Assembly: GCA_049318805.1 (NCBI GenBank)
Contig: JBMOFP010000001.1
Location: 61,247 to 125,246 of the forward strand
Direction of reading: 5' to 3'
From: Bradymonadia bacterium
GTDB lineage: Bacteria > Myxococcota_A > Bradymonadia > UBA7976 > UBA1532
DNA length: 64,000 nucleotides
Shown one piece after another: positions 1 through 64,000 of this stretch. Both the position numbers and the translations under genes were made by a program. A model generated the notes under the pieces. It saw only the letters and a list, made by a program, of their open reading frames with translations, was not told where the DNA came from and ran no database searches. Numbering within the stretch: the stretch's first letter is position 1; each line of letters starts with the position of its first letter.

Positions 1-1
1 G

Positions 2-1201
2 TTCGGGATCGAGATCGGCGGAGAGCCGCGCGTCGATCTGGGCGGTGTGCATCGCCGCAAGGCCAAGGTCGTGCAGCAGAACGCCGGGGGCGTCACCTTC
101 CTGCTGAAGAAGAACAAGGTCGACCTCGTGCAGGGCCACGGAAGCCTCGCGGGTCCGGGCCGCGTGAAGGTGGTCGGGCCCAAGGGCGAGCAGGTGCTCG
201 AGACCCGGCACGTCATCCTCGCCATGGGCTCCGTGCCGCGCCGGCTCCCCACCATCGAGATCGACGGCAAGCGGGTCCTCACGAGCGACGAGCTGCTCGA
301 GCTCGACGAGATGCCGCGTCACCTGCTCGTGCTGGGCGCTGGCGCCGTCGGCGTCGAATTCGCCAGTGTTTACAGGAGCTTCGGGTGTGAGGTCACCCTC
401 GTCGAGCTGGCCGACAGGCTCGTTCCCGTCGAGGACGACGAGGTCAGCGCCGAGTTCGAGCGGGTGTATCGCAAGCGCGGCATCAATGTGCACACGGGCA
501 CCAACGTCACGGGCGTCGAGGTGCTCGAGAACGGTGTGCGGGCCTCGCTCGCGGGCCCGAAGGGTGAGCTCCCGCCCGTGAACGCGTCGCACATGCTCGT
601 GGCCGTCGGGCGCCGACCGGTCACCGAGGGCTGCGGTCTCGAGGGCACACGCGTCGAGCTCGAGCGGGGTTTCATTCGAGTCGATGGGTTCCAGCGCACG
701 GGCGAGCCGGGTGTTTACGCCATCGGGGACATCGTGCTCGGCAAGCCTCAGCTCGCGCACGCGGCGAGCAACGAGGGCATCGTCGCCGTGGAGCACCTCG
801 CCGGGTTGAACCCGCCCGTCATCGACTGGCTCCAGTGCCCGGGAGCGACCTACAGCAGCCCCGAGATCGGGAGCCTCGGCCTGACCGAACGCGAGGCCCG
901 CAAGCGGGGCTTCAACGTGAAGGTCGGCAAGTTCCCCTTCAGCGCCATCGGCAAGGCCCGGATCCTCAACCAGACGGACGGCTTCGTGAAGATCGTCGCC
1001 GACGCCGGCTGCCACGACCAGATCCTCGGCGTGCACATCATCGGCCCCCGCGCCACGGACCTGATCGCCGAGGCCGGACCGTTGTTGAAGAACGAGTTCA
1101 CGCTCGAAGAGCTGGCGCGCACGATCCACGCCCACCCCACGCTGTCCGAGGCCGTCGTCGAGGCGGCGCACGCCACGCTCGGCCACGCGATCCACATCTA
1201 A
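2..1201 (+). CDS. lpdA: Dihydrolipoamide dehydrogenase (E3), 5'-partial
   Basis: Frame is open from base 2. NAD-binding GAGAVGVE, YAIGD, LAHAAS and C-terminal HAHPTLSE motifs. The N-terminal FAD/disulfide region lies upstream of the window. Confidence 0.95.
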   Translation, partial: FGIEIGGEPRVDLGGVHRRKAKVVQQNAGGVTFLLKKNKVDLVQGHGSLAGPGRVKVVGPKGEQVLETRHVILAMGSVPRRLPTIEIDGKRVLTSDELLELDEMPRHLLVLGAGAVGVEFASVYRSFGCEVTLVELADRLVPVEDDEVSAEFERVYRKRGINVHTGTNVTGVEVLENGVRASLAGPKGELPPVNASHMLVAVGRRPVTEGCGLEGTRVELERGFIRVDGFQRTGEPGVYAIGDIVLGKPQLAHAASNEGIVAVEHLAGLNPPVIDWLQCPGATYSSPEIGSLGLTEREARKRGFNVKVGKFPFSAIGKARILNQTDGFVKIVADAGCHDQILGVHIIGPRATDLIAEAGPLLKNEFTLEELARTIHAHPTLSEAVVEAAHATLGHAIHI

Positions 1202-1205
1202 TCCG

Positions 1206-2189
1206 ATGGCCGTGAAGACCTTTCTCGAGGCGCTCCGCGAGGCGCTGTGGGAAGAGATGGAAGACGACGAACGCGTCTTCCTGCTCGGCGAAGACATCGG
1301 CGCCTACGGCGGCGCGTTCAAGCTCACGCAGGGCTTCCGGGAGCGCTTCGGGGCGCAGCGGGTCATCGACACCCCCATCGCCGAGGCCGGCATCATCGGC
1401 GCGGCCACCGGCGCGGCGCTCATGGGCCTTCGCCCGGTCGCCGAGATCCAGTTCCTCGACTTCCTCTCGTGCGGCTTCGACCAGCTCACGAACTTCGCCG
1501 CGAAGTGCCACTACCGCTGGGGCGCCCCGGTGCCCATCGTGGTGCGCGGGCCCAGCGGCGCCACGGGTGGCGGACCGTTCCACAGCCAGAGCGTCGAGGT
1601 GTATTACCTCAAGACCGCGGGTATCAAGGTCGTGCAGCCCTCCACCGCGGCGGACGCGAAGCTGCTCCTCAAGGCCGCGATTCGGGACCCGAACCCGGTG
1701 CTCTTCATCGAACACAAGGGCCTGTATCGCGCGCCCGCGCTCCGCGAAGAGCTCCCGGGCCGAGAGGCCGTGGGTGAGCTCGGTCGCGCCGCGATCCGCC
1801 GCGACGGGCAGGACCTCGCGATCATCACCTACGGCATGATGGTCCACAAAGCCCTCGAGGCCGCGGAGCGCATCGCCTCGGAGGACGGCGCCCAGGTCCG
1901 GGTCGTGGACCTGCGCACTCTCCAACCGCTCGACGACGCGGCCATCGTCGCGGCGGTCCGGGAGTGCGGCGGGCGTGTGCTCATCGTGCACGAGGACACC
2001 CGCACGGCCGGACTCGCGGGCGAAATCACGAGTCGAATCAACGAGTTCGCATTCGAGTGGCTGGACGCGCCCGTGCGGCGCGTCACCGCCCCGGACACCC
2101 CCGTTCCTTACAACAAGACCCTCGAGGCGGCCTTCCTGCCGCAGGTCGAGGACATCGTCACCCAGGCGCGTTGGCTTCTGAGGTACTGA
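1206..2189 (+). CDS. 2-oxoacid dehydrogenase E1 beta subunit (branched-chain/pyruvate type)
   Basis: LGEDIG, RVIDTPIAE, PVAEIQF, HSQS, DPNPVLFIEHK and VVDLRTL motifs; lies between E3 and E2. Confidence 0.93.
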   Translation: MAVKTFLEALREALWEEMEDDERVFLLGEDIGAYGGAFKLTQGFRERFGAQRVIDTPIAEAGIIGAATGAALMGLRPVAEIQFLDFLSCGFDQLTNFAAKCHYRWGAPVPIVVRGPSGATGGGPFHSQSVEVYYLKTAGIKVVQPSTAADAKLLLKAAIRDPNPVLFIEHKGLYRAPALREELPGREAVGELGRAAIRRDGQDLAIITYGMMVHKALEAAERIASEDGAQVRVVDLRTLQPLDDAAIVAAVRECGGRVLIVHEDTRTAGLAGEITSRINEFAFEWLDAPVRRVTAPDTPVPYNKTLEAAFLPQVEDIVTQARWLLRY

Positions 2190-2190
2190 A

Positions 2191-3537
2191 ATGGCGACCG
2201 ATATCATCATGCCCCAGATGGGCGAGTCCGTGGCCGAGGGCACCATCGTGAGGTGGCTCAAGAACGTGGGCGACTCGGTCGACCGCGACGAGCCCATCTT
2301 CGAGATCACCACGGACAAGGTCGACGCGGAGATCCCGTCCCCCGAGGCCGGCGTGTTGCTCGAGATTCGCGTGGTCGCGGGGCAGACCGTCGAGGTCGGC
2401 GCCGTGGTCGGTGCCATCGGCGCCGCGGGCGAGAAGTCGGCGGGGGCGGCGGCGGCGCCCGCTGCTGCGGCGGCGCCCGCTGCGGCGGCGGCTCCGGCGG
2501 CGGTTGCAGCGGCCCCCGCGGCGCCGGCCCCCGCGCCGGTCGTCGAGAAGGCCCGCGCCGAGATGACCGCCGCCGAGCTGCGGCAGACACGCAGCACCCC
2601 GGTCGTGCGCAAGCTCGCCGAGGAGCATGGGATCGCCCTCGCCGAGGTCACGGGGACCGGCCTCGACAGCCGCGTGACCCGCAAGGACCTCGAGGCCTAC
2701 ATCGCGGCCGGCGGCGCGGCGAAGCCCGCGGCCGTGGCGGCCCCCGCGGCCGTGGCGGCCCCCGCGGCCCCCGCGCGGCCCGCGGCCGGTAAGGTCGAGC
2801 TCGGTATCCCGAAGGTCGCCGTGCACGCCGGTGTCAGCGACCGCGTCGAGCCGATGACCCCGATGCGCCGCACCATCAGCGACCGCATGATCCAGTCGAA
2901 GCACTACTCCGCCCACGTGCACACGTGCTTCGAGGTCGACTACAGCCGGGTCGACCAGCTCCGCCGCAAACACAAGGCCGCCTACGAGGCGCGCGGGGCG
3001 AAACTCACGTTCACGGCCTTCCTCGCCAAGGCCGCCGTCGACGCGCTGCGGGCCTTTCCCATCGTGAACTCGAGCCACGACGGCGAGCAGGTCACCTACC
3101 GCGGCCAGATCAACCTCGGCATCGCGGTGGCTCTGGACTGGGGCCTCCTCGTGCCCGTGGTCAAGAACGCGGACGAGCTCAACGTGCTCGGTTTGTCTCG
3201 GTCCATCAACGACCTCGGCGACCGCGCCCGCAACAAGAAGCTCCAGCCGGACGACGTCTCCGGGCTGACGTTCTCGATCACCAACCCGGGCATCTTCGGC
3301 AGCCAGTGGGGCACGCCGATCATCCCGCAGCCCACCGTGGCCATCCTCGGGGTGGGCACCATCGAGAAGCGGGTCAAGGTCGTGACGCTGCCCGACGGCA
3401 GCGACTCGATCGTGATCAAGACCTGCGGCTACCTGACGCTCGGCTTCGACCATCGGGTGATCGACGGCGCCGTCGCCGACCAGTTCATGGGCCACATCAA
3501 GAAGACGCTCGAGAACTTCGACGAAACGGCCCTGTGA
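2191..3537 (+). CDS. Dihydrolipoamide acyltransferase (E2)
   Basis: Lipoyl domain (MPQMGESV..TDKVDAEIPSP), Ala/Pro linker, E3-binding domain (TPVVRKLA..GTG) and catalytic DHRVIDG. Confidence 0.95.
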   Translation: MATDIIMPQMGESVAEGTIVRWLKNVGDSVDRDEPIFEITTDKVDAEIPSPEAGVLLEIRVVAGQTVEVGAVVGAIGAAGEKSAGAAAAPAAAAAPAAAAAPAAVAAAPAAPAPAPVVEKARAEMTAAELRQTRSTPVVRKLAEEHGIALAEVTGTGLDSRVTRKDLEAYIAAGGAAKPAAVAAPAAVAAPAAPARPAAGKVELGIPKVAVHAGVSDRVEPMTPMRRTISDRMIQSKHYSAHVHTCFEVDYSRVDQLRRKHKAAYEARGAKLTFTAFLAKAAVDALRAFPIVNSSHDGEQVTYRGQINLGIAVALDWGLLVPVVKNADELNVLGLSRSINDLGDRARNKKLQPDDVSGLTFSITNPGIFGSQWGTPIIPQPTVAILGVGTIEKRVKVVTLPDGSDSIVIKTCGYLTLGFDHRVIDGAVADQFMGHIKKTLENFDETAL

Positions 3538-4220
3538 ACCCGGACCCCGCCGCGCGCACGCTGCGTGTCCTCCACGTGGGCCGGATGGCCTACCGGGACG
3601 CCTGGGCGCTCCAGGACCGCCTCGTCGCGGCACACCACGCGGGTGAGGGCGAGGACACGCTGGTCCTCGTGGAGCACCCGCCGGTCGTGACGCTCGGGCG
3701 GGACGCGCGTCGGGAGCACGTGCTCGCATCAGCGGAAATGCTGGCGGCGCGCGGCATCGAGGTCGTCGAGACCGACCGCGGCGGCGACGCCACCTACCAC
3801 GGCCCGGGCCAGCTCGTCGGCTACGCGATCCTCGACCTGCGCAACGCTCGCCGCGACATCCGTCGGTTCGTGGACGGCCTCGAGCGGACGATGATCGACA
3901 CCGTCGCGGACTACGGTCTGAGCGCGGCGACGCGCCCCAAGCTGCCGGGTGTGTGGCTCGCCGAGCCCGAGCGCAAGATCGGCGCGCTCGGGGCGCGGGT
4001 CCGCCGCTGGGTCACGAACCACGGCTTCGCGCTTAACGTGAACACGGCGCTGGAGGACTTCGAGCTCATCGTGCCCTGCGGCCTGCGGGACAAGGGTGTC
4101 ACGAGCCTCGCCCGCGAGCTCGGTCGAGAGCTCCCCATGGCCGAGGTGGCGGAGCGCGCCGTCTTCCACTTCGCGCGGGCCTTCGAGCGGACTCTGCGCA
4201 TCGAGGAGGTCGCGGCATGA
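3534..4220 (+). CDS. lipB: Lipoyl(octanoyl) transferase
   Basis: EHPPVVTLG, RGGDATYHGPGQLVGY, KIGALG, HGFALNV and IVPCG motifs. The GTG start overlaps the E2 stop (GTGA). Confidence 0.95.
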   Translation: MNPDPAARTLRVLHVGRMAYRDAWALQDRLVAAHHAGEGEDTLVLVEHPPVVTLGRDARREHVLASAEMLAARGIEVVETDRGGDATYHGPGQLVGYAILDLRNARRDIRRFVDGLERTMIDTVADYGLSAATRPKLPGVWLAEPERKIGALGARVRRWVTNHGFALNVNTALEDFELIVPCGLRDKGVTSLARELGRELPMAEVAERAVFHFARAFERTLRIEEVAA

Positions 4221-5155
4221 GCGCATCGCCCCCGAACGACCTGACCCAGCTCGAGGAGCCGAAGCCCCGCGTGCGCAAACGCGAGCCGGGCCCGCGCCCC
4301 GACTGGTTGCGCGTGCGGTACAGCCGCAACGCCACCTTCGACGAGATCAAACGCCTGAAGGGCGACCTCAAGCTGCACACGGTCTGCGAAGAGGCGCGCT
4401 GCCCGAACATCGACGAGTGCTGGAGCGCCGGCACCGCGACCTTCATGCTCATGGGCGATGTGTGCACGCGGCACTGCGGCTTCTGCGCCGTGGGCAAGGG
4501 CAAACCCGGCGCACTCGATGCCGACGAACCGGCTCACACGGCGCTCGCCATCGACCGCATGGGCGTCAAACACGCGGTCATCACCAGCGTGAACCGCGAC
4601 GACCTACCGGACGGCGGCGCCGCGCACTTCGCCGCCACCGTTCGGGCGATCCGCACCCGCACGCCGCACGTCACCGTCGAGCTGCTCGTGCCGGACTTTC
4701 AGGGCAACCGCGCGGCCATGGACCTGGTCCTCGACGCCGATCCGCACATCGTCGCGCACAACGTCGAGACCGTGCCGCGGCTCTACCGGCGCGTGCGCCG
4801 CGAGGCCAACTACGCCCAGTCTCTGGCGTGCCTTCAGCAGATTCACGCGCGCGGCGTGCTCAGCAAGACCGGACTCATGCTCGGGCTCGGTGAGACGGAC
4901 GAAGAGGTCGAGAGTGTGATGTTCGAGCTGCGCGAGCACGGCTGCGACATCCTCTCCCTGGGGCAGTTCCTGTCCCCCACGGTGAAGCACCTCGCCGTCG
5001 AGCGCTGGGTCTCCCCCGACACCTTCGCGCGGCTCGCCGAGGTCGGCCGCGCCATGGGCTTCAAGCACGTCGAGGCGGGTCCGTTGGTGCGGTCGAGCTA
5101 CATGGCGCACCGCGCCGTCGAGGGCGACGCCCCGCCACCGACCGGCGCACTGTGA
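4217..5155 (+). CDS. lipA: Lipoyl synthase (radical SAM)
   Basis: CEEARCPNIDEC auxiliary-cluster motif, CTRHCGFC radical-SAM motif and C-terminal RSSY; ATGA overlap with lipB. Confidence 0.97.
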   Translation: MSASPPNDLTQLEEPKPRVRKREPGPRPDWLRVRYSRNATFDEIKRLKGDLKLHTVCEEARCPNIDECWSAGTATFMLMGDVCTRHCGFCAVGKGKPGALDADEPAHTALAIDRMGVKHAVITSVNRDDLPDGGAAHFAATVRAIRTRTPHVTVELLVPDFQGNRAAMDLVLDADPHIVAHNVETVPRLYRRVRREANYAQSLACLQQIHARGVLSKTGLMLGLGETDEEVESVMFELREHGCDILSLGQFLSPTVKHLAVERWVSPDTFARLAEVGRAMGFKHVEAGPLVRSSYMAHRAVEGDAPPPTGAL

Positions 5156-5308
5156 ACTGACTCGAGGACCGCCGCGAACGCTCTCGGTACGTATCGTATC
5201 GACCGCGCGAAGATGGGCCGCCGAGTTCAGAAAGACCGTTCGAACCCCGACGCGGCCAGCCGCCCCGGGGACTTCGAAACGGAACCCAGACGTCGATAGG
5301 CGCGAGAA

Positions 5309-5773
5309 ATGAAGGCGAAGATTGCCCTGAAGTGCGTGGCGGTCCTCTGCGCGATGGCCTTGATGGGGTGTGGCGACGAGGAGAGCGAGAGCGACGGCTC
5401 GGGCGGTTCGCCGGACGGGAGTGACCCGCCGAACGCAGAGGCACCGGTTGATGTCTGCGGGGCGCCGATGGAGAAGACCTGCGACCTCCCCGCGCCCGTG
5501 GGCGCGTGTGACACGTCGGCCCAGTTCGGGTTCTGCATCGAGTACTTCGAAGAATGCCTGCTCGAAGATCCGGAGCTCGAGGCGGGATGTGCAGACCTCG
5601 GCGGCCGGTTCATTCGTGGCGGTGGCTGTCCGGTGGTCGGTCGGCTGGGCACCTGCGTGGACGAGAGCCTCGCTTCGGCGGTGGCCCACGTGTACCAGAC
5701 GCCCGGGGTCACGGCACAGCAGGTGGAGACCTCGTGCGAGGGCGATGGCGACGCCGTCTTTTGCGCTCCGTGA
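5309..5773 (+). CDS. Hypothetical Cys-rich lipoprotein
   Basis: Lipobox LMGC after a basic/hydrophobic leader, an acidic linker and paired cysteines. Confidence 0.7.
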   Translation: MKAKIALKCVAVLCAMALMGCGDEESESDGSGGSPDGSDPPNAEAPVDVCGAPMEKTCDLPAPVGACDTSAQFGFCIEYFEECLLEDPELEAGCADLGGRFIRGGGCPVVGRLGTCVDESLASAVAHVYQTPGVTAQQVETSCEGDGDAVFCAP

Positions 5774-5877
5774 CGCGCGCCGTCGAGGGTGACGCGGGCC
5801 CCCCGCTCGGTGCAAAGTAGGGGTGCGTGCGTGGCCTTGGGTCGCGCGTGCCTCTGCCCACACACTGGAGTCGTCGG

Positions 5878-7197
5878 ATGAGCGGTGACGTGAAGCCCCT
5901 GAACTGCGCGGACTACTTCCCTTCGGCCGAGAACACGCCGGCCGTCGAAGCGCAGAGCCTCTCGCAGATGGCGAAGGGCATGCAGGGCAGCAAGATTCTG
6001 CAGATCGCCTACGCCGTGCAGGCGCGCATCAAGGCCGGGGCCCAGGTCGCGGACTTCACGGTCGGGGACTTCGCGCCGAGCGAGTTCCGTGTCCCCGATG
6101 CCCTCATCACCTACACCACGAAGGCGCTGCAGGAAGGGCACACGAACTACCCGCCCGCGGATGGTGTGGCCGAGCTGCGCCAGGCGCTTCAGGCCCAGGC
6201 GCGCCGCGAGCTCGCGCTCGACTACCCGCTCGACAGCTTCGTCGTCGGCTCGGGGGCGCGGCCGTTGCTCTACGGCGCTTACCGGTGCCTCATCGACCCC
6301 GGCGAGAAGGTCGTCTACCCGGCGCCGAGCTGGAACAACAAGAACTTCTGCCAGCTCGTCGGGGCGCAGTCTGTCGTGGTGCCGACCACGCCCGAGGGCA
6401 ACTTCATGCCCGACGTGGACGCCCTCAAGGCGCTCCTGCCGGGCGCCCGGATGCTCGTGCTCTGCTCCCCCGGCAATCCTACGGGCACCATGATTCGCGA
6501 GGCCCAGATGCGTGCGCTGTGCGACGCGATCCTGGCCGAGAACCACGGGCGCGAGGCCCGCGGCGAGCGACTGCTCTACCTCGTCTACGACCAGGTCTAT
6601 CGCAATCTGGTCTTCGGCGACGTCGCGCACGTGACGCCCGTGCAGATCGCCCCCGAGATGGCGCGGTATACGATCCTCGTGGACGCCATCAGCAAGTGCT
6701 TCGCGGCCACCGGCCTGCGGGTCGGCTGGTGCATCGCGCCGCCTTTCATCGCGCGGCAAATCAAGGCGCTGATGACCCATGTGGGGGCGTGGGCCCCGCG
6801 CCCGGAGCAGATGGCGACGGCCTCGCTCCTGAACGATCCCCCGGCGATGTCCGCGTACCTGGAGAAGCACCTTTCCGGTATCCACCAGCGCCTCGACCTG
6901 CTCGCCGAGGGCCTCGCCGCCATGAAGGCCGAGGGCCTGCCCGTGGACGTCATCGCCCCCGAGGGCGCCATCTACTTGAGCGTGAAGTTCGACCTCGAGG
7001 GCCGCGGCGGCCTCACGGACGAGGACGCCGTGCGGCTCTACCTGCTCGAGAAGGCCGGGTGCGCCGTCGTGCCCTTCAGCGCGTTCGGCGACACGAAGAA
7101 CAAAGGCTGGTGGCGCTTCAGCGTGGGTGCGGTCAGTCTCGACGCCATCCGGGCGTGCCTGCCCCGCGTTCGAGACGCCCTGCGCGCGCTCGGCTGA
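5878..7197 (+). CDS. PLP-dependent aminotransferase class I/II (aspartate aminotransferase-like)
   Basis: SPGNPTG, YDQVY and AISKCFAATGLRVGW (PLP lysine) motifs. Start placed at ATG 5878. Confidence 0.9.
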   Translation: MSGDVKPLNCADYFPSAENTPAVEAQSLSQMAKGMQGSKILQIAYAVQARIKAGAQVADFTVGDFAPSEFRVPDALITYTTKALQEGHTNYPPADGVAELRQALQAQARRELALDYPLDSFVVGSGARPLLYGAYRCLIDPGEKVVYPAPSWNNKNFCQLVGAQSVVVPTTPEGNFMPDVDALKALLPGARMLVLCSPGNPTGTMIREAQMRALCDAILAENHGREARGERLLYLVYDQVYRNLVFGDVAHVTPVQIAPEMARYTILVDAISKCFAATGLRVGWCIAPPFIARQIKALMTHVGAWAPRPEQMATASLLNDPPAMSAYLEKHLSGIHQRLDLLAEGLAAMKAEGLPVDVIAPEGAIYLSVKFDLEGRGGLTDEDAVRLYLLEKAGCAVVPFSAFGDTKNKGWWRFSVGAVSLDAIRACLPRVRDALRALG

Positions 7198-7204
7198 GCG
7201 CCCC

Positions 7205-7912
7205 TCACGCCCTCCGCAGGGCGCCGAAGAGCACCGGCACGCAGAAGCCGTAGTACAGCGCGTTGGGCACGACCCGCAGCGCGAATCCCAGGTCGCGGGT
7301 CTCGCCCGAGGTGTTCAGGATCACGAGGTCGGCCGTGATCCAGAGCGCGTAGTAGAGCATCGAGAAGTGCGCGACGCGCCGAGCCGAGGGATGCACCGCC
7401 CAGGGGCCCAGGCGAAGCCCGAGCATCACGACGAAGAACGTGAGCTCGTAGGCGAGGAAGAGCGTCCGCATCGGGTCCCAACCGGTCGGCCACACCCCGA
7501 CGAACGGGTTCGTCAGGAGCCAGGAGACGATGGGCGCGACGAGGGCGAGCGCGAGCGCGAGCGGCAGCCGCGCGAGGCCGGGCGCCTGGTGGGTGTGCGC
7601 GCCGGGTTGATTGAGGTGCACGCCCACCCAGAACACCCGTACGTCCCCGAAGAGCACGAGGAAGAACGGCACCACACTCGCCGTAAAGCCCGGGAGCGGG
7701 CCGAGGCCGAGCACCACGTTCGCCGAGAGCCACGCGTCCAGCGCCGAAACCCCGACCCAGGCGAGCGCCCACCGCACCGCCGACGGCGACGCATCTCCGC
7801 GCCGCCCCAGGATGAGCGCGAGCCCGACCAGGTTCACGACCCACAGCAGGCCCGGGTGTTGCCATGGGCTCGCGTAGAAGGCCTCGAAGGGCGGGGTCAG
7901 GTTCGGCGTCAT
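7205..7912 (-). CDS. Polytopic membrane protein of unknown function
   Basis: About 7 hydrophobic segments. The ATG at 7912 overlaps the stop of the cytochrome c gene (ATGA). Confidence 0.75.
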   Translation of the reverse strand: MTPNLTPPFEAFYASPWQHPGLLWVVNLVGLALILGRRGDASPSAVRWALAWVGVSALDAWLSANVVLGLGPLPGFTASVVPFFLVLFGDVRVFWVGVHLNQPGAHTHQAPGLARLPLALALALVAPIVSWLLTNPFVGVWPTGWDPMRTLFLAYELTFFVVMLGLRLGPWAVHPSARRVAHFSMLYYALWITADLVILNTSGETRDLGFALRVVPNALYYGFCVPVLFGALRRA

Positions 7913-8748
7913 GGCCGCTTCTGGTCCTTCATGGCGGTCAGGTAGGCGATGAGGTCCTCGACGACCGCTTCTCGGTTCGGGAGGCCCGGGTTCAGCGGGG
8001 GCATACGATTCGGCACCCGCACCGAGGTCGGCTCGAGCACCCACTGCCGCAGCGGCTTCGGCTGCCAGTACTCCGTGACGTTCATCGGACGGTTCAACTC
8101 CGGGCCGATCTCGCCGCCCTCACCGTTGAGCATGTGGCACTTCTGGCAGTGCATCCGCCACGCGAGGAAACCGCGCTGCGCCGCCGGGCTCGCCTTCGCG
8201 CCCGGGGCCAGCTTCGGAAAGCGGTCGAGGAACCGTACGGGCTCGAAGGCCACGAGCTGGTAGGGCCAGCCGTAGTCCAGGTCGGCGCGCACGACCTGGT
8301 CCCGTTGATTCTCCCACACCAGGTACCAGGGCCCGAGCTCGACGGTCTTCGTGGACTTGCCGTCGGACTTCGCGACCGTGAACTGCTGCGGCTGGTCCAG
8401 GCGCTTGTAGGCGATGAGCGCGGTGTGGTCGATGAACCGCTGCGCCGGGACGGAGGGCTGGAAGCCGTCGAGGCACGTCATCAGGAGCTCTTCGCTCGTA
8501 CGCCACTTCGGGCCGTAGGCCAGGTCGAGGACCTCGCGGGCGTCGAAGCCCTCGAACTCGACCACCTTGTGCTCGATGGGCTCGAAGACGGTGAGTCGGC
8601 GCGGGCTCAGCTTCTGCGCCAGCGTGACGGCGTCGAGCCGCGCGACGAGCGACGGCCCACGAAACTCGAGGGGCTTCTCCGCCGCCGACGCGATGCACGC
8701 GCTCGCAGTCAGCAGCACGAAGGCCAGGAGCGGCCAGAGCGGCCTCAC
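7909..8748 (-). CDS. Secreted monoheme cytochrome c with N-terminal SUOX/molybdopterin-oxidoreductase-like domain
   Basis: Signal peptide (MRPLWPLLAFVLLTASAC), CQKCH heme motif, GPEL and distal-Met RMP. The N-domain pattern FEG..CLDGF..GPWYLVW..WPYQL resembles Oxidored_molyb. GTGA overlap with the folE stop. Confidence 0.8.
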   Translation of the reverse strand: MRPLWPLLAFVLLTASACIASAAEKPLEFRGPSLVARLDAVTLAQKLSPRRLTVFEPIEHKVVEFEGFDAREVLDLAYGPKWRTSEELLMTCLDGFQPSVPAQRFIDHTALIAYKRLDQPQQFTVAKSDGKSTKTVELGPWYLVWENQRDQVVRADLDYGWPYQLVAFEPVRFLDRFPKLAPGAKASPAAQRGFLAWRMHCQKCHMLNGEGGEIGPELNRPMNVTEYWQPKPLRQWVLEPTSVRVPNRMPPLNPGLPNREAVVEDLIAYLTAMKDQKRP

Positions 8749-9290
8749 TCGAGGCGCCCTGCCGTGTACTCGGTGCGGGTCATGACCGTGTGGTCCGACG
8801 GGCCGCGGCTGCACATGCACAGGTGACGCGCCTCGCTCGTGACCCGCACGCCCTGGGCGCGGCCCGAGCGCATGACCTCGAGCGCCAGGTCGCGCACCAG
8901 GTCTTCCTGGATCTGGAATCGGCGACTGTAGGCCTGCACCAGGCGAGGGAACTTGCCCAGGCCCAGGATGCGATCCCCGGGTCGATAAGTGATCGAGACC
9001 TGCCCGAAGAAAGGCAGGAAGTGATGCGCGCAAATGGAGAAAAAGTTGATGTGTTCGACTGAAACCAGCCCAGGCCGCTCGTCGGGCTCCAGCAGGCGGG
9101 TCGTCTTCAGCACCGTGCCGGGATCGGTCTCGTAACCCGAGAGCAACTCCCTGTAGGCCTTGGTGATGCGCCGTTCCGCGGTCTCGGCCTCGCGCCCGTC
9201 GATGACGGTGCCCTCCGCCGAGCGACCGAACCAGGCCATCGCCTCACCGTTTTGGGTCACGTTCTCGAATAGCCACTGCGCAATGTCCAT
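8745..9290 (-). CDS. folE: GTP cyclohydrolase I (FolE family), divergent
   Basis: Zn ligands in CAHHFLPF and HLCM; GLGK, RRFQIQE and SRG motifs. Confidence 0.85.
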   Translation of the reverse strand: MDIAQWLFENVTQNGEAMAWFGRSAEGTVIDGREAETAERRITKAYRELLSGYETDPGTVLKTTRLLEPDERPGLVSVEHINFFSICAHHFLPFFGQVSITYRPGDRILGLGKFPRLVQAYSRRFQIQEDLVRDLALEVMRSGRAQGVRVTSEARHLCMCSRGPSDHTVMTRTEYTAGRLE

Positions 9291-9366
9291 CGTCGCCTCT
9301 CGCTCACGTGGGAATGGGTCCGCCCGCCGTCGCGCACGGACCCTACACCAGACGCGCGAGCGGCGC

Positions 9367-10215
9367 TCACGGTCGCGAGGGCGCGACCTCGAGTGTGGCG
9401 TCGTCGGGCACGAGCGCTGCGCCGCCCATCAGGGCCGTGCCGAGCACGAGGAGAACGGTCGGAAGGACCACCGATCCCTGTTCGCAACGACCGCCGGCCG
9501 AGCAGTTGCTTTCCGGCCACGAGACGATGGCTGCGATGAACGCCCCGGCCCCGGCCGCGATGAGCCCGACGCGGGTCGCCCTGTTCGTGGTGTAGGTCCC
9601 GACGAGGCGGGCGCCTGGTGCCACGTCGTACTCGCCCACCTCGATGGGGTCACCGTCGCCGAGGGCGAGGCCGAAGCGGTGTTGGGTGCCCTCGAGGGTC
9701 GCGGTGCACGGCGACATGCAGACCCGCTCCCACGCTTCGGCCCGCGTCGCGGCGCTCCCCCAGCCGGCGCGCCCCATGTACGCTGTCGTGTGGGCCACAG
9801 TGCGACCCACGGAGGTGAACATCGTGAGACCGGGTGGCGTGCTCTCGAAACGCACGCTCCCCGTGTTGGGCGCGCCCGCCGCTTCGACCACGGGCGGAGC
9901 GGTCGACGGGGGCGACGCAGGCGACGGCGGCGTGAAACCCGAGGCCGGGCCGAAGTAGGCGAGGGTTGTGCGATCGAGCACGCGTGTCTCACCGTCCGCC
10001 GAGCGGAACTTCACCGGACCGTCGGGGAAGGCCTCGAGGATCACACCCCGCGCCATGCCACCGGCCTTGAAGACCACGAGGTCGGGGGGCACTTCGACGA
10101 GCACGCTCGACGCCGGCGCGGGCGCATCGGGCGGCGGCGGCGCGTCGGGGGTCGCCGTGGGCGCGGCTTGCGCCAGGGCAATGCAGAGCGCAGCCATCGA
10201 GCTCGTGCTGAACAT
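9367..10215 (-). CDS. Secreted hypothetical protein with PEGA-like segment and C-terminal TM hairpin
   Basis: Signal peptide, Pro-rich linkers, VRFESTPPG and CMSPC motifs, two C-terminal hydrophobic helices. Confidence 0.65.
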   Translation of the reverse strand: MFSTSSMAALCIALAQAAPTATPDAPPPPDAPAPASSVLVEVPPDLVVFKAGGMARGVILEAFPDGPVKFRSADGETRVLDRTTLAYFGPASGFTPPSPASPPSTAPPVVEAAGAPNTGSVRFESTPPGLTMFTSVGRTVAHTTAYMGRAGWGSAATRAEAWERVCMSPCTATLEGTQHRFGLALGDGDPIEVGEYDVAPGARLVGTYTTNRATRVGLIAAGAGAFIAAIVSWPESNCSAGGRCEQGSVVLPTVLLVLGTALMGGAALVPDDATLEVAPSRP

Positions 10216-10250
10216 GAACACTCCCCTGAGCAACGGCGCACCGAGTCTAT

Positions 10251-10402
10251 CAGGACGCTGAAAAAGTCCGTCCTTGGACTTTTTCAGCCCCGCTCCGCCG
10301 AAGTGAATTCGGCTCCGCTCCCGGAATCATTCGGCTTTTTCAAAGCCTCGGTGATTCCGCCGGGCCGTCCTGGCCCGGGCAGGCTGCCTTTTCAGCAGCC
10401 TG
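10251..10402. mobile_element. MITE-like structured repeat, copy 1 (152 bp)
   Basis: Imperfect terminal inverted repeats CAGGACGCTGAAAA...TTTTCAGCAGCCTG, three internal hairpins, and a near-identical copy at 11025-11152. Confidence 0.7.
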
Positions 10403-10460
10403 CTCGCAGTACAAAGCGATTTGCTTGGACACGTTCCTGACGCGCTGCCACGGTCCCGGG

Positions 10461-11024
10461 ATGCGTACCCTCCGAATCGCACTCCCGGTCCTGCTGGTCG
10501 GCTACGCCACCGCTGCAAGCGCGGCTCCCGAGAAGCATGAGAACTCGGTCGCGCTGTCCGTGTCGCCGCTCCACCTCGCGTTCCCTGTCTTCGAGGTCAC
10601 CGCCGAGCTGCTCGTGAGCCCTCAGTTCTCGGTCGCGCTGGTCGCGGGCGCCGGAACCGTCTCTATCGAGACGACGGAGAGCGGGGAGACGTCCTCCGAC
10701 AAGTTCACCGTCTACGAGGTCGGCGCCCAGGGTCGTTACTATTTCTACGGGACCGCGCAAGAGGGCGCCCTGGCGGGCCTCGAGCTCATGTACGCCCATG
10801 TCTCCGGTGAGACCGAACGCGCGACCGGCGTGGGCAACGGCCTCGGGGTCGGCCCGATCATCGGCTACAAGTGGGTGTGGGACTCGGGCTTCTTCATCGA
10901 CCTGAACGGTGGGGTGCTCTTCCTCGCCGTCCAGGCCGAGGCGACGGACGGCGAGACGACTTCGTCGGACGAGGCCAGCGCCCTGAATCCGAACCTGAAC
11001 TTCAACCTCGGCCTCTCGTTCTGA
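10461..11024 (+). CDS. Small outer-membrane beta-barrel protein (DUF3575-like)
   Basis: Signal peptide, alternating amphipathic strands (GRYYF, GYKWVW) and C-terminal NLGLSF with terminal Phe. Confidence 0.75.
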   Translation: MRTLRIALPVLLVGYATAASAAPEKHENSVALSVSPLHLAFPVFEVTAELLVSPQFSVALVAGAGTVSIETTESGETSSDKFTVYEVGAQGRYYFYGTAQEGALAGLELMYAHVSGETERATGVGNGLGVGPIIGYKWVWDSGFFIDLNGGVLFLAVQAEATDGETTSSDEASALNPNLNFNLGLSF

Positions 11025-11152
11025 CAGGACGCTGAAGAAGTCCGTCCTTGGGCTTTTTCGGCTCCGCTCCCGGAATCATTCGGCTTTTTCAAAGCCTCGG
11101 TGATTCCGCCGGGCCATCCTGGCCCGGGCAGGCTGCCTTTTTCAGCAGCCTG
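11025..11152. mobile_element. MITE-like structured repeat, copy 2 (128 bp, 25-bp internal deletion)
   Basis: Direct repeat of 10251-10402 that starts immediately after the TGA of the beta-barrel gene. Confidence 0.7.
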
Positions 11153-11168
11153 CCAAGACCGCGGCGGC

Positions 11169-13469
11169 TCAGCCGTCGCAGTAGCCGAGCGCCGGGGTGC
11201 CGAGCACGCCGCCGCGGCACATGACGCCCGCGGGGCAGGGGTGGGTCTCGTCGCAGAGGCGCCGGCACAGGTCGTTCGCGCCGGCCGGCGAGACACACGC
11301 GTAGCCCGCCGCGCAGTCGCTTCGACCGGGCTCGAAGCTCTCGAAGCACCGCTCGCCGTCCGCGGCGTCGTCGTTGTCGTTGGTGCAGATGCCCACGACG
11401 AGGTTCGCGGCGTCGCCGGGGCGCGGGCGCGTAGGTCGGCAGACCTCGCGCGGTCCACAGCCCTGGCCGCCGAAGGGGTCGCACTCGCCCAGGCAGACAC
11501 CCAGCGCGGACAGGTTCAGCAGGCCGAAGTAGCAGGTGCCGCCCGGCGCGCAGCCGCTGGTGTCTTCGGCCGTGCAGATCGCACCGCACTGGTCGACGCC
11601 GTCCTCTTCGAGCGGCGCACACACATGCGCCGCGGTGCAGTCGCCCCAGTACTCGACGGCGTCGGCACCGAAACACGAGTCGCCCTGCACGCCGTCGCCG
11701 TCGCGCACGTCGTCGATACACGCCGAAATCAGGCGCGCGCCCGGGCCCTCACCCAGTTGCTCGATGACGGCACAGCGCTGGTTCGCGAGGCAGCCGGCTT
11801 GCGCGATGGGGTCGCAGACCTCGAGACAGAAGCTCAGTCCGGGCACCCGCGCCGAGTAGTCGACACATTGGAGGCTCGCGGGCATGCCCGGGCAGGCCGC
11901 TTCGGCGCTGCAGGGCGGCAAGCACGCCCCGTACTGGCACAGGAGCCCCGCCGCGCAGTTCTGCCCCGCCGCGGGGTCGCACGCGCGTCCGAAGGGCACG
12001 TTGCCCACGGGCGTGCAGAGCGTGGCCGGGGGGTAGACCGCGCAGCCCGATGGGCCGCCGCAGACCTCTTCGTTGTTGAGCCCGTCGCAGCCGTCGCTGG
12101 GGACACACGCGCCGTCGCAGGTCCGGGAGCCGGCGATGCAGCGGTCGAGGGGCACGCAGGCCTCGTTCGCGCCGCAGCCGGGCTGGGGATCGAAGGCATC
12201 GCACCCGGGTCGACAGACCCCGCCGCCCTCGGCCCGGGGCACGCAGACCAGCTCGAAGAGGCACAGGTCGATGTTCGGGTTGCACAGCGAGTCCTCGGTG
12301 CCGTCGCCGATCCGGGTGCACACGCCCTCGATGCACAACTCGTTGAAGTTGCAGTCGAAATCCTGGCGGCATGCCTCCGGGGGGGCGGCCACGCACGCGC
12401 CGTTCTGGCAGACCTCGCCGAAGCCGCACTCGAAGTCGGCGATACACGCCCCGGGCACGTCGGGACGACACACCCCGAAGTCGCAGAGCTCGCCGGGCGC
12501 GCAGTCCCGGTCGCTGAAGCAGTCGAAACCACCGCCGTCACAGTCGTTGCCGTCGGAGCCGAGCGGGCAAGGCCCGCCGACGCTCACGTCGTCACACTCG
12601 CCGTCGTTGATCCACGCGGGCGGGCACAGGCCCCCGCCGCCCCCTGCGCAGTCGTCGACGTCGCTGCCCTCGGGGCAGGCGCCGGTCCCCTCGGGCTCGT
12701 CGCACTCGTCGTCGTTCGTGAAGATGCACGCGCCACCACCGCCGAAGCAGAACCCGTTCAGACAGAGCCCTCCCGGCCCGCAGTCCGCGTCGCCGAGACA
12801 CTCCCCGCCGCCCCCGCCGCCGCAGTCCGCGCCGTCCGTGCCCGGCGCACAGTCCAGGGGCTCGTCGCAGAAGCCGTCGTTGGCGAACGGGCAATCATCG
12901 CCACCGCCCCCGCCGAGTGGCACGCAGGTGCCCGACTCGAGGTCGCAGCGTTCGTCCGGCGCACAGTCCGCGCCGCCCTCACAGGCCCCGCCGGGCAGAC
13001 CGCGGCAGTCCGCGGGGTCCGTGCCCTCGGCGCACATGCCCGTGCCCCCGGGTTCGTCGCAGACGTTGTCGTTGACGAACTCGCAGGGGCCGTTGGGCGG
13101 CGGATCGGGCACACGCGCGTCCCGGACGGGCGGCGGCACGTCGCCGCCCACCGGTCCTGCGCCGCTGTCCTCGTCGGACGTCCCGACGTCGAGGAACGGG
13201 ATCGCATCGGGCTCGTCGGGCGGGGGCTCCGCGTCGACACGGAGGACCCCGTCGTCGGGGTCGGGCAGGCGCGCGTCGGCCGCCACCGCGATGCCGGAGT
13301 CGCGCTGAGGGGTCGGGCGCACGCAGGCGCCGTCGATGCAGCGTTCACCGTCTGCGCAGTCGGAGCGTGTCTCGCAGGCGGCCGCGAGCAGGTTCCCCGC
13401 CTTGTCGGCGGCGTCTTCACACGCGAGGATCGGCAGAGCGCCGAGGAGCAGGAGCAATCGAGAGTGCAT
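11169..13469 (-). CDS. Large Cys-rich lipoprotein
   Basis: Lipobox ILAC, repeated C.F.ND..CDEP..C..G.D..DC units and C..D.DC..GE.C..G.C (Dickkopf-like) units. Confidence 0.8.
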   Translation of the reverse strand: MHSRLLLLLGALPILACEDAADKAGNLLAAACETRSDCADGERCIDGACVRPTPQRDSGIAVAADARLPDPDDGVLRVDAEPPPDEPDAIPFLDVGTSDEDSGAGPVGGDVPPPVRDARVPDPPPNGPCEFVNDNVCDEPGGTGMCAEGTDPADCRGLPGGACEGGADCAPDERCDLESGTCVPLGGGGGDDCPFANDGFCDEPLDCAPGTDGADCGGGGGGECLGDADCGPGGLCLNGFCFGGGGACIFTNDDECDEPEGTGACPEGSDVDDCAGGGGGLCPPAWINDGECDDVSVGGPCPLGSDGNDCDGGGFDCFSDRDCAPGELCDFGVCRPDVPGACIADFECGFGEVCQNGACVAAPPEACRQDFDCNFNELCIEGVCTRIGDGTEDSLCNPNIDLCLFELVCVPRAEGGGVCRPGCDAFDPQPGCGANEACVPLDRCIAGSRTCDGACVPSDGCDGLNNEEVCGGPSGCAVYPPATLCTPVGNVPFGRACDPAAGQNCAAGLLCQYGACLPPCSAEAACPGMPASLQCVDYSARVPGLSFCLEVCDPIAQAGCLANQRCAVIEQLGEGPGARLISACIDDVRDGDGVQGDSCFGADAVEYWGDCTAAHVCAPLEEDGVDQCGAICTAEDTSGCAPGGTCYFGLLNLSALGVCLGECDPFGGQGCGPREVCRPTRPRPGDAANLVVGICTNDNDDAADGERCFESFEPGRSDCAAGYACVSPAGANDLCRRLCDETHPCPAGVMCRGGVLGTPALGYCDG

Positions 13470-13508
13470 CCCTGCAGGATAAGGCCGAACGCCGCGTCGA
13501 TTAAAGCT

Positions 13509-13940
13509 TCACTGCGGCATGGGGATGGGCTGCACATCCCCCGCGGGCTCCAAGACCGGCATCACGCCGAGCTCGGGCGCGAGCGGAAGAGGCGACGCCA
13601 TCATCGGCTTGAGCTGGAAGAGCCCGCGCACCTCGACGGTCGCGTCCACCAGGCGGTCCTGCTCCTCGAGCGGCCTGGGCACGAGCCCGAGTCGAACGGG
13701 GCGACCGCCGACCCACAGCACGACCCAGCCCGGGTCTCGCGCCGGATCACCCAGCTTCAGGTCGAGGCCCACGCGTCGGTACACGCCCACGAGGCGAATC
13801 TCACGGCCGTCGTGGCCGTCGAGCGCCTCCGCGGTCTGAACGCGCGGTGCCTCGTCCCGTGTCGTGTCGGTGGTGCCGCCGCAGCCGGCGAGGGCCGAGA
13901 GGCCGATGAGCGCACAGGAGCGCCAGATACCCAGCTTCAT
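13509..13940 (-). CDS. Hypothetical lipoprotein (OB-fold-like)
   Basis: Lipobox LAGC with an upstream GGGGAG RBS. Confidence 0.6.
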   Translation of the reverse strand: MKLGIWRSCALIGLSALAGCGGTTDTTRDEAPRVQTAEALDGHDGREIRLVGVYRRVGLDLKLGDPARDPGWVVLWVGGRPVRLGLVPRPLEEQDRLVDATVEVRGLFQLKPMMASPLPLAPELGVMPVLEPAGDVQPIPMPQ

Positions 13941-14054
13941 ATCTCCCCCTTCGGCGTCGCGCCTCGCGGGTGTTGCACCGAGACCTTGAGCACGCGGGGC
14001 GTGCGCGCAAGGGGCGCTTGACCTCTGACCCCGTGAACGTGAGATTGCCGCGCC

Positions 14055-15950
14055 ATGGCCACCCCACGTCAGATCCTCCGATACCGATTCGACAACCTCA
14101 TGGCGCGCGGGGCGGGCGCCCAGATGCTCGTTCTAGGGCTGCTCACGGGCGGCGCCATCGTGCTCACCGCGCTCACCCTCATCGCCCTCGACCTCGTGCC
14201 GAAGGACGAGACCGGCGAGTCGGAGTCCTTCTCGCGCCTCCTGTGGCGCGGGCTGATGCGCGCCATGGACGCGGGCGCGGTCGGCGGGGACGCGGGCTCG
14301 TGGTCGTTCTTGTTCGTGATGCTCGCGATCACGCTCGTCGGCATCTTCGTGCTGTCGGCGCTCATCGGCATCCTGAACGGCGCCCTCGAGCGTGTGCTCG
14401 AGAACCTGCGTAAGGGCCGCAGCTTCGTGGTCGAGCGCAACCACGTCGTCATCCTCGGCTACTCCCCCAAGATTCACACACTCCTGTCCGAGCTCGCCGA
14501 GGCCAACGCGAACCACCGCGGCGCGTGTGTCGTGGTGCTCGCCGACCGCGACAAGGTCGAGATGGACGACGAGATCGCGCTGCGGCTGGGCGGCCGACTC
14601 CGCGTCGTTACCCGCTCCGGCAGCCCCACCGATCCCACCGACCTCGCGCTCGTCAACCTGCGCGCGGCCCGCACCGTCATCGTGCCCGCTCCCGAGGCGC
14701 CGGCGGGTCACGAGGTCGAGCCCCGCTTGGCGGATACGGTCGTCTTGAAGGCGCTGCTGGCGGTGTCGAAGGCCGAGGGTGTGCAGCCCGGCCGCCCGCA
14801 CATCGTCGCCGAGCTGAAGGACGCCCGCACCCACCTCGTGGCGCGGCAGGTCGTGGGTCCGACGGCCGCGCTCGTGCTCTCGACGCCGCTCATCAGCCGT
14901 CTGCTCGTCCAGACGGGGCGCCAGTCCGGGCTCTCTTCGGTCTACACGGAGCTGCTCGATTTCGGGGGCTGCGAGATCTACACGGCGCCGCAGCCGGCGT
15001 TGAACGGGAAGACCTTTCGCGAGGCGCTGGCGGCCTACGAAGGCAGCGCGCCCCTGGGTGTGCTCACCGCGGGCGGAGACCTGCGGCTCGCGGCCTTCGA
15101 GCACCGCTTCGGACCGGGCGACCAGCTCGTGGTGCTGACCGAGGATGACGACACCATTCGACTCGACGCGCGTCCGGGGACGCTGCGCACCGAGCTCATC
15201 GTCGAAGGGCCGGCGAGCGCGCCGCCGAGGGTCGAGCGTACGCTCGTGCTCGGTGCCAGCGAGCGCCTGGAGCTCGTGCTCGGGGAGCTGGATGCCTACG
15301 CGGCGCCGGGGAGCCAGGTCACCGTCGTCGGCGACCTCGACACCGACGCCGTCGAGCCGCGGCTCGAGCGGGCGATCAAGCGCCTCACGCGCATCCAGAC
15401 CTCGTTTCGAGCCGGGGATGTGACCGACCGCGACGTTCTCGACAGTCTCGAGACCTGGGCCTTCGACCACGTCATCGTGCTCGCCGAGACACGCCAGCAT
15501 GGGCACGAGATGGCCGACGCCCGCACCCTGATCACCCTGCTGCACCTGCGCGACCAGGGGCGTCGTGTGGGCCGGGTCGTGCCCGTGACCACCGAGATGC
15601 TCGACCTCCGCAACCAGGCACTGGCCCAGGCAACGGACGCCGATGACTTCATCGTGAGTGACACACTCGTGAGCCTCATGATGACGCAGGTCGCGGAGAA
15701 CCCCCACCTCGTGCAGGTCTTCGAGGAGCTCTTCAGCCCCGAAGGGCACGAGCTCTACCTTAAGCCCGCGTCCCACTTCGTGCAGTTGCGAACGCCCGTG
15801 TCCTTCGCGACGGTCGTGGAGTCGGCGGCGCGCAAGGGCATGGTGGCCCTGGGTCACAGGGTGGGGGGGAAGGTTGGGCTGAATCCCGCGAAGAGCGCGC
15901 TCGCGACCTACGGGGAGCTCGACAAGGTCGTCGTCATCGCCGACAGCTGA
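14055..15950 (+). CDS. CASTOR/POLLUX-related ion channel with RCK domains
   Basis: LRYRFDN N-terminus, TM-pore(MDAG)-TM, LRKGRSFVVE.NHVVILG, GLSSVYTELLDF.GCEIY and a second RCK-like domain. Confidence 0.85.
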   Translation: MATPRQILRYRFDNLMARGAGAQMLVLGLLTGGAIVLTALTLIALDLVPKDETGESESFSRLLWRGLMRAMDAGAVGGDAGSWSFLFVMLAITLVGIFVLSALIGILNGALERVLENLRKGRSFVVERNHVVILGYSPKIHTLLSELAEANANHRGACVVVLADRDKVEMDDEIALRLGGRLRVVTRSGSPTDPTDLALVNLRAARTVIVPAPEAPAGHEVEPRLADTVVLKALLAVSKAEGVQPGRPHIVAELKDARTHLVARQVVGPTAALVLSTPLISRLLVQTGRQSGLSSVYTELLDFGGCEIYTAPQPALNGKTFREALAAYEGSAPLGVLTAGGDLRLAAFEHRFGPGDQLVVLTEDDDTIRLDARPGTLRTELIVEGPASAPPRVERTLVLGASERLELVLGELDAYAAPGSQVTVVGDLDTDAVEPRLERAIKRLTRIQTSFRAGDVTDRDVLDSLETWAFDHVIVLAETRQHGHEMADARTLITLLHLRDQGRRVGRVVPVTTEMLDLRNQALAQATDADDFIVSDTLVSLMMTQVAENPHLVQVFEELFSPEGHELYLKPASHFVQLRTPVSFATVVESAARKGMVALGHRVGGKVGLNPAKSALATYGELDKVVVIADS

Positions 15951-16034
15951 GGCGAGCGCGGGCCGAAGCTTCCGAGTCGCTGCGGCCGCGCAGCCGTTGA
16001 CCGGCGCCGGTCGACTGGCATTTCATCCCGGGCC

Positions 16035-17192
16035 ATGAGCACCCCGACCCGATGGACCCCAGCGAAGCTCGATGAGATGCGTCTCGTCGGCGACCCGACG
16101 GCCGACGCCGTGATCGCGGCCCTCGACGACAAAGAGGAGAACGCGGTCAGCCGCCTGTTCGGGCAAATCATGCGGACGGACGACCCCGTGCCCAAGGCGC
16201 TGCCCGACGCGGCCGAGCGCTACTTCGAGGCGACCGCCGTGCCGCCGTCGTGGGCCAACGAAGCGCTCGTGCGCGAGGGCGAGGCGGTGTTCGCGAAGTA
16301 CGGGGCCGAGCTGACGGCGGCGCTGTTTTGCGCGGCGTTGCCCCAGTGCTACGCCGCCGCGAAGGGCGTCTTCGTCCTGACGGCGACGGGGCGGATGCAC
16401 GGTCACGGTCTCGAGCGGCGGGTGCTCGAGACGGCGCAGTTCCTCATCGACGTGGTGGACTCGGGCGGGCTCTCCTCGAAAGGTCGCGGGGTGCGCACGG
16501 CCCAGAAGGTGCGCCTGATGCACGCGGGCGTGCGCGAGATGATTCGCCGCGAGGCCACGAAGAACGGGTTCGACGAATCGGTTCGCGGCGCGCCGATCTG
16601 TCAGGCCGACTTGACGTACACCTTGATGACCTTCGGCTACGTGATGCTCGAGGCCTTGTCGCGCCTGGGCTTGACGCTGACGAAGCGCGAGAAGGAGGCG
16701 TGGGTCCACAGCTGGCGTGTCACGGGGCACTACATGGGCGTGCTCGAGGAGAACAACCCGGTCGACTATGCCGACGCCAAGGCCTTCTCGCAGGCCTACA
16801 GACGGCACAGCTTCGCGGCCTCACCCGAGGGCATCGAGCTGACGCGCTCGCTCGTGAACTTCATGAAGAAGACGCTGCCGGGGCGCCTCTTCGACGGCAT
16901 CCCCGCAGCGCTCATTCGCCAACTGAACGGCGACGCGCTCGCGCAGATGCTCGCCGTGGAGAAGGCGCCGGTGACGAGCAAGTTCATCCGCTCCGAGGTG
17001 AAGCTCTTCCGTGCGCTGGACTCCCACCTGCCGGGCGGGTTGCGGATGCGTCCCGGTCTCGGCAATTGGTTCGACGAGTTCATCGAAGCGATCGTTCTGG
17101 TCAGTCGAGGCGGGAAACAAGCGGAGTTCCGAATCCCGAACTCCCTCTCCGCGTCGCGACGGGGTGTCTCGAGGAAAAAGCGTTCCCGGTGA
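16035..17192 (+). CDS. MpaB/Lcp-like (DUF2236) heme oxygenase family protein
   Basis: GDPTADAV, LPQCYAA, RRVLETAQF, KVRLMHAGVR and GAPICQAD motifs. Confidence 0.85.
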   Translation: MSTPTRWTPAKLDEMRLVGDPTADAVIAALDDKEENAVSRLFGQIMRTDDPVPKALPDAAERYFEATAVPPSWANEALVREGEAVFAKYGAELTAALFCAALPQCYAAAKGVFVLTATGRMHGHGLERRVLETAQFLIDVVDSGGLSSKGRGVRTAQKVRLMHAGVREMIRREATKNGFDESVRGAPICQADLTYTLMTFGYVMLEALSRLGLTLTKREKEAWVHSWRVTGHYMGVLEENNPVDYADAKAFSQAYRRHSFAASPEGIELTRSLVNFMKKTLPGRLFDGIPAALIRQLNGDALAQMLAVEKAPVTSKFIRSEVKLFRALDSHLPGGLRMRPGLGNWFDEFIEAIVLVSRGGKQAEFRIPNSLSASRRGVSRKKRSR

Positions 17193-17195
17193 CGC

Positions 17196-18677
17196 CTACC
17201 CGAAGACGATCGGCACCGCGACCAGGCACCATGCGGCCGCGAGCGCCGCAGCCGCGACGTCGAGGACGAGGCCCGTGCGCACCATCCTCGAAACCGTGAG
17301 GTAGCCGCTGCCGAAGACGATGGCGTTGGGCGGGGTGCCCGCGGGCAGCGCGAAGTCGCACGATGCGGCGATCGTCGCGGCGAAAAGCACCGTCGTCAGG
17401 CCGTGGGCGCTGACGGCGTCGCGCAGCACGTTGAGCATCACACCCGTCGTCGCCGTATTGCTCGTGAAGGCCGACAGCGCCACGGTGGCGAAGCTCGCGA
17501 TGAAGACCTGGACGGGCAGGCTCTGGGCGCTGAGCCCCGAGAGCTGGTCGCCGAGGCAGCGGCTGAGGCCGCTCGACTGCACGGCGGCGGCCATGCTGAA
17601 CGCACCGCCGAGGAGCACGAGCGTGTCCCACGGCACGAGGCGCAAGGAGCGCAGCGCGAGCGCCGCCTGCCCCTGCACCCGGCAAAGGAGCAGGAAGAGC
17701 GCCGCGGTCATGGCGATCGTGCCCTCGACCATGGCGCCCGTGACCTTGAAGTCGGTGAACTCCGGTGCGACGAGCGCCGTGAGCGGGCTGCCGGCCATCC
17801 ACAGGCCCGCGGTGGTGCAGAACACCCCCAGCACGATCCACTCGCCCCGCGACATCGGGCCGAGCTGCTTCTCGGCCTCGGCGATCACCCTCTCGCCCGC
17901 GACCGAGGACGGTGCGTCGCCGCGTCCGGTGGTCCACAGCAGCCACCACGTGAAGGGGATGAACAGCACCACGAAGGGGAGCCCCACGGCCATGAACTGG
18001 AGAAAGCCGACCTCGACACCGATCCCCGACATGAACTGCGCGAACTGCGTATTGGGCGCGGTGCCGATCTTCGTGCCGATGCCCCCGATGTTCGCGCCGT
18101 AGGCGACGGCGAGCATCGTCGACGCGCCGTACCCCACGAGGCGGGTGCCCCCGGACTGGCGCTCCAGCTCGAGCACGACCGAGAGCGCGATGGGCAACAT
18201 CATCGCGGCGGTCGCCGTGTTGGAGATCCACATCGACACGAACGCCGTCCCGGCCAGCACCCCGAGGAGCAGCCGCTTCGGGTCCGTGCCCACGGTGGCC
18301 ATGATGCGGACCGCGATGCGGCGATGCAGGCCCCACTGCTGCATGGCGGCCGCGATGCACATGCCCCCCAGGAATAGGAAGATGTACGGGTCGATGTAGG
18401 GCCTCGCCGCGCTCGTGACCCGATCGAAGAAGCCGCCGGGGACCACGGTGAGAAAGGGAAACGTGAGGATGGGCACCAGGGCCGTCCACTGGATCGGGAC
18501 GGCCTCCGTGAGCCACCACGCGGCCATCAGGAACGTGACCGCCGCGGCGTGGGCGGGCCGGTCTCCATGTTCGCCGTAGTGGTGCAGCGGCGAGTCGATC
18601 ACCAGGATCGCGAGCGCGCCCACGAGGCCCGCGACCACGGGTCCCCAGCGAATCTGGGCCGCGGCCTCGGCGCTCAC
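17196..18677 (-). CDS. DASS/SLC13 sodium-coupled dicarboxylate/sulfate symporter
   Basis: Two SNT motifs (WISNTATA, TSNTATT), IGTAPN and LPAGTPPNAIVFG; many TM helices. Confidence 0.92.
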   Translation of the reverse strand: MSAEAAAQIRWGPVVAGLVGALAILVIDSPLHHYGEHGDRPAHAAAVTFLMAAWWLTEAVPIQWTALVPILTFPFLTVVPGGFFDRVTSAARPYIDPYIFLFLGGMCIAAAMQQWGLHRRIAVRIMATVGTDPKRLLLGVLAGTAFVSMWISNTATAAMMLPIALSVVLELERQSGGTRLVGYGASTMLAVAYGANIGGIGTKIGTAPNTQFAQFMSGIGVEVGFLQFMAVGLPFVVLFIPFTWWLLWTTGRGDAPSSVAGERVIAEAEKQLGPMSRGEWIVLGVFCTTAGLWMAGSPLTALVAPEFTDFKVTGAMVEGTIAMTAALFLLLCRVQGQAALALRSLRLVPWDTLVLLGGAFSMAAAVQSSGLSRCLGDQLSGLSAQSLPVQVFIASFATVALSAFTSNTATTGVMLNVLRDAVSAHGLTTVLFAATIAASCDFALPAGTPPNAIVFGSGYLTVSRMVRTGLVLDVAAAALAAAWCLVAVPIVFG

Positions 18678-19738
18678 GGCGGGCTGGCGCCGGTCGCGTC
18701 GGCGAGGGGCGGCATCTCCGCGGGCAGGCCCGCGATCTGCGGGCGCTCACGCAGCTCGTCCAGGTGCGCGACGGCCTCGGTGCGGATGCCGAAGGCCCAC
18801 GTGCCCACGTCGAGGCTGGGTCCCGTTTGGGTGTAACCGAGGCGTTGTCGCGCCAGGGCCTGGAGCTTCTGCGCCTCTTCGGGGCAGCGCTTGACGAAGT
18901 CGTGGAAGACCTCACGCGGGAGCACGTAGGTCGTGAGCACCGAGAGCGCCTCGAGCGTGGCCATGGCCGGCATCTCGTAGAGCATCGAGACCTCGCCGAA
19001 GACGTCTCCGGGGCCGAGTTTGCCGAGCGTCTCCACGCGGCGACCCAGGGCGTAACGCCAGACCTTCACCCGCCCACTGACCACGATCCCGAAGCCGATG
19101 CCTTCCTGGCCCTCGCGCAGCAAGACCTCCCCGGCCGCGCGGGTCAACGGGACGAAGCGCGTGAAGAGCTCGTGTCGGCGATTCGCGTCCAGAGACGAGA
19201 AGAGGCTGCCTGGGGGCACGAGCTGGGAGAGCAGCCGGTCGCGATAGACCGCCGAGAGGATCTGCTCCAACGGGGGGAAGTACTGCACGAGCTGACCGAG
19301 GATCTTGCGGGAGACCCCGAGCAGCTCGGTCGGCTCGCGTGCGGTGACCGTGGCGGTGCGCGGTGTACCCGCGAGCGCCGCGATCTCGCCGAAGGATTGG
19401 CCCTTGCCCAGCGTCGCGAGGCGGCCGGGGCCGTCGCGGTCGACCTCGACGAGACCCGACAACACCACGTACACGGTATCGGAGCGCTCGCCTTCGCGGA
19501 CCACGACCTCGCCCGGTGCGAGTCGCACCACCGGTGAGTGCTCGGCGACGGTGACGAGGGCCTCCGCGGCCTTGCCGGCCACTCCGAAGCGGGCGGCATA
19601 GCGCGACATGAACTCGAGCGCGGTCTCGCGTTGGCCGCCCTGGCTGAAGACCCGCGCCAGGTGTAGCGCCGGACCCAGTGGCCACGGTTGAGCGCCATGG
19701 AGCGTGACGGCGTCGTCGAGTGTGGGCGAGGTCGTCAC
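18674..19738 (-). CDS. Tandem cyclic-nucleotide-binding domain protein
   Basis: Two cNMP domains (GQSFGEIA..PRTATV; GDVFGEVS..PAMATL). GTG start overlaps the upstream stop. Confidence 0.85.
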   Translation of the reverse strand: MTTSPTLDDAVTLHGAQPWPLGPALHLARVFSQGGQRETALEFMSRYAARFGVAGKAAEALVTVAEHSPVVRLAPGEVVVREGERSDTVYVVLSGLVEVDRDGPGRLATLGKGQSFGEIAALAGTPRTATVTAREPTELLGVSRKILGQLVQYFPPLEQILSAVYRDRLLSQLVPPGSLFSSLDANRRHELFTRFVPLTRAAGEVLLREGQEGIGFGIVVSGRVKVWRYALGRRVETLGKLGPGDVFGEVSMLYEMPAMATLEALSVLTTYVLPREVFHDFVKRCPEEAQKLQALARQRLGYTQTGPSLDVGTWAFGIRTEAVAHLDELRERPQIAGLPAEMPPLADATGASPP

Positions 19739-21690
19739 GGCGCGGTCCCCTGGAGCAAACAGACACGGACCGGCGCGCGACCTACGGGGACACGGCGCGC
19801 AGTCACCACGCCGGGCACGGGCGTCTCGACCTGGAGAGGCCGCGCCTTGCCGTCGGGCCCCGTGACCTCGGCCCGCACCGCGCCGTTGGGGCGGAAGGCC
19901 TGCGCGCGCCGGGGGGTGACGTCGACCTCGACGCTGGAGACGGGAGCGTCCGCCGCGGTGCGCAGGCTGACGCAGAACCGCGCGGCGGTGTCCTCGGGGG
20001 GGTCGGCGAAGGGATTCCAGGTGGCCGCCCACTCCAGCCCGGCGTTGAAGCTCGACGGCGCACCCGCGGTGTCCGTCGGGGGCAGCGGAGCGTTGCCACT
20101 GCTGGCCGAGAGGCCGGGCACCGGTTCGTTTCGCACCACCTTGAAGCCGTAGAAGGGCGCGAGGGAACGGTCGGGCGCGAGGTTCGCCGGGAGCCCGCCG
20201 AAGGCCGCCCAACTGTGCTCGTTGTCGTTCACGAGGCCGCCCCAGGCGCGTCGACCGGCGTCGAAGGCGGCGTAAGCCGGGCGCCCTTGTGTGGCCCACG
20301 GCAGGATCTTGTCGGCGCGCCCGTGAGAGACCCCGAAGGGCGCCATCTCGTCGGCGAGCCGCTCGCGCACCTGCACGGCATGGGACTGCCAGCGCCAGAC
20401 AGGCGTGCCCGCGTAGCGTGTCAGGGCGGTCGCCAGGCCCGCGGGGGCGTCGAGTTCGATGGGCAACGCGGTCGCGGGCTCGCCCCACTTCATCGCCGCG
20501 TCGGCCACCCACGGGCCGGCGTCGTCTGGGGCGGTCATCGGCTGGCTCGCGTACGCCGCGGCAAAGACCTGCGGATAGCGGGTGGCCAGCGCCAGCGCGC
20601 CGGTGCCGCCCATGGAGTGCCCGAAGACGTAGACACGGTTCGGATCGACCCGCGGCCCGAGCTTCGGGTCCGCGAGCAGGTCCTGCACCATGCGCAAGAG
20701 ACGCTGCTCCGTGTAGTTCACGACGACGTCGCCCGCGGCAGGCAGGCCGCCCTTGCGGAAGTCGTGCCCCTTCGCGAAGCCGAACCACCAGGTCTGGTGC
20801 AGGTCCGAGGGCTCGATCTGAAGCGCGCAGTACCACGGGGTCGCCGCGAGCCTCATCGAGTAGCGGTCATCGCCCCAGCCGTGCAGATTCAAGAGCACGG
20901 GCAGGCGCTCCGGGGGCTTGTCCCCGCAGCTCTTCGGATCGGGCTCCGAGACCTGGTAGGTGTAGGCGAAGACTTCGGCGTCGCTCACGCCCGGCAGGTC
21001 TTCGTCGAGCCCGAGGTACCGATTTCCCGCGCGGGGGGCGTGGAACGTGCCGTTCCAGCGGCGGGCGTCCATGTACTGCACGAAGGCGTGGCCGAGGCCA
21101 TCGGCGCTCGACGAAACGCGCACGGCGGCCGGCGGGGCGACACGTTCGGTCACCGGAGGGGCGGCGTCCACCCAGACCGGCGGAGCGTCGGGCTCGGGCA
21201 AGGCGGCCACGGCGTAGTGCCCGAGGCCTTCGGCCGCGCCGCCGAGATCCTCGGGGTGCAGCGTCACGACAAAGAGACCGCGGCCCTCGGGCACCTGCCC
21301 CCGTGCGGGATCGACGACGAGACGTTCGATCACCCGGGGGGCGTACCGGTCGCCGTCGCCTCGGTAGCGGTCACCGTAGGCGCGCGCGGACCCTACGGCC
21401 ACCTCGGCGAGGGGCTTCAGGCCCGACACCGCGGCGGCGTTCAGCGGCGCGCTGGCCCGGTACAGGCGAAACCGTTCGCCGCCCTTCTCGGGGAAGGTGA
21501 TGAAGGTCTGCCCGGCGCGGTGCACGACCTCGAGGGCGGCGCCGTCCAGGGCCGGCGGAGGTGTGCTCGCGCTCGCGCTCGCGGGCGCCGCGGAGGCGTG
21601 CGCAGTCTGGGCTTCGGTGCCCGGTCGTGGTTTCCCGCAGGCCACGAAGCCCGTGAGAGCGACCGCGACACCGAGTGCCGTGGCCCTCAT
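19735..21690 (-). CDS. Lipoprotein alpha/beta hydrolase (esterase/S9-like)
   Basis: Lipobox FVAC, LHGWG oxyanion motif, GHSMGG nucleophile and HGRADK acid region. Confidence 0.8.
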   Translation of the reverse strand: MRATALGVAVALTGFVACGKPRPGTEAQTAHASAAPASASASTPPPALDGAALEVVHRAGQTFITFPEKGGERFRLYRASAPLNAAAVSGLKPLAEVAVGSARAYGDRYRGDGDRYAPRVIERLVVDPARGQVPEGRGLFVVTLHPEDLGGAAEGLGHYAVAALPEPDAPPVWVDAAPPVTERVAPPAAVRVSSSADGLGHAFVQYMDARRWNGTFHAPRAGNRYLGLDEDLPGVSDAEVFAYTYQVSEPDPKSCGDKPPERLPVLLNLHGWGDDRYSMRLAATPWYCALQIEPSDLHQTWWFGFAKGHDFRKGGLPAAGDVVVNYTEQRLLRMVQDLLADPKLGPRVDPNRVYVFGHSMGGTGALALATRYPQVFAAAYASQPMTAPDDAGPWVADAAMKWGEPATALPIELDAPAGLATALTRYAGTPVWRWQSHAVQVRERLADEMAPFGVSHGRADKILPWATQGRPAYAAFDAGRRAWGGLVNDNEHSWAAFGGLPANLAPDRSLAPFYGFKVVRNEPVPGLSASSGNAPLPPTDTAGAPSSFNAGLEWAATWNPFADPPEDTAARFCVSLRTAADAPVSSVEVDVTPRRAQAFRPNGAVRAEVTGPDGKARPLQVETPVPGVVTARRVPVGRAPVRVCLLQGTAP

Positions 21691-22001
21691 GGTCGGGTGA
21701 GCAGGCCGACCGGCTGGCACGCGATGGAGTCGACGGTCATGCGGGCGAGCGTGTGTTTGGCCACCTCGCGCACGAGCGGGTGCGGATCGCCGAGCATCGC
21801 CTCGAGGCGGCGGCGACTCTCGTGGTCTTCGCGACCGCCGAGCTGTCGGGTGGCGGCGAGGCGCACCTTGAACGAGTCGCTGTGGGAGAGGCGCAGCGCG
21901 TCCTGCTCCAGGGTGTGGTCGCGGCACACCGCGCCCAGGCCGGATCCGGCAAGCACAGCGACGCTCAGCACGAAGGACCAGCTCTGGAAGAACGCTCGCA
22001 T
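21687..22001 (-). CDS. Small exported HEAT-repeat protein
   Basis: Hydrophobic leader followed by DSFKVRLAA..LG and DPHPLVREVA HEAT units; overlaps the next gene's start. Confidence 0.65.
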   Translation of the reverse strand: MRAFFQSWSFVLSVAVLAGSGLGAVCRDHTLEQDALRLSHSDSFKVRLAATRQLGGREDHESRRRLEAMLGDPHPLVREVAKHTLARMTVDSIACQPVGLLTRP

Positions 22002-22102
22002 GGGCTCACTCCGACAAGGTACTTTTATATCCTGTAACGTAATCCAATGTAGGTCAAGGTCGCAGCGGCGATTTTTCGCGCGGCGTCTGGTAAGTGCAGT
22101 CC

Positions 22103-23704
22103 ATGGACGCGGACACCTACGACTTCGTCATCGTCGGCTCGGGCTTCGGCGGCAGCGTGAGCGCCCTGCGGCTGGCCGAGAAGGGCTACCGCGTGCTCGT
22201 GCTCGAGCGCGGGCGGCGCCTGCAGGCCGACGATTTTCCCAAGACGAACTGGTCGCTGAGCCGGTGGTTGTGGCTCCCCCAGGTCGGGTTTCGCGGCCTC
22301 TTCAACATGAGTTTCATGCCCCACGTGACCGCGCTCTCGGGCGTCGGCGTGGGGGGCGGCTCGCTGGTCTACGCCAACACCTTGCCGGTGCCGAAGAGCC
22401 CGTTTTTCAAGGCGCCTTCCTGGGCACACCTCGCGGACTGGGAGCGCGAGCTCGCGCCGCACTATCAGACCGCGCTGCGGATGCTCGGGGCCACGAAGAA
22501 CCCGCACATGACGTACCCGGACGAGGTGCTCCGCGAGGTCGGTCGTGACCTGGGTCGCGAGGCGGGCTTCGAGCCGGCGAATGTCGCGGTCTACTTCGGC
22601 GACCCCAGCAAGAGCACGCCCGACCCCTTCTTCGACGGGCAGGGGCCCGCGCGGGTCGGGTGCAATGGCTGCGGTGGCTGCATGCTCGGGTGTCGTTTCG
22701 GCGCCAAAAACACGCTCGACAAGAACTACTTGTACCTTGCGGAGCGCCTGGGCGCGCGCATCGAGGCCGACACCGAGGTCGTGGACGTTCGGCCCGTGAA
22801 CGGCGACGCCGCCGCCCACGGCTACGAGGTCCACGCCCGCTTCGGCACCTCGTTCATCGAGGCCGAGAACGAGCCCCGGACGTGGCGCGCGCGACAGGTG
22901 GTCTTCGCGGGCGGGGTCATGGGCACCGTCGAGCTCCTCCTCAAGCTCCGAGAGTCGGGCTCGCTCCCACGCCTCTCGCCGCGACTCGGCGAGTTCGTGC
23001 GCACCAACAGCGAGGTCTTGATGGGGGTCGTGACCGAGAAGCGGGACCGCGACCTGTCGCGGGGCATCGCCATCGGCTCGATCCTGCACACGGACGCCGA
23101 CAGCCACCTGGAGCCCGTGCGCTACCCGGCGGGCGCGGGTTTCTTTCGCACGCTCGCGCTCCCCCATGCGCCCGGCGAGACCGTGGGCCGACGCCTCAGC
23201 CACGCGCTGGGCTTCTTCCTGCGGCACCCGATCAAGACCCTGCGCGCGTTCTTTGTGCCCGACTGGGCAAAGTTCACGATGATCCTGCTCTACATGCGCA
23301 CCGGCGAGGGCCACCTGCGCATGCGGCTCGGGCGCGGGGTGCACAACGGCTTTCGCCGCGGCGTGACCACGGAGCTCACGGGCGGCGCGGCGCCCAAAGC
23401 GTGGCTCCCCGAAGCGACCGACCTGGGGCGGCGCGTGGCCTCGAAGATCGACGGCATGCCCCAGAGCATCCTCACGGAGACACTCTTCGGCGTGCCCACG
23501 ACGGCGCACATCCTCGGCGGCTCGACCATGGGCGAGACCGCCGAGTCGGGGGTCATCGACGCGCAACACCGCGTCCACGGCCACCCTGGACTCTACGTCA
23601 TCGATGGCTCCGCGGTTTCGGCGAACCCGGGCGTGAACCCCTCGCTCACCATCACCGCGCTGGCGGAGCGGGCGATGACGTTCATCCCGGTCAAGGCGTC
23701 CTGA
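22103..23704 (+). CDS. Cholesterol oxidase-like GMC oxidoreductase (ChoD type)
   Basis: GSGFGGSVSALRLAEKGY, GVGGGSLVYANTL, C..CG.CM.GCR.GAKNTLDKNYL, TAHILGG and ANPGVNPSLTITALAER motifs. Confidence 0.9.
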   Translation: MDADTYDFVIVGSGFGGSVSALRLAEKGYRVLVLERGRRLQADDFPKTNWSLSRWLWLPQVGFRGLFNMSFMPHVTALSGVGVGGGSLVYANTLPVPKSPFFKAPSWAHLADWERELAPHYQTALRMLGATKNPHMTYPDEVLREVGRDLGREAGFEPANVAVYFGDPSKSTPDPFFDGQGPARVGCNGCGGCMLGCRFGAKNTLDKNYLYLAERLGARIEADTEVVDVRPVNGDAAAHGYEVHARFGTSFIEAENEPRTWRARQVVFAGGVMGTVELLLKLRESGSLPRLSPRLGEFVRTNSEVLMGVVTEKRDRDLSRGIAIGSILHTDADSHLEPVRYPAGAGFFRTLALPHAPGETVGRRLSHALGFFLRHPIKTLRAFFVPDWAKFTMILLYMRTGEGHLRMRLGRGVHNGFRRGVTTELTGGAAPKAWLPEATDLGRRVASKIDGMPQSILTETLFGVPTTAHILGGSTMGETAESGVIDAQHRVHGHPGLYVIDGSAVSANPGVNPSLTITALAERAMTFIPVKAS

Positions 23705-23713
23705 GCCGTCGAC

Positions 23714-26191
23714 TCAGTCCGGGCAGGTTCCGAAGAGTCCGTGCGCGAGGTAGACGTCGGCCTGTCCATCCGTGAAGTCCCAGTACGCGAAGGCCAGCTC
23801 GGACCCTGTCCAGATGAGCGAAGCGTCGTTCGCTCCGGACCCCCCGCGTACACCTTCGACGACGCGGCCCGGGCGGGTCACCGCGTTGCCCTGCGTGTCG
23901 ATCCTTTGGAACCAAAGGTCCCGAGTGACGACGACATCGTCTTGAAACTGGGCCCAGACGACGCCGAGGCTTTGGCCCGTCCACGCGATGCTCGGATGAA
24001 ACGCCGTCACGGTCGAGAGACGGAACGGACCTCGAAGCCCGTTCAGGTCCGCCTCGAAGTGCACCACGTGCACGCCGGGGTTCGGCGTCCCGTCGAAGTG
24101 CGCCCAGACCATGGCGGCCCCAGTGGCCGTGGTCGTCAGGGACACTGATCGGTCGGCGGGCTCGACCGTGATGGCCCGAGCCGCCTCGACCTGGACGAGC
24201 AGGCCACCCGCGTATCGGACGCGCGCGGCCTGGACACCCCCTTCTCCGGCCCAGCCGATGAAGAAGCCGTCACCGAACGAAGCCATGGCCACGGTCGACT
24301 CGCCGGCGGAGCGCCCGACGATCAGCGGGTTCCCGACACGCGCATCGAGCCCCGACGAGAGGACCTGCGCTTCGACTTCGCGACTGCCATCCCGCTGCGC
24401 TCGAGTGAAGACCACGAGGTAGTTCCCGTCCGGGAGCGCGGCGATGCTCGGCTCGAACAACGCGAATCGGTCCGGTGGGGCCACGAACTGGCCGGTAATG
24501 GTGCTCGGCAGCTCGGCCGTGGCGACGCCGTCCCGGTCGAGCCTGGCCGTCGAGACATGATGGCGCGAGGTATCGACCCCCAGTCGGTCCTGCCAGATGA
24601 CGATGGTCGACGCCGGACTCGCCAGGAGTTTCGGGGAGCCGGTGTTGTACGGATTGTTCGCGGCGGCGGCGCCGATGTTCGTCCGCGGGGTGAGGACACG
24701 ATCGTCCAATCCGACCGCCGCAGCCGAGAACTGGCGCGGGTCTCCGTCGTCGTAGAAGGCCAGGACGAATCGTTCGCCGTCGAAGGCGACGCCGGGCGGT
24801 CCGACGGCGCCGGGGCCGTTCGTCACGCGTACGGAGGGGCCCGGAGTGGGGGCGACGTCGTCGACGGCGCCGTTGCAGTCGTCGTCCACCCCATTGCACA
24901 CCTCATCGACCGGCTCCCCGGGCCGGCACGGCGTCACCTCGCCCTCGACACACTCCGAGGGGAAGCTCGTCGCGGCACAGCGCCCCTCACCGCAAGTGAC
25001 CGATGCATAGTCTTCGTCACTCTTTCCGTCACAGTCTTCGTCGAGCCCGTCGCACGTCACGTCGCGCGGAAACGGCGGCTCGCCGAGGGGGCCCAGGCAC
25101 GCCATCGCGCCCCCTACACACGACATGGTCCCGGGGACTCTGCAGACGCCCAGACCCAGGAAACACACCGGACCCACGGGCACCTGCTCATCGACACGCC
25201 CGTCGCAGTCGTTGTCCAGCCCATCGCAGAGTGTGTCCATGGCCAGGTAGTTCGGGAGGGTGTTGAGCGACGGCTCCACGGCGGGCCGGCCGCCCATGCA
25301 GCCCAGCTGGCGCACGGCGCAGACGCCCTGCTCGCCCGCGGGGCCCTCCAATTGCTCGTCGGTCTCGTCGTCGCAGTCGTCGTCGACCCCGTTGCAGGCC
25401 TCGGCGCGGGGCAGAGGCCCGACGCACGTCGCCGCGCCGTCCCGACACTCGAGGATCCCTTCTCGGCACGGCCCGACGGCCGCCCGAGGCACACAGGGAA
25501 GCCCGATCACGTCGAGATCGCTCTCGTCGACCGCCTCGTCGCAGTCGTCGTCGAGGCCGTTGCAGGCGATTTCGATCAGGAAGACGGATGGAACGCAGAC
25601 GGCGCCTCGGTCGGGGTCGCACGCCCAGTCACCGGGCACTCGACACAGGCCTCGCACGAGCTCACAGGGCGCTCCAGGGGCTGGGGTCTCGCCGAGGCCG
25701 GCGTCACAATCGAGCTCTGCCGCGCCACACGTTTCGTCTTGAACGGCGCAGCCCGCGTCGACTTCGGGGAGGGGCGCATCGAGCACAGGCGCAGCGTCTG
25801 TGGGCCCGACCATCGCATCGACGTCCTGGGTCGGCACGTCGGTCGGAGAGGTCGCGTCGAGCACCACCGAGGTGTCGGGCCTCGTCGGTGCGGCGTCGGC
25901 CACGGCGTCGGGCCGGGCGTCCTGCAACGTGGGGGCGACGTCGGTGACCGGGGCGACGTCGAGGACCAGGGCGGCGTCGCCCGTGGGCGCGTCTTGCGGG
26001 AACTCGACGTCTCGTGTGATCGCATCCGGCGCGGTCGAGTCGGGGGGCGCGGCGACACACTCGCCCTCGCGACAGGCCTCGCCGCCCGGGCAGCCGTCGT
26101 CCGACGAGCACGGCAGGAGCGGCTCAGGGGACAGGCAGCCCGCCAGGGCGAGGCCGGCGGCCGTGAGTGACCCCCATCGCGACCACTGCAT
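23714..26191 (-). CDS. Cys-rich lipoprotein with MopE-related/putative metal-binding repeats and a C-terminal beta-rich domain
   Basis: Lipobox LAGC, DA-rich linker and five CNG.DDDCDG..DE-type repeats. Confidence 0.85.
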   Translation of the reverse strand: MQWSRWGSLTAAGLALAGCLSPEPLLPCSSDDGCPGGEACREGECVAAPPDSTAPDAITRDVEFPQDAPTGDAALVLDVAPVTDVAPTLQDARPDAVADAAPTRPDTSVVLDATSPTDVPTQDVDAMVGPTDAAPVLDAPLPEVDAGCAVQDETCGAAELDCDAGLGETPAPGAPCELVRGLCRVPGDWACDPDRGAVCVPSVFLIEIACNGLDDDCDEAVDESDLDVIGLPCVPRAAVGPCREGILECRDGAATCVGPLPRAEACNGVDDDCDDETDEQLEGPAGEQGVCAVRQLGCMGGRPAVEPSLNTLPNYLAMDTLCDGLDNDCDGRVDEQVPVGPVCFLGLGVCRVPGTMSCVGGAMACLGPLGEPPFPRDVTCDGLDEDCDGKSDEDYASVTCGEGRCAATSFPSECVEGEVTPCRPGEPVDEVCNGVDDDCNGAVDDVAPTPGPSVRVTNGPGAVGPPGVAFDGERFVLAFYDDGDPRQFSAAAVGLDDRVLTPRTNIGAAAANNPYNTGSPKLLASPASTIVIWQDRLGVDTSRHHVSTARLDRDGVATAELPSTITGQFVAPPDRFALFEPSIAALPDGNYLVVFTRAQRDGSREVEAQVLSSGLDARVGNPLIVGRSAGESTVAMASFGDGFFIGWAGEGGVQAARVRYAGGLLVQVEAARAITVEPADRSVSLTTTATGAAMVWAHFDGTPNPGVHVVHFEADLNGLRGPFRLSTVTAFHPSIAWTGQSLGVVWAQFQDDVVVTRDLWFQRIDTQGNAVTRPGRVVEGVRGGSGANDASLIWTGSELAFAYWDFTDGQADVYLAHGLFGTCPD

Positions 26192-26874
26192 CAGAAACTC
26201 CCCAGGACGAACGCGCCGCCGGGTACGACACCGAGCCCGACGCGCGCCTTTTCGTCGCCCTCGTCGAGCAGGAGCCAGGCGCCTGCGCCGCCCAACGCCG
26301 CGGACAGGGCGAGACACGAGACCGCGACGGTCGACTGGGTCGACAGGTCAGAGACGGCCGCATCCCGCGCTTCGGCCTGGGCCGGCTCATAGCGTCCGGT
26401 TTGCGCCTGTGTGTCGAGGGCCTTGAACAAGAAGAGCGTACCGACGGCCAGTGAGGCGCCGGCGCCGGCCACGAGGCCCCATCCCAGGGGGCGCCGCCAA
26501 CCATCGGGGTGGGTTTCAGGGGCCTCCGACGTCGTGTGCAGCGCGTTCGGGGCCGGAGTCGCCGCCGCACCGCGAGGTTCATCGACGGGGGCCGTGGGCG
26601 TCGAGGTGACCGCGGCCGGCGCGCCCGACGCGAGCGGGAGCTCGACGAGCAATGCGGCCGGAACGTCTGCCTGCACGTCGACGAGGCGCGTCTTGGAGGC
26701 GCGCCCAGCAAGCTCGAAGCGCACGGCGTGGGTGCCCGGCGCGACGCGGGTTTGGAAGGGCGTAGAACCCCGCGCGGTGGTTTCGTCGTTCAGGAAAACA
26801 CTCGCCCCGGCGGGGTCCGAGGTGAGCATCAGCGGTGTGCCGGACTTACTGAGCCGGTCACGCAGCGAACGCAC
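26191..26874 (-). CDS. PEGA-domain protein with C-terminal TM hairpin, probably 5'-truncated
   Basis: LTSDPAGASVFLN..GSTP..PGTHAVRFELAG PEGA motif. No signal peptide, and an in-frame TGA at 26932-26934. Confidence 0.6.
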   Translation of the reverse strand: MRSLRDRLSKSGTPLMLTSDPAGASVFLNDETTARGSTPFQTRVAPGTHAVRFELAGRASKTRLVDVQADVPAALLVELPLASGAPAAVTSTPTAPVDEPRGAAATPAPNALHTTSEAPETHPDGWRRPLGWGLVAGAGASLAVGTLFLFKALDTQAQTGRYEPAQAEARDAAVSDLSTQSTVAVSCLALSAALGGAGAWLLLDEGDEKARVGLGVVPGGAFVLGSF

Positions 26875-27000
26875 GACGAGGCCGACTTCGGCATGGCGGG
26901 CGGGCGCCTCTCCGAGTATCGGCTCGGTCTCTCAGGGAGCGGGAACCGTGGGTCCGTCGCAAGCTTTCGTCCATGCCTCGACGGAGGCCCGACCCGCACC

Positions 27001-27945
27001 TCACTCGATGAGCAGGTCGCGCTCCGGCAGGGCATCCACGGGGCTCGCGGCGGTCTCGCCGCTGCCGTCGATGCGCGGGGATTGACCGCGCAAGACCGAG
27101 TTGCCCTCGTACAGGTTGCGCTGGTCGATGGCCGCCGGCGCGAGCCAGTCCTGCTCGCTCATCTGCCCGCTCTGGCTGTAGGCCGCGAGCGCATTCGCGT
27201 AGCAGACCTTACGCACGTCCGCCTCGGCGATGCCCCGGGCCAACATGAGGCGCCCGGTCTTCGGCACGGCGAGGGGGTCGCTCTTGCCCCAGTCGGCGCT
27301 GGAGTCGACGAAGATGCGGTCGCTCCCGAACCGGCGGACCACGTCCACCATGCGCTCCGAGCCCATCTTCGTCTGCGGGTAGAGCGTGAAGGCCGCCCAG
27401 AAGCCCCGGTCGAGGGTGTCGCGGACCGTCTCCTCGTTGTTGTGGTCGATGATGACCTTCGAGGGGTCGAGTCCATGCTCGATGCACACGTCCATGGACC
27501 GACGTGTGCCCGTCGTTTTGTCCCGGTGCGGGGTGTGAATCAGCACCAGCATGTCGAGCTCCTTGGCGAGCTCGAGCTGGGCGCGGAAGTACTTGTCCTC
27601 GAGGGCGGATTGTTCGTCGTAGCCGATCTCGCCGATGGCGACGACGCCCTCCTTCGTGGCGAAACGCGGCAGGACCTCCATCACCGCCTCGGCGAGCGCC
27701 TCGTCGTTGGCCTCCTTGGAGTTCAACCCGATGGTGCAGTAGTGCCGAATGCCGAACTGCGACGCTCGAAAGCGCTCCCAGCCGACGATGGTCGAGAGGT
27801 AGTCGGCGTAGGTCTCGGCGCTGGTGCGCGGCTGCCCCAGCCAGAACGCGGGCTCGATGACGGCGACGATGCCCGCGGCGGCCATGGCCTCGTAGTCGTC
27901 CGTCGTGCGGGCGTTCATGTGGATGTGCGGATCGATGAAGAACAT
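27001..27945 (-). CDS. eboB: TatD-family metallohydrolase, EboB type
   Basis: DPHIHMNARTTDDYEAM..EPAFWLGQPRT, GLNSKEAN, GEIGYD, HTPHRDK and DSSADWG motifs; adjacent to eboA. Confidence 0.88.
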   Translation of the reverse strand: MFFIDPHIHMNARTTDDYEAMAAAGIVAVIEPAFWLGQPRTSAETYADYLSTIVGWERFRASQFGIRHYCTIGLNSKEANDEALAEAVMEVLPRFATKEGVVAIGEIGYDEQSALEDKYFRAQLELAKELDMLVLIHTPHRDKTTGTRRSMDVCIEHGLDPSKVIIDHNNEETVRDTLDRGFWAAFTLYPQTKMGSERMVDVVRRFGSDRIFVDSSADWGKSDPLAVPKTGRLMLARGIAEADVRKVCYANALAAYSQSGQMSEQDWLAPAAIDQRNLYEGNSVLRGQSPRIDGSGETAASPVDALPERDLLIE

Positions 27946-27959
27946 GAGGACTCCGGTGC

Positions 27960-28832
27960 TCAGACAGAGGCGGTTTGGACGAGGTGGTTCCAGGTCAGCG
28001 TGCCGGCGTCGAGGGCGGCGCGCACGGCGGGTGGTGCGAGGTGCACCAGCTCCCGCGCCTCGGGGACATGGCTCTTGCCCGCGGCGAGCGTCGCCGCAGC
28101 GCGGGTCTGCGGGTCGGGCTCGGTCACGGCGCGTCGGAGCGCTTCGAGCGCTCGGGTGTCGGGGTACGGCCCCACGCAGCGCCACAGCTCCCAGCTCACG
28201 GGGCGGCTCGCGGCCCAGCGCTCGAAGGCGTAGTCGGCCATCATGCGCGCCAACGACGGGTTATGGCGGGTGTCGAGCCCCTGGATCGGGTCGAGCGTGG
28301 CGCCGACAAAGAGCGCCTTCAGGCAAAGCTGGTTCCACGCGACCTCGTCGAAGCGCTCGGCGGGGTAAGGGTTCCGGTGGGCGATGGCCTCGAAGACCGC
28401 GCGGATGCTGGTTCGGCAGCCGTCCGTCGCGCGCCAGAGGAAACGCTCGGGCTCGGGGTAGAGCGGCAGGCCCTTGTAGAACGTGACCTGCTCACCCACG
28501 TCGGCCGTGCGCCAGAGCGCGTGAAACGCCGCGTGAAACGCCTCGCCGCGGTGGGCGGCGGTCAGCACGAGGGCGAGGCGCGCGGCCTGGTCCACGCTCA
28601 GGCCGAGCGGCTCCCACCCCGGCCGCCGACGTGAGGCCTCGGCGCGGTCCTCCGGGGAGAGCGCGAGGTCCGCTTTGCCCAGCGCGCGGGGCACCAGGCC
28701 GACGGCGACGTAGAGGTCCTTGTCCGTATGGGGGCCGGCCAGCAGCGCCCGGCGCTCGTCGAGCCAGGCACGCGGCGCGGCCTCGAGCTGACGATTCAGC
28801 CAGGCGTCGAGCAGGGCGAGAACATCGGACAC
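27960..28832 (-). CDS. eboA: EboA-domain protein
   Basis: DQAAR, LPLYP, FEAIAHRNPYP, WNQLCLKALF, DYAFERWAA.R.V and LWRCV motifs. Confidence 0.85.
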   Translation of the reverse strand: MSDVLALLDAWLNRQLEAAPRAWLDERRALLAGPHTDKDLYVAVGLVPRALGKADLALSPEDRAEASRRRPGWEPLGLSVDQAARLALVLTAAHRGEAFHAAFHALWRTADVGEQVTFYKGLPLYPEPERFLWRATDGCRTSIRAVFEAIAHRNPYPAERFDEVAWNQLCLKALFVGATLDPIQGLDTRHNPSLARMMADYAFERWAASRPVSWELWRCVGPYPDTRALEALRRAVTEPDPQTRAAATLAAGKSHVPEARELVHLAPPAVRAALDAGTLTWNHLVQTASV

Positions 28833-28914
28833 GAGGACTCCTTCACCACGGGAACGTGCGCATGGAAGCGGATGCAGCGACGGGACGCAATGTCACGGAG
28901 GATCGTGCGGAGAT

Positions 28915-29784
28915 CTACCGGGCGTCCGCGAGGGCTTGAACGGCAGACTGAACCGTGAGCGCGGCGGCGGCCAGGTCCGGGTCGTCGTCGCGGAAGAGCG
29001 CGTCGGGCTCCAGGGGCGCGCCGACCGTGTACTTGAGCGACCACGGCACGATGGGCCAGAAGACGAACGGTGAGCCGAGCCAGAGCCAAATGAGCAGGGC
29101 ACGGACGCTCGGCTCGAGGGGCACGAAGCGCCAGATGACCAGCGAGACGAGGACACCGAGCACGCTGAGGCCCCAGCGTTTCATGCCGATCAGGCGCGGC
29201 AACACGAGCACCCAAGAGAGCCACCGCGCCCGAAGCAACATGGGGGCCGTGAAGTGGCTGCCGCGGATGCCGAGCGGCACGATGGGTACCCCGGCCGCCT
29301 GCGCGACCCGCAGGAAGCCGCGCCGGCCGCCGAAGTCCACGCGCCGCGCTTGCCAGAGGGGGCGCAGGGTCTCGTGGTCCCCCCCCGGGAAAACGAGCAG
29401 CGAGACCCCCGCCGAGAGTGCCGCGGCCGCATCGGCGTAGGTCGAGGGCACCGCGCCGACACGCGCGAGCACCGCCGACGCCGGGAAGATCTTCAGCCCG
29501 AGCGGGTGGGCGAAGCCCGCGAGGGGCCGTGAGCCGCCGAATCGTTCGAGCCAGAGCCCCATCAGACACAGAATCTCCGCCAGCCCGACGCCGGCCGAAT
29601 GGTTCGCGACGAGCAGGTAGGGCCGGTCCGTGGGCAGATGCTCCGCGCCGACGAGACGCGGTCGAAACGCCCAGCGAAGGCAAGGCCACACCCAGCGCGA
29701 GAACCACCGGGCGAACGCGGGATCCACGCGGCCCGGAGCCTCCACCCTCGGCGTGCGCCACCTGCGGGTCGGGTCGTTCGCCAT
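28915..29784 (-). CDS. Lysophospholipid/glycerol acyltransferase (PlsC-like)
   Basis: LLVANHS, VFPGG, RRGFLRVA..AGVPIVP motifs. Confidence 0.85.
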   Translation of the reverse strand: MANDPTRRWRTPRVEAPGRVDPAFARWFSRWVWPCLRWAFRPRLVGAEHLPTDRPYLLVANHSAGVGLAEILCLMGLWLERFGGSRPLAGFAHPLGLKIFPASAVLARVGAVPSTYADAAAALSAGVSLLVFPGGDHETLRPLWQARRVDFGGRRGFLRVAQAAGVPIVPLGIRGSHFTAPMLLRARWLSWVLVLPRLIGMKRWGLSVLGVLVSLVIWRFVPLEPSVRALLIWLWLGSPFVFWPIVPWSLKYTVGAPLEPDALFRDDDPDLAAAALTVQSAVQALADAR

Positions 29785-29859
29785 CCCGCGAGCATGCGCG
29801 ACGCCCCCGACGCCGACAAGGCGTTGTATCAAGGCGGTCACCGCGAGGACGCTGTGCCC

Positions 29860-30537
29860 GTGTCCTTCGCACGCGCGCTTCTGGTGGTGGTCGGGGCAAC
29901 GCTCCCGGGGGCGGCGTCGGACCTCGTCTCGCTCTCGACGGTCGCCCCGGCCGTGCGCCAGGCGATGCCGTATGCGGGCGCCGAGAACTTCACCGGAGCC
30001 GTCGTGCCGGGCTATGCGGGTCGAGACTGCCGACTGCGGCGCCCGGTCGCGCGCGCGCTGGCCCGCGCCCAGGCGGCGCTGCACGCACGCGGGCTGGGCC
30101 TCGTGGTCTTCGACTGCGAGCGCCCCGCCGAGGCCAGCGCGGCCTTCGTGGCGTGGGCGTCGGCACCCGACGAGCCGACGCTGCGAGAGCGCCACCACCC
30201 CGGGCTCACACGCCGCGAGGTGCTGAGTCAGGGCTTCGTCGCCGCCCGGTCGATGCACGAGACCGGCTGGGCCGTCGACGTGGGGCTCGTCGACGCCGCG
30301 ACGGGCGCTCCCCTGGACCTGGGCACCCCCTTCGACTTCTTCGACCCGCGCTCCGCCCACGACAGCCGCGAGGTGCCGCCCGAGGCCCGCGCCCACCGTG
30401 CGCTGCTGGCTCGAACCCTCCGCGCCGTAGGTCTCTCGGCGTATCGACGTGAGTGGTGGCACTACGTCTGGCGCGACGCGCGGGCCGCTACTCCGTCACA
30501 CACTCCACAGGCGCCATCGCCGCGATCCACGCCTTGA
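29860..30537 (+). CDS. ddpX: D-Ala-D-Ala dipeptidase (M15D, VanX/DdpX-like)
   Basis: YA..NFTG..VPGY, FDCERP, SMH..G.AVD, GTPFDFF and EWWHY motifs. Start is uncertain (29794-29860). Confidence 0.8.
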   Translation: MSFARALLVVVGATLPGAASDLVSLSTVAPAVRQAMPYAGAENFTGAVVPGYAGRDCRLRRPVARALARAQAALHARGLGLVVFDCERPAEASAAFVAWASAPDEPTLRERHHPGLTRREVLSQGFVAARSMHETGWAVDVGLVDAATGAPLDLGTPFDFFDPRSAHDSREVPPEARAHRALLARTLRAVGLSAYRREWWHYVWRDARAATPSHTPQAPSPRSTP

Positions 30538-31519
30538 CGAGCGCGACGCCGCGCGGGTCGGGCACGAGGTTCGGCAGCTCCGGCATCTTCTCCTCGGGGT
30601 CCGAGGACTCGAGCCGGTGCACGATGATGCTGCGCTCGGGATGGCCCGGCCACAGGTCCACGAGGCGATCCCCGGTGCCCCCGCCGGCCGCGACCGGACC
30701 CTTACACACCCCGTAGTGCGTCGGGTTCGTCTCGTCGGCCAGCAGCACCAACCCCGAGGGTCCGCCCCCGCCGCCGGGGCGATGACAGTGCGCGCAGTTC
30801 GCATCGAGCCACGAGCGTGCGCGGCGCTCGAGGTCCCCATCGCCGTAGGGGTCGACGAGCGTGGGTACCTGCTCGGCGCCCTCGGGTCGGCGTGCCAGCA
30901 CACCCGCCTCGAGGAGCCGGTCGAGCTGGTCGCCCCGGTCCATCTGGCGTGTCACGACACCCAGCGAGACGGAGACGTCGTCCCGTTCGTGACACTGCCC
31001 GCATTGGTTGCGATTCGGGACCAGGTACGTCTGCCCGTCACCGACGACGAGGCGCTTGCCGGCGATGATGCGCCGCGCCTCCCGCTGGTCCTCGTCCCAC
31101 AGGTAGACGTGGGGCTCGAAGCCCGCCTCGTCTTTGATCAACAAGCGGGTCTCGAGCACCCGCGCCCCGTCCGCGAAGGTCTTGATGAGCACGGTGCCCA
31201 CGGGCAGGTCCCACTCGCCCTCGGCGTTCGGGACCGCCTGGGTGCCCTCGGGCAGGAGGATGAAGCGCGCCTTCTCCATGCCGTCGGACCACAGCGGCGC
31301 GTTGACCTCGTAGGGCACGACCCCCGGCGCCGGTCGCTGCTCGACCATCGGACCCGCGAAGAAACCGTAGGTCGAGAGGGTGTCGTAGGGCAGCGGACCC
31401 GAGAGGTTCGGGCGTGTCGCCGTCACCTCGGCGTCGGCCACCACCGCGGCGTCCGGCTCGTTCTCCGCGCCGCACCCGAGGACGAGGAGCAGCGCCAGCG
31501 CTGTCCGCGCCCGGTGCAT
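30488..31519 (-). CDS. Diheme cytochrome c lipoprotein (SO2930/TIGR03806-like)
   Basis: Lipobox VLGC, YEVNAPLWSD, PVGTVLIKTF, ETRLL, CGQCH and CAHCH motifs. Confidence 0.85.
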   Translation of the reverse strand: MHRARTALALLLVLGCGAENEPDAAVVADAEVTATRPNLSGPLPYDTLSTYGFFAGPMVEQRPAPGVVPYEVNAPLWSDGMEKARFILLPEGTQAVPNAEGEWDLPVGTVLIKTFADGARVLETRLLIKDEAGFEPHVYLWDEDQREARRIIAGKRLVVGDGQTYLVPNRNQCGQCHERDDVSVSLGVVTRQMDRGDQLDRLLEAGVLARRPEGAEQVPTLVDPYGDGDLERRARSWLDANCAHCHRPGGGGGPSGLVLLADETNPTHYGVCKGPVAAGGGTGDRLVDLWPGHPERSIIVHRLESSDPEEKMPELPNLVPDPRGVALVKAWIAAMAPVECVTE

Positions 31520-31520
31520 T

Positions 31521-32846
31521 TCAGAGGTCCTGACCCGGCAACGGCGTGTGGGTGCAGTTCACGGTCTCGAGGTCCGTCACCGGGCCCATGAGGTTCTCGC
31601 ACCACTTGAAGTCGATGTAGTCGGCGCCGGTGTTGTTCGAGAAGCAGTTGCGACGCGCCGCGTCCGTGGCATTGGCGGGGTTCTCGAGACACCCGTCCCA
31701 CATCAGGTCCGGCAGCGGGACCGGCAGCCCGAGCGCTCCGAGGGCCCCTTGCGGGTCCGTGCCGTTGTTGTCGAAGGTGTTGTCGTGCACCCAGTTGCCC
31801 ACGGGGAACTTGTCGAAGTCCGGGTCCTCGTACTCGCCCAAAAGCGCGTCGATGTAGCTGATGATCATCATCGCGCCGCTCACGTTGCCGGTCACGGTGT
31901 TGTCGTGGAACTCGTTGTTGTCCGACGCGACGACGAGAATGCCCGTGCCGGGGGGGACGTTCGCGACGGTCGTGCCCGCGGCGCCGAAGTTCGGTGCGTT
32001 GTTGTTCTCGACCCGGTTGCGGTGGACCTTGGCCCGCGCCCCGTCCTGCACGGGCAGCTCGGGCAGGTTGAAGACCAGGATGCCGCCCGAGTTGTCGTGG
32101 GCGTAGTTGTCGTGGACCTCGGCGTCCGTCGAGTTCTCGATCTCGATGCCCGCGACGTTGCCCGAGGCCTCGCTGTTGCGCACCACGATCCGGCTGGACT
32201 GGCCGACGTAGATGCCCGCGTCGCGCGCGCCCTGGACCAGACAGCCGTCGATGAGCACATTCGCCGAGTTCACGGGGTAGAGCCCGTACGCGCCGTTCTC
32301 CGTCGAGCCCTGGGCGTCCCAGAGGACAGCAACGTTGAGGAACGTGATGCCGTCCACGTCGTCGGCCCGAATGCCGTCGCCCGGGGTGTTCTTGACCGTG
32401 AGGGCCTCGAAGGTCACGCCGTTGCCGCGCACGATCACCCCGTTGGCGCCGACATCCTGCGCGCTGAAGTCCAGGATCGTGAGTTCGCGGCCCGCGCCCT
32501 TCACCCGCACGCCGTCCACCGTGAGCGAGGCCTCGCTCACGAGCCTGAACGTGCCCTCGGCAAGGCACAGCGTGCTGCCGACCTCGGCCTCGATGAGCGC
32601 CGTCTGCAGCGCCGTCTGGTCGTCGTCGCTGGGGGCCAGCAGCGCGTCGCAGCCGTCGGGCAGCGCCGGCCCCGGATCACCGCCGACCGGAGTGCCGCCC
32701 ACGGGCGCGCCGCCGACGGGCGCGCCGCCGACGGGCGCGCCGCCCGCCCCGGAGTCCGCGGCGTCGTCGCCCGCTTCGTCCTCCCCACAGGCGCTCAGCG
32801 CCAGGCCCAAACAGAGGGCCACGACCCCCACGCTTCGCATGCTCAT
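31521..32846 (-). CDS. Parallel beta-helix repeat lipoprotein (TIGR03805-like)
   Basis: Lipobox LSAC, NGAYGLYPV, DAGIYVGQS, NVAGIEIENS and GILVFNLP; paired with the SO2930-like gene. Confidence 0.88.
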   Translation of the reverse strand: MSMRSVGVVALCLGLALSACGEDEAGDDAADSGAGGAPVGGAPVGGAPVGGTPVGGDPGPALPDGCDALLAPSDDDQTALQTALIEAEVGSTLCLAEGTFRLVSEASLTVDGVRVKGAGRELTILDFSAQDVGANGVIVRGNGVTFEALTVKNTPGDGIRADDVDGITFLNVAVLWDAQGSTENGAYGLYPVNSANVLIDGCLVQGARDAGIYVGQSSRIVVRNSEASGNVAGIEIENSTDAEVHDNYAHDNSGGILVFNLPELPVQDGARAKVHRNRVENNNAPNFGAAGTTVANVPPGTGILVVASDNNEFHDNTVTGNVSGAMMIISYIDALLGEYEDPDFDKFPVGNWVHDNTFDNNGTDPQGALGALGLPVPLPDLMWDGCLENPANATDAARRNCFSNNTGADYIDFKWCENLMGPVTDLETVNCTHTPLPGQDL

Positions 32847-32865
32847 TTTTCGCTCTCCCGTGCGT

Positions 32866-33252
32866 TCAATCCCGACCTTCGATGAGCTCGATCTTATACC
32901 CGTCCGGGTCCTGGACGAACGCGATCACCGTCGTCCCGTGTTTCATGGGACCGGCCTCGCGGGCGACCACGCCCCCGCGCGCGCGGATCGCCTCGCATGC
33001 GGCCCGCGCGTCGGGCACACCCAGCGCGATGTGGCCGAAGCCCTGGCCAAGCTCATAGCTCGACGTGTCCCAGTTGTGCGTCAGCTCGATCACCGCCCCC
33101 TCGGATTCCGGGCCGTAGCCCACGAAGGCCAGCGTGAAACGTCCGTCCGGGTAGTCCTTGCGACGCAACAGGCGCATGCCGAGGACCTCGGTGTAAAAGG
33201 CCAACGAGCGGTCGAGGTCGCCGACGCGGAGCATCGTGTGGAGGATTCGCAT
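32866..33252 (-). CDS. gloA: Lactoylglutathione lyase (glyoxalase I)
   Basis: [25 protein letters not shown] and [10 protein letters not shown] motifs. Confidence 0.97.
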
Positions 33253-33370
33253 GGCCTCAACGTGCCACGCGCACCCACGGGTGCCAACCCCGCTCGACGC
33301 GACCGCGGGCCGCCTTGTAGTGTGCACCGACCCTACTCGCCGTGGGCTCTGCGATGATTCGAGGCCGCCG

Positions 33371-34012
33371 TTGACGCTCAGACCCATAGCCCTCGCTCTC
33401 CGCGCCGCGCTCGTGCTCGGCCTGGGCTGCGCGGACCCCACGCCCGTGGCGGCGCCGCCGCGCGCGCCCGAGTCGGTGCCCGCGCCCTCGGCCCCCCCGG
33501 TCGACGCCGGTCCCGCGCCCGTTTCGATGGCGCCGCTCGTGCTCGCCGGCGTCTCCATGATCGTCGACGCACCGCAAGGCGCCCGCGCGCTCGGCGGCGT
33601 CGGCCCGAGCGTCCGGGTCACCGGGCCGGACGGTGCTTGCGCCGCGAACGTGTCCCGCCAGGACGCGTCCGCCTACTTCCCGACCTTCGCCGCGACCGTG
33701 GAGACGATCGAGAAGGGCGTCCTGGGCACACGGCGGGAGTTCCTACAGAAGACCCAGCGGGCCGAGAGCGATTGGACGCTGCACTACTCGAAATCGGACC
33801 CGGTCGACGTCGACAAGCTGCTCTGGGCCGTAGACGTCCGGCGGCAGTTCGGGCAAACGCAGGTCTCGTGCACTCGGGTCGGCGCTGACGAGGCCGACGT
33901 GCGGTGCGCCCTGGCGGTGTGCTCCAGTCTGCGGCCGGTCGGTGGTGAACCGGCGACCGCACCCGAGGCAAAGCCGTCCCAGGCGCCGACTCTCAGCGTC
34001 CCTGAGCCTTGA
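33371..34012 (+). CDS. Hypothetical lipoprotein
   Basis: Lipobox GLGC and Pro-rich linker; TTG start assumed. Confidence 0.6.
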
Positions 34013-34056
34013 CCCGACCCGGGGCGCTTCGAATTCAGAACGAACGGAGTGAGCGA

Positions 34057-36654
34057 ATGTCGTGTTGCCGAACGGCCGTCGTCCTGACGCTTGCGGTCCT
34101 GGCCTCGGGGTGCCTCGCGGACAACCCCGCCACCGGGGGCGACGCGAGCGCCGGCGGGGGCGCTCCGCCGGGCGCGGACTCGGGGAGCTCCGGCGGGGAC
34201 ACGCCGCCGCGGGGAGGCGACGAACCGCCGCAAGGGGGCGACGAACCGCCGCGGGGAGGCGATGAACCGCCGCAAGGGGGCGACGAGCCGCCGCAAGGGG
34301 GCGACGAGCCGCCGCAGGGCGGTGACGCGCCGCAGGGCGGTGACGCGCCGCCGCAGGGCGGTGACGCACCGCAGGGCGGCGACGCGGGGCCACCCCCGGC
34401 CGACGCGCAGCGTCCCGACGTTTTTGTGCCGCCGGGCGACCGCGACGACGACGGGGTGCCCGACGTCGACGACAACTGTCCCGACGCCCCCAACAACAAC
34501 CAGCTCGACGAAGACGACGACGGTCTCGGCGGGGTCTGCGACAACTGCCGCGACGTGCCCAACCCGGACCAGGCCGACGAAGACGGCGACGGCCAGGGCG
34601 ACCCGTGCGACCTCGACGACGGCGACGGCGACGGGATCGCCGATCGCGTCGACCTCTGCCCCCTGGACTTCGATCCGAACCAGCAGGACGTGGACGGCGA
34701 TGGCATCGGCGACGTCTGCGACAACTGCCCGGGTGCGCCGAACTTCGCACAGGCGGACGCGGACGGAGACGGTCGAGGCGACGCGTGCGAGGTCGTGGGC
34801 GACGACGACGACGACGGTGTGCCGGACGTGATGGACAACTGCCCGGCGGTCGCGAACGGCAACCAGACGGACCGCGACGAGGACGGCCGCGGAGACGTCT
34901 GCGACAACTGCCCCGGGGCGCCGAACTTCAGCCAGCGCGATGGGGACGGGGACGGCATCGGGGACGCCTGCGACGGGCTCGACGCCGACGGCGACGGTGT
35001 CTTCGACGCGGACGACGTGTGCCCTGACGTGCGGGATCCGGCCCAGCTCGACACCGACGGCGACACCTACGGCGATGCCTGTGACAACTGCCCGTTCGTC
35101 GCGAACCCGAATCAGGTCGACGCCGACCGGGACGGTATCGGGGACGCCTGCGACGGGCTCGACGCCGACGGCGACGGGGTCTTCGACGCGGACGATGTGT
35201 GCCCCGCCATCGCCGATCCCATGCAGTCGGACTTCGACCGGGACGGGCGCGGGGATGCCTGCGACGTGTGCCCTTCGGAGGCCGACCCGGGCCAGGCCGA
35301 CGCCGACCGCGACTCCTGGGGCGACGTGTGCGACGTCTGCCCGAACGTGCAGGACCCGGCCCAGCTCGACACCGACGGCGACACCCACGGCGATGCCTGT
35401 GACAACTGCCCCTTCGTCGTGAATCCGAACCAGGTCGACACAGACCGCAACGGCATCGGCGAGGCCTGCGAGGTCGCGCCCGCGGACCTGCGGGTCGAGG
35501 TGACCTGGGTGGGCGGCACCTCGGACGTGGACCTGCACATGCTGCATCCGAACGGCTCGTGGAACGTCGCGCCCTGGGACCTGTACTACGCGAACCGGTC
35601 GCCGCAGTGGGCGAACCCGGGCTTCATCCTCGACCTGCTCGACCCGCCTGCGGCCGGCCAGCCGGGCGAGCAGATCGAGATCACCGAGTTGGAACCGGGG
35701 GTCTACACCGTGGGCGCGTTCCTGTATGCCGACGACGGGCACGTCGGCGGGATCGATGTCTCCGCGCGCATCGAGTGCAACGGCGTGGTCACGCGTTTCG
35801 GGCCGCAGCGGCTCGTCAATGACAACCAGGCCGACGCGGGCGGTGACCTGTGGCAGATCGCGACCGTCCGGCTGCCGGACTGCCGCGTCGAGGCGATCGC
35901 CGCGCCACGCAGCGTCGTGCGGCTCAACTGCGACCCGGGGGCGCAATGCGGATTCTGCGCCAACTGCGTGCGGGGTGCATGTGCCGGCGATCCTTGCGGC
36001 GCGCTCACCTGCGACCCGACGAACGGCGCGTGCATCGACAACTGCGCGGGTGTGCGTTGCCCTGTGGGGCAGGTGTGCGAGCAAGACACCGGTGTCTGCG
36101 CGGTGCCCTCCGCCGGGGTGTGTGATGCCTGCGAGGTGGACGCCGACTGCAACGCCGAGGGCACCGACACCTGCGTGCAGAACCCGCGTGTCCCCGGGGA
36201 GTTCTACTGCGCCGTCAGCGGCTGCGGGGCGCAGGGCTGCGCCGGAGGCCGGGCGTGTCAGACCCTCGCGGAGGGGGACATCTGCGTCCCCCTCGCCGGG
36301 ACCTGCGTCGACCGATGCGCGAACGTGGACTGCAACTTCTTCGAGGTGTGCGATCCCGCGACGGGCGCGTGTGTCTTCAACACGCCGTGTTTGCTCAACA
36401 TCGACTGCGAACAGGGGCAGTACTGCGACCGGCTCTCCGGGGGCTGTGTGGCGCCCGGGGTCGAGGCCGGTCTCGCCTTGCGCTCGGCGTGCGGCATGGA
36501 TGGGCAGTGCCGCAGCGGGTTGGTCTGCGAGAACGAGCGCGGGGTGCTCCGCTGCCTCGAGCCGTGCGACGGCCCGCCGGACTGCGCCCAGAACGCGCGA
36601 TGCACCGTCTCGGCGCGGGCCAACGGCGCGCGGGCGTACTGCGCGCTTCCGTAG
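34057..36654 (+). CDS. Thrombospondin type-3 repeat lipoprotein with YfaP-like domain and Cys-rich tail
   Basis: Lipobox ASGC, many D.DGDG.GD.CDNCP...N..Q repeats, LRVEVTW..DVDLH domain and a C-terminal Cys-rich region. Confidence 0.88.
34204..34386 (+). repeat. In-frame 18-21-bp tandem repeat (PP[QR]GGD[EA]), about 9 units
   Basis: Repeated ccgccgcaagggggcgacga units in the lipoprotein linker. Confidence 0.85.
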
Positions 36655-36685
36655 TCGTTCGCGCCCGCGGAGGCGCGGCGCGGAC

Positions 36686-39346
36686 TCAGACCGTGCGGAA
36701 CGCCCGCACGACCCGGAAGCCGTTGCTCAGCAACGCCCGATTCGCCGTGAGCGTCCAACGCCCGGCGGCGTGGGCGTAGGCGGGGGGTAAGCTCCAGGCG
36801 CCGCCGCGCACGATGGGTTCGAAGCGGTCGCCCATCTGGAGCGCGCCCGAGACCCAGTCGCGCACGCCCCCCGCGAGGTCGCGCACGCCGTAGGGGCTCT
36901 CGTCCGTAGGGTAGGCGCCCACGGGCATCGGGCTCGGCTCGTCGGGCCGACTGCCCCGCACATTGCAGAACGAGAGGTCGAAGTGGTCGCCCCACGGGTA
37001 GCGGCGCCCGTCTGGACCGCGCGCGGCCTTCTCCCACTCGGCCTCGGTGGGGAGGCGATACTCGAGGCCCTCGACCGCGCTCCGCCACGCGCAGTAGGCC
37101 TCGGCGTCCAGCCGTGAGACACCGCACACGGGCCAGTTCGAGGCCCACACCGTGCCGTCGGCGTCCGTCTGCGGCAAGGTCCAGCGGCCGTCGGCGTCGG
37201 GCTTCCAGTACGCCGCATCCTGACGCGGGGCTCGGCGCGCCGCTTCGTGCGGCGGGCACGCGGACAGGAACGCCGCGTACTGGCCGCAGGTGACCGGGAA
37301 CCGCCCGATGAGGAAGGCGTCCACGTGGACCTGGGCCGTGGGGGTGCCGAAGAGCGCCGAGGGGTCGTTGCCCTGGGTGTAGATCCCCGCCGGCACGTAG
37401 GCGAAGTCGGCGTCCACGTCCTCGTTGCCGGGGATCGGGACCTCGAGCTCGAGCTCGTCGCCCTGCCACACCATCAGCGGCAGCCGCACGGGCGCGCGAC
37501 CCGCTGCGCACAGCTCGAGGACCACGCGCCCGGTCGGCACCTGGGCGCGTACCAGGGGTGTTCGACCCAGCGGCGAGAAGGCCCCGGGCCGCAAGATGCG
37601 GTCCTTCTCGATCCACGTCGCGCACGAGACCTCGACCCCATCGATCGGTGTCGTGAGCGTGAGCGTTGCCCGCGGTGCCAGTCGTTGCGCGAAGGTCGAG
37701 TCGGCGAAACGCGCGACCTGCTCCAGGTGCTGCGCCGCCAGGTCGAGCCGCGCGGCGGCCTGGGCTTGTCGATAGTCCTGCCAATGCAGTGCGGTCAGGC
37801 GGCGCCGCGTCTCCGGGGCGTCGGGCAGGACCTCGAGGGCCTGGTGCAGCTTCCGCTCCAGGTCCGTCCGTGCCTCCTGAAGCATCCGCCCCTGCTCCGC
37901 GAGACGGTCCTCTTCGGCCCAGCGCGCGCGTTTCTCGGCCTGGGGGGCGCGCGGTCCAGGCGCGGGCAGGGTCGACAGCACGTTGCGCAGGGCCTCGACA
38001 CGCGCGCCGAGGGCGACCCGCCGCTCCTCGAAGGCGTCGGCCTCCGACATCAGCCTCGCGAACTCGGCGCGGCGACGCTCACGCTCCGCCGTACCCGTGA
38101 GGAATCGGTCGAGGTCCTCGCGGAGCGCCGCGGCGCTCTCGTGGCGGCCGCTCTGCGCCGTGGACAAGGCCCGCAAACAGATGCCCTCGAGCGCCGGAGG
38201 AATGCGCCGCTCGGGTGCCCGCTCCCGGGGGGGCACGACGCGGCCGTTCAGCGTGGCCATCAGCGCGACCAGGGGCGTCGCGCCCTCGAAAGGCCGCTGG
38301 CGCGTGAGCATCTCGTACAGGATCGCGCCGAGGGCGAAGACGTCGGTACGGGCGTCGATCGCCCGGGTGTTCCCGGTGATCTGCTCCGGCGCCATGTAGC
38401 CGGGCGTGCCGACGATCGCCCCCGCCTGGGTCACGAAGCTCAGGTCCGCGAGGGGGACCTGACTGCCCGAGGTCGAGGCCTCGGCGAAGGTCTCCTCCGT
38501 CGACTCGCCCAGGACCTTCGCGATGCCCCAGTCCATCAGGAGCACCTCGCCGTAGTCTCCGATGAGCACGTTGTCGGGCTTGAGGTCGCGGTGGATGACC
38601 CCCTGGGCGTGGGCGTAGTGCACGACCTCGCACAGACGACTGAGCATCTGCAGCCAGCGAAAGCGCTGGGTGTCGAGCGTCGTCTCGGATTCGCCGCCCT
38701 CGGCCTCGGACGCGTGCAGCACTCGACTCAGGGGGCGACCCTTGACCCAGCGCATCGTGAAGGCCGGCGAGCCGTCGCCCAGCACGCCGAGGCCATAGAC
38801 GGGCACGACCCCCGGGTGCTCGAGACGCGCCTGGATGCGGGCCTCGTTGAGGAACCGCGCGATGGTTTTTTCCGGCGCGTCCGGGTTCTGCAGCCGCTTC
38901 AGGGCCACGGCGCGGCCGATGTGTTCTTCCCGCGCCGCGAGCACCAGGCCCACACCGCCGCGCCCGATCTCGCCCGTGACGTGGTACCGCTCGGCGAAGC
39001 CGTTGTCCGTCGTCGGCTCGGTCACCGGCCGCGCCTCGGGGGCCAGAGTCTCCGCGGCGATTGTGTCGGGCTGCTCGGCGACGGCCTCGAGCCGCCGCAG
39101 CTCGACCGGGTCCACCAGCCCACGCTCGAGCAAAAGGCTGCCCAAGCTGCGGGGTCGCGACGCGCCCATGAGCGCGACTGTAAGGTCCATGAGGGTCGCC
39201 GCGTCCAGCACCCCGTGGTCGAGCGCCACTTTCGCGAGTCGCTTGTCGAAGTCTCCGTACAGGGTGCGCTCCGGTTGCGACCAACGCCGTGTCGTGTCTA
39301 ACGTACAAACGAGGGAAGGCAGGAGCCAAGAGCCATGCGCGCGCAA
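36686..39346 (-). CDS. Ser/Thr protein kinase fused to a C-terminal FGE-sulfatase (SUMF1) domain
   Basis: IGRGGVG, VALK, HRDLKPDN, DWG and GTPGYMAPEQ; then RLPTEAEWEKAARG..YPWG, DESPYG, RGGAW and GFR. True start is probably downstream of 39346. Confidence 0.9.
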   Translation of the reverse strand: MRAHGSWLLPSLVCTLDTTRRWSQPERTLYGDFDKRLAKVALDHGVLDAATLMDLTVALMGASRPRSLGSLLLERGLVDPVELRRLEAVAEQPDTIAAETLAPEARPVTEPTTDNGFAERYHVTGEIGRGGVGLVLAAREEHIGRAVALKRLQNPDAPEKTIARFLNEARIQARLEHPGVVPVYGLGVLGDGSPAFTMRWVKGRPLSRVLHASEAEGGESETTLDTQRFRWLQMLSRLCEVVHYAHAQGVIHRDLKPDNVLIGDYGEVLLMDWGIAKVLGESTEETFAEASTSGSQVPLADLSFVTQAGAIVGTPGYMAPEQITGNTRAIDARTDVFALGAILYEMLTRQRPFEGATPLVALMATLNGRVVPPRERAPERRIPPALEGICLRALSTAQSGRHESAAALREDLDRFLTGTAERERRRAEFARLMSEADAFEERRVALGARVEALRNVLSTLPAPGPRAPQAEKRARWAEEDRLAEQGRMLQEARTDLERKLHQALEVLPDAPETRRRLTALHWQDYRQAQAAARLDLAAQHLEQVARFADSTFAQRLAPRATLTLTTPIDGVEVSCATWIEKDRILRPGAFSPLGRTPLVRAQVPTGRVVLELCAAGRAPVRLPLMVWQGDELELEVPIPGNEDVDADFAYVPAGIYTQGNDPSALFGTPTAQVHVDAFLIGRFPVTCGQYAAFLSACPPHEAARRAPRQDAAYWKPDADGRWTLPQTDADGTVWASNWPVCGVSRLDAEAYCAWRSAVEGLEYRLPTEAEWEKAARGPDGRRYPWGDHFDLSFCNVRGSRPDEPSPMPVGAYPTDESPYGVRDLAGGVRDWVSGALQMGDRFEPIVRGGAWSLPPAYAHAAGRWTLTANRALLSNGFRVVRAFRTV

Positions 39347-39355
39347 AGTTGGAGA

Positions 39356-40039
39356 ATGGTGCCTTTGAGCCTGACCTGCATCCTCTGGGCGTGCAACATC
39401 AGCACAGATCCCATCGCCGAGGGCAACCTCACCGACAGCGGCCTTCCGGCCAACATCGTCGACGGAGACCGGGGGGCCGGTGGCTCGGCCCCCGCCGAGC
39501 GAGACGCCGAGGTCGAGAGCCTCGACGCCGGGACGACGGGCGCTGCGCGCTACGACGGCTGTGACGTCGACCTGGCCTGCACGGCGGGCTGCGCCGAGGA
39601 CTTCGACTGCCAGGCAGCGCCGCCGAGCACCGATGCCGGCGACCCACCCGCGTCCACTGACTGCGTCGATGGCGGCGTCGATACGGCGTGCAGCGGCGCG
39701 GTCGCGGACGCGGGCCCCAACGGCCCGGCCCTCGAGCCCTTCGACCAGGAAGCCGCCGCCGCCCTGGAGTTCGACTTCGACGTGGACCAGGAGCGCTGGT
39801 TCGACCTGCGGACACGCGCCGGCGCGCTGTACGTCGCAGGGGGATTCGTCGAGGGCGAGGGCGTGCTCCGCGCGGCGATCTACGGCGCCGACGACACGGT
39901 GCTCGGTCGCACGGGCGCAGACGCCGGCCTCGACGACCTGGGCATCGCCGCGAGCGTCGAGCCGGCGCAGGCCGTCCGTTTGCGCATCCGTCTCGAGGGC
40001 GGCCCCGCGAAGGTGTGGCTGACCGTCTCGCAGCCCTGA
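39356..40039 (+). CDS. Hypothetical lipoprotein
   Basis: Lipobox LWAC, short Cys cluster and a C-terminal PPC-like beta-sandwich. Confidence 0.6.
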   Translation: MVPLSLTCILWACNISTDPIAEGNLTDSGLPANIVDGDRGAGGSAPAERDAEVESLDAGTTGAARYDGCDVDLACTAGCAEDFDCQAAPPSTDAGDPPASTDCVDGGVDTACSGAVADAGPNGPALEPFDQEAAAALEFDFDVDQERWFDLRTRAGALYVAGGFVEGEGVLRAAIYGADDTVLGRTGADAGLDDLGIAASVEPAQAVRLRIRLEGGPAKVWLTVSQP

Positions 40040-40060
40040 AGGCCGCGTCGGCGGGGCGAC

Positions 40061-43000
40061 TCAGAGCCCGGTTTCGAAGTCCGTGCGGGTGCCGAAAGCG
40101 AAGAGGGTGTAGGTCGCGCCGGGCTCGAGCGCCCCGTCGAAGCGGCAATGCACCACGCGGCCGTCCAGGTCGCCGCGCGCGCACTCGAGCCCGACGACCC
40201 CCGGCCCGCGCAGCGCGACCGCGAGGTCTTCGACCGGGGAAACGCGCAGGAACGTCAGCGCCGGGGTCAGGGCCGAGATCGGGCCGTCGTCGAGCGCGGG
40301 TTGCGTCGTGAAAGCGTCGGGCGGCCCCACGGGCACGACCGTTGGTGAGACCAGGGCCTGCTGCGCCGGCACATAGCGCCGCTCGACCGGACCGCGCTCG
40401 TCGAAGACCGTGCACAGTCGGTCCGTGGCCGCGCCGTTCCAGAACACCCAAACCGGGGCCTCTCCGTAGGCGGCGCTCGTGGGGCAATCGCTCCACAGGT
40501 CGAAGCGTCGCGGACCTACGGCGGCGCGGGCATGGGCCTCGTACCAGGTCAGCCCGCCGGTGGCCGTGTCCAGGGCGACCGCGCTGTTCTCGGCGAGCAG
40601 CGGCTCGAAGGTGTCCAGCACCCCGGCGGGATCGATCAGAGCCAGGTACCCGAGCACGACATTCGCCAGGTCTGGCCCCATCTGCGTGTAGGTATTCGGC
40701 GCATTGCCCTGGGTCGACAGCCAATCGGCGCGGTCCGCCATCATCGCGCCGTAGCGGGCCGCGCCGGCCGCGGGCTCCTCGCCCAGGTACTCGAGGAACG
40801 GCGAGACCGGGAGCCACTGGATGCCGAAGATCCACCCCGGGTCCGCGCTGAAGTAGGTCGCGAAGGCCTGCCCCCAGGCGCCGAGGATGCCCACGGTCGC
40901 GTGGGTGTAGGTCTCGGGCCAGACCGGCGGACACGCAGCGCACGCCCCGAGCCAGTACGTGAGCGTGGCCGCCCGTTCCATGGCCCACCCCATCGCGCCG
41001 GTCGCGCGCAGGGTGGAGTCCTCGAGGGCCTCGCCCAGCAAGAACAAGCCGCCCCAGGACTGCATGGCCTCGGAGCTCGACTCCTGGTTGTTGCCGCGCG
41101 GTGAGCCGAGGCCCGCGGCCCAGGAGTGCCCGAGCCAGGGGTCGAAGGTGCGCAGGAAGGGCGCATCGAGCGCGTCGCGGTCGGCGTTTCCGTAGGACCG
41201 GGCGACGGCGCGCAGCGCGCGGCCGAAGCGCTCCAAGAACTCGGGCTGAGCCAGCCCGAGGAGCGCGCCGGCGGTGGTGAAGTCGCCGTAGTGGAAGTGC
41301 TGGTCGGTGAACTGCTCGGAGCCGTACGCCGGGTCGAAGCCGATGAGCGCGCCCCAGCGCGGGTATTGGGCGAAGTAGCGCCGGGTCTCACCCGGGGTGA
41401 AGGTGAGCCAGTCCGCGAGGACCTCCGAGAGCTGCTCTACGAAAGGCGCGGCCTGCTCGGGTGCGGACTGTCGAGCCGCGTGGAGCCAGCGCGCGAGCAC
41501 GACCATGGCCTTACCGCCCCAGTAGGTGTCCCCGGGGGTCTCCCCGGCGGCCGCCTGACGCGTGAGGTAGTCCGTGAGACGTTCGACGTTGAAGCGCGGG
41601 TCGGGCGCGCCGGCGTTGGGCGGGGGCACGAAGGGCGCCAGGCCCTTGAAGGGGAAGGCGAGCCGAAACTCGGTGCCGCGTGCGAGGCGGAGCGGGCCGC
41701 GCGAGGTCGGGTAGCTCGCGTCGAGGGTCTGGAAGTTCCCGCGCGCCATGCCCAGATGGTGCGGCAGCCACCCCTGCATCGCGGTCGGCTCACCGACAGC
41801 GCCGGGGAGCGCCTCGAGGTCGAGCGTCCACGTCGTTTGGACCTCGCCGCGCGCGGGCACGTGCTCCCAGGACAAACGCGAGCCGCGCGGCACGAAGGGC
41901 GCGGCGGCCTCGAAGTCCGCCCGCGTGAGCCCGTTGGGCACCGCCGCCACCGCGACCCAGCTCCCTTCAGGCGGGAAGGTGATCCGTGTGTCCGGGCCGT
42001 CCGCGGCGCGGACCACCCCCGGGCCATCGAAGAACGCCCAGGTTCGGCTGAACTGGCGCACCTCGAGGGCGTTGACCAGACCGGGCATCCGCAGCGTCAC
42101 GTCGCGGGCCTCGAGCCACACGAACGGGAGGCCGTGGCCCAGCGTCACGTCCACCTGGGTGCCCCAGCGGAGCCCCACGGTCCAATCGCCCCATCGGGCG
42201 ACCTGGGTCTCCGCGATACGGGGCGAGACGGGCGCGGCGTACGCGCTGTCCGCGCCCCCGAGCAGGACCTCGTCGAGCAGGATGTGCCCCCAGCCCCGCG
42301 GGTGCGTGTCGACCAACTCCAGCACGGCGTCGAGTCCGCGCGCGTTCTCGGGGATGGGGATGGACTGCCACGCCAGGGCCTCGGAGTTCAGGCCCGTGCG
42401 CCACCCCAGGCGCTCGACCGGGGTGCCCGCGTCGTTCACCCGCCAGAGCGAGACCGTGCACTCGCCCTCGGGGTCTTCAGGGGGGTGATTGCCGCCGCCC
42501 ATCAACAGGTGAACGGCGTCGCCGTCGAGGGCGAAGACCGTGGAGCGAATGCGCCCCTGGCTCGGATCGCCGCCGTGGAAGCTGCTCAGCAGCGCGTTCC
42601 CGCGGTAGCCCGAGACCGGACTCTGGCCCGGCAACGTGCCGGCGGCGGGACCTTCCCCGAACGCGGTGCCCGCCAGGGCCTGCCACCCCAGCCTGCCGTC
42701 GTCGGCGCGTCCGTCGAAGGCGCCGTCCTCGAAGTCGGCGAGCAGTCGCTCGTCGGCGGCGGGTGTGGCGGGACGGTCCAGGGCGAGCACGAGCGGGGAC
42801 TCGAGGCGCATCGCGGTGCCGTCCTCGTTCCACGCCAACGGCTGGAAGAGGCGCACCGCGTCTGGTTCAGTCCGCACCACCAGAGGGTGCGCCCACAGCT
42901 CGCCCGAGTGGGCGTCGACCAGGGCCTGGGTCCACCAATCATTCGTGGGGTAGGGCCCGGGTGTGCCCTCGACGACCTTGATGCGGCCCTCGGCCACGGT

Positions 43001-43486
43001 GCGCGCGACAGGCACCTCGCCTGCCTGCGGGCCCTCGGCGAAGCTGGGCGGCCCGCACTCCGGCGCGTCCGCGCGATAGACACCGTCGCCGCACCGTGCC
43101 TCGGCACAGGCGTTGGTGCAGCTGTCGTGGTCGTCGTGGTCGCCGTCGTCGCAGGCCTCGGGAGGGTCGATTCGACCGTTGCCGCACAAGGACCACACCG
43201 CGACCACCGCGCCGGGCGGCGGGAACGGCTCCGCGTCCGGGGCGGTGGCGTCCGCGGGCGTCGAGGCGTCCGGACTTCCGTCCCCTTGGGCGTCGGCGGG
43301 GACCGCGAGCGCGTCCGTCCGCGGTGACGCATCGAGCGGCGGCGCGGCGTCTTGCGCCGGCGGCCCCTGGTCGCGGCGCGCCGCGTCGTCGGCACCCGGA
43401 CCTCGGTCGGAGGTTTCATCGCCCGCACCGCAAGCGCCGAGCGCCAGCGCGCCCGCCAGACCGACGATGCGGGGCGACCCTCTCAA
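40061..43486 (-). CDS. GH81 endo-beta-1,3-glucanase lipoprotein with myxobacterial Cys-rich repeat and inserted CBM-like module
   Basis: Lipobox LGAC, CGNG..EACDDG repeat, PTNDWW, DTYWGGK, catalytic DQHFHYG and NQESSSEA, and GIQWLP. Confidence 0.9.
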   Translation of the reverse strand: MRGSPRIVGLAGALALGACGAGDETSDRGPGADDAARRDQGPPAQDAAPPLDASPRTDALAVPADAQGDGSPDASTPADATAPDAEPFPPPGAVVAVWSLCGNGRIDPPEACDDGDHDDHDSCTNACAEARCGDGVYRADAPECGPPSFAEGPQAGEVPVARTVAEGRIKVVEGTPGPYPTNDWWTQALVDAHSGELWAHPLVVRTEPDAVRLFQPLAWNEDGTAMRLESPLVLALDRPATPAADERLLADFEDGAFDGRADDGRLGWQALAGTAFGEGPAAGTLPGQSPVSGYRGNALLSSFHGGDPSQGRIRSTVFALDGDAVHLLMGGGNHPPEDPEGECTVSLWRVNDAGTPVERLGWRTGLNSEALAWQSIPIPENARGLDAVLELVDTHPRGWGHILLDEVLLGGADSAYAAPVSPRIAETQVARWGDWTVGLRWGTQVDVTLGHGLPFVWLEARDVTLRMPGLVNALEVRQFSRTWAFFDGPGVVRAADGPDTRITFPPEGSWVAVAAVPNGLTRADFEAAAPFVPRGSRLSWEHVPARGEVQTTWTLDLEALPGAVGEPTAMQGWLPHHLGMARGNFQTLDASYPTSRGPLRLARGTEFRLAFPFKGLAPFVPPPNAGAPDPRFNVERLTDYLTRQAAAGETPGDTYWGGKAMVVLARWLHAARQSAPEQAAPFVEQLSEVLADWLTFTPGETRRYFAQYPRWGALIGFDPAYGSEQFTDQHFHYGDFTTAGALLGLAQPEFLERFGRALRAVARSYGNADRDALDAPFLRTFDPWLGHSWAAGLGSPRGNNQESSSEAMQSWGGLFLLGEALEDSTLRATGAMGWAMERAATLTYWLGACAACPPVWPETYTHATVGILGAWGQAFATYFSADPGWIFGIQWLPVSPFLEYLGEEPAAGAARYGAMMADRADWLSTQGNAPNTYTQMGPDLANVVLGYLALIDPAGVLDTFEPLLAENSAVALDTATGGLTWYEAHARAAVGPRRFDLWSDCPTSAAYGEAPVWVFWNGAATDRLCTVFDERGPVERRYVPAQQALVSPTVVPVGPPDAFTTQPALDDGPISALTPALTFLRVSPVEDLAVALRGPGVVGLECARGDLDGRVVHCRFDGALEPGATYTLFAFGTRTDFETGL

Positions 43487-43495
43487 CTCAAGGGC

Positions 43496-45211
43496 TCACG
43501 GGCAGAGACCGCAGGACCCGTAGGTCTCTTGCAGGGCGGTGGGGCCCTCGATCTGCACGAGGCGGTTCGCGTAGTTCGCGTAGTCCGTCACCGGGGCGCA
43601 CTGACCGCCGGCCACCATGTCGTCGATCAGGTTTTCCTGATTGGCGAAGTTGTCGACCATGTACTTGTACTCGAGGGCACCGGCCGCAAACGGGAAGGTA
43701 CCCGTCCACAGGCCGTCTCCGTCTTCATCGGTCAGGTCGAAGCCGCGGTCGCAGAAGCCGCAGAACGGCCCGGTCACGTGCACGGTCTGGAAGGCCTCCA
43801 GGCCCGAGCACCCCATGTCGAGAGAGAACGTGACGTTGAAGAGACAGGAGCCGTCGTCGCGGTCCGCGGCGGCGTTGTAGTTCGTGGCGTCCGGGTTCGT
43901 GCAGCCGCCGACACCTGCCGGGGGCGCGCACACCGAGCACTCCCCGTAGAGCGCGTCGACCTGGGTCGGGCCGTCCACGATGACCTGCCGGTTGGCGTAC
44001 ACGGCGCCGTCGGTGATGGGCGCGCACGCCCCGTCGCCGGCGATGACGTTGTCGACCAGGTCCTCCTGGCTCGCGAAGTTGTCGACCATGAACTTGAACT
44101 CGACCGGGCCGTTCGGGAACTGGAACGTGCCCGCCCAGAGGCCGTCACCGTCCGGATCGGCGAGCGCGAAGCCCTGGTTACACCAGTTGCAGAACGGACC
44201 GGTGATGTAGGGCGTCGTGAACGCCTGGCCGCTGCAGGTCATGTTGACGGAGAAGGTCACCGGGTAGGTGCACGCTCCGTCGTCCTCGTTGGCTGCGGGG
44301 TTGTAGTTGCCGGCGGTCGGGTCGGTGCAGCCCCGAACCGGGAGCAAAGGCGGCGCGTCGGCGCGCCACTGCACGTCGTCCAGGTAGAACGTCACGGTCT
44401 CGGCGCCGCTCGGGTTGTCGACGAACCACGCGAAGCCGCCGACGATCTCCTCCACCGCGAGGTCGCCGAGCACGAGGGCCCACTCGGTCGCCTCGGCGGG
44501 CAGGTAGGTGTAGCCCGACGAGATGGAGAAGCCGTCCACGTCCTGGATGCCGACCGCGAAGTTCACGTGCTCCGTGCCCGTCGCGCCCCAGGCGTTGAAG
44601 CGCACGTGGGTGGCCCCGGGCTGCACGGGGAGGCCCGGCAAGTCGCCCCAGTTGTTGGCGGGGTACTGGAAGAAGAAGCCGACGAAGCCCGCGCCCGCGG
44701 GGGTCCAGGTGATGCGTCGGCAGGTGCCGCTCGGGTCGCCGGCCTCGACGTCGCAGTCTGCGACCTGGACGTCGCCGTCGCCCATCTTGCCGCTCATGAC
44801 GTAGTAGTCATCGATGAAAAACGGGAGCGCGGCCGGGAGGTCAGGGACCGGCGTGCCGCCGGGCTCGGGGGTGCCGCCGGGCTCGGGCGTGCCGCCGGGC
44901 TCGGGTGTGCCGCCGGGCTCGGGCGTGCCGCCGGGCTCGGGTGTGCCGCCGGGCTCGGGGGTGCCGCCGGGCTCGGGTGTGCCGCCGGGCTCGGGTGTGC
45001 CGCCGGGCTCGGGTGTGCCGCCGGGCTCGGGTGTGCCGCCCGGTTCAGGCGTACCGCCGACCGCCCCGTCGAGGCTGACGGAGCCTCCGGTGGTGCCGCC
45101 GGTGGGGTCATCGCCGCCCCCGTCGTCCTCACCACAGGCTCCGACGGCCAGCGCCAGGGCCGCGCATACGACCCGCTCGAAGACAAACTTGCCGCTTCGC
45201 TGCTTCATCAC
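43496..45211 (-). CDS. Multi-module putative glycan-binding lipoprotein
   Basis: Lipobox VGAC, (GGTPEP)n linker, one SG.MGD..QYP..NWG module, two GCT.P.A.NY..A..DDG.C units and two CBM48-like modules (VTFS..M..GPFC..D.DGDGLW.GT..E.K). Confidence 0.75.
   Translation of the reverse strand: MMKQRSGKFVFERVVCAALALAVGACGEDDGGGDDPTGGTTGGSVSLDGAVGGTPEPGGTPEPGGTPEPGGTPEPGGTPEPGGTPEPGGTPEPGGTPEPGGTPEPGGTPEPGGTPEPGGTPVPDLPAALPFFIDDYYVMSGKMGDGDVQVADCDVEAGDPSGTCRRITWTPAGAGFVGFFFQYPANNWGDLPGLPVQPGATHVRFNAWGATGTEHVNFAVGIQDVDGFSISSGYTYLPAEATEWALVLGDLAVEEIVGGFAWFVDNPSGAETVTFYLDDVQWRADAPPLLPVRGCTDPTAGNYNPAANEDDGACTYPVTFSVNMTCSGQAFTTPYITGPFCNWCNQGFALADPDGDGLWAGTFQFPNGPVEFKFMVDNFASQEDLVDNVIAGDGACAPITDGAVYANRQVIVDGPTQVDALYGECSVCAPPAGVGGCTNPDATNYNAAADRDDGSCLFNVTFSLDMGCSGLEAFQTVHVTGPFCGFCDRGFDLTDEDGDGLWTGTFPFAAGALEYKYMVDNFANQENLIDDMVAGGQCAPVTDYANYANRLVQIEGPTALQETYGSCGLCP
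44851..45059 (-). repeat. 18-bp tandem repeat encoding GGTPEP, about 11 units
   Basis: Near-perfect gtgccgccgggctcggg array. Confidence 0.95.
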
Positions 45212-45236
45212 GCCTCCCCAGGCCCGGAAATCGGCC

Positions 45237-45261
45237 TTTGTTTGTTCGACAGAGAAACTAA
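45237..45261. promoter_or_regulatory. Putative ROK (XylR-type) operator 1
   Basis: TTTGTTT-N11-AAACTAA, an AT-rich 25-bp palindrome in the divergent intergenic region near a ROK gene. Confidence 0.65.
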
Positions 45262-45371
45262 GTTCGTCGGCCGGAACGTGTCAAGTCGGCGTCGAGGTTG
45301 TGACGCAGCGCGTCAAGGTGCGCACAGGGTGCGTCGATGAGACGTCGGCTTGACCGATGCCCTGTGGCGAA

Positions 45372-45396
45372 TTAGATTGTTCACGAACAGAACAAA
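45372..45396. promoter_or_regulatory. Putative ROK (XylR-type) operator 2
   Basis: TTAGATT-N11-GAACAAA, with the same 25-bp geometry, ending 10 bp before ATG 45407. Confidence 0.6.
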
Positions 45397-45406
45397 GTGG
45401 GGTGCC

Positions 45407-46765
45407 ATGCGAAACCATCAGCGTTGGGTCTCCAGCTGGATGTGGACGGGCCTTGGCCTCGCGGTTGTCGGATGCGGTGGAGACGCCGCTTCAGGCTCGG
45501 TCGCCTGCGGCGCCGGCACGGTGCGCTCCGGCGACCAGTGTGTCCCGGTCTCCCCGACCGACGACGCCGGCCCGGGCGGCGGCGAGCCGGGCGGCGGCGG
45601 CGAGCCGGGCGGCGGCGGCACACCGGGCGGCGGCGGCAACCCCCAGGGGGGCGGCGAGCCGGGTGGCGGCGGCGATCCCCAGGGCGGTGGTGATCCCCAG
45701 GGCGGCGGTGATCCCCCGGGCGGCGGCGACCCGGGCACAGGCGGCACCCCCGGCGGCGATGCCCTCCCGCTCACCCTCGACGACTTTTTCGCCCCCAGCG
45801 GCTTCATGGGGGACGGTGAGCAGCCGGGCGGCATCTCGGTCGTCGACTGCGTGCCCGAGGGCGACGCGGTGGGCGCATGCCGGGCCTTCACCTGGACCCC
45901 CGGTGCGATGGGCTGGGCCGGGGTCTGGTGGCAGTACCCGGAGGGCAACTGGGGCGGCCCCGATGGCTTGCCGGGCTTCGACATGCCGCCGGGCGCGGCC
46001 CAGGTCTCGTTCCTGGCGTGGGGCGAGCGCGGCGGCGAGGTCGTGAGCTTCGGTGTCGGCCTCGGCGACGTGGATGGTTTCTCCCGCAACCTGCCCGACG
46101 TCACCCTCGAGGCGACGCCCACGCGATACCGGATGGACCTCCGGGGCGTCGAGTACGAGGACATCGTCGGTGGCTTCTCGTGGGTCGCCGGCGGGTCCGC
46201 GGCCCCCGTGACGCTCTACGTGACGGACATCCATTGGACCGACAGCGTCGAAGGCCTCTCTGCGGAACCCATCGGGGACGCCCTGCCCTTGCCCGTGGTC
46301 GTGGACGACCACTGGTCGCCCTCCGGTTTCATGGGGGACGGCGAGCAGCCCGGCGGCATCGAGGTCGGTGAGTGCGACGAGCGCGGCGCCGCGGACGCAG
46401 CGGGTGTGTGCCGCCGCTTCCAGTGGAACCCGGGCCGGAACGGCTGGGCGGGCGTCTTCTGGCAGTACCCCGAGAGCAACTGGGGCGCGTTGCCCGGTCG
46501 CGCCATCGCCCCGGGCGCGACGGAGGTGAGCTTCCTCGCGTGGGGCGAGCTCGGCGGTGAGGTCGTGAGCTTCGGGGCGGGCATGGGTGACGTGGACGGC
46601 TTCAACGCCGCGCTGCCGCAGGTCGTCCTCGAGGCCACGCCGACGCCCTACACGATCTCGCTCGCCGGTCAGACCTACGACGAGGTCGTCGGCGCCTTCA
46701 CGTGGACCGCGAACGAATCCGCCGCGCCCGTGGCCTTCTACATCGACGACCTCCGCTGGCGATGA
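45407..46765 (+). CDS. Lipoprotein with two tandem uncharacterised Trp-rich (CBM-like) modules
   Basis: Lipobox VVGC, Gly/Pro repeat linker and a duplicated PSGFMGDGEQPGGI..GWAGV.WQYPE.NWG..VSFLAWGE.GGEVVSFG module. Confidence 0.8.
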   Translation: MRNHQRWVSSWMWTGLGLAVVGCGGDAASGSVACGAGTVRSGDQCVPVSPTDDAGPGGGEPGGGGEPGGGGTPGGGGNPQGGGEPGGGGDPQGGGDPQGGGDPPGGGDPGTGGTPGGDALPLTLDDFFAPSGFMGDGEQPGGISVVDCVPEGDAVGACRAFTWTPGAMGWAGVWWQYPEGNWGGPDGLPGFDMPPGAAQVSFLAWGERGGEVVSFGVGLGDVDGFSRNLPDVTLEATPTRYRMDLRGVEYEDIVGGFSWVAGGSAAPVTLYVTDIHWTDSVEGLSAEPIGDALPLPVVVDDHWSPSGFMGDGEQPGGIEVGECDERGAADAAGVCRRFQWNPGRNGWAGVFWQYPESNWGALPGRAIAPGATEVSFLAWGELGGEVVSFGAGMGDVDGFNAALPQVVLEATPTPYTISLAGQTYDEVVGAFTWTANESAAPVAFYIDDLRWR

Positions 46766-48018
46766 ACGACTCGCCTCAGTTCGCGGCGTTCCGGCAGTCC
46801 CCCGTGGACGTGACCGGCATGCGCTCGCGCAATCGGACCTTCGTGCTGCAGCTTCTGTGGCGCGCCCGGGAGCTCTCGCGCGCCGAGCTCTCGCGGCGCA
46901 CGGGCATGAGCCGGTCCTCGGTTTCGTCGTTGGTGAGCGAGCTGCTCGACGCCGGCCTTGTCGAGGAGACGGGCACCGGCGAATCGAGCGGCGGCCGACG
47001 ACCGATTCTGCTGCGATTCCGCGATGATGCGTGTCTCATCGCCGGACTCGACATGGGCGCGACGCACATCGCCTGTGCCTTGACGGACCTGCGCGGGAAC
47101 GTGGTCGCTTGGCGCCAGACGGCTTTCGACGCCCGTTCGAATCCGCTGGGCGCTCTCGACGAGTGCGAGGCGCTGGTGGACGCCTGCCTGGACGCGCGCG
47201 GCCTACGGCGGTCTGCCCTCGCGGGCCTCGGGCTGGCCGTCCCGAGCCCCGTGGACCCGCGCGCGCCGGGGCGCCTGGCACCGATGATCCTGCCCGCCTG
47301 GACCGGGTTGGACGTCCATGAAGCGCTGAAGGACCGCTTTGTTCTGCCGGTCGTGATCGACAACGACGCCAACCTCGGTGCGCTGGCGGAGCGTTGGTGG
47401 GGCGCCGGCCGCGGTGGGGACGACCTCGTTTTCATCAAGCTCGGCACGGGTGTGGGTGCGGGCTTCATCCTCAACGGCGAGGTGTACCGCGGGGCCTACG
47501 GCATCGCCGGGGAGCTCAGTCACCTGAGCCTGGGGCCCCAGGGTCCTCCGTGCGCGTGCGGTCAGCGGGGGTGCCTCGTACGGCTCATCGGCGCGCGTGC
47601 GCTGCACGACCGTGCGCTCCAGCGTTTGTCGCACCATCCCGAAACGGTCCTCCGGCGGGACGGACTCACCGTCGATGCCCTGGTGCGCGCCGCCCACGCG
47701 GGGGACCCGCTCGCGCTCGAGCTGACCCGCGAGCTCTCGAGAGACCTCGGGAGCGGGATCATTGGCCTGTTGAATTTGATGAGCCCGGCGATCGTGGTGA
47801 TCGGCGGGCAGCTCTCGCTTCTGGGTGATCTGCTGCTCGAACCTCTGCGAACCCACGTGCGCCAGCGAACGCTCTGGCCCAACCTGGGGGAGACGCCCAT
47901 CGTCGTCAGCGCGCTCGGTCAGCGCGCGATCGCGCTGGGCGCGGCGACGGCCTTCCTCGCCGAGGTCCTGAAGAACCCTGAGCTCCTCCCCTTTGCGTCG
48001 AGGTGGGCACCCCCATGA
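46762..48018 (+). CDS. ROK-family transcriptional repressor (XylR/NagC type)
   Basis: N-terminal HTH (SRAELSRRTGMSRSSVS), GGRRP, DNDANLGALAE, GTGVGAG and GELSH..CACGQRGCL; ATGA overlap. Confidence 0.93.
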   Translation: MNDSPQFAAFRQSPVDVTGMRSRNRTFVLQLLWRARELSRAELSRRTGMSRSSVSSLVSELLDAGLVEETGTGESSGGRRPILLRFRDDACLIAGLDMGATHIACALTDLRGNVVAWRQTAFDARSNPLGALDECEALVDACLDARGLRRSALAGLGLAVPSPVDPRAPGRLAPMILPAWTGLDVHEALKDRFVLPVVIDNDANLGALAERWWGAGRGGDDLVFIKLGTGVGAGFILNGEVYRGAYGIAGELSHLSLGPQGPPCACGQRGCLVRLIGARALHDRALQRLSHHPETVLRRDGLTVDALVRAAHAGDPLALELTRELSRDLGSGIIGLLNLMSPAIVVIGGQLSLLGDLLLEPLRTHVRQRTLWPNLGETPIVVSALGQRAIALGAATAFLAEVLKNPELLPFASRWAPP

Positions 48019-48887
48019 CCAAGAGAGATTGGGCCGTGGGCGTCGGCGTGAGCGCCGCGCTCCTTGCCTGTGGTGGACCGGATTCGGCGGGTCGGATCGA
48101 GGGAGACGAGCCCGCCAGTGTGCCGCCTCCCGCGGACGACGGCTCTCGCCCAGGCTGGCGTCTGGTCTGGCAGGACGAGTTCGATGGCCCCGCGGGCACA
48201 GCGCCGGATGCCGCACGCTGGACCCCCGAGGTCGGCGGTGACGGCTGGGGCAACGAGCAGCTCGAGCACAATACCGACCGCACCGACAACGCCGCGCTCG
48301 ATGGCGACGGCCGGCTCGCAATCACCGCCCGACGCGAGTCGTATCGGGGCAACACCTATACCTCGGCGCGCCTGTCGACGCGCGCCAAGTTCGAGAAGAC
48401 CTACGGGCGCTTCGAGGCGCGGGCGCGCATGCCCATCGGGCAGGGCATGTGGCCGGCGTTCTGGCTGCTGGGGGGCGACATCGGCGAGGTCGGCTGGCCC
48501 GCGTGCGGGGAAATCGACATCCTCGAGTACAAGGGCCAGGCGCCCTCGATCGTTTACGGCACGGTCCACGGCCCCGGCTACAGCGGCGCCTCGGGGGTCG
48601 GCAAGGAGCAGCCGATCTCCCGCACCGACCTCAGCGAGGACTTCCACATCTACGCGGTCGAGTGGACCCCGGACCGGATTCGTTGGTTCGTGGACAGCTT
48701 CATGTTCCACGAGCTCACCCCCGACGACCTGCCCCCGGGCACACGGTGGGTCTTCGACCACGACCACTTCATCATCCTGAACCTCGCCGTGGGCGGGCGT
48801 TTCGTCGGCCCGCTCGGCCCCGACGTCGTTTTCCCGCAATCCCTGCTCGTCGACTACGTCCGGGTCTACGAGAAGACTGAACAGTAA
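48015..48887 (+). CDS. GH16 laminarinase-type endo-beta-1,3-glucanase lipoprotein
   Basis: Lipobox LLAC, WQDEFDG, GWGNEQ, YTSARL, WPAFWLLG, catalytic EIDILE and LNLAVGG. Confidence 0.93.
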   Translation: MTKRDWAVGVGVSAALLACGGPDSAGRIEGDEPASVPPPADDGSRPGWRLVWQDEFDGPAGTAPDAARWTPEVGGDGWGNEQLEHNTDRTDNAALDGDGRLAITARRESYRGNTYTSARLSTRAKFEKTYGRFEARARMPIGQGMWPAFWLLGGDIGEVGWPACGEIDILEYKGQAPSIVYGTVHGPGYSGASGVGKEQPISRTDLSEDFHIYAVEWTPDRIRWFVDSFMFHELTPDDLPPGTRWVFDHDHFIILNLAVGGRFVGPLGPDVVFPQSLLVDYVRVYEKTEQ

Positions 48888-48942
48888 AGCGTCCATCGGG
48901 CCCCCGATGGCCCGCTCACCCTCGCTCAGGAGAGCCATCTTG

Positions 48943-50304
48943 ATGCTACGCCGTTTCCCCGACGGGTTCCTCTTCGGCGCCGCCACCTCGTCCTACCAGA
49001 TCGAGGGCAGCACCGAGGTGGACGGGCGAGGGCCTTCCATCTGGGACACCTTCTGCGCCCAGCCCGGGCGGATCAAAGACGCGACGAACGGCGCGCGCGC
49101 GTGTGAGCACTACACCCGCATGCCCGAGGACGTCGCGTTGATGGCCGAGCTCGGCCTGAAGGCATACCGGTTTTCGGTGGCCTGGCCGCGGATTCTACCG
49201 GAGGGCCGCGGGCGCGTGGAGCCGCGCGGACTCGCGTTCTACGACCGGCTCGTCGACGCGCTCCTCGAACGGGGCATTCAGCCCTGGTGCACATTGTACC
49301 ACTGGGACCTGCCCGACGTGCTGGAGCGGGCGGGCGGCTGGCCCGAGCGCCCGATCTGCGACGCCTTCGTGGAGTACACCGACGTCGTCACGCGGCGGCT
49401 CGGCGACCGGGTCAAGCACTGGATCACCCACAACGAGCCGTGGTGCATCGCCATGCTCGGCTACATGACCGGAGAGCAGGCGCCGGGCTATACCGACTGG
49501 CCGAAGGCCCTGCGCGCCGTGCACCACGTGCTGCTCTCTCACGGGATGGCCGTGCCCGTGGTGCGCGCGAACAGCCCCGGCGCGCAGGTCGGTATCGTCG
49601 TCAACCTGTGCCCGGCCGAGCCGGCCTCTCCGAGTGACGCGGACGCCGACGAGACCCGCGCCTTCGACGGCTTTTTCAACCGCTACTATCTCGACCCGGT
49701 CTACGGGCGCGGCTACCCGAAGGACGTGCTCGAGGACTACGTGCGCAAGGGTCACATCCCGTCGACGACCCTCGACTGCGTGCGCGAAGGCGACCTCGAG
49801 ACCATGTCGGTCAAGACGGACTTCCTGGGCATCAACTACTACTCCCGGGCCGTGATCCGGAGCGACCGGGTGCCCGAGAGCGAGAACGCGCCGCGCACGG
49901 TCTTCCAGAGCGACGACAAGACGGACATGGACTGGGAGGTGGCTCCCGGGAGCCTCACGAAGGTCCTCGAGCGGGTGCACCGCGACTACGCGCCGCCGGC
50001 GTTGTACGTGACCGAGAACGGCTGCGCCTACGCCACCGCCCCGGACGCGGAGGGTCGAGTTCTCGACACCCAGCGCGTGTCCTACTTCATGAGTCACATC
50101 TCCGCGTGCCACGACGCGATCGAACGCGGCGTGCCGCTGAAGGGCTACTTCGCGTGGTCGCTCTTGGACAACTTCGAATGGGCCTGGGGCTACGAGAAAC
50201 GATTCGGGCTGGTCTGGGTCGACTACGAGACGCAGCAGCGTGTGCCGAAAGCCAGCGCATGGCTCTACCGCCGCATCATCGCCCAGCACGGGGTCGAGGC
50301 GTGA
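48943..50304 (+). CDS. GH1 beta-glucosidase (cytoplasmic)
   Basis: ATSSYQIEG, YRFSVAWPR, TLYHWDLP, acid/base NEP, nucleophile TENG and WSLLDNFEW; no signal peptide. Confidence 0.96.
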   Translation: MLRRFPDGFLFGAATSSYQIEGSTEVDGRGPSIWDTFCAQPGRIKDATNGARACEHYTRMPEDVALMAELGLKAYRFSVAWPRILPEGRGRVEPRGLAFYDRLVDALLERGIQPWCTLYHWDLPDVLERAGGWPERPICDAFVEYTDVVTRRLGDRVKHWITHNEPWCIAMLGYMTGEQAPGYTDWPKALRAVHHVLLSHGMAVPVVRANSPGAQVGIVVNLCPAEPASPSDADADETRAFDGFFNRYYLDPVYGRGYPKDVLEDYVRKGHIPSTTLDCVREGDLETMSVKTDFLGINYYSRAVIRSDRVPESENAPRTVFQSDDKTDMDWEVAPGSLTKVLERVHRDYAPPALYVTENGCAYATAPDAEGRVLDTQRVSYFMSHISACHDAIERGVPLKGYFAWSLLDNFEWAWGYEKRFGLVWVDYETQQRVPKASAWLYRRIIAQHGVEA

Positions 50305-53300
50305 GCGCCGCGCCGTCGCGTTTGCTCGGCGTAGGCTTGCTGCTCGGCGCGCAGCTCGCGTCGGCCCAGGAGGCGCCGCCGCCGGCCTCCGAGGCGCCTC
50401 CGCCGGCCTCCGAGGCGCCGCCGCCGGCCACCGAGGCGCCGCCGCCGGCCACCGAGGCGCCGCCGCCACCCGTGGTCCAAAGTGAACCACCCGCCCGCGA
50501 CCCGCGCGCGCCGGACGAGGTCCGCGTGCACAAGGACGACGCAGGCTGGCAACTGCGCGTGAACGGCCGGCCCTTCATGGTCTTCGGCATGAACTACGAC
50601 TACATGCCGGTCGGCGAGAACTACGCCTACGACTTCTGGGGCAAACCCCGGGAGTTCATCCGCGAGGCCCTGGACCGCGACATGTCGCTGTTGCGCGACA
50701 TGCATGTGAACGCGATCCGGCAGTACGCCGACATCCCGCCGGAGTGGGTCACCTACATCTACGAGACCTACGGCATCTTCACGATCATCAACCACACCGT
50801 CGGTCGCTACGGTCTCTCCGTGGGCGGCGCGTGGCAGCCGAACACCGACTACGCCGACCCCGAGACACGCCGCCAGCTCAAGGCGGAGCTCGCGGGGGTC
50901 GTCTCGCGGTACCGAGACACACGCGGCGTGCTGATGTGGATGCTCGGCAACGAGAACAACTACGGCCTGCACTGGACCTCTTTCGAGATCGAGAATCTGC
51001 CGACCGCGCAGCACGACATCGCGCGGGCCACGCCGCTCTACTCGCTCTTTGGCGAGATCATCGACGAGATCCACGCGCAGGACCCGCATCGCCGCCCCGT
51101 CTCCATCGCGAACGGCGACCTCGGCTACATCGACCTCATCGCCCAGCACTGCAAGAACCTGGACATCATGGGGTCGAACGTCTACCGCGGCATCTCGGCG
51201 GGGGACCTCTACGCCGTGGTGAAGGCGAAGCTCGGGGTGCCCGTGATGTACACGGAGTTCGGCTCCGACGCGTACAACGCGCGCGACATGCGTGAGGACC
51301 CGGTCATGCAGGCCCACTACCTGCGCGGGCAGTGGCAGGAGATCTACGAGCAGTCCGCCGGGAAGGGCCGCGAGGGCAACGCCATCGGCGGCATGATCTT
51401 CCAATGGTCCGACGGGTGGTGGAAGCACCTGCAGAACGAGCGCCTCGACATTCAGGACACGACCGCGAGCTGGGCGAACGGCGGCTACCCGCTGGACTTC
51501 GTCGAGGGCGGCAACAACATGAACGAGGAGTGGTTCGGCATCACGGCGAAGGACCGGACGGACTCGCGCGGTCACTACATCGTCCGACCGCGCGCGGCGT
51601 ACTACCTGCTCCAGGAGGCCTTCCGACTCGACCCGTACGCGCCGACCACGGACCAGGCGGCCATCCGGGCCCACTTCGGCAAGCTCTCGCCCCAGAACTT
51701 CCTCGCGCCCTACACCGCGGACCGCGGCGACGCGCGCTTGGACGAACTCGAGAAGCTGAGGGTGAGCCAGCTTCGGTTCGAGCTCGAGACCTACACGACC
51801 GCCGGCTCCAAACAGACGGAGCGCGGGACCGACGCGGTCTTCGACCACATGGAGTCGATGTACGTCGGCGTCGCCGCGCGCCCCAGCGACCAGGTCGAAG
51901 CCGAGCTCGTGCTCAATGTGCTCGGCAACGTGCCCACGAACCGACTGGACGACATCTTCTACGAGAACCGAGGGGAACGCCGCACGCTGCTCGACGAAGA
52001 CGGACAGCCCGTCGAACTCGAGGGCGGCGAGCGGGTCGCCATCTACAGCGCCGAGTTCCGCGTCGAGGACCCCTGGTTCTCCGCCCACGGCTTCTACCGG
52101 GTCGGGCACACCCACTGGGGCTACGAGGGTGACTTCTTCGGCCTGTACCCCGAGGCGTTCTACGGGGAGAACATCGACCAGTACAACGGCAAGGCGCCGC
52201 TGGGCGTCGAGGTGACCGGCAAGCAGGGGCTCGAGGGCTTCAAGCTCGCTTTCGGCCCCGAGCTCTACTGGGGCGCGAACCCCGCAGTGATCGTCAAGTA
52301 TCGACGGAACGTCGGGGGGGCGACCCTGACCGCGGTGCACCAGGAGGACATCGCCAAGAAGGGTCGAACGGAGTCCACGGTGGCCGTGCCCGAGCGTCGG
52401 ACCCGGCGCAGCACGCTGCACGGGGAGCTCATCCGCGGGGGCCTGAAGCTGGAGCTCGGCGGGATCTTCGCGGGCTCGGAGCGGGTCGGGATGGACTTCC
52501 AGTGGACCCGGGACAGCGATGGCCGGGGCTACCTCGACAGCGGCTACGACGTGCTCGCCGACGAGGTCGTCTGGGCCGACACGCTGGGCGGCAAGGCGAA
52601 GGTCAGCCTCACGGTCGGGCAGTTCAACTGGTACGCCCAGGGGGCGTATCGGGGCCTCGTGGCCGACGGTGGCCCGGACCAAACGCTGACGTTCGCCGGC
52701 TGGGGGCTGAAGGAGAGCGGCCGCGGCAATCAATGGAACACCTTGACCGGCGTGCTGGTGCATTTTGCACCGTTCCAGGTCGGCGTGAACGCGCAGTACC
52801 AGCGGCCGCTCGTTGGACCCATGCCGGCCGTGGGCGACCACATGAGCGACGCGACGGGCATCTACTACCCGTCACTCACGCCTCGCAATTTCCGGGACGA
52901 CCCGTTCGCGGTTCTCGACAACCGGGAGCAGGCCGCGGCCGAGCTCCTGCTCGTGTACGACCCCACGCCGGGCACCTGGTTCTGGGCCTGGGACAACGAC
53001 GACCGCGAGGACGCACGCTTCGCGGCGTCTCTGGACTCGGTTTACCGCAAGCGTTTCACACGGCGGGACTCCGTCTTCTACGTGAGCGAAAGCGGGCAGT
53101 TCCAACCCTTCGGCGCCTCGCCGCCGCAGCAGGACACCTGGGATGTCATCGGGCGCATCGTCTCTCGACCCGGTGGTGCATGGCGCATCATCGGCCACCT
53201 GCACGCGGGGCAGGGGGAGGCCAGCGGCGCCGAGAGTCGAGGGGCGCTGCGGATGAGCGAGCGCCTCGCCGTGCAGTGGAACGGCTGGCGTGTCTCCCAG

Positions 53301-53555
53301 ACCGTGAAGATCGACGACTGGGGCCCCTATGACTTCCATCGCGACTTCGACCTGACCTATCCGTTGCAGGTCTATGGCGACCTGTCCTGGGGCGTGCGCT
53401 CGGGCCTGCTGAACGGAGACCTCGTCCGCTTCGGCGTCCGGGGCCAGTACCGCACGCTGGACGAGAACAGCACGGGCTTTGCCGTCGAGACGCCCGCCCC
53501 GGGTGCCGCGGCGAACGAGTGGGAGTTCGGTACCTACATGCACGTGGGGCTCTGA
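50301..53555 (+). CDS. Secreted clan GH-A (GH2-like TIM barrel) glycosidase fused to a probable outer-membrane beta-barrel
   Basis: Signal peptide and EAPPPA linker; NAIRQY, GNENNYG and TEFG motifs; about 600 C-terminal aa of amphipathic strands ending WEFGTYMHVGL. GTGA overlap with GH1. Confidence 0.75.
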   Translation: MSAAPSRLLGVGLLLGAQLASAQEAPPPASEAPPPASEAPPPATEAPPPATEAPPPPVVQSEPPARDPRAPDEVRVHKDDAGWQLRVNGRPFMVFGMNYDYMPVGENYAYDFWGKPREFIREALDRDMSLLRDMHVNAIRQYADIPPEWVTYIYETYGIFTIINHTVGRYGLSVGGAWQPNTDYADPETRRQLKAELAGVVSRYRDTRGVLMWMLGNENNYGLHWTSFEIENLPTAQHDIARATPLYSLFGEIIDEIHAQDPHRRPVSIANGDLGYIDLIAQHCKNLDIMGSNVYRGISAGDLYAVVKAKLGVPVMYTEFGSDAYNARDMREDPVMQAHYLRGQWQEIYEQSAGKGREGNAIGGMIFQWSDGWWKHLQNERLDIQDTTASWANGGYPLDFVEGGNNMNEEWFGITAKDRTDSRGHYIVRPRAAYYLLQEAFRLDPYAPTTDQAAIRAHFGKLSPQNFLAPYTADRGDARLDELEKLRVSQLRFELETYTTAGSKQTERGTDAVFDHMESMYVGVAARPSDQVEAELVLNVLGNVPTNRLDDIFYENRGERRTLLDEDGQPVELEGGERVAIYSAEFRVEDPWFSAHGFYRVGHTHWGYEGDFFGLYPEAFYGENIDQYNGKAPLGVEVTGKQGLEGFKLAFGPELYWGANPAVIVKYRRNVGGATLTAVHQEDIAKKGRTESTVAVPERRTRRSTLHGELIRGGLKLELGGIFAGSERVGMDFQWTRDSDGRGYLDSGYDVLADEVVWADTLGGKAKVSLTVGQFNWYAQGAYRGLVADGGPDQTLTFAGWGLKESGRGNQWNTLTGVLVHFAPFQVGVNAQYQRPLVGPMPAVGDHMSDATGIYYPSLTPRNFRDDPFAVLDNREQAAAELLLVYDPTPGTWFWAWDNDDREDARFAASLDSVYRKRFTRRDSVFYVSESGQFQPFGASPPQQDTWDVIGRIVSRPGGAWRIIGHLHAGQGEASGAESRGALRMSERLAVQWNGWRVSQTVKIDDWGPYDFHRDFDLTYPLQVYGDLSWGVRSGLLNGDLVRFGVRGQYRTLDENSTGFAVETPAPGAAANEWEFGTYMHVGL
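50370..50471 (+). repeat. 21-bp tandem repeat encoding EAPPPA[ST], about 5 units
   Basis: Repeated gaggcgccgccgccggcc units. Confidence 0.9.
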
Positions 53556-53558
53556 CCG

Positions 53559-54152
53559 ATGCGGAACAACCTTCGAGTCTGTCTTTTCACGGCCGTGGTC
53601 GCCTCGAGCTGCGCCGAGCCCGCCGAGTTCGTGTACGGCGAGCGGGTCACCGACCTCGTCTTCGAGCTGTGCGACCCGACCATGGGTGTGCATCCGAGCC
53701 GCACGGTGCTCGCGTGCCCGGCGAACCCCTTCCTGGGCGGGGTGGGGGCCGAGACCAAGTGGAGGATCCAGACGGCCGGAGGGCCCGTGGCGGCGTTCTA
53801 CGCGTGGGCCACGATCCTCGCGAGCGAGGCCACGGGCGAGCACCAGTACTATGCCGCCACGAACCTGAAGGAGATCTTCCAGGGGGCCGAGGCCGACCAG
53901 GAGGACCTCGAGCGTGTGCGTGAGATGGCCATCGCGGGCTTCCAATCCGTGCTCGACAACTTCCCCGAGTCGAACTCTTTCGACGCGACCGGCACCGTGG
54001 CGTTTCGCCTCGCGACGCCGGCCTACCGGGGCATCGTGGAGCTCGGCGGGCGACCGGCGGGCGGTTGGGTGATCGTCGCCACGGCAGACGCCGGCGAACA
54101 GGCCGTGCGCATCGGGCAGGACGTGCCCGTATTCGAGGAGGAGACGCCATGA
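53559..54152 (+). CDS. Hypothetical lipoprotein of the glucan locus
   Basis: Lipobox ASSC, helical core; starts 3 bp after the barrel gene. Confidence 0.7.
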   Translation: MRNNLRVCLFTAVVASSCAEPAEFVYGERVTDLVFELCDPTMGVHPSRTVLACPANPFLGGVGAETKWRIQTAGGPVAAFYAWATILASEATGEHQYYAATNLKEIFQGAEADQEDLERVREMAIAGFQSVLDNFPESNSFDATGTVAFRLATPAYRGIVELGGRPAGGWVIVATADAGEQAVRIGQDVPVFEEETP

Positions 54153-54838
54153 AGCGCGCGCGACTGCACACTCACTTCGGCCTCCTCGCGCTCCTCGTCG
54201 GCTTCGGCTGCCGACCCGACCCCGGCGCCGAGGACTACGCGAGCCAGGAGGCGTTCCGCTTCGACGCGGGTGATCCGCGCCCCGAGGCCTACGTCGAAGG
54301 GCCGGACCCCTGGCGCGAAGGCGAGCCGCGCTTCGGGCTCGGGCTGTTCTACGAGGACGGCCGTACCGAAGAGGTCGTCATCGACGACGTCGCCGCACAC
54401 TTCTACATCTACGAGAATACGTTCACCGTGGTGGCTGCGGACAATGGGCAGCGAGAGGGCCTGTCGGTCGACCAGATCGTCCACGCGGGCACGCCGTGGT
54501 GGGGCGGGGGCGTTCACCTCGAGGCACCGCGAGACCTTTCGGCGTGGAAGACCCTGCACGTCTCGCTTCGGTCGTCAGATGGTGCGTTTCGCACCGTTTC
54601 CCTCGGCATGACGAGTGGCGCCGAGGGCAGCCCGGACAACGCCTCGGCGAGCGTCGACGCGACCGAGTACGGCTACGAGAACGACGGCCGCTGGCACGAC
54701 CTGAAGATCCCGATCGCGGACCTCGTCGCGAAGGGGCTCGACCCCGCGGCGGTGACGGTCGTGCTGCTGCTCGGCGGCGGCAGCGGGACCACGGCGGAGT
54801 CGCTGGCGATCGACGCGCTGTACCTGACTCAGGACTGA
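54149..54838 (+). CDS. Lipoprotein with galactose-binding-like/CBM module
   Basis: Lipobox GFGC; WWGGG..PRDLSAWKTLHVSL, DGRWHDLKIPIADL..GLD and IDALY pattern typical of CBM11/CIA30-like jelly rolls; ATGA overlap. Confidence 0.7.
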   Translation: MKRARLHTHFGLLALLVGFGCRPDPGAEDYASQEAFRFDAGDPRPEAYVEGPDPWREGEPRFGLGLFYEDGRTEEVVIDDVAAHFYIYENTFTVVAADNGQREGLSVDQIVHAGTPWWGGGVHLEAPRDLSAWKTLHVSLRSSDGAFRTVSLGMTSGAEGSPDNASASVDATEYGYENDGRWHDLKIPIADLVAKGLDPAAVTVVLLLGGGSGTTAESLAIDALYLTQD

Positions 54839-54848
54839 CGACGCGGGT

Positions 54849-55541
54849 CTATTCGAGCTCGTCCTTCGCGAAGAGTCCGGCGCCCCCGGAGACGAACGTC
54901 CCGGTCGGGTCGACGGAACCGACACGCTCGAAGGTCGAGAGCACGCCGTCGCAATCGAGGTCACCGAAAGCTCGGGCCGTAAACTGACCGCCTTCGGAGA
55001 TGAACTCATACTGGTAGTAGTGCGCGTCCGGGATGGCGAAGTTCAGCTCGACCCACGTGGGGTGTGCCCAGTCCGCCGGATTGGCTGTCATTTTCACGCT
55101 CTTGCCCTCGAAACACGCCGTGCGGCCCACGGGCGTGAGCGGTGCGGTCGCCGGGAACCGGCCGTGTAGGTTCCAGTAAGTGATGGCACTGTCGAAGAGA
55201 ATCCGAAGATTCATGACCGCCTCTGCGGTCTTCGCGCGACGAAGATACTTGAGGAACGCCGGGACCGCGGCCGCCGCCAGGACCCCGGATGCCGCGACCC
55301 ACAGGCCCGTCGAGTCGTTCAGAGCGTCGAGGGACGCGGCCCCGTACTCGCTCTGCGGTGACGCCACGAAGCTCTCTTCGTACGCCTTCCGCGCGGCGAA
55401 CTGGTCACCCGCCAGCTCGTGAGCGACAGCGACCTCGAACTGACGTCGGGCGCTCTCTCCGTCGTTTGCGGGCGTTCCGCCGCATGCGATGACCAGGGTG
55501 GCGACCGCCGAGGCGACCTTGGGACCGAGGCGCGAAGTCAC
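54849..55541 (-). CDS. Putative lipoprotein with TPR-like segment fused to a type IV pilin-like body
   Basis: VIAC lipobox, then LAAAAVPAFLKYLRRAKTAEAVMNL..YYQY..A.GDLDCDG (myxobacterial pilin pattern); GTGA overlap. Confidence 0.7.
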   Translation of the reverse strand: MTSRLGPKVASAVATLVIACGGTPANDGESARRQFEVAVAHELAGDQFAARKAYEESFVASPQSEYGAASLDALNDSTGLWVAASGVLAAAAVPAFLKYLRRAKTAEAVMNLRILFDSAITYWNLHGRFPATAPLTPVGRTACFEGKSVKMTANPADWAHPTWVELNFAIPDAHYYQYEFISEGGQFTARAFGDLDCDGVLSTFERVGSVDPTGTFVSGGAGLFAKDELE

Positions 55542-56968
55542 AGCGATCTCCACGACGAAAGAATGCGGAGTACAGAGCCCTCGGATTGAAATCCGACCTC
55601 GAAGCTCCGCGTGAGTGAGGCGTTGAGGCGCAGCAATGCGAGCCAATCGAACCGCGACTGTGCCGGATTACCTTCGGTCGTCGCTTCTCCGGTGACCGAC
55701 GGGATCATTCGAATCGAAGGGAAGTGCCCGCCCAAGGCAACCGAACGGTCTGCGAGCGCCGACGAAACTTGCAACGGCCGGACCTGACGCGTCACGCGGC
55801 GCGCCAGGTCCGCTGCGGAGAGTGTCAACACCAGTGCCTCGTCCACGACGGCGAAGTGAACGGTCAGAAAGTTTCGAGCACCGAGTGGATCCGTCTCGGA
55901 GAGAGTAAGCCGTCCATTCTCCATCAGCACGTCGGAACCGTACTCCAGTAGCAAGGCCTTCAAGGCACCCATCAGCTCCGGCACCGCGCTCGGATCCTTC
56001 AAACCCAGAAGAAACACGAAGTTGCCGATCCCACCGTCGCTCGTGACGCCCACCTCGCCGGTGAGGGCCTTGGCCGCCGTGGCCGCGAGCTGAATCGACG
56101 TGGGGGTCCCGTTAGCCATACCGGGCAGCGTCGCGAGCCTCTCCGCGTTTGCCGAGAGCTTGAGGACCCACCCGCCTCGCGTGTCGACCAGGTGGTTGAC
56201 CGCCGAGGGCCCGGGCGGGAGCTTCAGCGTTTGCCCAATCGAGACGAGCATCGGCGCCATTTCGATGCGGAGGTCGAGGCGTTGCACGCCGCCGTCGCGT
56301 ACCAGGTTGACCGTGGCCGTTCTCAAGACCTGCGAGAACTCCCTGCTGGCCCGCGTGTCCACAAAGGCCGAGAGAGTGACCTTCTGCCCCGTGTCGACGC
56401 TGGCGAGTGCGTCCGGACGCTTCCCGGGAGGGGGCGGGACCGTGTCGGTGTCACAAACGAGCCAGGGTCGGTGGTCCGCGCATCGAAGGTACGACTGACC
56501 GACTCGGTCCTTGAGCTCGAGGCCCGAGGGCTGAACAACGACGTCCAGCAAGAGTGCGTTGAGCACCGGGGCGAGAGACACCACGCCTTGAGATGCGGCC
56601 TGGCTGCCGATGACGAGCCGAACCGGCTTTCGCCCAGTCTGCTCTTGCCCATCGTACACGATGACGGTGACCGACCGACTCGAGTCGAGCCCGTGGGGCC
56701 AGTCGCCGGTGCCTGGTCGCAGCCCTCCGACCTCGAATGCCCGCAGACGCGCGACCCAATTCTTGACCGCATCATTCTTGGCGAAGCGCGCTTCGACCTC
56801 GTCGATGGAGCCCTTCGCGAATTGGTGAAGGTTGCTGTGGACGACAAGGAGCGTGCCCTCCGGCGCGAACTGCAGCGGATCCGAGGCTTCCGCGGCTCGG
56901 GCAGCCCACGGCAGTAGAGTGGTGAGCACGAGGACGGCGGAGCGGAGCAAGAGGGCATGCGGGCGCAT
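55538..56968 (-). CDS. Secreted hypothetical protein
   Basis: Signal peptide (..PWAARA-A); 476-aa ORF with visibly weaker GC3 bias. Confidence 0.6.
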   Translation of the reverse strand: MRPHALLLRSAVLVLTTLLPWAARAAEASDPLQFAPEGTLLVVHSNLHQFAKGSIDEVEARFAKNDAVKNWVARLRAFEVGGLRPGTGDWPHGLDSSRSVTVIVYDGQEQTGRKPVRLVIGSQAASQGVVSLAPVLNALLLDVVVQPSGLELKDRVGQSYLRCADHRPWLVCDTDTVPPPPGKRPDALASVDTGQKVTLSAFVDTRASREFSQVLRTATVNLVRDGGVQRLDLRIEMAPMLVSIGQTLKLPPGPSAVNHLVDTRGGWVLKLSANAERLATLPGMANGTPTSIQLAATAAKALTGEVGVTSDGGIGNFVFLLGLKDPSAVPELMGALKALLLEYGSDVLMENGRLTLSETDPLGARNFLTVHFAVVDEALVLTLSAADLARRVTRQVRPLQVSSALADRSVALGGHFPSIRMIPSVTGEATTEGNPAQSRFDWLALLRLNASLTRSFEVGFQSEGSVLRILSSWRSL

Positions 56969-57109
56969 GGCGGAGGCGATACACCGCCGCCGACGCCCCT
57001 GCAAGGACCTGTTGACGGCCAAGGACTACGCTGCCCCGGCGAGTCTCGCGGGGAATCGCCGGAAAGTCCCCGGCGCGGTGCCCGCGTCCTGCGACCTCCC
57101 GTTGTGAGC

Positions 57110-57376
57110 CTACTTGAGCTGACTGTCTTTGCTGCCGCGCCGATTGTAGAGCCCGTGGGCGCGCGCCTCGGCGTCGTTCGCTGATTGGCACGGCACGCAC
57201 CGGCGCACGCCGGGGACCGCCCGGCGTCGGGCCTCGGGAATCGGTGCTTCGCAGTCCTCGCACAGCGCCAGGCTGGGGCCGCGCGCGAGGCGGCTCCGCG
57301 CGCGGGCGACCTCGCTCTCGACCGTGGCGTCGACCTGCTCCTGAACCGCGCCGTCCGGCGCCCAACCCGAGGCCAT
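57110..57376 (-). CDS. ybiI: DksA/TraR C4 zinc-finger protein, YbiI type
   Basis: MASGWAPDGAVQEQVD, CEDCEAPIPEARRRAVPGVRRCVPCQ and NRRGSKDSQLK motifs. Confidence 0.93.
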   Translation of the reverse strand: MASGWAPDGAVQEQVDATVESEVARARSRLARGPSLALCEDCEAPIPEARRRAVPGVRRCVPCQSANDAEARAHGLYNRRGSKDSQLK

Positions 57377-57480
57377 GCGACTCTCCTGCGAGGGGGGCGC
57401 ACAGCATAGCGCGGTCCGGCGGTCGCGGCGCGGTGAAGGCCGTGCTTGTCCACGGGGGCGCGTGTCGCCATGCTTCGCGC

Positions 57481-60204
57481 ATGCGGATTCGAAAGCCCTC
57501 CTCGATGCTCGTCGGCGTGTCCGGACTCTTTGGGGTCGCCCTCGCGGCGTGCGGGGACGACGGCGGCGCGTCGTCGCCGACGCCGGACGCGGCGCGCCCG
57601 TCGGACGCGGCGCGCCCGTCGGATACGACACGGCCCGACGCGACGCCCCCGGTCCGCGAGGATGCGGCGCTTCCGTCTCCCGACACGATGCCGCCGCCCG
57701 ATCCGTGTGCGGCGCTGGCCGCCGAGACGACGGTGGGCGGATGGCGCGTCGTCATCGACGGCGCGACGTGGTCCGTCACACCGCCCGGGGCGTCCGCGCC
57801 CGTGCTGAGCGGGCCGACGGGCTGCGTCGTCGGCGATCCGGCGGTCGAGAGCGCGACCGGTGCGCCGGACGTCGAGTCGAACTACGGCGCGTTCAAGATC
57901 AAGCTCGAGGGTGTGGGGAGCGAGATGGTGTGGCGCGCGGCGAGTGGCCCGCGCCTCGAGGTGCGCGAAGGCGAGGGCGTGCGGCTCGTCGCGGAGGGCG
58001 GCGAGGTGTTGCGGTTCGAGGCCGATCCGGCGCGGCCCGACCATCTCTGGCTGCGCGCCGAGGCGGCCGCGGAGCCCGACACGAACACACCCCCGACCGG
58101 CGTCGGCCTTCGCGTGGCTTGCGCGCCGGGCGAGGCGTTCTTTGGCCTGGGCACGCAGGCGGTGGACCTCGACCTGCGGGGACGCGCCTATCCGCTGTGG
58201 ACGCAAGAGCAAGGCATCGGCAAGCCCGAGGGCGGCCTGGGTTTCCCGTTGCGCAACGTGCCCGAGGCGGCCTACGCACCCATGGGCGTGTGGCACGCGC
58301 TGCGCCTCGAGGACGGCGCGCCCGTAGGGTACGGCGCGATCGTCGAGCGCGACGAGTTCGCGGAGTTGGACCTGTGCAAGGCCGAGGCGACGCGTGTGCG
58401 GCTTCGGACCGTGCACCCGACGGCGGGCTTGCTGCTCGTGCCCGGCGACACACCGCGGGCGCGCCTGACCGCCGTGACGGCCGTGGTCGGCCGCTTGCCC
58501 GACGCGCCCCCCGACTGGGTCTTCGCCCCCTGGAACGACTCGGTCGGCGGTCCGGTGCGCCTGCGTGAGGTCGCCGAGACGCTCCGACGCGAGGGCGTAC
58601 CGTCGTCGGCCCTCTGGGCAGAGGACTGGATCGGCGGCGAGGACGCCGGCTTCGGCTACCGACTCTCGTATGCCTGGGCCTGGGACCCGACCCGTTACCC
58701 CGACCTCGCGGGGGACGTCGCCTGGCTGCACGCGAACGGCTTCGCTTTCCTGGCCTACTTCAACCCCTTCGTGCCCGAGACCACGGCGATGTTCGCCGAG
58801 GGGGTCGAGGGCGACTTCCTCATCAAGGACACGGACGGCGAGCTCGTCACGTTCTTCGACCCCGCTTTTCGCAACACCTCGCTCGTCGATCTGTCTCATC
58901 CCCCCGCGGTCGATTGGCTCAGGGGTTACCTCGAGCGCGCGGCCGCGCCCGTCGAGGCCGGGGGCCTCGACATCGACGGCTGGATGGCGGACTTCGCCGA
59001 GTGGCTGCCGGTTCAGACGCTGCTCCGCAGCGGGGAGACGGGCTGGGCAGCCCACAACCGCTATCCCTTGATGTGGCAGTCCATCAACCGCGACGCGTTG
59101 GCGAGCGCCCGTGGGGCGGGCCGGTGGGTCTACTTCGCGCGGTCCGGCTGGGCCTCGACCCAGGGGGGAACGAGCGGACTGGCACCGACCGTGTGGGGCG
59201 GTGACCAGAACACCGACTGGGGCTACGACGACGGCCTCCCGACCGTCGTGCCCATCGGGGCCCACGTGGGCCTCGGCGGGGTGTCGATCTTCGGCAGCGA
59301 CGTGGGCGGATACACCTCGGTCATGATCCCGCCGACCACGAAGTCCCTCTTCTTCCGATGGACCGGACTCGCGGCGTTCACGCCCCTCATGCGTACGCAC
59401 CATGGCTCGACCGAATGCCGAAACTGGAGCTTCGACCGCGACCCCGAGACGCTGGCGCACTATCGGCGCTACGCGAGCATTCACACCCGTCTGTTCCCCT
59501 ACCTGCGGGACTTGTTGGCGGATGCCCTCGCGTCGGGGTGGCCATTGATGCGCCACCCGGCGTTGGTGGAGCCGGCCGCGCCGAACCTGTGGGCGCCGGG
59601 CGAGCGTGCGTTCTTCCTGGGGGATGACCTCTTTGTTTCGCCCGTGGTCGACGAAGGGGCCGAGGACTGGCCCGTGACGTTGCCGCCGGGCGCGTGGTGG
59701 CCGCTCCTGGGCGGGGCCGTGGTGCAAGGGGGCGTAGACGTCGTTCGGGCGGCCCCGCTCACCGAGGTGCCGGTCTTCGTGCGCGCGGGCACCGCCCTCC
59801 CCCTGCTCACGGACACACCCGTCACTCTGTACCCGCTCGCGGACGACGCCGAGGCGGGCCTCCAGGGGCTGGAGGCCGCGCGACTCCGAATCACCATCGC
59901 GCTCTACCCCGAGGCCGACGGCCGCGTGCGCCCCCAGCGCCTGCGGGGGCTCTACGGGGCCGACGACGCGGGCCCCGAGGTGCACGCCGAGGGCCTACCG
60001 GAGACCGGCGAGGCTGTGGTCGTCGGCCCGGGCGAGGCCGCGCTCGGCGCGTCCGGCAGGGTCTTCGTGCGCGGGGGCCCCGTCGACGTCACCTACACCT
60101 TCGTGGTCGGCGGGGCGGCCTGGGGCGAGCTGCGGGCGTCGACGCCCGTGGGCGACCCGAACCCCGACATCCCGCCGCCCTGCGAGGTGGGCCGCGAAGA
60201 CTGA
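57481..60204 (+). CDS. GH31 alpha-glycosidase lipoprotein, YihQ-like
   Basis: Lipobox LAAC, WTQEQGIG, nucleophile GWMADFAE, HNRYP, acid/base WGGDQ, SDVGGY and PLMRTH. Confidence 0.88.
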   Translation: MRIRKPSSMLVGVSGLFGVALAACGDDGGASSPTPDAARPSDAARPSDTTRPDATPPVREDAALPSPDTMPPPDPCAALAAETTVGGWRVVIDGATWSVTPPGASAPVLSGPTGCVVGDPAVESATGAPDVESNYGAFKIKLEGVGSEMVWRAASGPRLEVREGEGVRLVAEGGEVLRFEADPARPDHLWLRAEAAAEPDTNTPPTGVGLRVACAPGEAFFGLGTQAVDLDLRGRAYPLWTQEQGIGKPEGGLGFPLRNVPEAAYAPMGVWHALRLEDGAPVGYGAIVERDEFAELDLCKAEATRVRLRTVHPTAGLLLVPGDTPRARLTAVTAVVGRLPDAPPDWVFAPWNDSVGGPVRLREVAETLRREGVPSSALWAEDWIGGEDAGFGYRLSYAWAWDPTRYPDLAGDVAWLHANGFAFLAYFNPFVPETTAMFAEGVEGDFLIKDTDGELVTFFDPAFRNTSLVDLSHPPAVDWLRGYLERAAAPVEAGGLDIDGWMADFAEWLPVQTLLRSGETGWAAHNRYPLMWQSINRDALASARGAGRWVYFARSGWASTQGGTSGLAPTVWGGDQNTDWGYDDGLPTVVPIGAHVGLGGVSIFGSDVGGYTSVMIPPTTKSLFFRWTGLAAFTPLMRTHHGSTECRNWSFDRDPETLAHYRRYASIHTRLFPYLRDLLADALASGWPLMRHPALVEPAAPNLWAPGERAFFLGDDLFVSPVVDEGAEDWPVTLPPGAWWPLLGGAVVQGGVDVVRAAPLTEVPVFVRAGTALPLLTDTPVTLYPLADDAEAGLQGLEAARLRITIALYPEADGRVRPQRLRGLYGADDAGPEVHAEGLPETGEAVVVGPGEAALGASGRVFVRGGPVDVTYTFVVGGAAWGELRASTPVGDPNPDIPPPCEVGRED

Positions 60205-60254
60205 TCTGGGCCCGCGGAGGCCCTGGTTCACACCACGAAAGACGAGGAGCCCGC

Positions 60255-61400
60255 GTGGCGGAGACAGAGGACTGGGTCGAGCTCGGGTCCGCGGAGGCGC
60301 TTGCGCTTCGCCCCCTGCAGACCGTGACGGCGCGGCGCACACGCATCGCGCTCTCCTTTCGAGACGGCGCCTTCGCGGCGATCTCGGGGGTGTGCAACCA
60401 TGTCGGTGGGCCACTGGGGGACGGCGCGCTCGTGGGCGACTTCGTGGAGTGCCCCTGGCACTTCTGGAAGTTTCACCACCGCACGGGGCTGGGCGAAGCG
60501 GGCTTCGAGGCCGACGCCGTGCCCGCCTACGCCGTGAAGGTCGACGGGGGGCGCGTCTTCGTCGATCTGGCCAGCGCCACACGGCGTTCCAAGGCACCCC
60601 ACGCGCCGCATCCCCTGGCGCGCCCCGTCTCGCGTGCGCCGGGGCCCGTGCGGATCGTCGGCATCTCCACCACGGCCATGACCGCGGACCATCCGCGCTA
60701 CAGCACCTCGGAGGCGCTGCTCGAAGAGGCGTTGAAGCACGCCGACGCCCGAGGCGCCGAGACCCGCCTGCTTCGGCTGCGCGACCTGTCTTTCCGCGCC
60801 TGCGAGGGCTTCTACTCGAAGTCCGCGCGGGCCTGCACCTGGCCGTGCTCGATCACGCAGATGGACCCCGCGGACCAGCTCGACCAGGTCTACGAGGCCC
60901 TGGTGCACTGGGCCGACGTGTACCTGATCGCGACCCCGATCCGCTGGGGCGCCGCGAGCAGCCTGTACTTCAAGATGGTCGAGCGGATGAACTGCATCCA
61001 GAACCAGGAGACCATCGCCGAGCGCACGCTCCTGAAGAACAAGACCGCGGGTTTCATCATCACGGGCGGCCAGGACAACGTGCAGGGCACCGCGGGCCAG
61101 ATGCTGGGCTTCTTCGCGGAGTTGGGCGTGCAGTTCCCGCAGTACCCGTACATCGCGCACTCCCGCGGGTGGAGCGCCGAAGACATGGAGAACAATCAGC
61201 GGGCCGTCCAGACGAACGAGGCGCTGCGCGAGGGCGCGCGGGCGCTCGCCGACCGGTGTGCCGACCTCGCGGAGACCCTGCTGCAGGGCACGCAGGGCGT
61301 GGCCGCCCGCGTCCGTGGCGGGCGCAAGGCCTACAGGGCGGCGCTCACCGACGCGCCATCCGCCACGCAAGCGCCTGACGATCCCACCACACCAACGTAG
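60255..61400 (+). CDS. Rieske [2Fe-2S] ferredoxin fused to a flavodoxin-like/NADPH-dependent FMN reductase domain
   Basis: CNH..GPL..CPWH Rieske motif, then STT..STS, CEG..CTWPC and ATPIRWG; GAGGAG RBS before the GTG. Confidence 0.85.
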   Translation: MAETEDWVELGSAEALALRPLQTVTARRTRIALSFRDGAFAAISGVCNHVGGPLGDGALVGDFVECPWHFWKFHHRTGLGEAGFEADAVPAYAVKVDGGRVFVDLASATRRSKAPHAPHPLARPVSRAPGPVRIVGISTTAMTADHPRYSTSEALLEEALKHADARGAETRLLRLRDLSFRACEGFYSKSARACTWPCSITQMDPADQLDQVYEALVHWADVYLIATPIRWGAASSLYFKMVERMNCIQNQETIAERTLLKNKTAGFIITGGQDNVQGTAGQMLGFFAELGVQFPQYPYIAHSRGWSAEDMENNQRAVQTNEALREGARALADRCADLAETLLQGTQGVAARVRGGRKAYRAALTDAPSATQAPDDPTTPT

Positions 61401-63999
61401 TGTCGCCCGCGGGGTCTACGAAGAGTCCCGCATCTCCGCCGCTGACACCCAGCCACTCCATGCGCCAGCCGTCGCTGGTCTCGATCCAGTGGTCCAGACG
61501 GTTCGATTCGAGCCGCTCGCCGAACGGATCGTCCCGCGGGTCGTCGGTGCGGAGCACGCTGTTCACGAGCACACGGAGTCGCTCATCCGGACCCAGCGCG
61601 GCGTCGAAGGTGAAGCCCGTCGGGGGCGCGTCCAGGGCGACATCCGTGCGCATCCACCCCTGCGGACTCCAATCGTGCACGCTCATCTCGGGCACCTCGT
61701 TCCCGGCGAGCGCCACGAAGCCGAGCCGAGTGGGCGCCGCGAACGGGACCACCGGACCGTCGACCGCGGGCAGCACGGTGTACTCCGTGCCGGCCTCGCG
61801 CCAAACGATGACGTCCGTTCGCTCGGAGATGCAGGTGTACACGGCCATCAAAGGGATGCCGGCCTCGCCGCCGGCCATGCGCAAGGGGCATTCGCCTCGG
61901 ACCAACGCGGGGTCGAAGTCGTCCGGCATCGGCAGGCGCTCGGGCGGATCGACCGCAGTCAAGCGTACGATGCGCTCCGGCCCGATGTAGCGCAGGAAGA
62001 CCGCGCCGTCCTTCGAGACGTACATCGCCTGCGCCTCACCCTCGTTCGCGATCGCCGGGTAGTTGAGCGCCTCCGCGGTTTCGGGATCGAAACGGACGAC
62101 CTGCCGCGCGCCAACGAGGCGAAAGAAGCGTCCGCGCTCGTCCACGGCCACGGGGCCCGTCGCCGCGGGCATCGAGTGCTCGCGCCAGGCGGCGTCGCGC
62201 GTCGTCAGCACCACGGGTGTTTCGACCGTTCGACCGGCCGCGTCCGTCGTCTGCCGTGAGAAATAGACGGAGAGGGTCACCGGGGCGTCGGGCGCCGGCG
62301 CACCGACCCGTGTAAGGGCCAAGCGGACGGCGTCGCCCCAGGATGGACTCGTGTTCAAGGGACCGTACGCAAACCCCTCATCGACGACTCGCCGCGCGAC
62401 CCGCGCTGGGGTCGGGTCGAGGTCTTCGATGCGCGTCGGCCATGCGACGTGTCCGTGCGTCGCTCCCCCGGGCCATCGATCGAAGCTCGCGAGCCGAGGC
62501 GCGTTCTCTGGTCCCAGGCGCAGGCGCCGCTCGTTCACCACGCCGTCCGGCCCCACCGTCCACGTAGACAGGTCGCCCGCGACCACGAAAACGTCGCCTG
62601 TCATGAAGCCGTCGACCTTGACGGTCCCTGGCTCGTCGCGCGACAGCACCCCCGCTGGCGGGTTGAGGCCCGGCAATTGCACCATGCCCCACCCCTCGGC
62701 AGCGACGGGACGCGTAAACAAGGTCGAGCCCAGCACGGCGTCGATCCCCCCGTCTCCGCGCAGGCTGAACTTGGCGGGCGGACCGCGTCCACGACACGCG
62801 GGCGTCGCGTCGGGCATGGGCTGAGCGCGCCAGCCCGTGACCCGAGTCCAGAGCGCGGTCTGCCAGGGGGAACTGCCGTCGCCGCGACACCAGGCCGACC
62901 AGAGGTTGCCGTCGGGCAGGGCCAGCAGACCTATCTCCCCGTCGTTGTTCGAGTCCGGCAGGAAGCGTTGGTTCGTCCATGCTTCGGGTCCTACGAGCGC
63001 GGGCCCCCCCGCGTCGGGCACCGCTGGGCGTGTCGCGTGCTGAATCAGACGTTCCACCGACTCCTGCGCCCACAGCAGCTCGAGACCTTCGTCGGGTCGA
63101 ACGACCAGCGCGAGGCCGTCTTCGATGAAACGCTTGGGCGCCAGGTCCTCGACCAGGCCCGTGTCTTCCACCTGCCATCCGTCGGCGCCGCGCCACGCGT
63201 GTTTCAACCGGTGGCCCCGTCGGTCGAAGTAGACGACGTGAGGGACGCCGCTCGTCCCGACGGCCACGGACGAGACGAGGCTCACCGGGACGTCGTCGAC
63301 GACCTCGACGGGCGCGTCCGGGGCGGTCGAGCGGTACCAGAGCCGAGCCGTGCCGTAGACGTGGTGAGCGACGCCGTCCGGACCCACGGCGACCCGCGCG
63401 GCACGCTCGGCCTGGGTGCCTGCATAGAACCGACGCTCTTCGGGTGCTGCGAGGGGGAACGTCTCGACGACGACACGCCAGTCGACCTGCCGCGTCGTCG
63501 AATTGCCGGCCGCGTCCGTCGCCGTCACCTCGAGTCGATGGGGTCCCTCGGAGAGGCCGACCAGGGCCACCTCGGGCGGGCACTCGGCGAGCGGTCGACC
63601 GTCCAGGGCGCAACTGAGCGTCGCGTCCGCAGGGTCCCAGGCTGCGAGGAAGGTCGCGGCGCGTGGGTGTTCCCCCGTCGGGCCGCCTTCGACCGCCAAC
63701 GCGGGCGGGACGGTGTCGAGCGTGAAGGCAGCCTCGGCCGGAGACGGATCGACGGAGGGACCGAGCACCGCGCGGGCCTGAAAGACGTGCGGGCCGTCCT
63801 CAGGGACCACGAGCCCGGGGCGCGCGGCACAGGGCTCGAATGCACCGTCGTCCAGGCGACACTCGAAGGTGGCCGCTGGCGCGCTGGCGCGCAGTCGCAC
63901 AGGCAGCACACGCTGGTTCGTGAGCGCGGGCGGCGGTTGGTCGATGAAGGTCTCCAAGGGTCCGAGGACCTCGGCGTCGGGCGCGGGCGGCAGGGCGTC
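61345..63999 (-). CDS. Large extracellular protein with Ig-like domains and beta-propeller-like region, 5'-partial
   Basis: ATFECRLD..GPHVFQARA and CALDG..EGPHRLEVTATDAAGN Ig modules, PHVVYFD..LKHAW blades; frame is open to the window end. Confidence 0.7.
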   Translation of the reverse strand, partial: DALPPAPDAEVLGPLETFIDQPPPALTNQRVLPVRLRASAPAATFECRLDDGAFEPCAARPGLVVPEDGPHVFQARAVLGPSVDPSPAEAAFTLDTVPPALAVEGGPTGEHPRAATFLAAWDPADATLSCALDGRPLAECPPEVALVGLSEGPHRLEVTATDAAGNSTTRQVDWRVVVETFPLAAPEERRFYAGTQAERAARVAVGPDGVAHHVYGTARLWYRSTAPDAPVEVVDDVPVSLVSSVAVGTSGVPHVVYFDRRGHRLKHAWRGADGWQVEDTGLVEDLAPKRFIEDGLALVVRPDEGLELLWAQESVERLIQHATRPAVPDAGGPALVGPEAWTNQRFLPDSNNDGEIGLLALPDGNLWSAWCRGDGSSPWQTALWTRVTGWRAQPMPDATPACRGRGPPAKFSLRGDGGIDAVLGSTLFTRPVAAEGWGMVQLPGLNPPAGVLSRDEPGTVKVDGFMTGDVFVVAGDLSTWTVGPDGVVNERRLRLGPENAPRLASFDRWPGGATHGHVAWPTRIEDLDPTPARVARRVVDEGFAYGPLNTSPSWGDAVRLALTRVGAPAPDAPVTLSVYFSRQTTDAAGRTVETPVVLTTRDAAWREHSMPAATGPVAVDERGRFFRLVGARQVVRFDPETAEALNYPAIANEGEAQAMYVSKDGAVFLRYIGPERIVRLTAVDPPERLPMPDDFDPALVRGECPLRMAGGEAGIPLMAVYTCISERTDVIVWREAGTEYTVLPAVDGPVVPFAAPTRLGFVALAGNEVPEMSVHDWSPQGWMRTDVALDAPPTGFTFDAALGPDERLRVLVNSVLRTDDPRDDPFGERLESNRLDHWIETSDGWRMEWLGVSGGDAGLFVDPAGDTTLVWWDRQALAWRMARR

Positions 64000-64000
64000 G

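Follow-up and report, generated by a model that had tools for sequence, protein, structure and literature searches.

A ROK-controlled beta-1,3-glucan utilisation locus with a glycoside hydrolase/beta-barrel fusion gene in a myxobacterium-like genome

The 64,000-nucleotide stretch of DNA analysed here (the window) contains, at 40061-54838, a locus that raises the question of how beta-1,3-glucan could be captured, cut and imported by a set of genes that includes no SusC/SusD pair. The nine genes of this locus, in two divergent arms, make up a ROK-controlled system for using beta-1,3-glucan, and their open reading frames lie at the coordinates that a sequence-only reading had given them. All nine lie in the frame favoured by GC3 (third-position GC 0.83-0.92), and the alternative frames overlapping them show a shifted GC3 pattern. 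ATGA overlaps are found at 46762-46765, 48015-48018 and 54149-54152 and a GTGA overlap at 50301-50304. The arms, gene number, families and overlaps described in that reading were all borne out by GC3, by Pfam/NCBIfam matches and by the junctions themselves. The features are as follows.

40061..43486, minus strand: GH81 endo-beta-1,3-glucanase lipoprotein, 1141 aa (PF17652, 1.4e-30; GC3 0.91)
43496..45208, minus strand: left-arm lipoprotein, 570 aa (AMPK1_CBM, ~9.5e-07; X25, 0.0034)
45242..45260, no strand: degenerate palindrome copy with two arm mismatches, ~35 nt before the left-arm start codon
45350..45378, plus strand: sigma-70-like promoter match for the right arm, TTGACC-17-TAGATT (consensus match only)
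45377..45395, no strand: perfect 19-bp palindrome TTGTTC-N7-GAACAA between the arms, overlapping a -10-like hexamer
45407..46765, plus strand: right-arm tandem-module lipoprotein, 452 aa (AF2, pLDDT 95.2; VIA; Foldseek)
46762..48018, plus strand: ROK-family repressor with wHTH and sugar-kinase-like sensor domain (PF00480, 2.4e-56)
48015..48887, plus strand: GH16 laminarinase-type endo-beta-1,3-glucanase lipoprotein, 290 aa (PF00722, 3e-24)
48907..50304, plus strand: GH1 beta-glucosidase, cytoplasmic, 465 aa, without signal peptide (TIGR03356, PF00232)
50301..53555, plus strand: fusion of a GH-A (GH158/GH157-like) TIM barrel with a large C-terminal beta-barrel (AF2, Foldseek)
53559..54152, plus strand: Lp8, small lipoprotein, 197 aa (BLASTP family of 15)
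54149..54838, plus strand: Lp9, lipoprotein with a galactose-binding-like/Exop_C-type CBM-like module, 229 aa (Exop_C)

Gaps of 9 nt (left-arm lipoprotein/GH81), 19 nt (GH16/GH1) and 3 nt (fusion/Lp8) separate other neighbours. GH81, both CBM lipoproteins, GH16, Lp8 and Lp9 each bear a lipobox, and the fusion protein has a signal of the signal-peptidase-I type. The source genome is myxobacterium-like, with the TIGR02232 repeat and, among the matches listed, closest homologues in Myxococcota; near-identical DNA occurs in 20 runs from 17 studies labelled as lake-water or freshwater metagenomes.

The enzymes support the assignment to beta-1,3-glucan made from sequence alone. GH16 carries the catalytic motif GEIDILE and matches solved laminarinases (PDB 3atg, 8.6e-73; 2hyk, 2.3e-70; 3azx, 4.2e-69), while GH81, in which the lipobox LALGAC|G is followed by an acidic Cys-rich myxobacterial repeat (TIGR02232) and a core at about residues 430-920, matches solved GH81 endo-1,3-glucanases (PDB 6fop, 1.3e-50; BhGH81 5t49, 9.1e-42). 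GH1 is a beta-glucosidase at equivalog level, scoring 603.9 bits in TIGR03356, whose cut-off is 478.5, and 6.9e-156 in PF00232. Among the best 80 related loci, a GH81 gene is present in one and CBM lipoproteins in six, so GH81 and the left-arm lipoprotein stand outside the conserved core; GH81 and the CBM lipoproteins are lineage-specific additions.

All four non-catalytic lipoproteins had been inferred to be binding partners; a CBM-like beta-sandwich fold is found in three of them, and the fourth, Lp8, offers only a weak atlas lead to TPR-like proteins (0.86-0.88). Besides its lipobox and (GGTPEP)n linker, the left-arm lipoprotein contains one CBM-like beta-sandwich module and a pair of CBM48/CBM20-like modules; a short Cys-bounded motif, NPxAxNYN..DDGxC, stands ahead of each module of this pair. 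The beta-sandwich module has homologues in the right-arm lipoprotein, and the two proteins cluster by BLASTP; a homologue of the CBM-like module is fused to GH16 in another protein (P0141). The right-arm lipoprotein carries two CBM-like beta-jelly-roll modules in tandem, along with a lipobox and a linker rich in Gly and Pro, and gives no Pfam match even at E 5. Its model is matched in VIA by the ExoP C-terminal domain (3f95, Z 13.0), CBM30 (Z 11.8), CBM11 (Z 11.6) and BtSGBP-B (7kwc, Z 10.6), and its predicted architecture resembles that of a surface glycan-binding protein B. Lp9 gives an Exop_C match below the cut-off (4.2e-04 to 5.4e-04), which reaches 9.3e-14 in a homologue from another locus (L034), and is homologous to the C-terminal module of the Bacteroidota lipoprotein encoded next after the fusion gene (hhalign 92.8%, E 4.1e-07). 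Lp8 has no Pfam or NCBIfam match; its lipobox Cys is invariant among the 15 members found by BLASTP clustering, and in Myxococcota-type loci its gene always comes directly 3' of the fusion gene.

The fusion, likewise described in the sequence-only reading, exists as a GH-A domain joined to a beta-barrel. The protein has 1084 aa from GTG 50301, or 1098 aa from ATG 50259, with a Sec signal and a Pro-rich linker; in the full 1149-aa frame the Glyco_hydro_2_C match (2.8e-05) covers residues 150-290 only. The AF2 model (pLDDT 80.8) shows a TIM barrel at about 113-460 and some 26 strands across 500-1097. The top Foldseek hits, all to the catalytic part, were the beta-1,3-glucanases GH158 (9oro, 8.9e-13; BuGH158 6pal, 2.3e-11) and GH157 (4.3e-11). 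The catalytic glutamates E232 (GNEN) and E333 (TEFG; P0001 numbering) are invariant in 23 sequences, and the NE and TE(F/W)G glutamates align with those of BuGH158. In VIA-align the domain ties with GH5 and GH2 (Z 26.3, 26.2, 25.9, 25.8), and profile E-values are equally weak for GH158 and GH2 (~2e-06 to 2.5e-06), so the predicted glucanase substrate rests mainly on genomic context. For the barrel, the sole structural match was the BtuB barrel 8p98 (2.2e-09, rank 43, with the whole fusion model as query), and profile comparison gave no solved outer-membrane protein at E<=1. As judged from its short turns and long loops, strand 1 of the model would begin on the periplasmic side, which would place the glucanase domain in the periplasm unless the helix at 483-497 threads the pore. 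When the barrel was modelled with Lp8 and Lp9, Lp8 scored 0.57 against 0.28 for the best of three controls; solved complexes reached the mark in 116 of 157 cases and mismatched pairs in 2 of 215, and scores up to 0.60 that reach it comprise just 18 of the 157 together with both mismatches. Contact agreement between runs was at least 92% and partner pLDDT at least 81, and the prediction used custom alignments and three chains, unlike the calibration. This weakly suggests that Lp8 may associate with the barrel.

The fusion belongs to a large, uncharacterised family, with 4741 proteins at E<=0.001 among 8000 scored candidates and at least 599 species genomes from many diderm phyla (599 of 603 pattern matches confirmed in one-genome-per-species contigs). 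Relatives show 45-57% identity along their whole length, where invariant columns are spread from end to end, and across phyla the barrel of ~600 aa is conserved to about the same degree as the catalytic domain. Synteny across phyla places the fusion beside beta-1,3-glucan genes: in the best 80 loci, all from diderm phyla, the genes within 10 kb include GH16 (51/80), ROK (30/80), GH1 (24/80), Lp8 (18/80) and Lp9 (16/80) as well as importers, namely an MFS_2-type sugar transporter (34/80) and a family-5-SBP ABC system (11/80). GH3, GH149 (6hq6, E=0), GH30, GH17 and GH81 also occur. The locus had been called SusC/SusD-free; none is found in the window, but outside Bacteroidota the absence is expected and not remarkable by itself. 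What is remarkable is that the fusion gene occupies the usual SusC/SusD slot even inside Bacteroidota. In all 19 loci of the Bacteroidota, Balneolales and Melioribacteraceae (L062-L080), the scanned ORFs of at least 300 aa included no TonB_dep_Rec, Plug or SusD, and in those with a Y_Y_Y (BguR-like) regulator the fusion gene comes next after it. In canonical laminarin PULs, as presented in bioRxiv 10.64898/2026.01.10.698779, BguR lies directly upstream of SusC/SusD.

As to import, a Pfam scan of 39 of the 47 GC3-picked ORFs of the window (the other eight all being below 110 aa) gave no match to TonB_dep_Rec, Plug, SusD, sugar ABC or sugar MFS, which upholds the claimed lack of TonB-dependent receptor and SusD genes and, as regards sugar transporters, of ABC and MFS genes; the sole transporter-like matches are a Na/sulfate-citrate symporter (17196-18677) and a Castor/Pollux-type channel. 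That the inner-membrane carrier must be encoded elsewhere also fits, because in the closest relative (fusion 74% identical) GH16 and GH1 are separated by an Opp-type ABC cassette, as they are in Myxococcus and Corallococcus loci (SBP_bac_5, permeases and ATPases), whereas here the two genes adjoin without one. An assembly artefact at this junction is ruled out by single bridging contigs from four independent runs of four studies (X1, 47431-50398; X2, 48347-49609; X5, 45676-50398; X6, 45608-50398). Contig C208 of the same genome encodes a binding protein 61% identical to an orthologue linked to a related locus (L004), with permeases and an ATPase. As no operator was found in the 96 nt up to the contig end, this operon is tied to the locus only by orthology. 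Other contigs of the genome carry 11 TonB-dependent receptor genes. Of the complete capture-cut-import-regulate system proposed from sequence, the cutting enzymes and the ROK regulator stand, and the import step is inferred.

Regulation by ROK is backed by the family match and by the palindrome between the arms. The repressor, whose start ATG overlaps the stop codon of the upstream gene, has an N-terminal wHTH with MarR/IclR-type HTH matches, and its NagC/Mlc-like scores fall under the equivalog cut-offs. The exact palindrome occurs once in the 6.5-Mb genome. Across 80 related loci its arms are found 65 times with spacer 7, against 1-6 times with each other spacer from 3 to 11; 39 of the 65 are no more than 250 nt from where a locus gene starts, 26 of these at the fusion gene, and the palindrome recurs upstream of fusion and GH1 genes across phyla. 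Lake populations keep the arms and vary at spacer bases 45383-45384. It is thus probably the ROK operator, and the degenerate copy is a candidate second one, weak on its own. The promoter-like match is the only one in 39900-57400, where shuffles average 0.5.

The reading we lean towards is a ROK-repressed beta-1,3-glucan system with the fusion as its outer-membrane component. The substrate would be laminarin/chrysolaminarin from algae, or wall glucan from fungi and oomycetes, held at the cell surface by the left-arm lipoprotein, the tandem-module lipoprotein and Lp9 and made into oligosaccharides by the GH81 and GH16 lipoproteins. The fusion, probably with Lp8 and Lp9, would serve as the dedicated outer-membrane component, its large barrel letting oligosaccharides pass without SusC/SusD or TonB while the tethered GH158/157-like glucanase trims them. 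Di- and trisaccharides could then enter the cytoplasm through an ABC importer of the oligopeptide type, with a family 5 binding protein and the C208 operon as candidate, and GH1 would release glucose. Glucose or a beta-glucoside may free ROK from the operator. In this scheme the gene content, folds, cross-phylum synteny and the palindrome's conservation and placement are shown, whereas substrate binding, the barrel's role as a channel, the glucanase domain's topology, the importer's identity and the effector are inferred.

The barrel might instead be a mere anchor that displays the glucanase on the surface, with entry through general porins or a TonB-dependent receptor encoded elsewhere. We regard this as rather unlikely, though the 11 receptor genes would suit it, and GH16 and GH81 can yield products that fit through porins, whose size limits admit small oligosaccharides, so that di- and trisaccharides could take this route. 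However, the other exported proteins of the locus are all cheaply anchored by a lipobox, and yet the barrel is about as conserved as the catalytic domain. No other outer-membrane transporter was found in the loci scanned, including the 19 Bacteroidota-type loci with the fusion at the SusC/SusD position. Simple surface display also sits badly with a domain N-terminal to the barrel, such domains normally being periplasmic, as in LptD, BamA and TonB-dependent transporters.

It is improbable that the locus serves chiefly in predation, as a weapon like GluM for lysing the walls of fungi or oomycetes, rather than as a means of feeding on dissolved glucan, although the myxobacterium-like genome and the wall beta-1,3-glucan targeted by GH81 and GH16 would agree with it, and glucanases in myxobacterial predation on fungi are described in PMC10800785 and PMC6971385. 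A cytoplasmic GH1 and a ROK that senses sugar are part of the operon, and relatives add ABC or MFS importers and a GH149 phosphorylase, which argues that it is built for assimilation. Furthermore, non-predatory phyla carry the same core, and in the lakes and freshwaters where the DNA occurs an algal storage glucan would be plausible; the two roles are not exclusive. Very improbable is a function of the fusion in exporting or remodelling a beta-glucan exopolysaccharide of the cell itself, as in cellulose, alginate or Pel systems. Pairs of a porin and a glycoside hydrolase are typical of such secretion systems, but no glycosyltransferase, synthase or polysaccharide co-polymerase adjoins the fusion in the window or the scanned loci, and the conserved neighbours are all catabolic or uptake genes.

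Among known systems, Oar of Myxococcus xanthus is a TonB-dependent-receptor-like protein. GluM of Corallococcus sp. EGB, described as an Oar homologue and beta-1,6-glucanase (PMC10800785, PMC6971385), shares with the fusion a myxobacterial outer-membrane beta-barrel and glucanase activity, known for GluM and predicted here. The fusion belongs to a different family and was rejected as GluM/Oar, since its TIM barrel is of clan GH-A and Pfam gives it no match to TonB_dep_Rec or CarboxypepD_reg. With GH158 (BuGH158; 9oro, as described in PMC13195107) and GH157 (LaGH157) it shares the clan GH-A (beta/alpha)8 fold, an N-terminal hairpin and aligned acid/base (NE) and nucleophile (TE-aromatic-G) glutamates, although similarity is marginal (24% identity to 9oro over 308 aligned residues) and the solved enzymes are soluble or lipid-anchored, of ~400-530 aa, and have no barrel.

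In Thermotoga maritima, the BglR operon presumably includes a GH16 laminarinase and an ABC transporter of the oligopeptide type. BglR, described in PMC3553997 as a ROK repressor of laminarin/beta-glucoside use that binds a palindromic operator and leaves it in response to glucose and cellobiose, is likewise encoded inside its own operon. The operators are unrelated (an AT-rich 23-mer in Thermotoga), and Thermotoga has neither an outer-membrane barrel component nor CBM lipoproteins. The Bacteroides 1,3GUL comprises, according to PMC7974029, GH16/GH158 surface endo-glucanases, SGBP-A/SusD, SGBP-B, SusC and GH3. It shares with the present locus surface endo-beta-1,3-glucanases, non-catalytic surface glycan-binding lipoproteins and a GH158-like fold, and for the tandem-module lipoprotein Foldseek ranks first BtSGBP-B (7kwb, 9.3e-09), in that account a lipoprotein with tandem CBM-like beta-sandwich domains on long linkers. 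In contrast, the present locus has no SusC/SusD pair or TonB-dependent transporter, its GH158-like domain is covalently joined to the barrel, its regulator is a ROK repressor instead of a hybrid two-component system, and its last hydrolysis would fall to the cytoplasmic GH1. Bacteroidota relatives share the Y_Y_Y/BguR-like regulator, GH16, GH149, GH17, GH30 and MFS with the Flavobacteriia BguR laminarin PULs as the bioRxiv account presents them, and differ in that the fusion gene stands in the SusC/SusD slot, together with a lipoprotein that bears a CBM and has the Lp9-homologous C-terminal module. The same enzyme-barrel fusion is found in many bacterial phyla, sited where a SusC/SusD importer would stand.

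The nine genes that the sequence-only reading had placed in two divergent arms at 40061-54838 were all recovered by Pfam scans and by choosing the real genes of the window, which has a G+C content of about 70%, on third-position GC. The ATGA and GTGA overlaps proposed between neighbouring genes could likewise be read at the junctions, together with short gaps.

Genes of the beta-1,3-glucan locus (window coordinates)
40061-43486, minus strand: GH81 lipoprotein, 1141 aa, 9 nt beyond the left-arm lipoprotein gene
43496-45208, minus strand: left-arm lipoprotein, 570 aa
45407-46765, plus strand: right-arm lipoprotein with two tandem modules, 452 aa
46762-48018, plus strand: ROK regulator
48015-48887, plus strand: GH16 lipoprotein
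48907-50304, plus strand: GH1 beta-glucosidase, 19 nt after GH16
50301 or 50259 to 53555, plus strand: fusion protein, clan GH-A TIM barrel and long beta-rich C-terminal part, 1084 or 1098 aa
53559-54152, plus strand: small lipoprotein Lp8
54149-54838, plus strand: small lipoprotein Lp9

The locus had been said to hold no TonB-dependent receptor, SusD, ABC or MFS gene, and in the whole window no such receptor, SusD or sugar transporter turned up among the 39 of 47 picked open reading frames (ORFs) covered by the Pfam scan (the other eight are all shorter than 110 aa), with zero matches to TonB_dep_Rec, Plug, CarboxypepD_reg or SusD. An adjacent SusC/SusD pair is absent from the same 39 ORFs, and the design thus differs from that of a Bacteroidota polysaccharide utilisation locus (PUL), as had been proposed. 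Near-identical DNA was found in 20 runs from 17 studies labelled as lake-water or freshwater metagenomes; no RNA data set was among the holders listed, which bears in neither direction on expression. Public contigs of four runs all end at 45575-45620, where the tandem-module lipoprotein has its Gly/Pro-rich linker, and at 50390-50460, where the fusion protein has a PPPA(S/T)EA repeat; these ends are assembly breaks in low-complexity repeats, not structural variation. Position 50259, at the upstream ATG of the fusion gene, is G in three of four runs.

The enzymes and the ROK logic of the locus are of already known kinds. When compared by profile with PDB sequences, the GH16 protein matched solved laminarinases (3atg 8.6e-73, 2hyk 2.3e-70, 3azx 4.2e-69), and its catalytic motif GEIDILE, which has the required ExDxxE pattern, aligns with GEIDIME of a solved enzyme, so that by sequence it is predicted to be a GH16_3-like laminarinase. 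Membership of GH81, including the C-terminal (alpha/alpha)6 domain, is predicted for the GH81 lipoprotein from PF17652 (107.2 bits, cut-off 25.6) and from 6fop (1.3e-50 across residues 505-918), and the GH1 protein is assigned as a beta-glucosidase by the equivalog model TIGR03356 (603.9 bits against a cut-off of 478.5).

Several neighbouring genes were also inspected. A GH31 alpha-glucosidase-like lipoprotein (57244-60204, plus strand; lipobox VALAAC|G, probable start near 57481) scores 429 bits with NF007746, below the cut-off of 553, and lies 2.4 kb downstream of the locus, past two minus-strand genes; because an alpha-linked substrate is indicated, it probably stands outside the beta-glucan system. 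Two minus-strand ORFs, 54849-55646 and 55538-57022, have a lower GC3 of 0.77-0.79 and no Pfam family, and the former weakly matches the N-terminal helix of the myxobacterial type IV pilin PilA (7.3e-06). On the other side, an 886-aa protein (36686-39346, minus strand) combines a Ser/Thr protein kinase domain with a C-terminal FGE-sulfatase (formylglycine-generating-enzyme-like) domain, and next to its gene lies a 234-aa lipoprotein-like ORF of no family (39335-40039).

An AlphaFold2 model of the fusion protein, built from 23 homologues (mean pLDDT 80.8), has a short hairpin ahead of a (beta/alpha)8 barrel (residues ~113-460), then a helical linker (466-497) and ~26 long beta-strands running to the C-terminus. 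Foldseek put beta-1,3-glucanases at the top, with GH158 (9oro 8.9e-13; BuGH158 6pal 2.3e-11) ahead of GH157 (4.3e-11), followed by GH2 enzymes. A VIA-align search of 48,161 chains with the whole 1098-residue model covered the catalytic domain only, for which GH5, GH2, GH158 and GH157 tie at Z 25.8-26.3, the top identity (24%) being to GH158. The matches of the family profile to PDB sequences were all marginal (GH2 1yq2 2.1e-06, GH158 6pal 2.5e-06, 9oro 2.8e-06), and the two catalytic glutamates, E232 (NE) and E333 (TE(F/W)G), are invariant in the family alignment and align with those of BuGH158. On the Foldseek ranking, the VIA-align tie, the marginal profile values and the aligned glutamates, we assign the domain as a putative distant GH158/157-like member of clan GH-A that is not filed in any family, likened by fold and profile. 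An assignment as a GH2 enzyme was rejected: the PF02836 match (23.8 bits against a cut-off of 21) is the sole one and spans residues 150-290 only, Pfam finds none of the GH2 N-terminal sugar-binding and Ig-like domains, and only the short hairpin precedes the TIM barrel in the model.

For the barrel part, the sole link to TonB-dependent transporters was a BtuB-type barrel (8p98) at Foldseek rank 43 (2.2e-09), and the family profile matched no solved outer-membrane protein among PDB sequences at E≤1. Pfam and NCBIfam gave for the fusion protein a GH2-type TIM-barrel match only, with neither a plug domain nor a PF00593 barrel, and a whole-genome PF00593 search was silent at the fusion gene. Without plug and without PF00593, the barrel is not classed as a TonB-dependent transporter. 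Our first idea, that the fusion protein is GluM, the outer-membrane glucanase of Corallococcus, was also rejected, since the fusion protein has a GH-A TIM barrel and lacks receptor-type Pfam domains, while GluM is described as a homologue of M. xanthus Oar (PMC6971385); on domain content and published description the two probably belong to different families. Our literature searches, which did not extend to subscription papers or supplements, turned up no account of a fusion between a glycoside hydrolase and an outer-membrane barrel.

The fusion family proved to be large, with 4741 proteins at E≤0.001 among 8000 scored candidates, many of them ~50% identical over the full length, and with source annotations reading only 'GH2 TIM-barrel domain protein', 'beta-galactosidase' or 'hypothetical'. 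In a one-genome-per-species collection at least 599 genomes carry it (599 of the 603 pattern matches listed encode a relative). By their titles, the 80 best loci belong to Myxococcota, Krumholzibacteriota, Gemmatimonadota, Latescibacterota, Eisenbacteria, Fibrobacteraceae, Ignavibacteriales, Rhodothermales, Balneolales and Bacteroidota, the last including Flavobacterium, Chryseobacterium and Bacteroides cellulolyticus. Within the phylum to which the window belongs, the protein family is patchy: a stricter first look, which gives floors, found it in at least 23 of 201 sampled genomes and in at least 5 of 11 from the same taxonomic family. One record among these loci, L047, titled Comamonas sp. 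KCTC 72670, is nearly collinear with the Myxococcus sp. Y35 locus L045, with most gene coordinates equal and ~69-70% G+C, and its organism name may be wrong.

Neighbours were counted by tblastn in flanks of up to 10 kb around the 80 best loci, and as many contigs are shorter the counts are floors: GH16 was found in 51/80, ROK in 30/80, GH1 in 24/80, Lp8 in 18/80, Lp9 in 16/80, the CBM lipoproteins in 6/80 and GH81 in 1/80. Transporters counted in the same way were MFS_2-type in 34/80 and a family-5 binding protein in 11/80 with the query from locus L004, the count we rely on; a query from L045 gave an unreliable 13/80. Gemmatimonadota loci have a GH3 gene directly 3' of the fusion gene, and Bacteroidota loci follow the order BguR-like Y_Y_Y regulator, fusion gene, a 436-969-aa lipoprotein, GH16, GH149 (6hq6, E=0), a ~420-aa protein, GH30 and MFS_2. 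No SusC- or SusD-type family was matched by Pfam among the scanned ORFs of at least 300 aa in any of the 19 Bacteroidota-type loci (L062-L080), whose ORFs were picked mechanically, 56 of 111 being covered by a first scan and the remaining ones of at least 300 aa by later scans. In canonical laminarin PULs, SusC/SusD is described as lying immediately 3' of BguR (bioRxiv 10.64898/2026.01.10.698779), and therefore the fusion gene and its lipoprotein fill the SusC/SusD slot in these loci.

We infer from this position a candidate role of the barrel as a route for oligosaccharides across the outer membrane. The role is suggested also because no scanned locus encodes any outer-membrane barrel other than that of the fusion protein, because this barrel is conserved about as strongly as the enzyme domain, and because all other exported proteins of the locus use a simple lipid anchor. 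In the model, turns of 2-3 residues follow even-numbered strands and long loops follow odd ones, a pattern that suggests that strand 1 starts on the periplasmic side, where by default the glucanase domain would also lie. The main rival reading gives the barrel an anchoring role only, with uptake via porins or a TonB-dependent receptor encoded elsewhere; the genome has 11 TonB-dependent receptor genes (PF00593), none of them on the 136-kb locus contig, and a barrel this conserved, among proteins otherwise held by lipid, speaks for the channel role. A part in killing fungal prey would fit the mechanism without being central to it, and nothing in the gene content favours export of the cell's own glucan by the fusion protein.

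A bolder form of the channel role, which we think unlikely, would make the fusion protein a TonB-independent glucan translocon replacing SusC/SusD across more than 10 diderm phyla: the ~26 strands would form an import pore, Lp8 would gate it as LptE does for LptD, and the GH158-like glucanase at the periplasmic mouth would rectify diffusion by cutting the entering chain, so that hydrolysis, not proton-motive force, would drive uptake. Solved GH158 relatives are described as processive on beta-1,3-glucan (PMC13195107). Regarding Lp8, a three-chain prediction of barrel residues 498-1098 with Lp8 and Lp9, in which Lp8 was scored, gave 0.57, and the best of three controls, with the barrel replaced, gave 0.28; at least 92% of contacts agree between runs and partner pLDDT is at least 81. 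In the calibration, 116 of 157 solved complexes passed the mark applied, as did 2 of 215 mismatched pairs; passes with a score of 0.60 or less comprise just 18 of the 157 solved complexes and both mismatches that passed. Our prediction, with our own alignments and three chains, differs from that calibration. The result lends weak support to a barrel-Lp8 complex. Lp8 itself has no family, and a TPR-like atlas lead (0.86-0.88) falls below the level at which it would count.

The other three non-catalytic lipoproteins contain predicted CBM-like modules. The tandem modules of the right-arm lipoprotein are predicted as two beta-jelly rolls (pLDDT 95.2), with structural matches to the extra C-terminal domain of ExoP, an exo-1,3/1,4-glucanase (3f95, Z 13.0, rmsd 2.9, 138 aligned), to CBM30 (2c24, Z 11.8), CBM29 and CBM11 (1v0a, Z 11.6), and to BtSGBP-B (Z 10.6), which was also the top Foldseek match (7kwb, 9.3e-09). 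[quoted passage not shown] The modules are thus predicted to have the beta-sandwich fold of the CBM11/CBM30/Exop_C type, with putative glycan binding. The module finds no Pfam family even at E 5 and may represent a new CBM family. It is rare: over the range of lengths covered by the search, 40 proteins match at E≤1e-05, among them one fusion to GH16 and one protein with a GH2-type TIM barrel.

In the left-arm lipoprotein, a single copy of this module type is combined with two CBM48/20-like modules. Each of the latter is preceded, at residues ~295-315 and ~455-475, by a Cys-bounded motif, C-T-[DN]-P-x-A-x-N-Y-N-x-x-A-x-x-D-D-G-x-C, that could be placed in no family. Lp9 is an Exop_C-type module, to which the C-terminal module of the Bacteroidota lipoprotein that follows the fusion gene is homologous (hhalign 92.8%, E 4.1e-07); profile comparison found no link between the tandem CBM-like module and either Lp9 or that lipoprotein, nor between Lp8 and that lipoprotein.

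On the import side, Myxococcus sp. Y35 and Corallococcus terminator have a cassette of SBP_bac_5, permease and ATPase genes between GH16 and GH1, as does G121, the genome of the closest relative among the matches found (fusion protein 74% identical), and at L004 an MFS_2 gene and a further family-5 ABC operon lie downstream. The compact GH16-GH1 form of the window recurs in G111, a genome of the same family, and the junction is bridged by single contigs from four runs of four studies. In G111 the compact ROK-GH16-GH1-fusion-Lp8-Lp9 operon (L086, ~1291-7629, minus strand) lies divergent from an array of at least eight repeats of the left-arm CBM48/20-like module. An apparent remnant of an ABC binding protein inside GH16 (C1:109752-110123) is an artefact: in the L045 query, the first ~180 residues come from reading the 3' end of GH16 out of frame.

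On a 9.4-kb contig, C208, the Bradymonadia assembly itself (391 contigs, 92.7% complete) encodes an orthologue of the L004 binding protein, with 61% identity, along with two permeases and an ATPase, and we propose this ABC operon, on sequence grounds, as a candidate importer of the locus. In the same 92.7% complete genome the L004 MFS_2 protein found no match, and PF13347 gave a sub-threshold match only. Directly 5' of the ABC operon, at C208 97-3177, lies the gene of a 1026-aa protein that matches nothing in Pfam or among PDB sequences and has no counterpart in the 80 related loci; it may be an additional enzyme or binding protein for uptake. The expectation that the inner-membrane carrier is encoded elsewhere is thus reasonable, the cassette of the relatives being absent here and a related operon present on C208.

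The ROK gene product has a ROK domain (PF00480, 2.4e-56), winged HTH matches at residues 43-93 and a palindrome nearby, and is predicted to be a DNA-binding ROK-family repressor. The 198 nt between the arms contain the sole sigma-70-like match of the region, TTGACC-17-TAGATT (45350-45378), and its -10 hexamer is overlapped by a perfect palindrome, TTGTTC-N7-GAACAA (45377-45395). This is the single exact copy in the 6.5 Mb assembly, other spacers giving 0-4 matches; the single one-mismatch copy, on contig C3, lies inside an 828-aa ORF and was for that reason rejected as chance, and no copy was found on C208, where just 96 nt of upstream sequence precede the contig end. In the 80 related loci, spacer 7 gave 65 matches with at most one arm mismatch (27 exact), the other spacers from 3 to 11 giving 1-6 each, and 47 loci have at least one match. 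Of the 65, 45 extend to TTGTTCG...CGAACAA, and 39 (38 loci) lie within 250 nt of an extrapolated start of a locus gene (fusion 26, GH1 8, ROK 3). Loci with a BguR-type regulator lack the palindrome, one mismatch match excepted, and in lake populations the arms are kept and two spacer bases, 45383-45384, vary.

ROK regulators bind palindromes, and for this reason, together with the precedent of Thermotoga BglR, the palindrome is most simply read as the operator of the co-encoded ROK repressor, with binding and effector both predicted. BglR is described as controlling laminarin and beta-glucoside use and as being released by glucose and cellobiose (PMC3553997). A third regulator type occurs in the Latescibacterota locus L034 (5704-8904), where the regulator 5' of the fusion gene is neither ROK nor BguR but a sigma-54 activator with Reg_prop/Y_Y_Y sensor repeats.

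In the mechanism that we propose, CBM-type lipoproteins would capture the glucan and GH81 and GH16 would cut it at the surface; the fusion protein would be the crossing point of the outer membrane, where oligosaccharides would be trimmed, an ABC system would import them, GH1 would hydrolyse them in the cytoplasm, and the operator would then be freed of the ROK repressor.

Laminarin-type glucans are among the largest aquatic carbon fluxes and, to our knowledge, the passage of glycans across the Gram-negative outer membrane outside the SusC/SusD paradigm is poorly known. What is new here is the outer-membrane fusion family with its conserved lipoprotein partners, its taking the place of SusC/SusD and a cross-phylum operator. 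The locus points to an uncharacterised and very widespread family combining a glucanase and a large barrel, with members in the genomes of at least 599 species that range from Myxococcota to Gemmatimonadota and Flavobacterium, and the conserved ROK operator offers a testable regulon signature across phyla. If the barrel is indeed the import route, the family would represent a second general design for glycan capture, and the fusion gene would serve as a marker for beta-glucan users missed by PUL predictors based on SusC/SusD.

Follow-up and report, generated by a model that had tools for sequence, protein, structure and literature searches.

Our analysis of a 64,000-nucleotide stretch of a Bradymonadia bacterium genome (the window) revealed a gene that fuses a glycoside hydrolase (GH) domain to a predicted outer-membrane beta-barrel and is followed at once by a lipoprotein gene, a pair that, judging by the family matches of its neighbours, sits in beta-1,3-glucan utilisation loci. 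On balance we infer that the pair probably lets beta-1,3-gluco-oligosaccharides through the outer membrane by way of a TonB-independent channel that has a lipoprotein as partner and a glucanase trimming on its periplasmic side. Few carbon fluxes in the sea exceed that through laminarin and other beta-1,3-glucans, and the walls of fungi, prey of myxobacteria, are built mainly of beta-1,3-glucan; to our knowledge, how glycans cross the outer membrane beyond the SusCD/TonB paradigm is poorly understood. Frequent and strongly conserved, the gene pair seems to stand in for the outer-membrane transporter of beta-glucan loci, and is a widespread candidate entry route for glucans of algae and fungi. 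No description of a fusion between a GH and an outer-membrane barrel, or of its lipoprotein, was found in the open-access articles searched, and at present neither barrel nor lipoprotein carries an annotation.

The fusion gene (50301-53555, + strand) translates without internal stops into 1084 residues and begins with a GTG that overlaps, as GTGA, with the TGA ending the GH1 gene upstream. From N- to C-terminus, the protein comprises a Sec signal peptide, a proline-rich extension, a clan GH-A TIM barrel, a helical linker and a predicted barrel of about 600 residues. The Sec-type signal peptide (residues 1-22, ...LASA/QE; 50301..50366, +), already noticed in the earlier note, was read directly from the sequence, and comparable signal peptides could be read at the N-termini of all homologues. 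The proline-rich, low-complexity segment that follows (residues 23-72; 50367..50516, +) consists of APPPASE/APPPATE repeats and is lineage-specific, and residues 1-63 are disordered in the full-length AF2 model (pLDDT <50). Across 203 homologues, the segment that precedes the GH core, counted with the signal peptide, is 43 residues long at the median and 338 at most; the minimum of 9 residues comes from an ORF truncated by the end of its contig. The proline-rich stretch, which had been proposed as a tether between domains, is thus a free N-terminal extension of variable length upstream of the GH domain. The connection to the first barrel strand is instead a helical linker (residues 452-483; 51654..51749, +), with helices at 452-460, 464-467 and 469-483 by DSSP of the full-length AF2 model, whose pTM of only 0.61 leaves the domain arrangement uncertain.

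The GH domain (residues ~74-445; 50520..51635, +) was delimited by Pfam, PDB sequence search and Foldseek, in good agreement with the first placement at about 50515-51640. It matches Pfam PF02836 (E 2.5e-5) and, in the PDB sequence search, GH158(Pro) (9oro, E 1.2e-6), while BuGH158 (6pal) matches the family profile at E 3.7e-7, with GH2 beta-galactosidases scoring nearly as well (8e-6). The best Foldseek matches were 9oro (E 9.2e-14), the GH157 structure 9g5g (LaGH157) and 6pal. These sequence and fold comparisons place the domain nearest the laminarinases of families GH158 and GH157, bearing out the suspected relationship to laminarinases; members of both families share the clan GH-A (beta/alpha)8 fold, come from beta-1,3-glucan loci, and have NE acid/base and TE nucleophile motifs that align with those of the fusion, although identity in the Foldseek alignments is only ~12-18% and sequence E-values are 1e-6 to 1e-7. 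The fusion has the catalytic pair of clan GH-A, in which the acid/base Glu follows strand 4, within an NE motif, and the nucleophile Glu follows strand 7. The predicted acid/base E218 (codon 50952..50954, +) lies in the GNENN motif (residues 216-220), which aligns with GNE in BuGH158, and the predicted nucleophile E319 (codon 51255..51257, +) lies in the TEFG motif (residues 318-321), which aligns with TEWG in BuGH158. Both motifs had been read as intact, and N217, E218 and E319 proved invariant in 203/203 aligned family members.

The domain also carries an insertion found in the fusion family and not in GH158 (residues ~371-411, WWK...NNMNEEWFG; 51411..51533, +), just ahead of which the BuGH158 alignment stops. 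The model is of low confidence here (pLDDT 52-61 for blocks 371-410), and the sequence is invariant at W373, W374, K375, N406, N408, E409, E410 and W411. The Ig-like domain of solved GH158 members is absent: past residue ~445, the model consists of helices and then the ~600-residue barrel, which replace it. In PMC13195107, GH158 members are described with an Ig-like C-terminal domain, and GH158(Pro) as a processive beta-1,3-glucanase with laminaribiose as its product. Together with the locus content, these relatives suggest that the domain of the fusion is a beta-1,3-glucanase. The GH part of homologues usually carries a wrong label, 'beta-galactosidase' or 'GH2 TIM barrel'.

The C-terminal part of the protein is predicted by AF2, Foldseek and VIA to be a ~26-stranded outer-membrane beta-barrel (residues 486-1083; 51756..53549, +). 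The AF2 model of this part (pLDDT 88.6, pTM 0.84) has ~26 long antiparallel strands patterned as dyads, with one hydrophobic or aromatic face and one polar face; on one side of the barrel, 9/12 turns have 2-4 residues, and the opposite loops reach 41 residues. Foldseek returned at least 451 matches at E<=0.001, and all those listed were outer-membrane barrels, among them BtuB, PfeA, MOMP, MtrB, LptD, AlgE and Occ. Similarly, all 50 listed matches in both VIA searches were membrane barrels, among them PapC (Z 15.5, residues 1-605), AlgE (Z 14.8-15.0), FimD (Z 14.6) and MtrB (Z 11.9), the ushers PapC and FimD being the best full-span matches among those listed. Barrel closure, strand count and GH placement are read from the DSSP string and these fold matches. 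The window protein ends in ...WEFGTYMHVGL, resembling a beta-signal, as had been read before. The terminal residue is F in 57/63 distant full-length homologues (Gammaproteobacteria, Cloacimonadota, Geobacter); close relatives end in L (74/121), M (20/121) or I (20/121), not F, which counts against our reading. A hydrophobic last residue of this sort, seen in 114/121 close relatives, is still compatible with a beta-signal.

It is scarcely credible that the prediction misleads and that this region is instead a soluble module, rich in beta structure, with a structural role or one in carbohydrate binding. The entire case for a barrel is prediction, and residues 480-1084 had no match when the whole protein was searched against Pfam, NCBIfam and PDB sequences. 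Such a module would nevertheless fit poorly with a high-confidence model of uniform up-down hairpins with alternating short and long connections, with listed structural matches that are each a membrane barrel, with the dyad hydrophobic pattern along the strands, and with the terminal aromatic beta-signal of distant homologues. The AF2 model and the listed fold matches therefore agree with the earlier proposal of a barrel as opposed to soluble beta-sandwiches. Neither Plug nor TonB-dependent-receptor families (PF07715, PF00593) matched the fusion protein at E<=1, in line with the initial failure to recognise a plug. A pore of 26 strands would need plugging, a point that we count against the channel reading. 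One candidate identity, DUF6882, was dismissed because it matched the fusion protein below the cut-off (E 0.01). DUF6029 is a lead for the barrel, through an ESM Atlas feature score of 0.94 that no alignment confirmed, with no PF19494 match at E<=1; the DUF6029 match of the same genome sits on a different contig from the fusion gene.

Homologues of the fusion are widespread: of 8,000 candidates scored, more than 4,600 reached E<=0.001, and the barrel alone forms 415 clusters at 50% identity. They occur in Myxococcota, Gammaproteobacteria, Cloacimonadota, Geobacter and relatives, Gemmatimonadota, Bacteroidota and others, with ~50% identity between homologues of these lineages, and the gene pair could serve as a new metagenome marker for beta-glucan use. 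Similar flavobacterial proteins, mentioned in the earlier note, were indeed recovered under the names Flavobacterium, Lutibacter and Flavobacteriaceae; none of the homologues listed was named Corallococcus or GluM, the Corallococcus protein that the note gave as a precedent for barrel-associated glucanase activity. Lengths in the representative search had suggested many stand-alone barrels, and most of these are fragments or miscalled starts of fused genes: the shorter matches mostly carry the label partial, and P0179 and P0252 start inside the GH motif NEEWFG. True barrel-only genes were found in 4/80 loci (L001, L002, L006 and L007); barrel-only homologues carry signal peptides and end in Y-x-F. 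The long loops of the barrel are conserved and aromatic-rich, and they are kept in these homologues that lack the GH domain; alignment of fused and barrel-only proteins revealed no region consistently lost along with it.

These barrel-only genes bear on whether the barrel is merely an autotransporter-like translocator or anchor that displays or releases the glucanase and has no channel function of its own, which we consider very improbable. Type V translocator barrels have 12-16 strands, and the ~26 strands of the fusion barrel lie above that range. The order of signal peptide, passenger-like domain, helix and C-terminal barrel does resemble type Va systems (for the general T5SS layout, see PMC13162877). 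However, no autotransporter Pfam family matched the fusion protein at E<=1, the dedicated lipoprotein partner is conserved, and the barrel-only homologues, with all of the conserved loops, lie in the same kind of beta-glucan locus and end in Y-x-F; because a translocator with no passenger would be purposeless, they disfavour a role as translocator alone. The strand number and the barrel-only homologues together weaken the autotransporter-like alternative that had been offered at the outset.

The partner lipoprotein (197 aa, lipobox Cys18; 53559..54152, +) starts 3 nt past the stop of the fusion gene. Of the L001-L080 loci with at least 700 nt of room downstream, 66/73 have a homologue of it as the next gene on the same strand, as do 20/21 loci of the same phylum, own locus included; Cys18 is invariant in 32/32 lipoprotein homologues. 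By this sequence evidence, the fusion has a near-constant partner in the lipoprotein gene and is not the one-protein channel that had been envisaged, although the lipoprotein gene is missing from 7/73 and 1/21 loci, which we count against our reading. The lipoproteins (about 175-200 aa) matched no Pfam family, SusD included, and a TPR/YfiO-like identity (ESM Atlas, 0.86-0.88) was set aside as a lead without a confirming alignment. Complex prediction for barrel and lipoprotein weakly supports their association, scoring 0.59 against 0.00 for the best of 3 controls, above a mark passed by 116/157 solved complexes and 2/215 mismatched pairs, and in a range (scores <=0.60) where only 18/157 solved complexes yet both passing mismatches pass it. 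The runs share at least 93% of their contacts, with a partner pLDDT of at least 82.

The surroundings of the pair are catabolic, in agreement with the earlier interpretation. Upstream in the same direction lie a ROK-family regulator with an N-terminal winged helix (46702..48018, +; PF00480 E 2.4e-56, with MarR_2/HTH matches) and, in the same operon as the fusion, a GH16 glucanase (48003..48887, +; PF00722 E 3e-24) and a GH1 beta-glucosidase (48907..50304, +; PF00232 E 6.9e-156). The ROK, GH16, GH1, fusion and lipoprotein genes overlap or are tightly packed, and a neighbouring divergent unit encodes a GH81 endo-beta-1,3-glucanase of 1141 aa (40061..43486, -; PF17652 E 1.4e-30), which also matches the GH81 structure 6fop (E 1.3e-50). 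Among 83 ORFs scanned in 13 related loci, GH16 was found in 8 loci, GH30 in 6, MFS_2 in 5, GH1 in 3 and GH17 in 2, along with LacI/GntR regulators, and no scanned ORF of these or of further scans of related loci matched a TonB-dependent-receptor family. In locus L014, a GH149 beta-1,3-oligosaccharide phosphorylase (6hq6, E 0) adjoins the pair, with close homologues in L018, L009 and L064, and one barrel-only gene (L001) belongs to a LacI-GH1-GH16-GH16/CBM4_9 locus. No inner-membrane sugar transporter was found among the window ORFs scanned, which again counts against our reading.

This gene content also bears on an outward direction of transport, in which the pair would export or remodel a beta-glucan of the cell's own, like the AlgE, BcsC, PgaA and PelB porins. 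AlgE is among the best listed structural matches, PelB and a polysaccharide secretin appear in the listed VIA matches. A periplasmic glycoside hydrolase is also a frequent part of exopolysaccharide systems. Export is nonetheless improbable: the scanned ORFs of the window and related loci include no glycosyltransferase or synthase, and the neighbours (GH1, GH16, GH30, GH17, GH81, GH149, MFS importers and LacI/GntR/ROK regulators) are catabolic.

While domain content, conservation of the catalytic residues, the predicted fold of barrel type, the conserved pairing of the two genes and locus content were computed, we infer from them the membrane location, channel function, periplasmic GH position, substrate and lipoprotein role in the channel that we favour. 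The fusion would be the outer-membrane component of a locus for the use of laminarin or fungal beta-1,3-glucan. After Sec export and cleavage of the signal peptide, the C-terminal ~600 residues would insert into the outer membrane as a ~26-stranded barrel, with the long conserved aromatic-rich loops lining or constricting a glycan channel, and the lipoprotein would bind the barrel as a plug, gate or glycan-binding cap. Outside the cell, the polymer would be cut by secreted GH16 and GH81 into oligosaccharides, which would pass the barrel without TonB. The GH158-like retaining glucanase would hang in the periplasm, just before strand 1, and trim the oligosaccharides at the periplasmic exit, so maintaining an inward gradient. 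Short products would then cross the inner membrane (through MFS transporters in related loci) and be finished by cytoplasmic GH1, or by the GH149 phosphorylase in other lineages.

The periplasmic side is suggested by analogy with LptD, ushers, BamA and TonB-dependent transporters, whose N-terminal domain lies in the periplasm or within the lumen, and several observations would fit a GH on the surface. In that unlikely arrangement, Sus-like without TonB, the barrel is still a channel, and the GH, perhaps with the lipoprotein, sits at its outer mouth, cutting bound glucan and feeding the pore as SusG/SusD do for SusC. BuGH158, a surface lipoprotein, is a close structural match, and its PDB title describes an endo-laminarinase from a locus for beta(1,3)-glucan utilisation; the ~32-residue helical linker (452-483) ahead of strand 1 recalls autotransporters; at least one homologue (P0219) bears an N-terminal CBM4_9, more usual for surface or secreted enzymes; many relatives begin with long extensions rich in Pro/Ser/Thr, as exposed enzymes typically do; and the 'extracellular' loops are unusually conserved, as expected for partner docking. 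We count the linker and the CBM4_9 against the periplasmic placement. However, a surface position requires that a TIM barrel of ~400 aa be exported through or beside the barrel, and we know of no export route of such kind for a 26-strand barrel. It also departs from the N-terminal domains of the comparable barrel proteins named above; the conserved loops persist where the GH domain is lacking, and secreted GH16 and CBM enzymes are already encoded in the loci.

The trimming channel can be extended into a thread-and-cut importer, which we regard as a tentative possibility. Here, the lipoprotein or the conserved aromatic loops might catch a beta-1,3-glucan chain at the cell surface; the chain would be threaded through the barrel and cleaved processively by the GH158-like domain fixed at the periplasmic exit, hydrolysis acting as a ratchet that makes passive outer-membrane transport directional without energy from the inner membrane. 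If true, the barrel-lipoprotein pair would represent a class of glycan translocon that is both new and widespread, a non-Bacteroidota counterpart of SusCD that is also present in Bacteroidota. The model is directly testable, as a coupling of hydrolysis to outer-membrane passage.

Among known systems, LptD-LptE offers a comparable layout, with a 26-strand barrel, a periplasmic N-terminal domain and a lipoprotein plug of ~20 kDa; the fusion likewise has a ~26-strand barrel, an N-terminal non-barrel domain and a small lipoprotein encoded alongside, and LptD chains (5iv9, 4n4r and 8h1s) are among the listed Foldseek matches. However, no sequence relationship to LptD or LptE emerged, the N-terminal domain of the fusion is an enzyme, and the proposed cargo is glycan moving inward, not LPS moving outward. 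Like SusC/SusD, the pair fills the barrel-plus-lipoprotein slot of a glycan locus, beside GHs and a regulator, and TonB-dependent barrels are among the listed structural matches; in contrast to SusC, which has 22 strands, the fusion has ~26, a fused GH, no Plug/TonB-dependent-receptor domain and no recognised TonB box. Sugar-specific porins (LamB, ScrY, ChiP, CymA and OprB) are also TonB-independent outer-membrane barrels of glycan catabolic loci, and ChiP, CymA and OprB are among the listed VIA matches (Z 10.4-11.8). These porins have 14-18 strands, no fused enzyme and no dedicated lipoprotein, and no sequence similarity to the fusion was detected. A laminarin hydrolase joined to a transporter is also known from the MFS-GH17 fusion of Formosa laminarin PULs (FbGH17b), proposed in PMC6246565 to couple cleavage and uptake; as described there, it differs in being an inner-membrane, alpha-helical MFS protein, whereas the present fusion combines an outer-membrane-type barrel, a GH158-like domain and a lipoprotein partner. 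Finally, GH158 is listed in laminarin PULs in a paper on Woeseiaceae (PMC12175321), whose tables may include the fusion gene.

The GH-barrel protein, a glycoside hydrolase joined to a predicted outer-membrane barrel, is encoded by an open frame of 1084 residues (50301-53555, +) whose GTG start shares GTGA with the TGA stop of the upstream GH1 gene and is immediately preceded by the purine-rich GGGGTCGAGG. The protein opens with an apparent Sec signal peptide, with ASA/QE at its end, followed at residues 23-72 by Pro-rich repeats that are disordered in the AlphaFold2 model. The earlier note called this stretch a tether, but it does not join two domains: it lies ahead of the GH domain and is highly variable in length among 203 homologues. 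The GH core spans residues ~74-445, with GNENN at 216-220 and TEFG at 318-321, in agreement with the domain coordinates proposed in that note, and N217, E218 and E319 are invariant in 203 of 203 aligned homologues.

The closest relatives of this domain were found among beta-1,3-glucanases. Pfam returned a weak GH2 TIM-barrel match alone (PF02836, E 2.5e-5), the top PDB sequence match of the protein was GH158(Pro) (9oro, E 1.2e-6), and a profile of 35 family members recovered BuGH158 (6pal, E 3.7e-7) in an alignment that pairs the GNE and TE(F/W)G motifs. Foldseek with the full-length model likewise placed GH158(Pro) first (E 9.2e-14, TM 0.53 on target), followed by LaGH157 (a GH157 enzyme, 9g5g) and BuGH158, all three being beta-1,3-glucanases. 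GH158(Pro) is processive, releases laminaribiose, uses the catalytic pair Glu143/Glu229 and carries an Ig-like second domain (PMC13195107), whereas the GH-barrel protein has no Ig-like domain. An insertion at ~371-411 is sequence-invariant, yet modelled with low confidence. Because of the weak Pfam match, the GH158 and GH157 matches, the missing Ig-like domain and the extra insertion, the catalytic domain is best described as GH158/GH157-like within clan GH-A, a putative distant member or neighbour of these families with no firm family of its own.

The C-terminal ~600 residues had no coverage in the sequence libraries searched (Pfam, NCBIfam, PDB sequences). AlphaFold2, given a 35-sequence alignment, modelled residues 480-1084 with a pLDDT of 88.6 and a pTM of 0.84, and DSSP of this model gave 26 long strands arranged as hairpins, every one with a hydrophobic/aromatic and a polar face. 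Strand connections alternate, with 2-4 residues in 9 of 12 on one side and loops of up to 41 residues on the opposite side; the model thereby shows the alternation typical of outer-membrane proteins, which would place both barrel ends on the short-turn (periplasmic) side. Foldseek matches at E<=0.001 numbered 451 or more, those listed all being outer-membrane barrels, and VIA-align (48,161 representatives, then Foldseek's top 997) listed membrane barrels exclusively among its matches, including PapC (Z 15.5 over residues 1-605), AlgE (14.8-15.0), FimD (14.6), MtrB (11.9) and TonB-dependent transporters (10-11). The terminal residue is hydrophobic across the family: L, M or I in close relatives of the window protein. 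More distant full-length homologues (Gammaproteobacteria, Cloacimonadota and Geobacter) end in F in 57 of 63 cases. Soluble beta-sandwiches, which in the earlier note would refute its reading, are not what the fold prediction shows, and a soluble C-terminal module is scarcely credible. We regard this region as a predicted outer-membrane barrel outside the described families. DUF6029 is the one named family among its language-model neighbours, and another contig of the same genome has a short above-cut-off match (29.1 bits, E 1.4e-6; L111, G000:C29:866-1060) to the C-terminal end of this family.

Three bases past the GH-barrel stop codon starts the gene for a 197-aa lipoprotein (53559-54152, +), for which the Pfam search matched no family. 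The lipobox Cys at the end of its signal peptide is invariant in 32 of 32 aligned lipoproteins, and in distant bacteria, too, homologues sit directly 3' of the fusion. Among the 80 homologue-bearing loci (L001-L080), 73 have at least 700 nt of downstream sequence; a lipoprotein profile detected a co-oriented homologue within ~110 nt 3' in 66 of these, and none downstream in L001, L002, L003, L008, L012, L016 and L018. The same arrangement was found in 20 of 21 loci of the window's own phylum (a count that includes the window's own locus), L101 being the sole one in which the profile detected no lipoprotein. Complex prediction for the barrel and mature lipoprotein gave a score of 0.59, the best of three controls scoring 0.00; this lends weak support, with no interface reported. 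In the calibration of the method, 116 of 157 solved complexes reached the mark, as did 2 of 215 mismatches, and scores of 0.60 or under include just 18 of those 157 complexes plus both mismatches that passed. Separate runs share at least 93% of contacts, with a partner pLDDT of at least 82. Given the near-constant downstream position of the lipoprotein gene, the unit is a two-gene module and not the "one-protein" system of the earlier note, which had missed the second gene.

The lipoprotein gene overlaps at its 3' end, by 88 nt, a 257-aa ORF of high GC3 (54065-54838, +) whose sole family signal is a weak, galactose-binding-like Exop_C match (E 5.4e-4, below cut-off). It may encode another glycan-binding protein of the operon, in which case the true start would lie further downstream.

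Of 8,000 candidates scored against the full-length protein, 4,641 were homologues at E<=0.001, with ~50% identity across 93-100% of the length, and 415 clusters at 50% identity were matched by the barrel alone. Among the named sources are Myxococcota, Polyangiaceae, Bradymonadia, Krumholzibacteria and Archangium; the gammaproteobacterial Leucothrix, Thiomicrorhabdus, Thioalkalivibrio, Woeseiaceae and Hahella; Cloacimonadota, Geobacter, Geomonas, Gemmatimonadota and Nitrospinota; and, within Bacteroidota, Flavobacterium, Lutibacter, Saprospiraceae and Ekhidna. A match was present in 24 of 201 sampled genomes of the window's phylum, with 21 loci near full length. Barrel-only genes, encoding proteins with their own signal peptides and a Y-x-F ending, occur in four of the 80 loci (L001, L002, L006, L007), and in the remainder the GH part is in the same frame, cut by a contig end, or split into 2-3 frames.

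Several variant architectures were observed. The homologue P0097 (1351 aa) has a ~300-aa extra N-terminal region whose first part resembles the start of a GH domain and may reflect a tandem GH, and P0219 (1218 aa) carries a CBM4_9 N-terminal to the GH-barrel. In several gammaproteobacterial loci the lipoprotein gene is closely followed by another ORF, ~400-600 aa long, with the GH domain and no barrel (L047:10551-12335, L052:10600-12384, L080:10696-11907; similar in L011, L063 and L068), covering family-profile positions ~158-346 with a GH2_C Pfam match. At L007:7965-11380, as in L006, a 567-aa barrel-only homologue is followed by a 566-aa protein whose N-terminal part is a homologue of the lipoprotein and which continues into additional sequence; upstream are T2SS genes (secretin, GspE, GspF), and downstream is an SBP_bac_5 ABC system.

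Gene content around the module points to beta-glucan. In the window the operon runs ROK regulator, GH16, GH1, GH-barrel and lipoprotein, with a GH81 endo-beta-1,3-glucanase and a CBM-like protein just upstream on the opposite strand. Thirteen related loci (83 ORFs) contained GH16 (8 loci), GH30 (6), MFS_2 sugar transporters (5), GH1 (3) and GH17 (2), together with CBM4_9 proteins and LacI/GntR regulators, and further loci, L001 among them, were similar. The window ORFs scanned included no TonB-dependent receptor, and the 83 ORFs gave no match to such families. In L014 a ~1,150-aa gene past the lipoprotein encodes a GH149 beta-1,3-oligosaccharide phosphorylase (6hq6, E 0), with copies 44-54% identical in L018, L009 and L064. 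The barrel-only gene of L001 lies within a LacI-GH1-GH16-GH16/CBM4_9 locus, which links the barrel to beta-glucan use in the absence of a fused enzyme as well.

The anatomy of the module is strongly supported at the level of prediction. A role in outer-membrane glycan uptake is somewhat more likely than not, and the following mechanism is a proposal. Secreted GH16 and GH81 enzymes would fragment the polymer, and the resulting oligosaccharides would be admitted via the barrel, the only outer-membrane component found among the ORFs scanned in these loci. The GH158-like domain, held on a short helical linker at the periplasmic start of strand 1, would trim them, thereby keeping the gradient inward; an inner-membrane carrier, then cytoplasmic GH1 or GH149, would finish the pathway. 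Strand parity, barrel autonomy and analogy with other barrels that bear an N-terminal domain suggest that the GH domain is periplasmic, a placement that is tentative given the pTM of 0.61 of the full-length model. The main alternative, a surface-exposed enzyme, is favored by the helical linker before the barrel, the CBM4_9 of P0219 and the unusually conserved barrel loops, and we consider it unlikely. Ranking below it, together with the soluble module, are an export machine, which appears quite improbable, and a pure autotransporter, more improbable still.

The GH-barrel/lipoprotein pair is reminiscent of LptD-LptE in layout and of SusC-SusD in its role in the locus and, if uptake with periplasmic trimming is correct, would be a testable variant among outer-membrane glycan uptake modules. 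The literature search, which covered openly accessible main texts, returned no account of the fusion or its lipoprotein. The Formosa MFS-GH17 fusion is similar in concept but located in the inner membrane (PMC6246565).

Between GH81 and the ROK regulator lie two genes of unknown family, one (43496-45211, -) with a weak glycogen-binding CBM-like match (AMPK1_CBM, E 9.5e-7) and the other (45350-46765, +) without a match in Pfam; both probably belong to the same cluster. In the Geomonas/Geobacter-type loci L032 (10474-13818), L067 and L070, a ~1,110-aa gene past the lipoprotein is a distant GH149 relative (E 1e-9 to 1e-19) and may represent a different phosphorylase family, GH161- or GH94-like. 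Downstream of the window's cluster is a 986-aa GH31 alpha-glycosidase (57244-60204, +). Elsewhere in the window, an 886-aa protein (36686-39346, -) has a Ser/Thr protein kinase domain and, at its C-terminus, an FGE-sulfatase (formylglycine-generating-enzyme-like) domain, and an 881-aa protein (34009-36654, +) contains six thrombospondin type 3 repeats (PF02412, E 2.1e-50).
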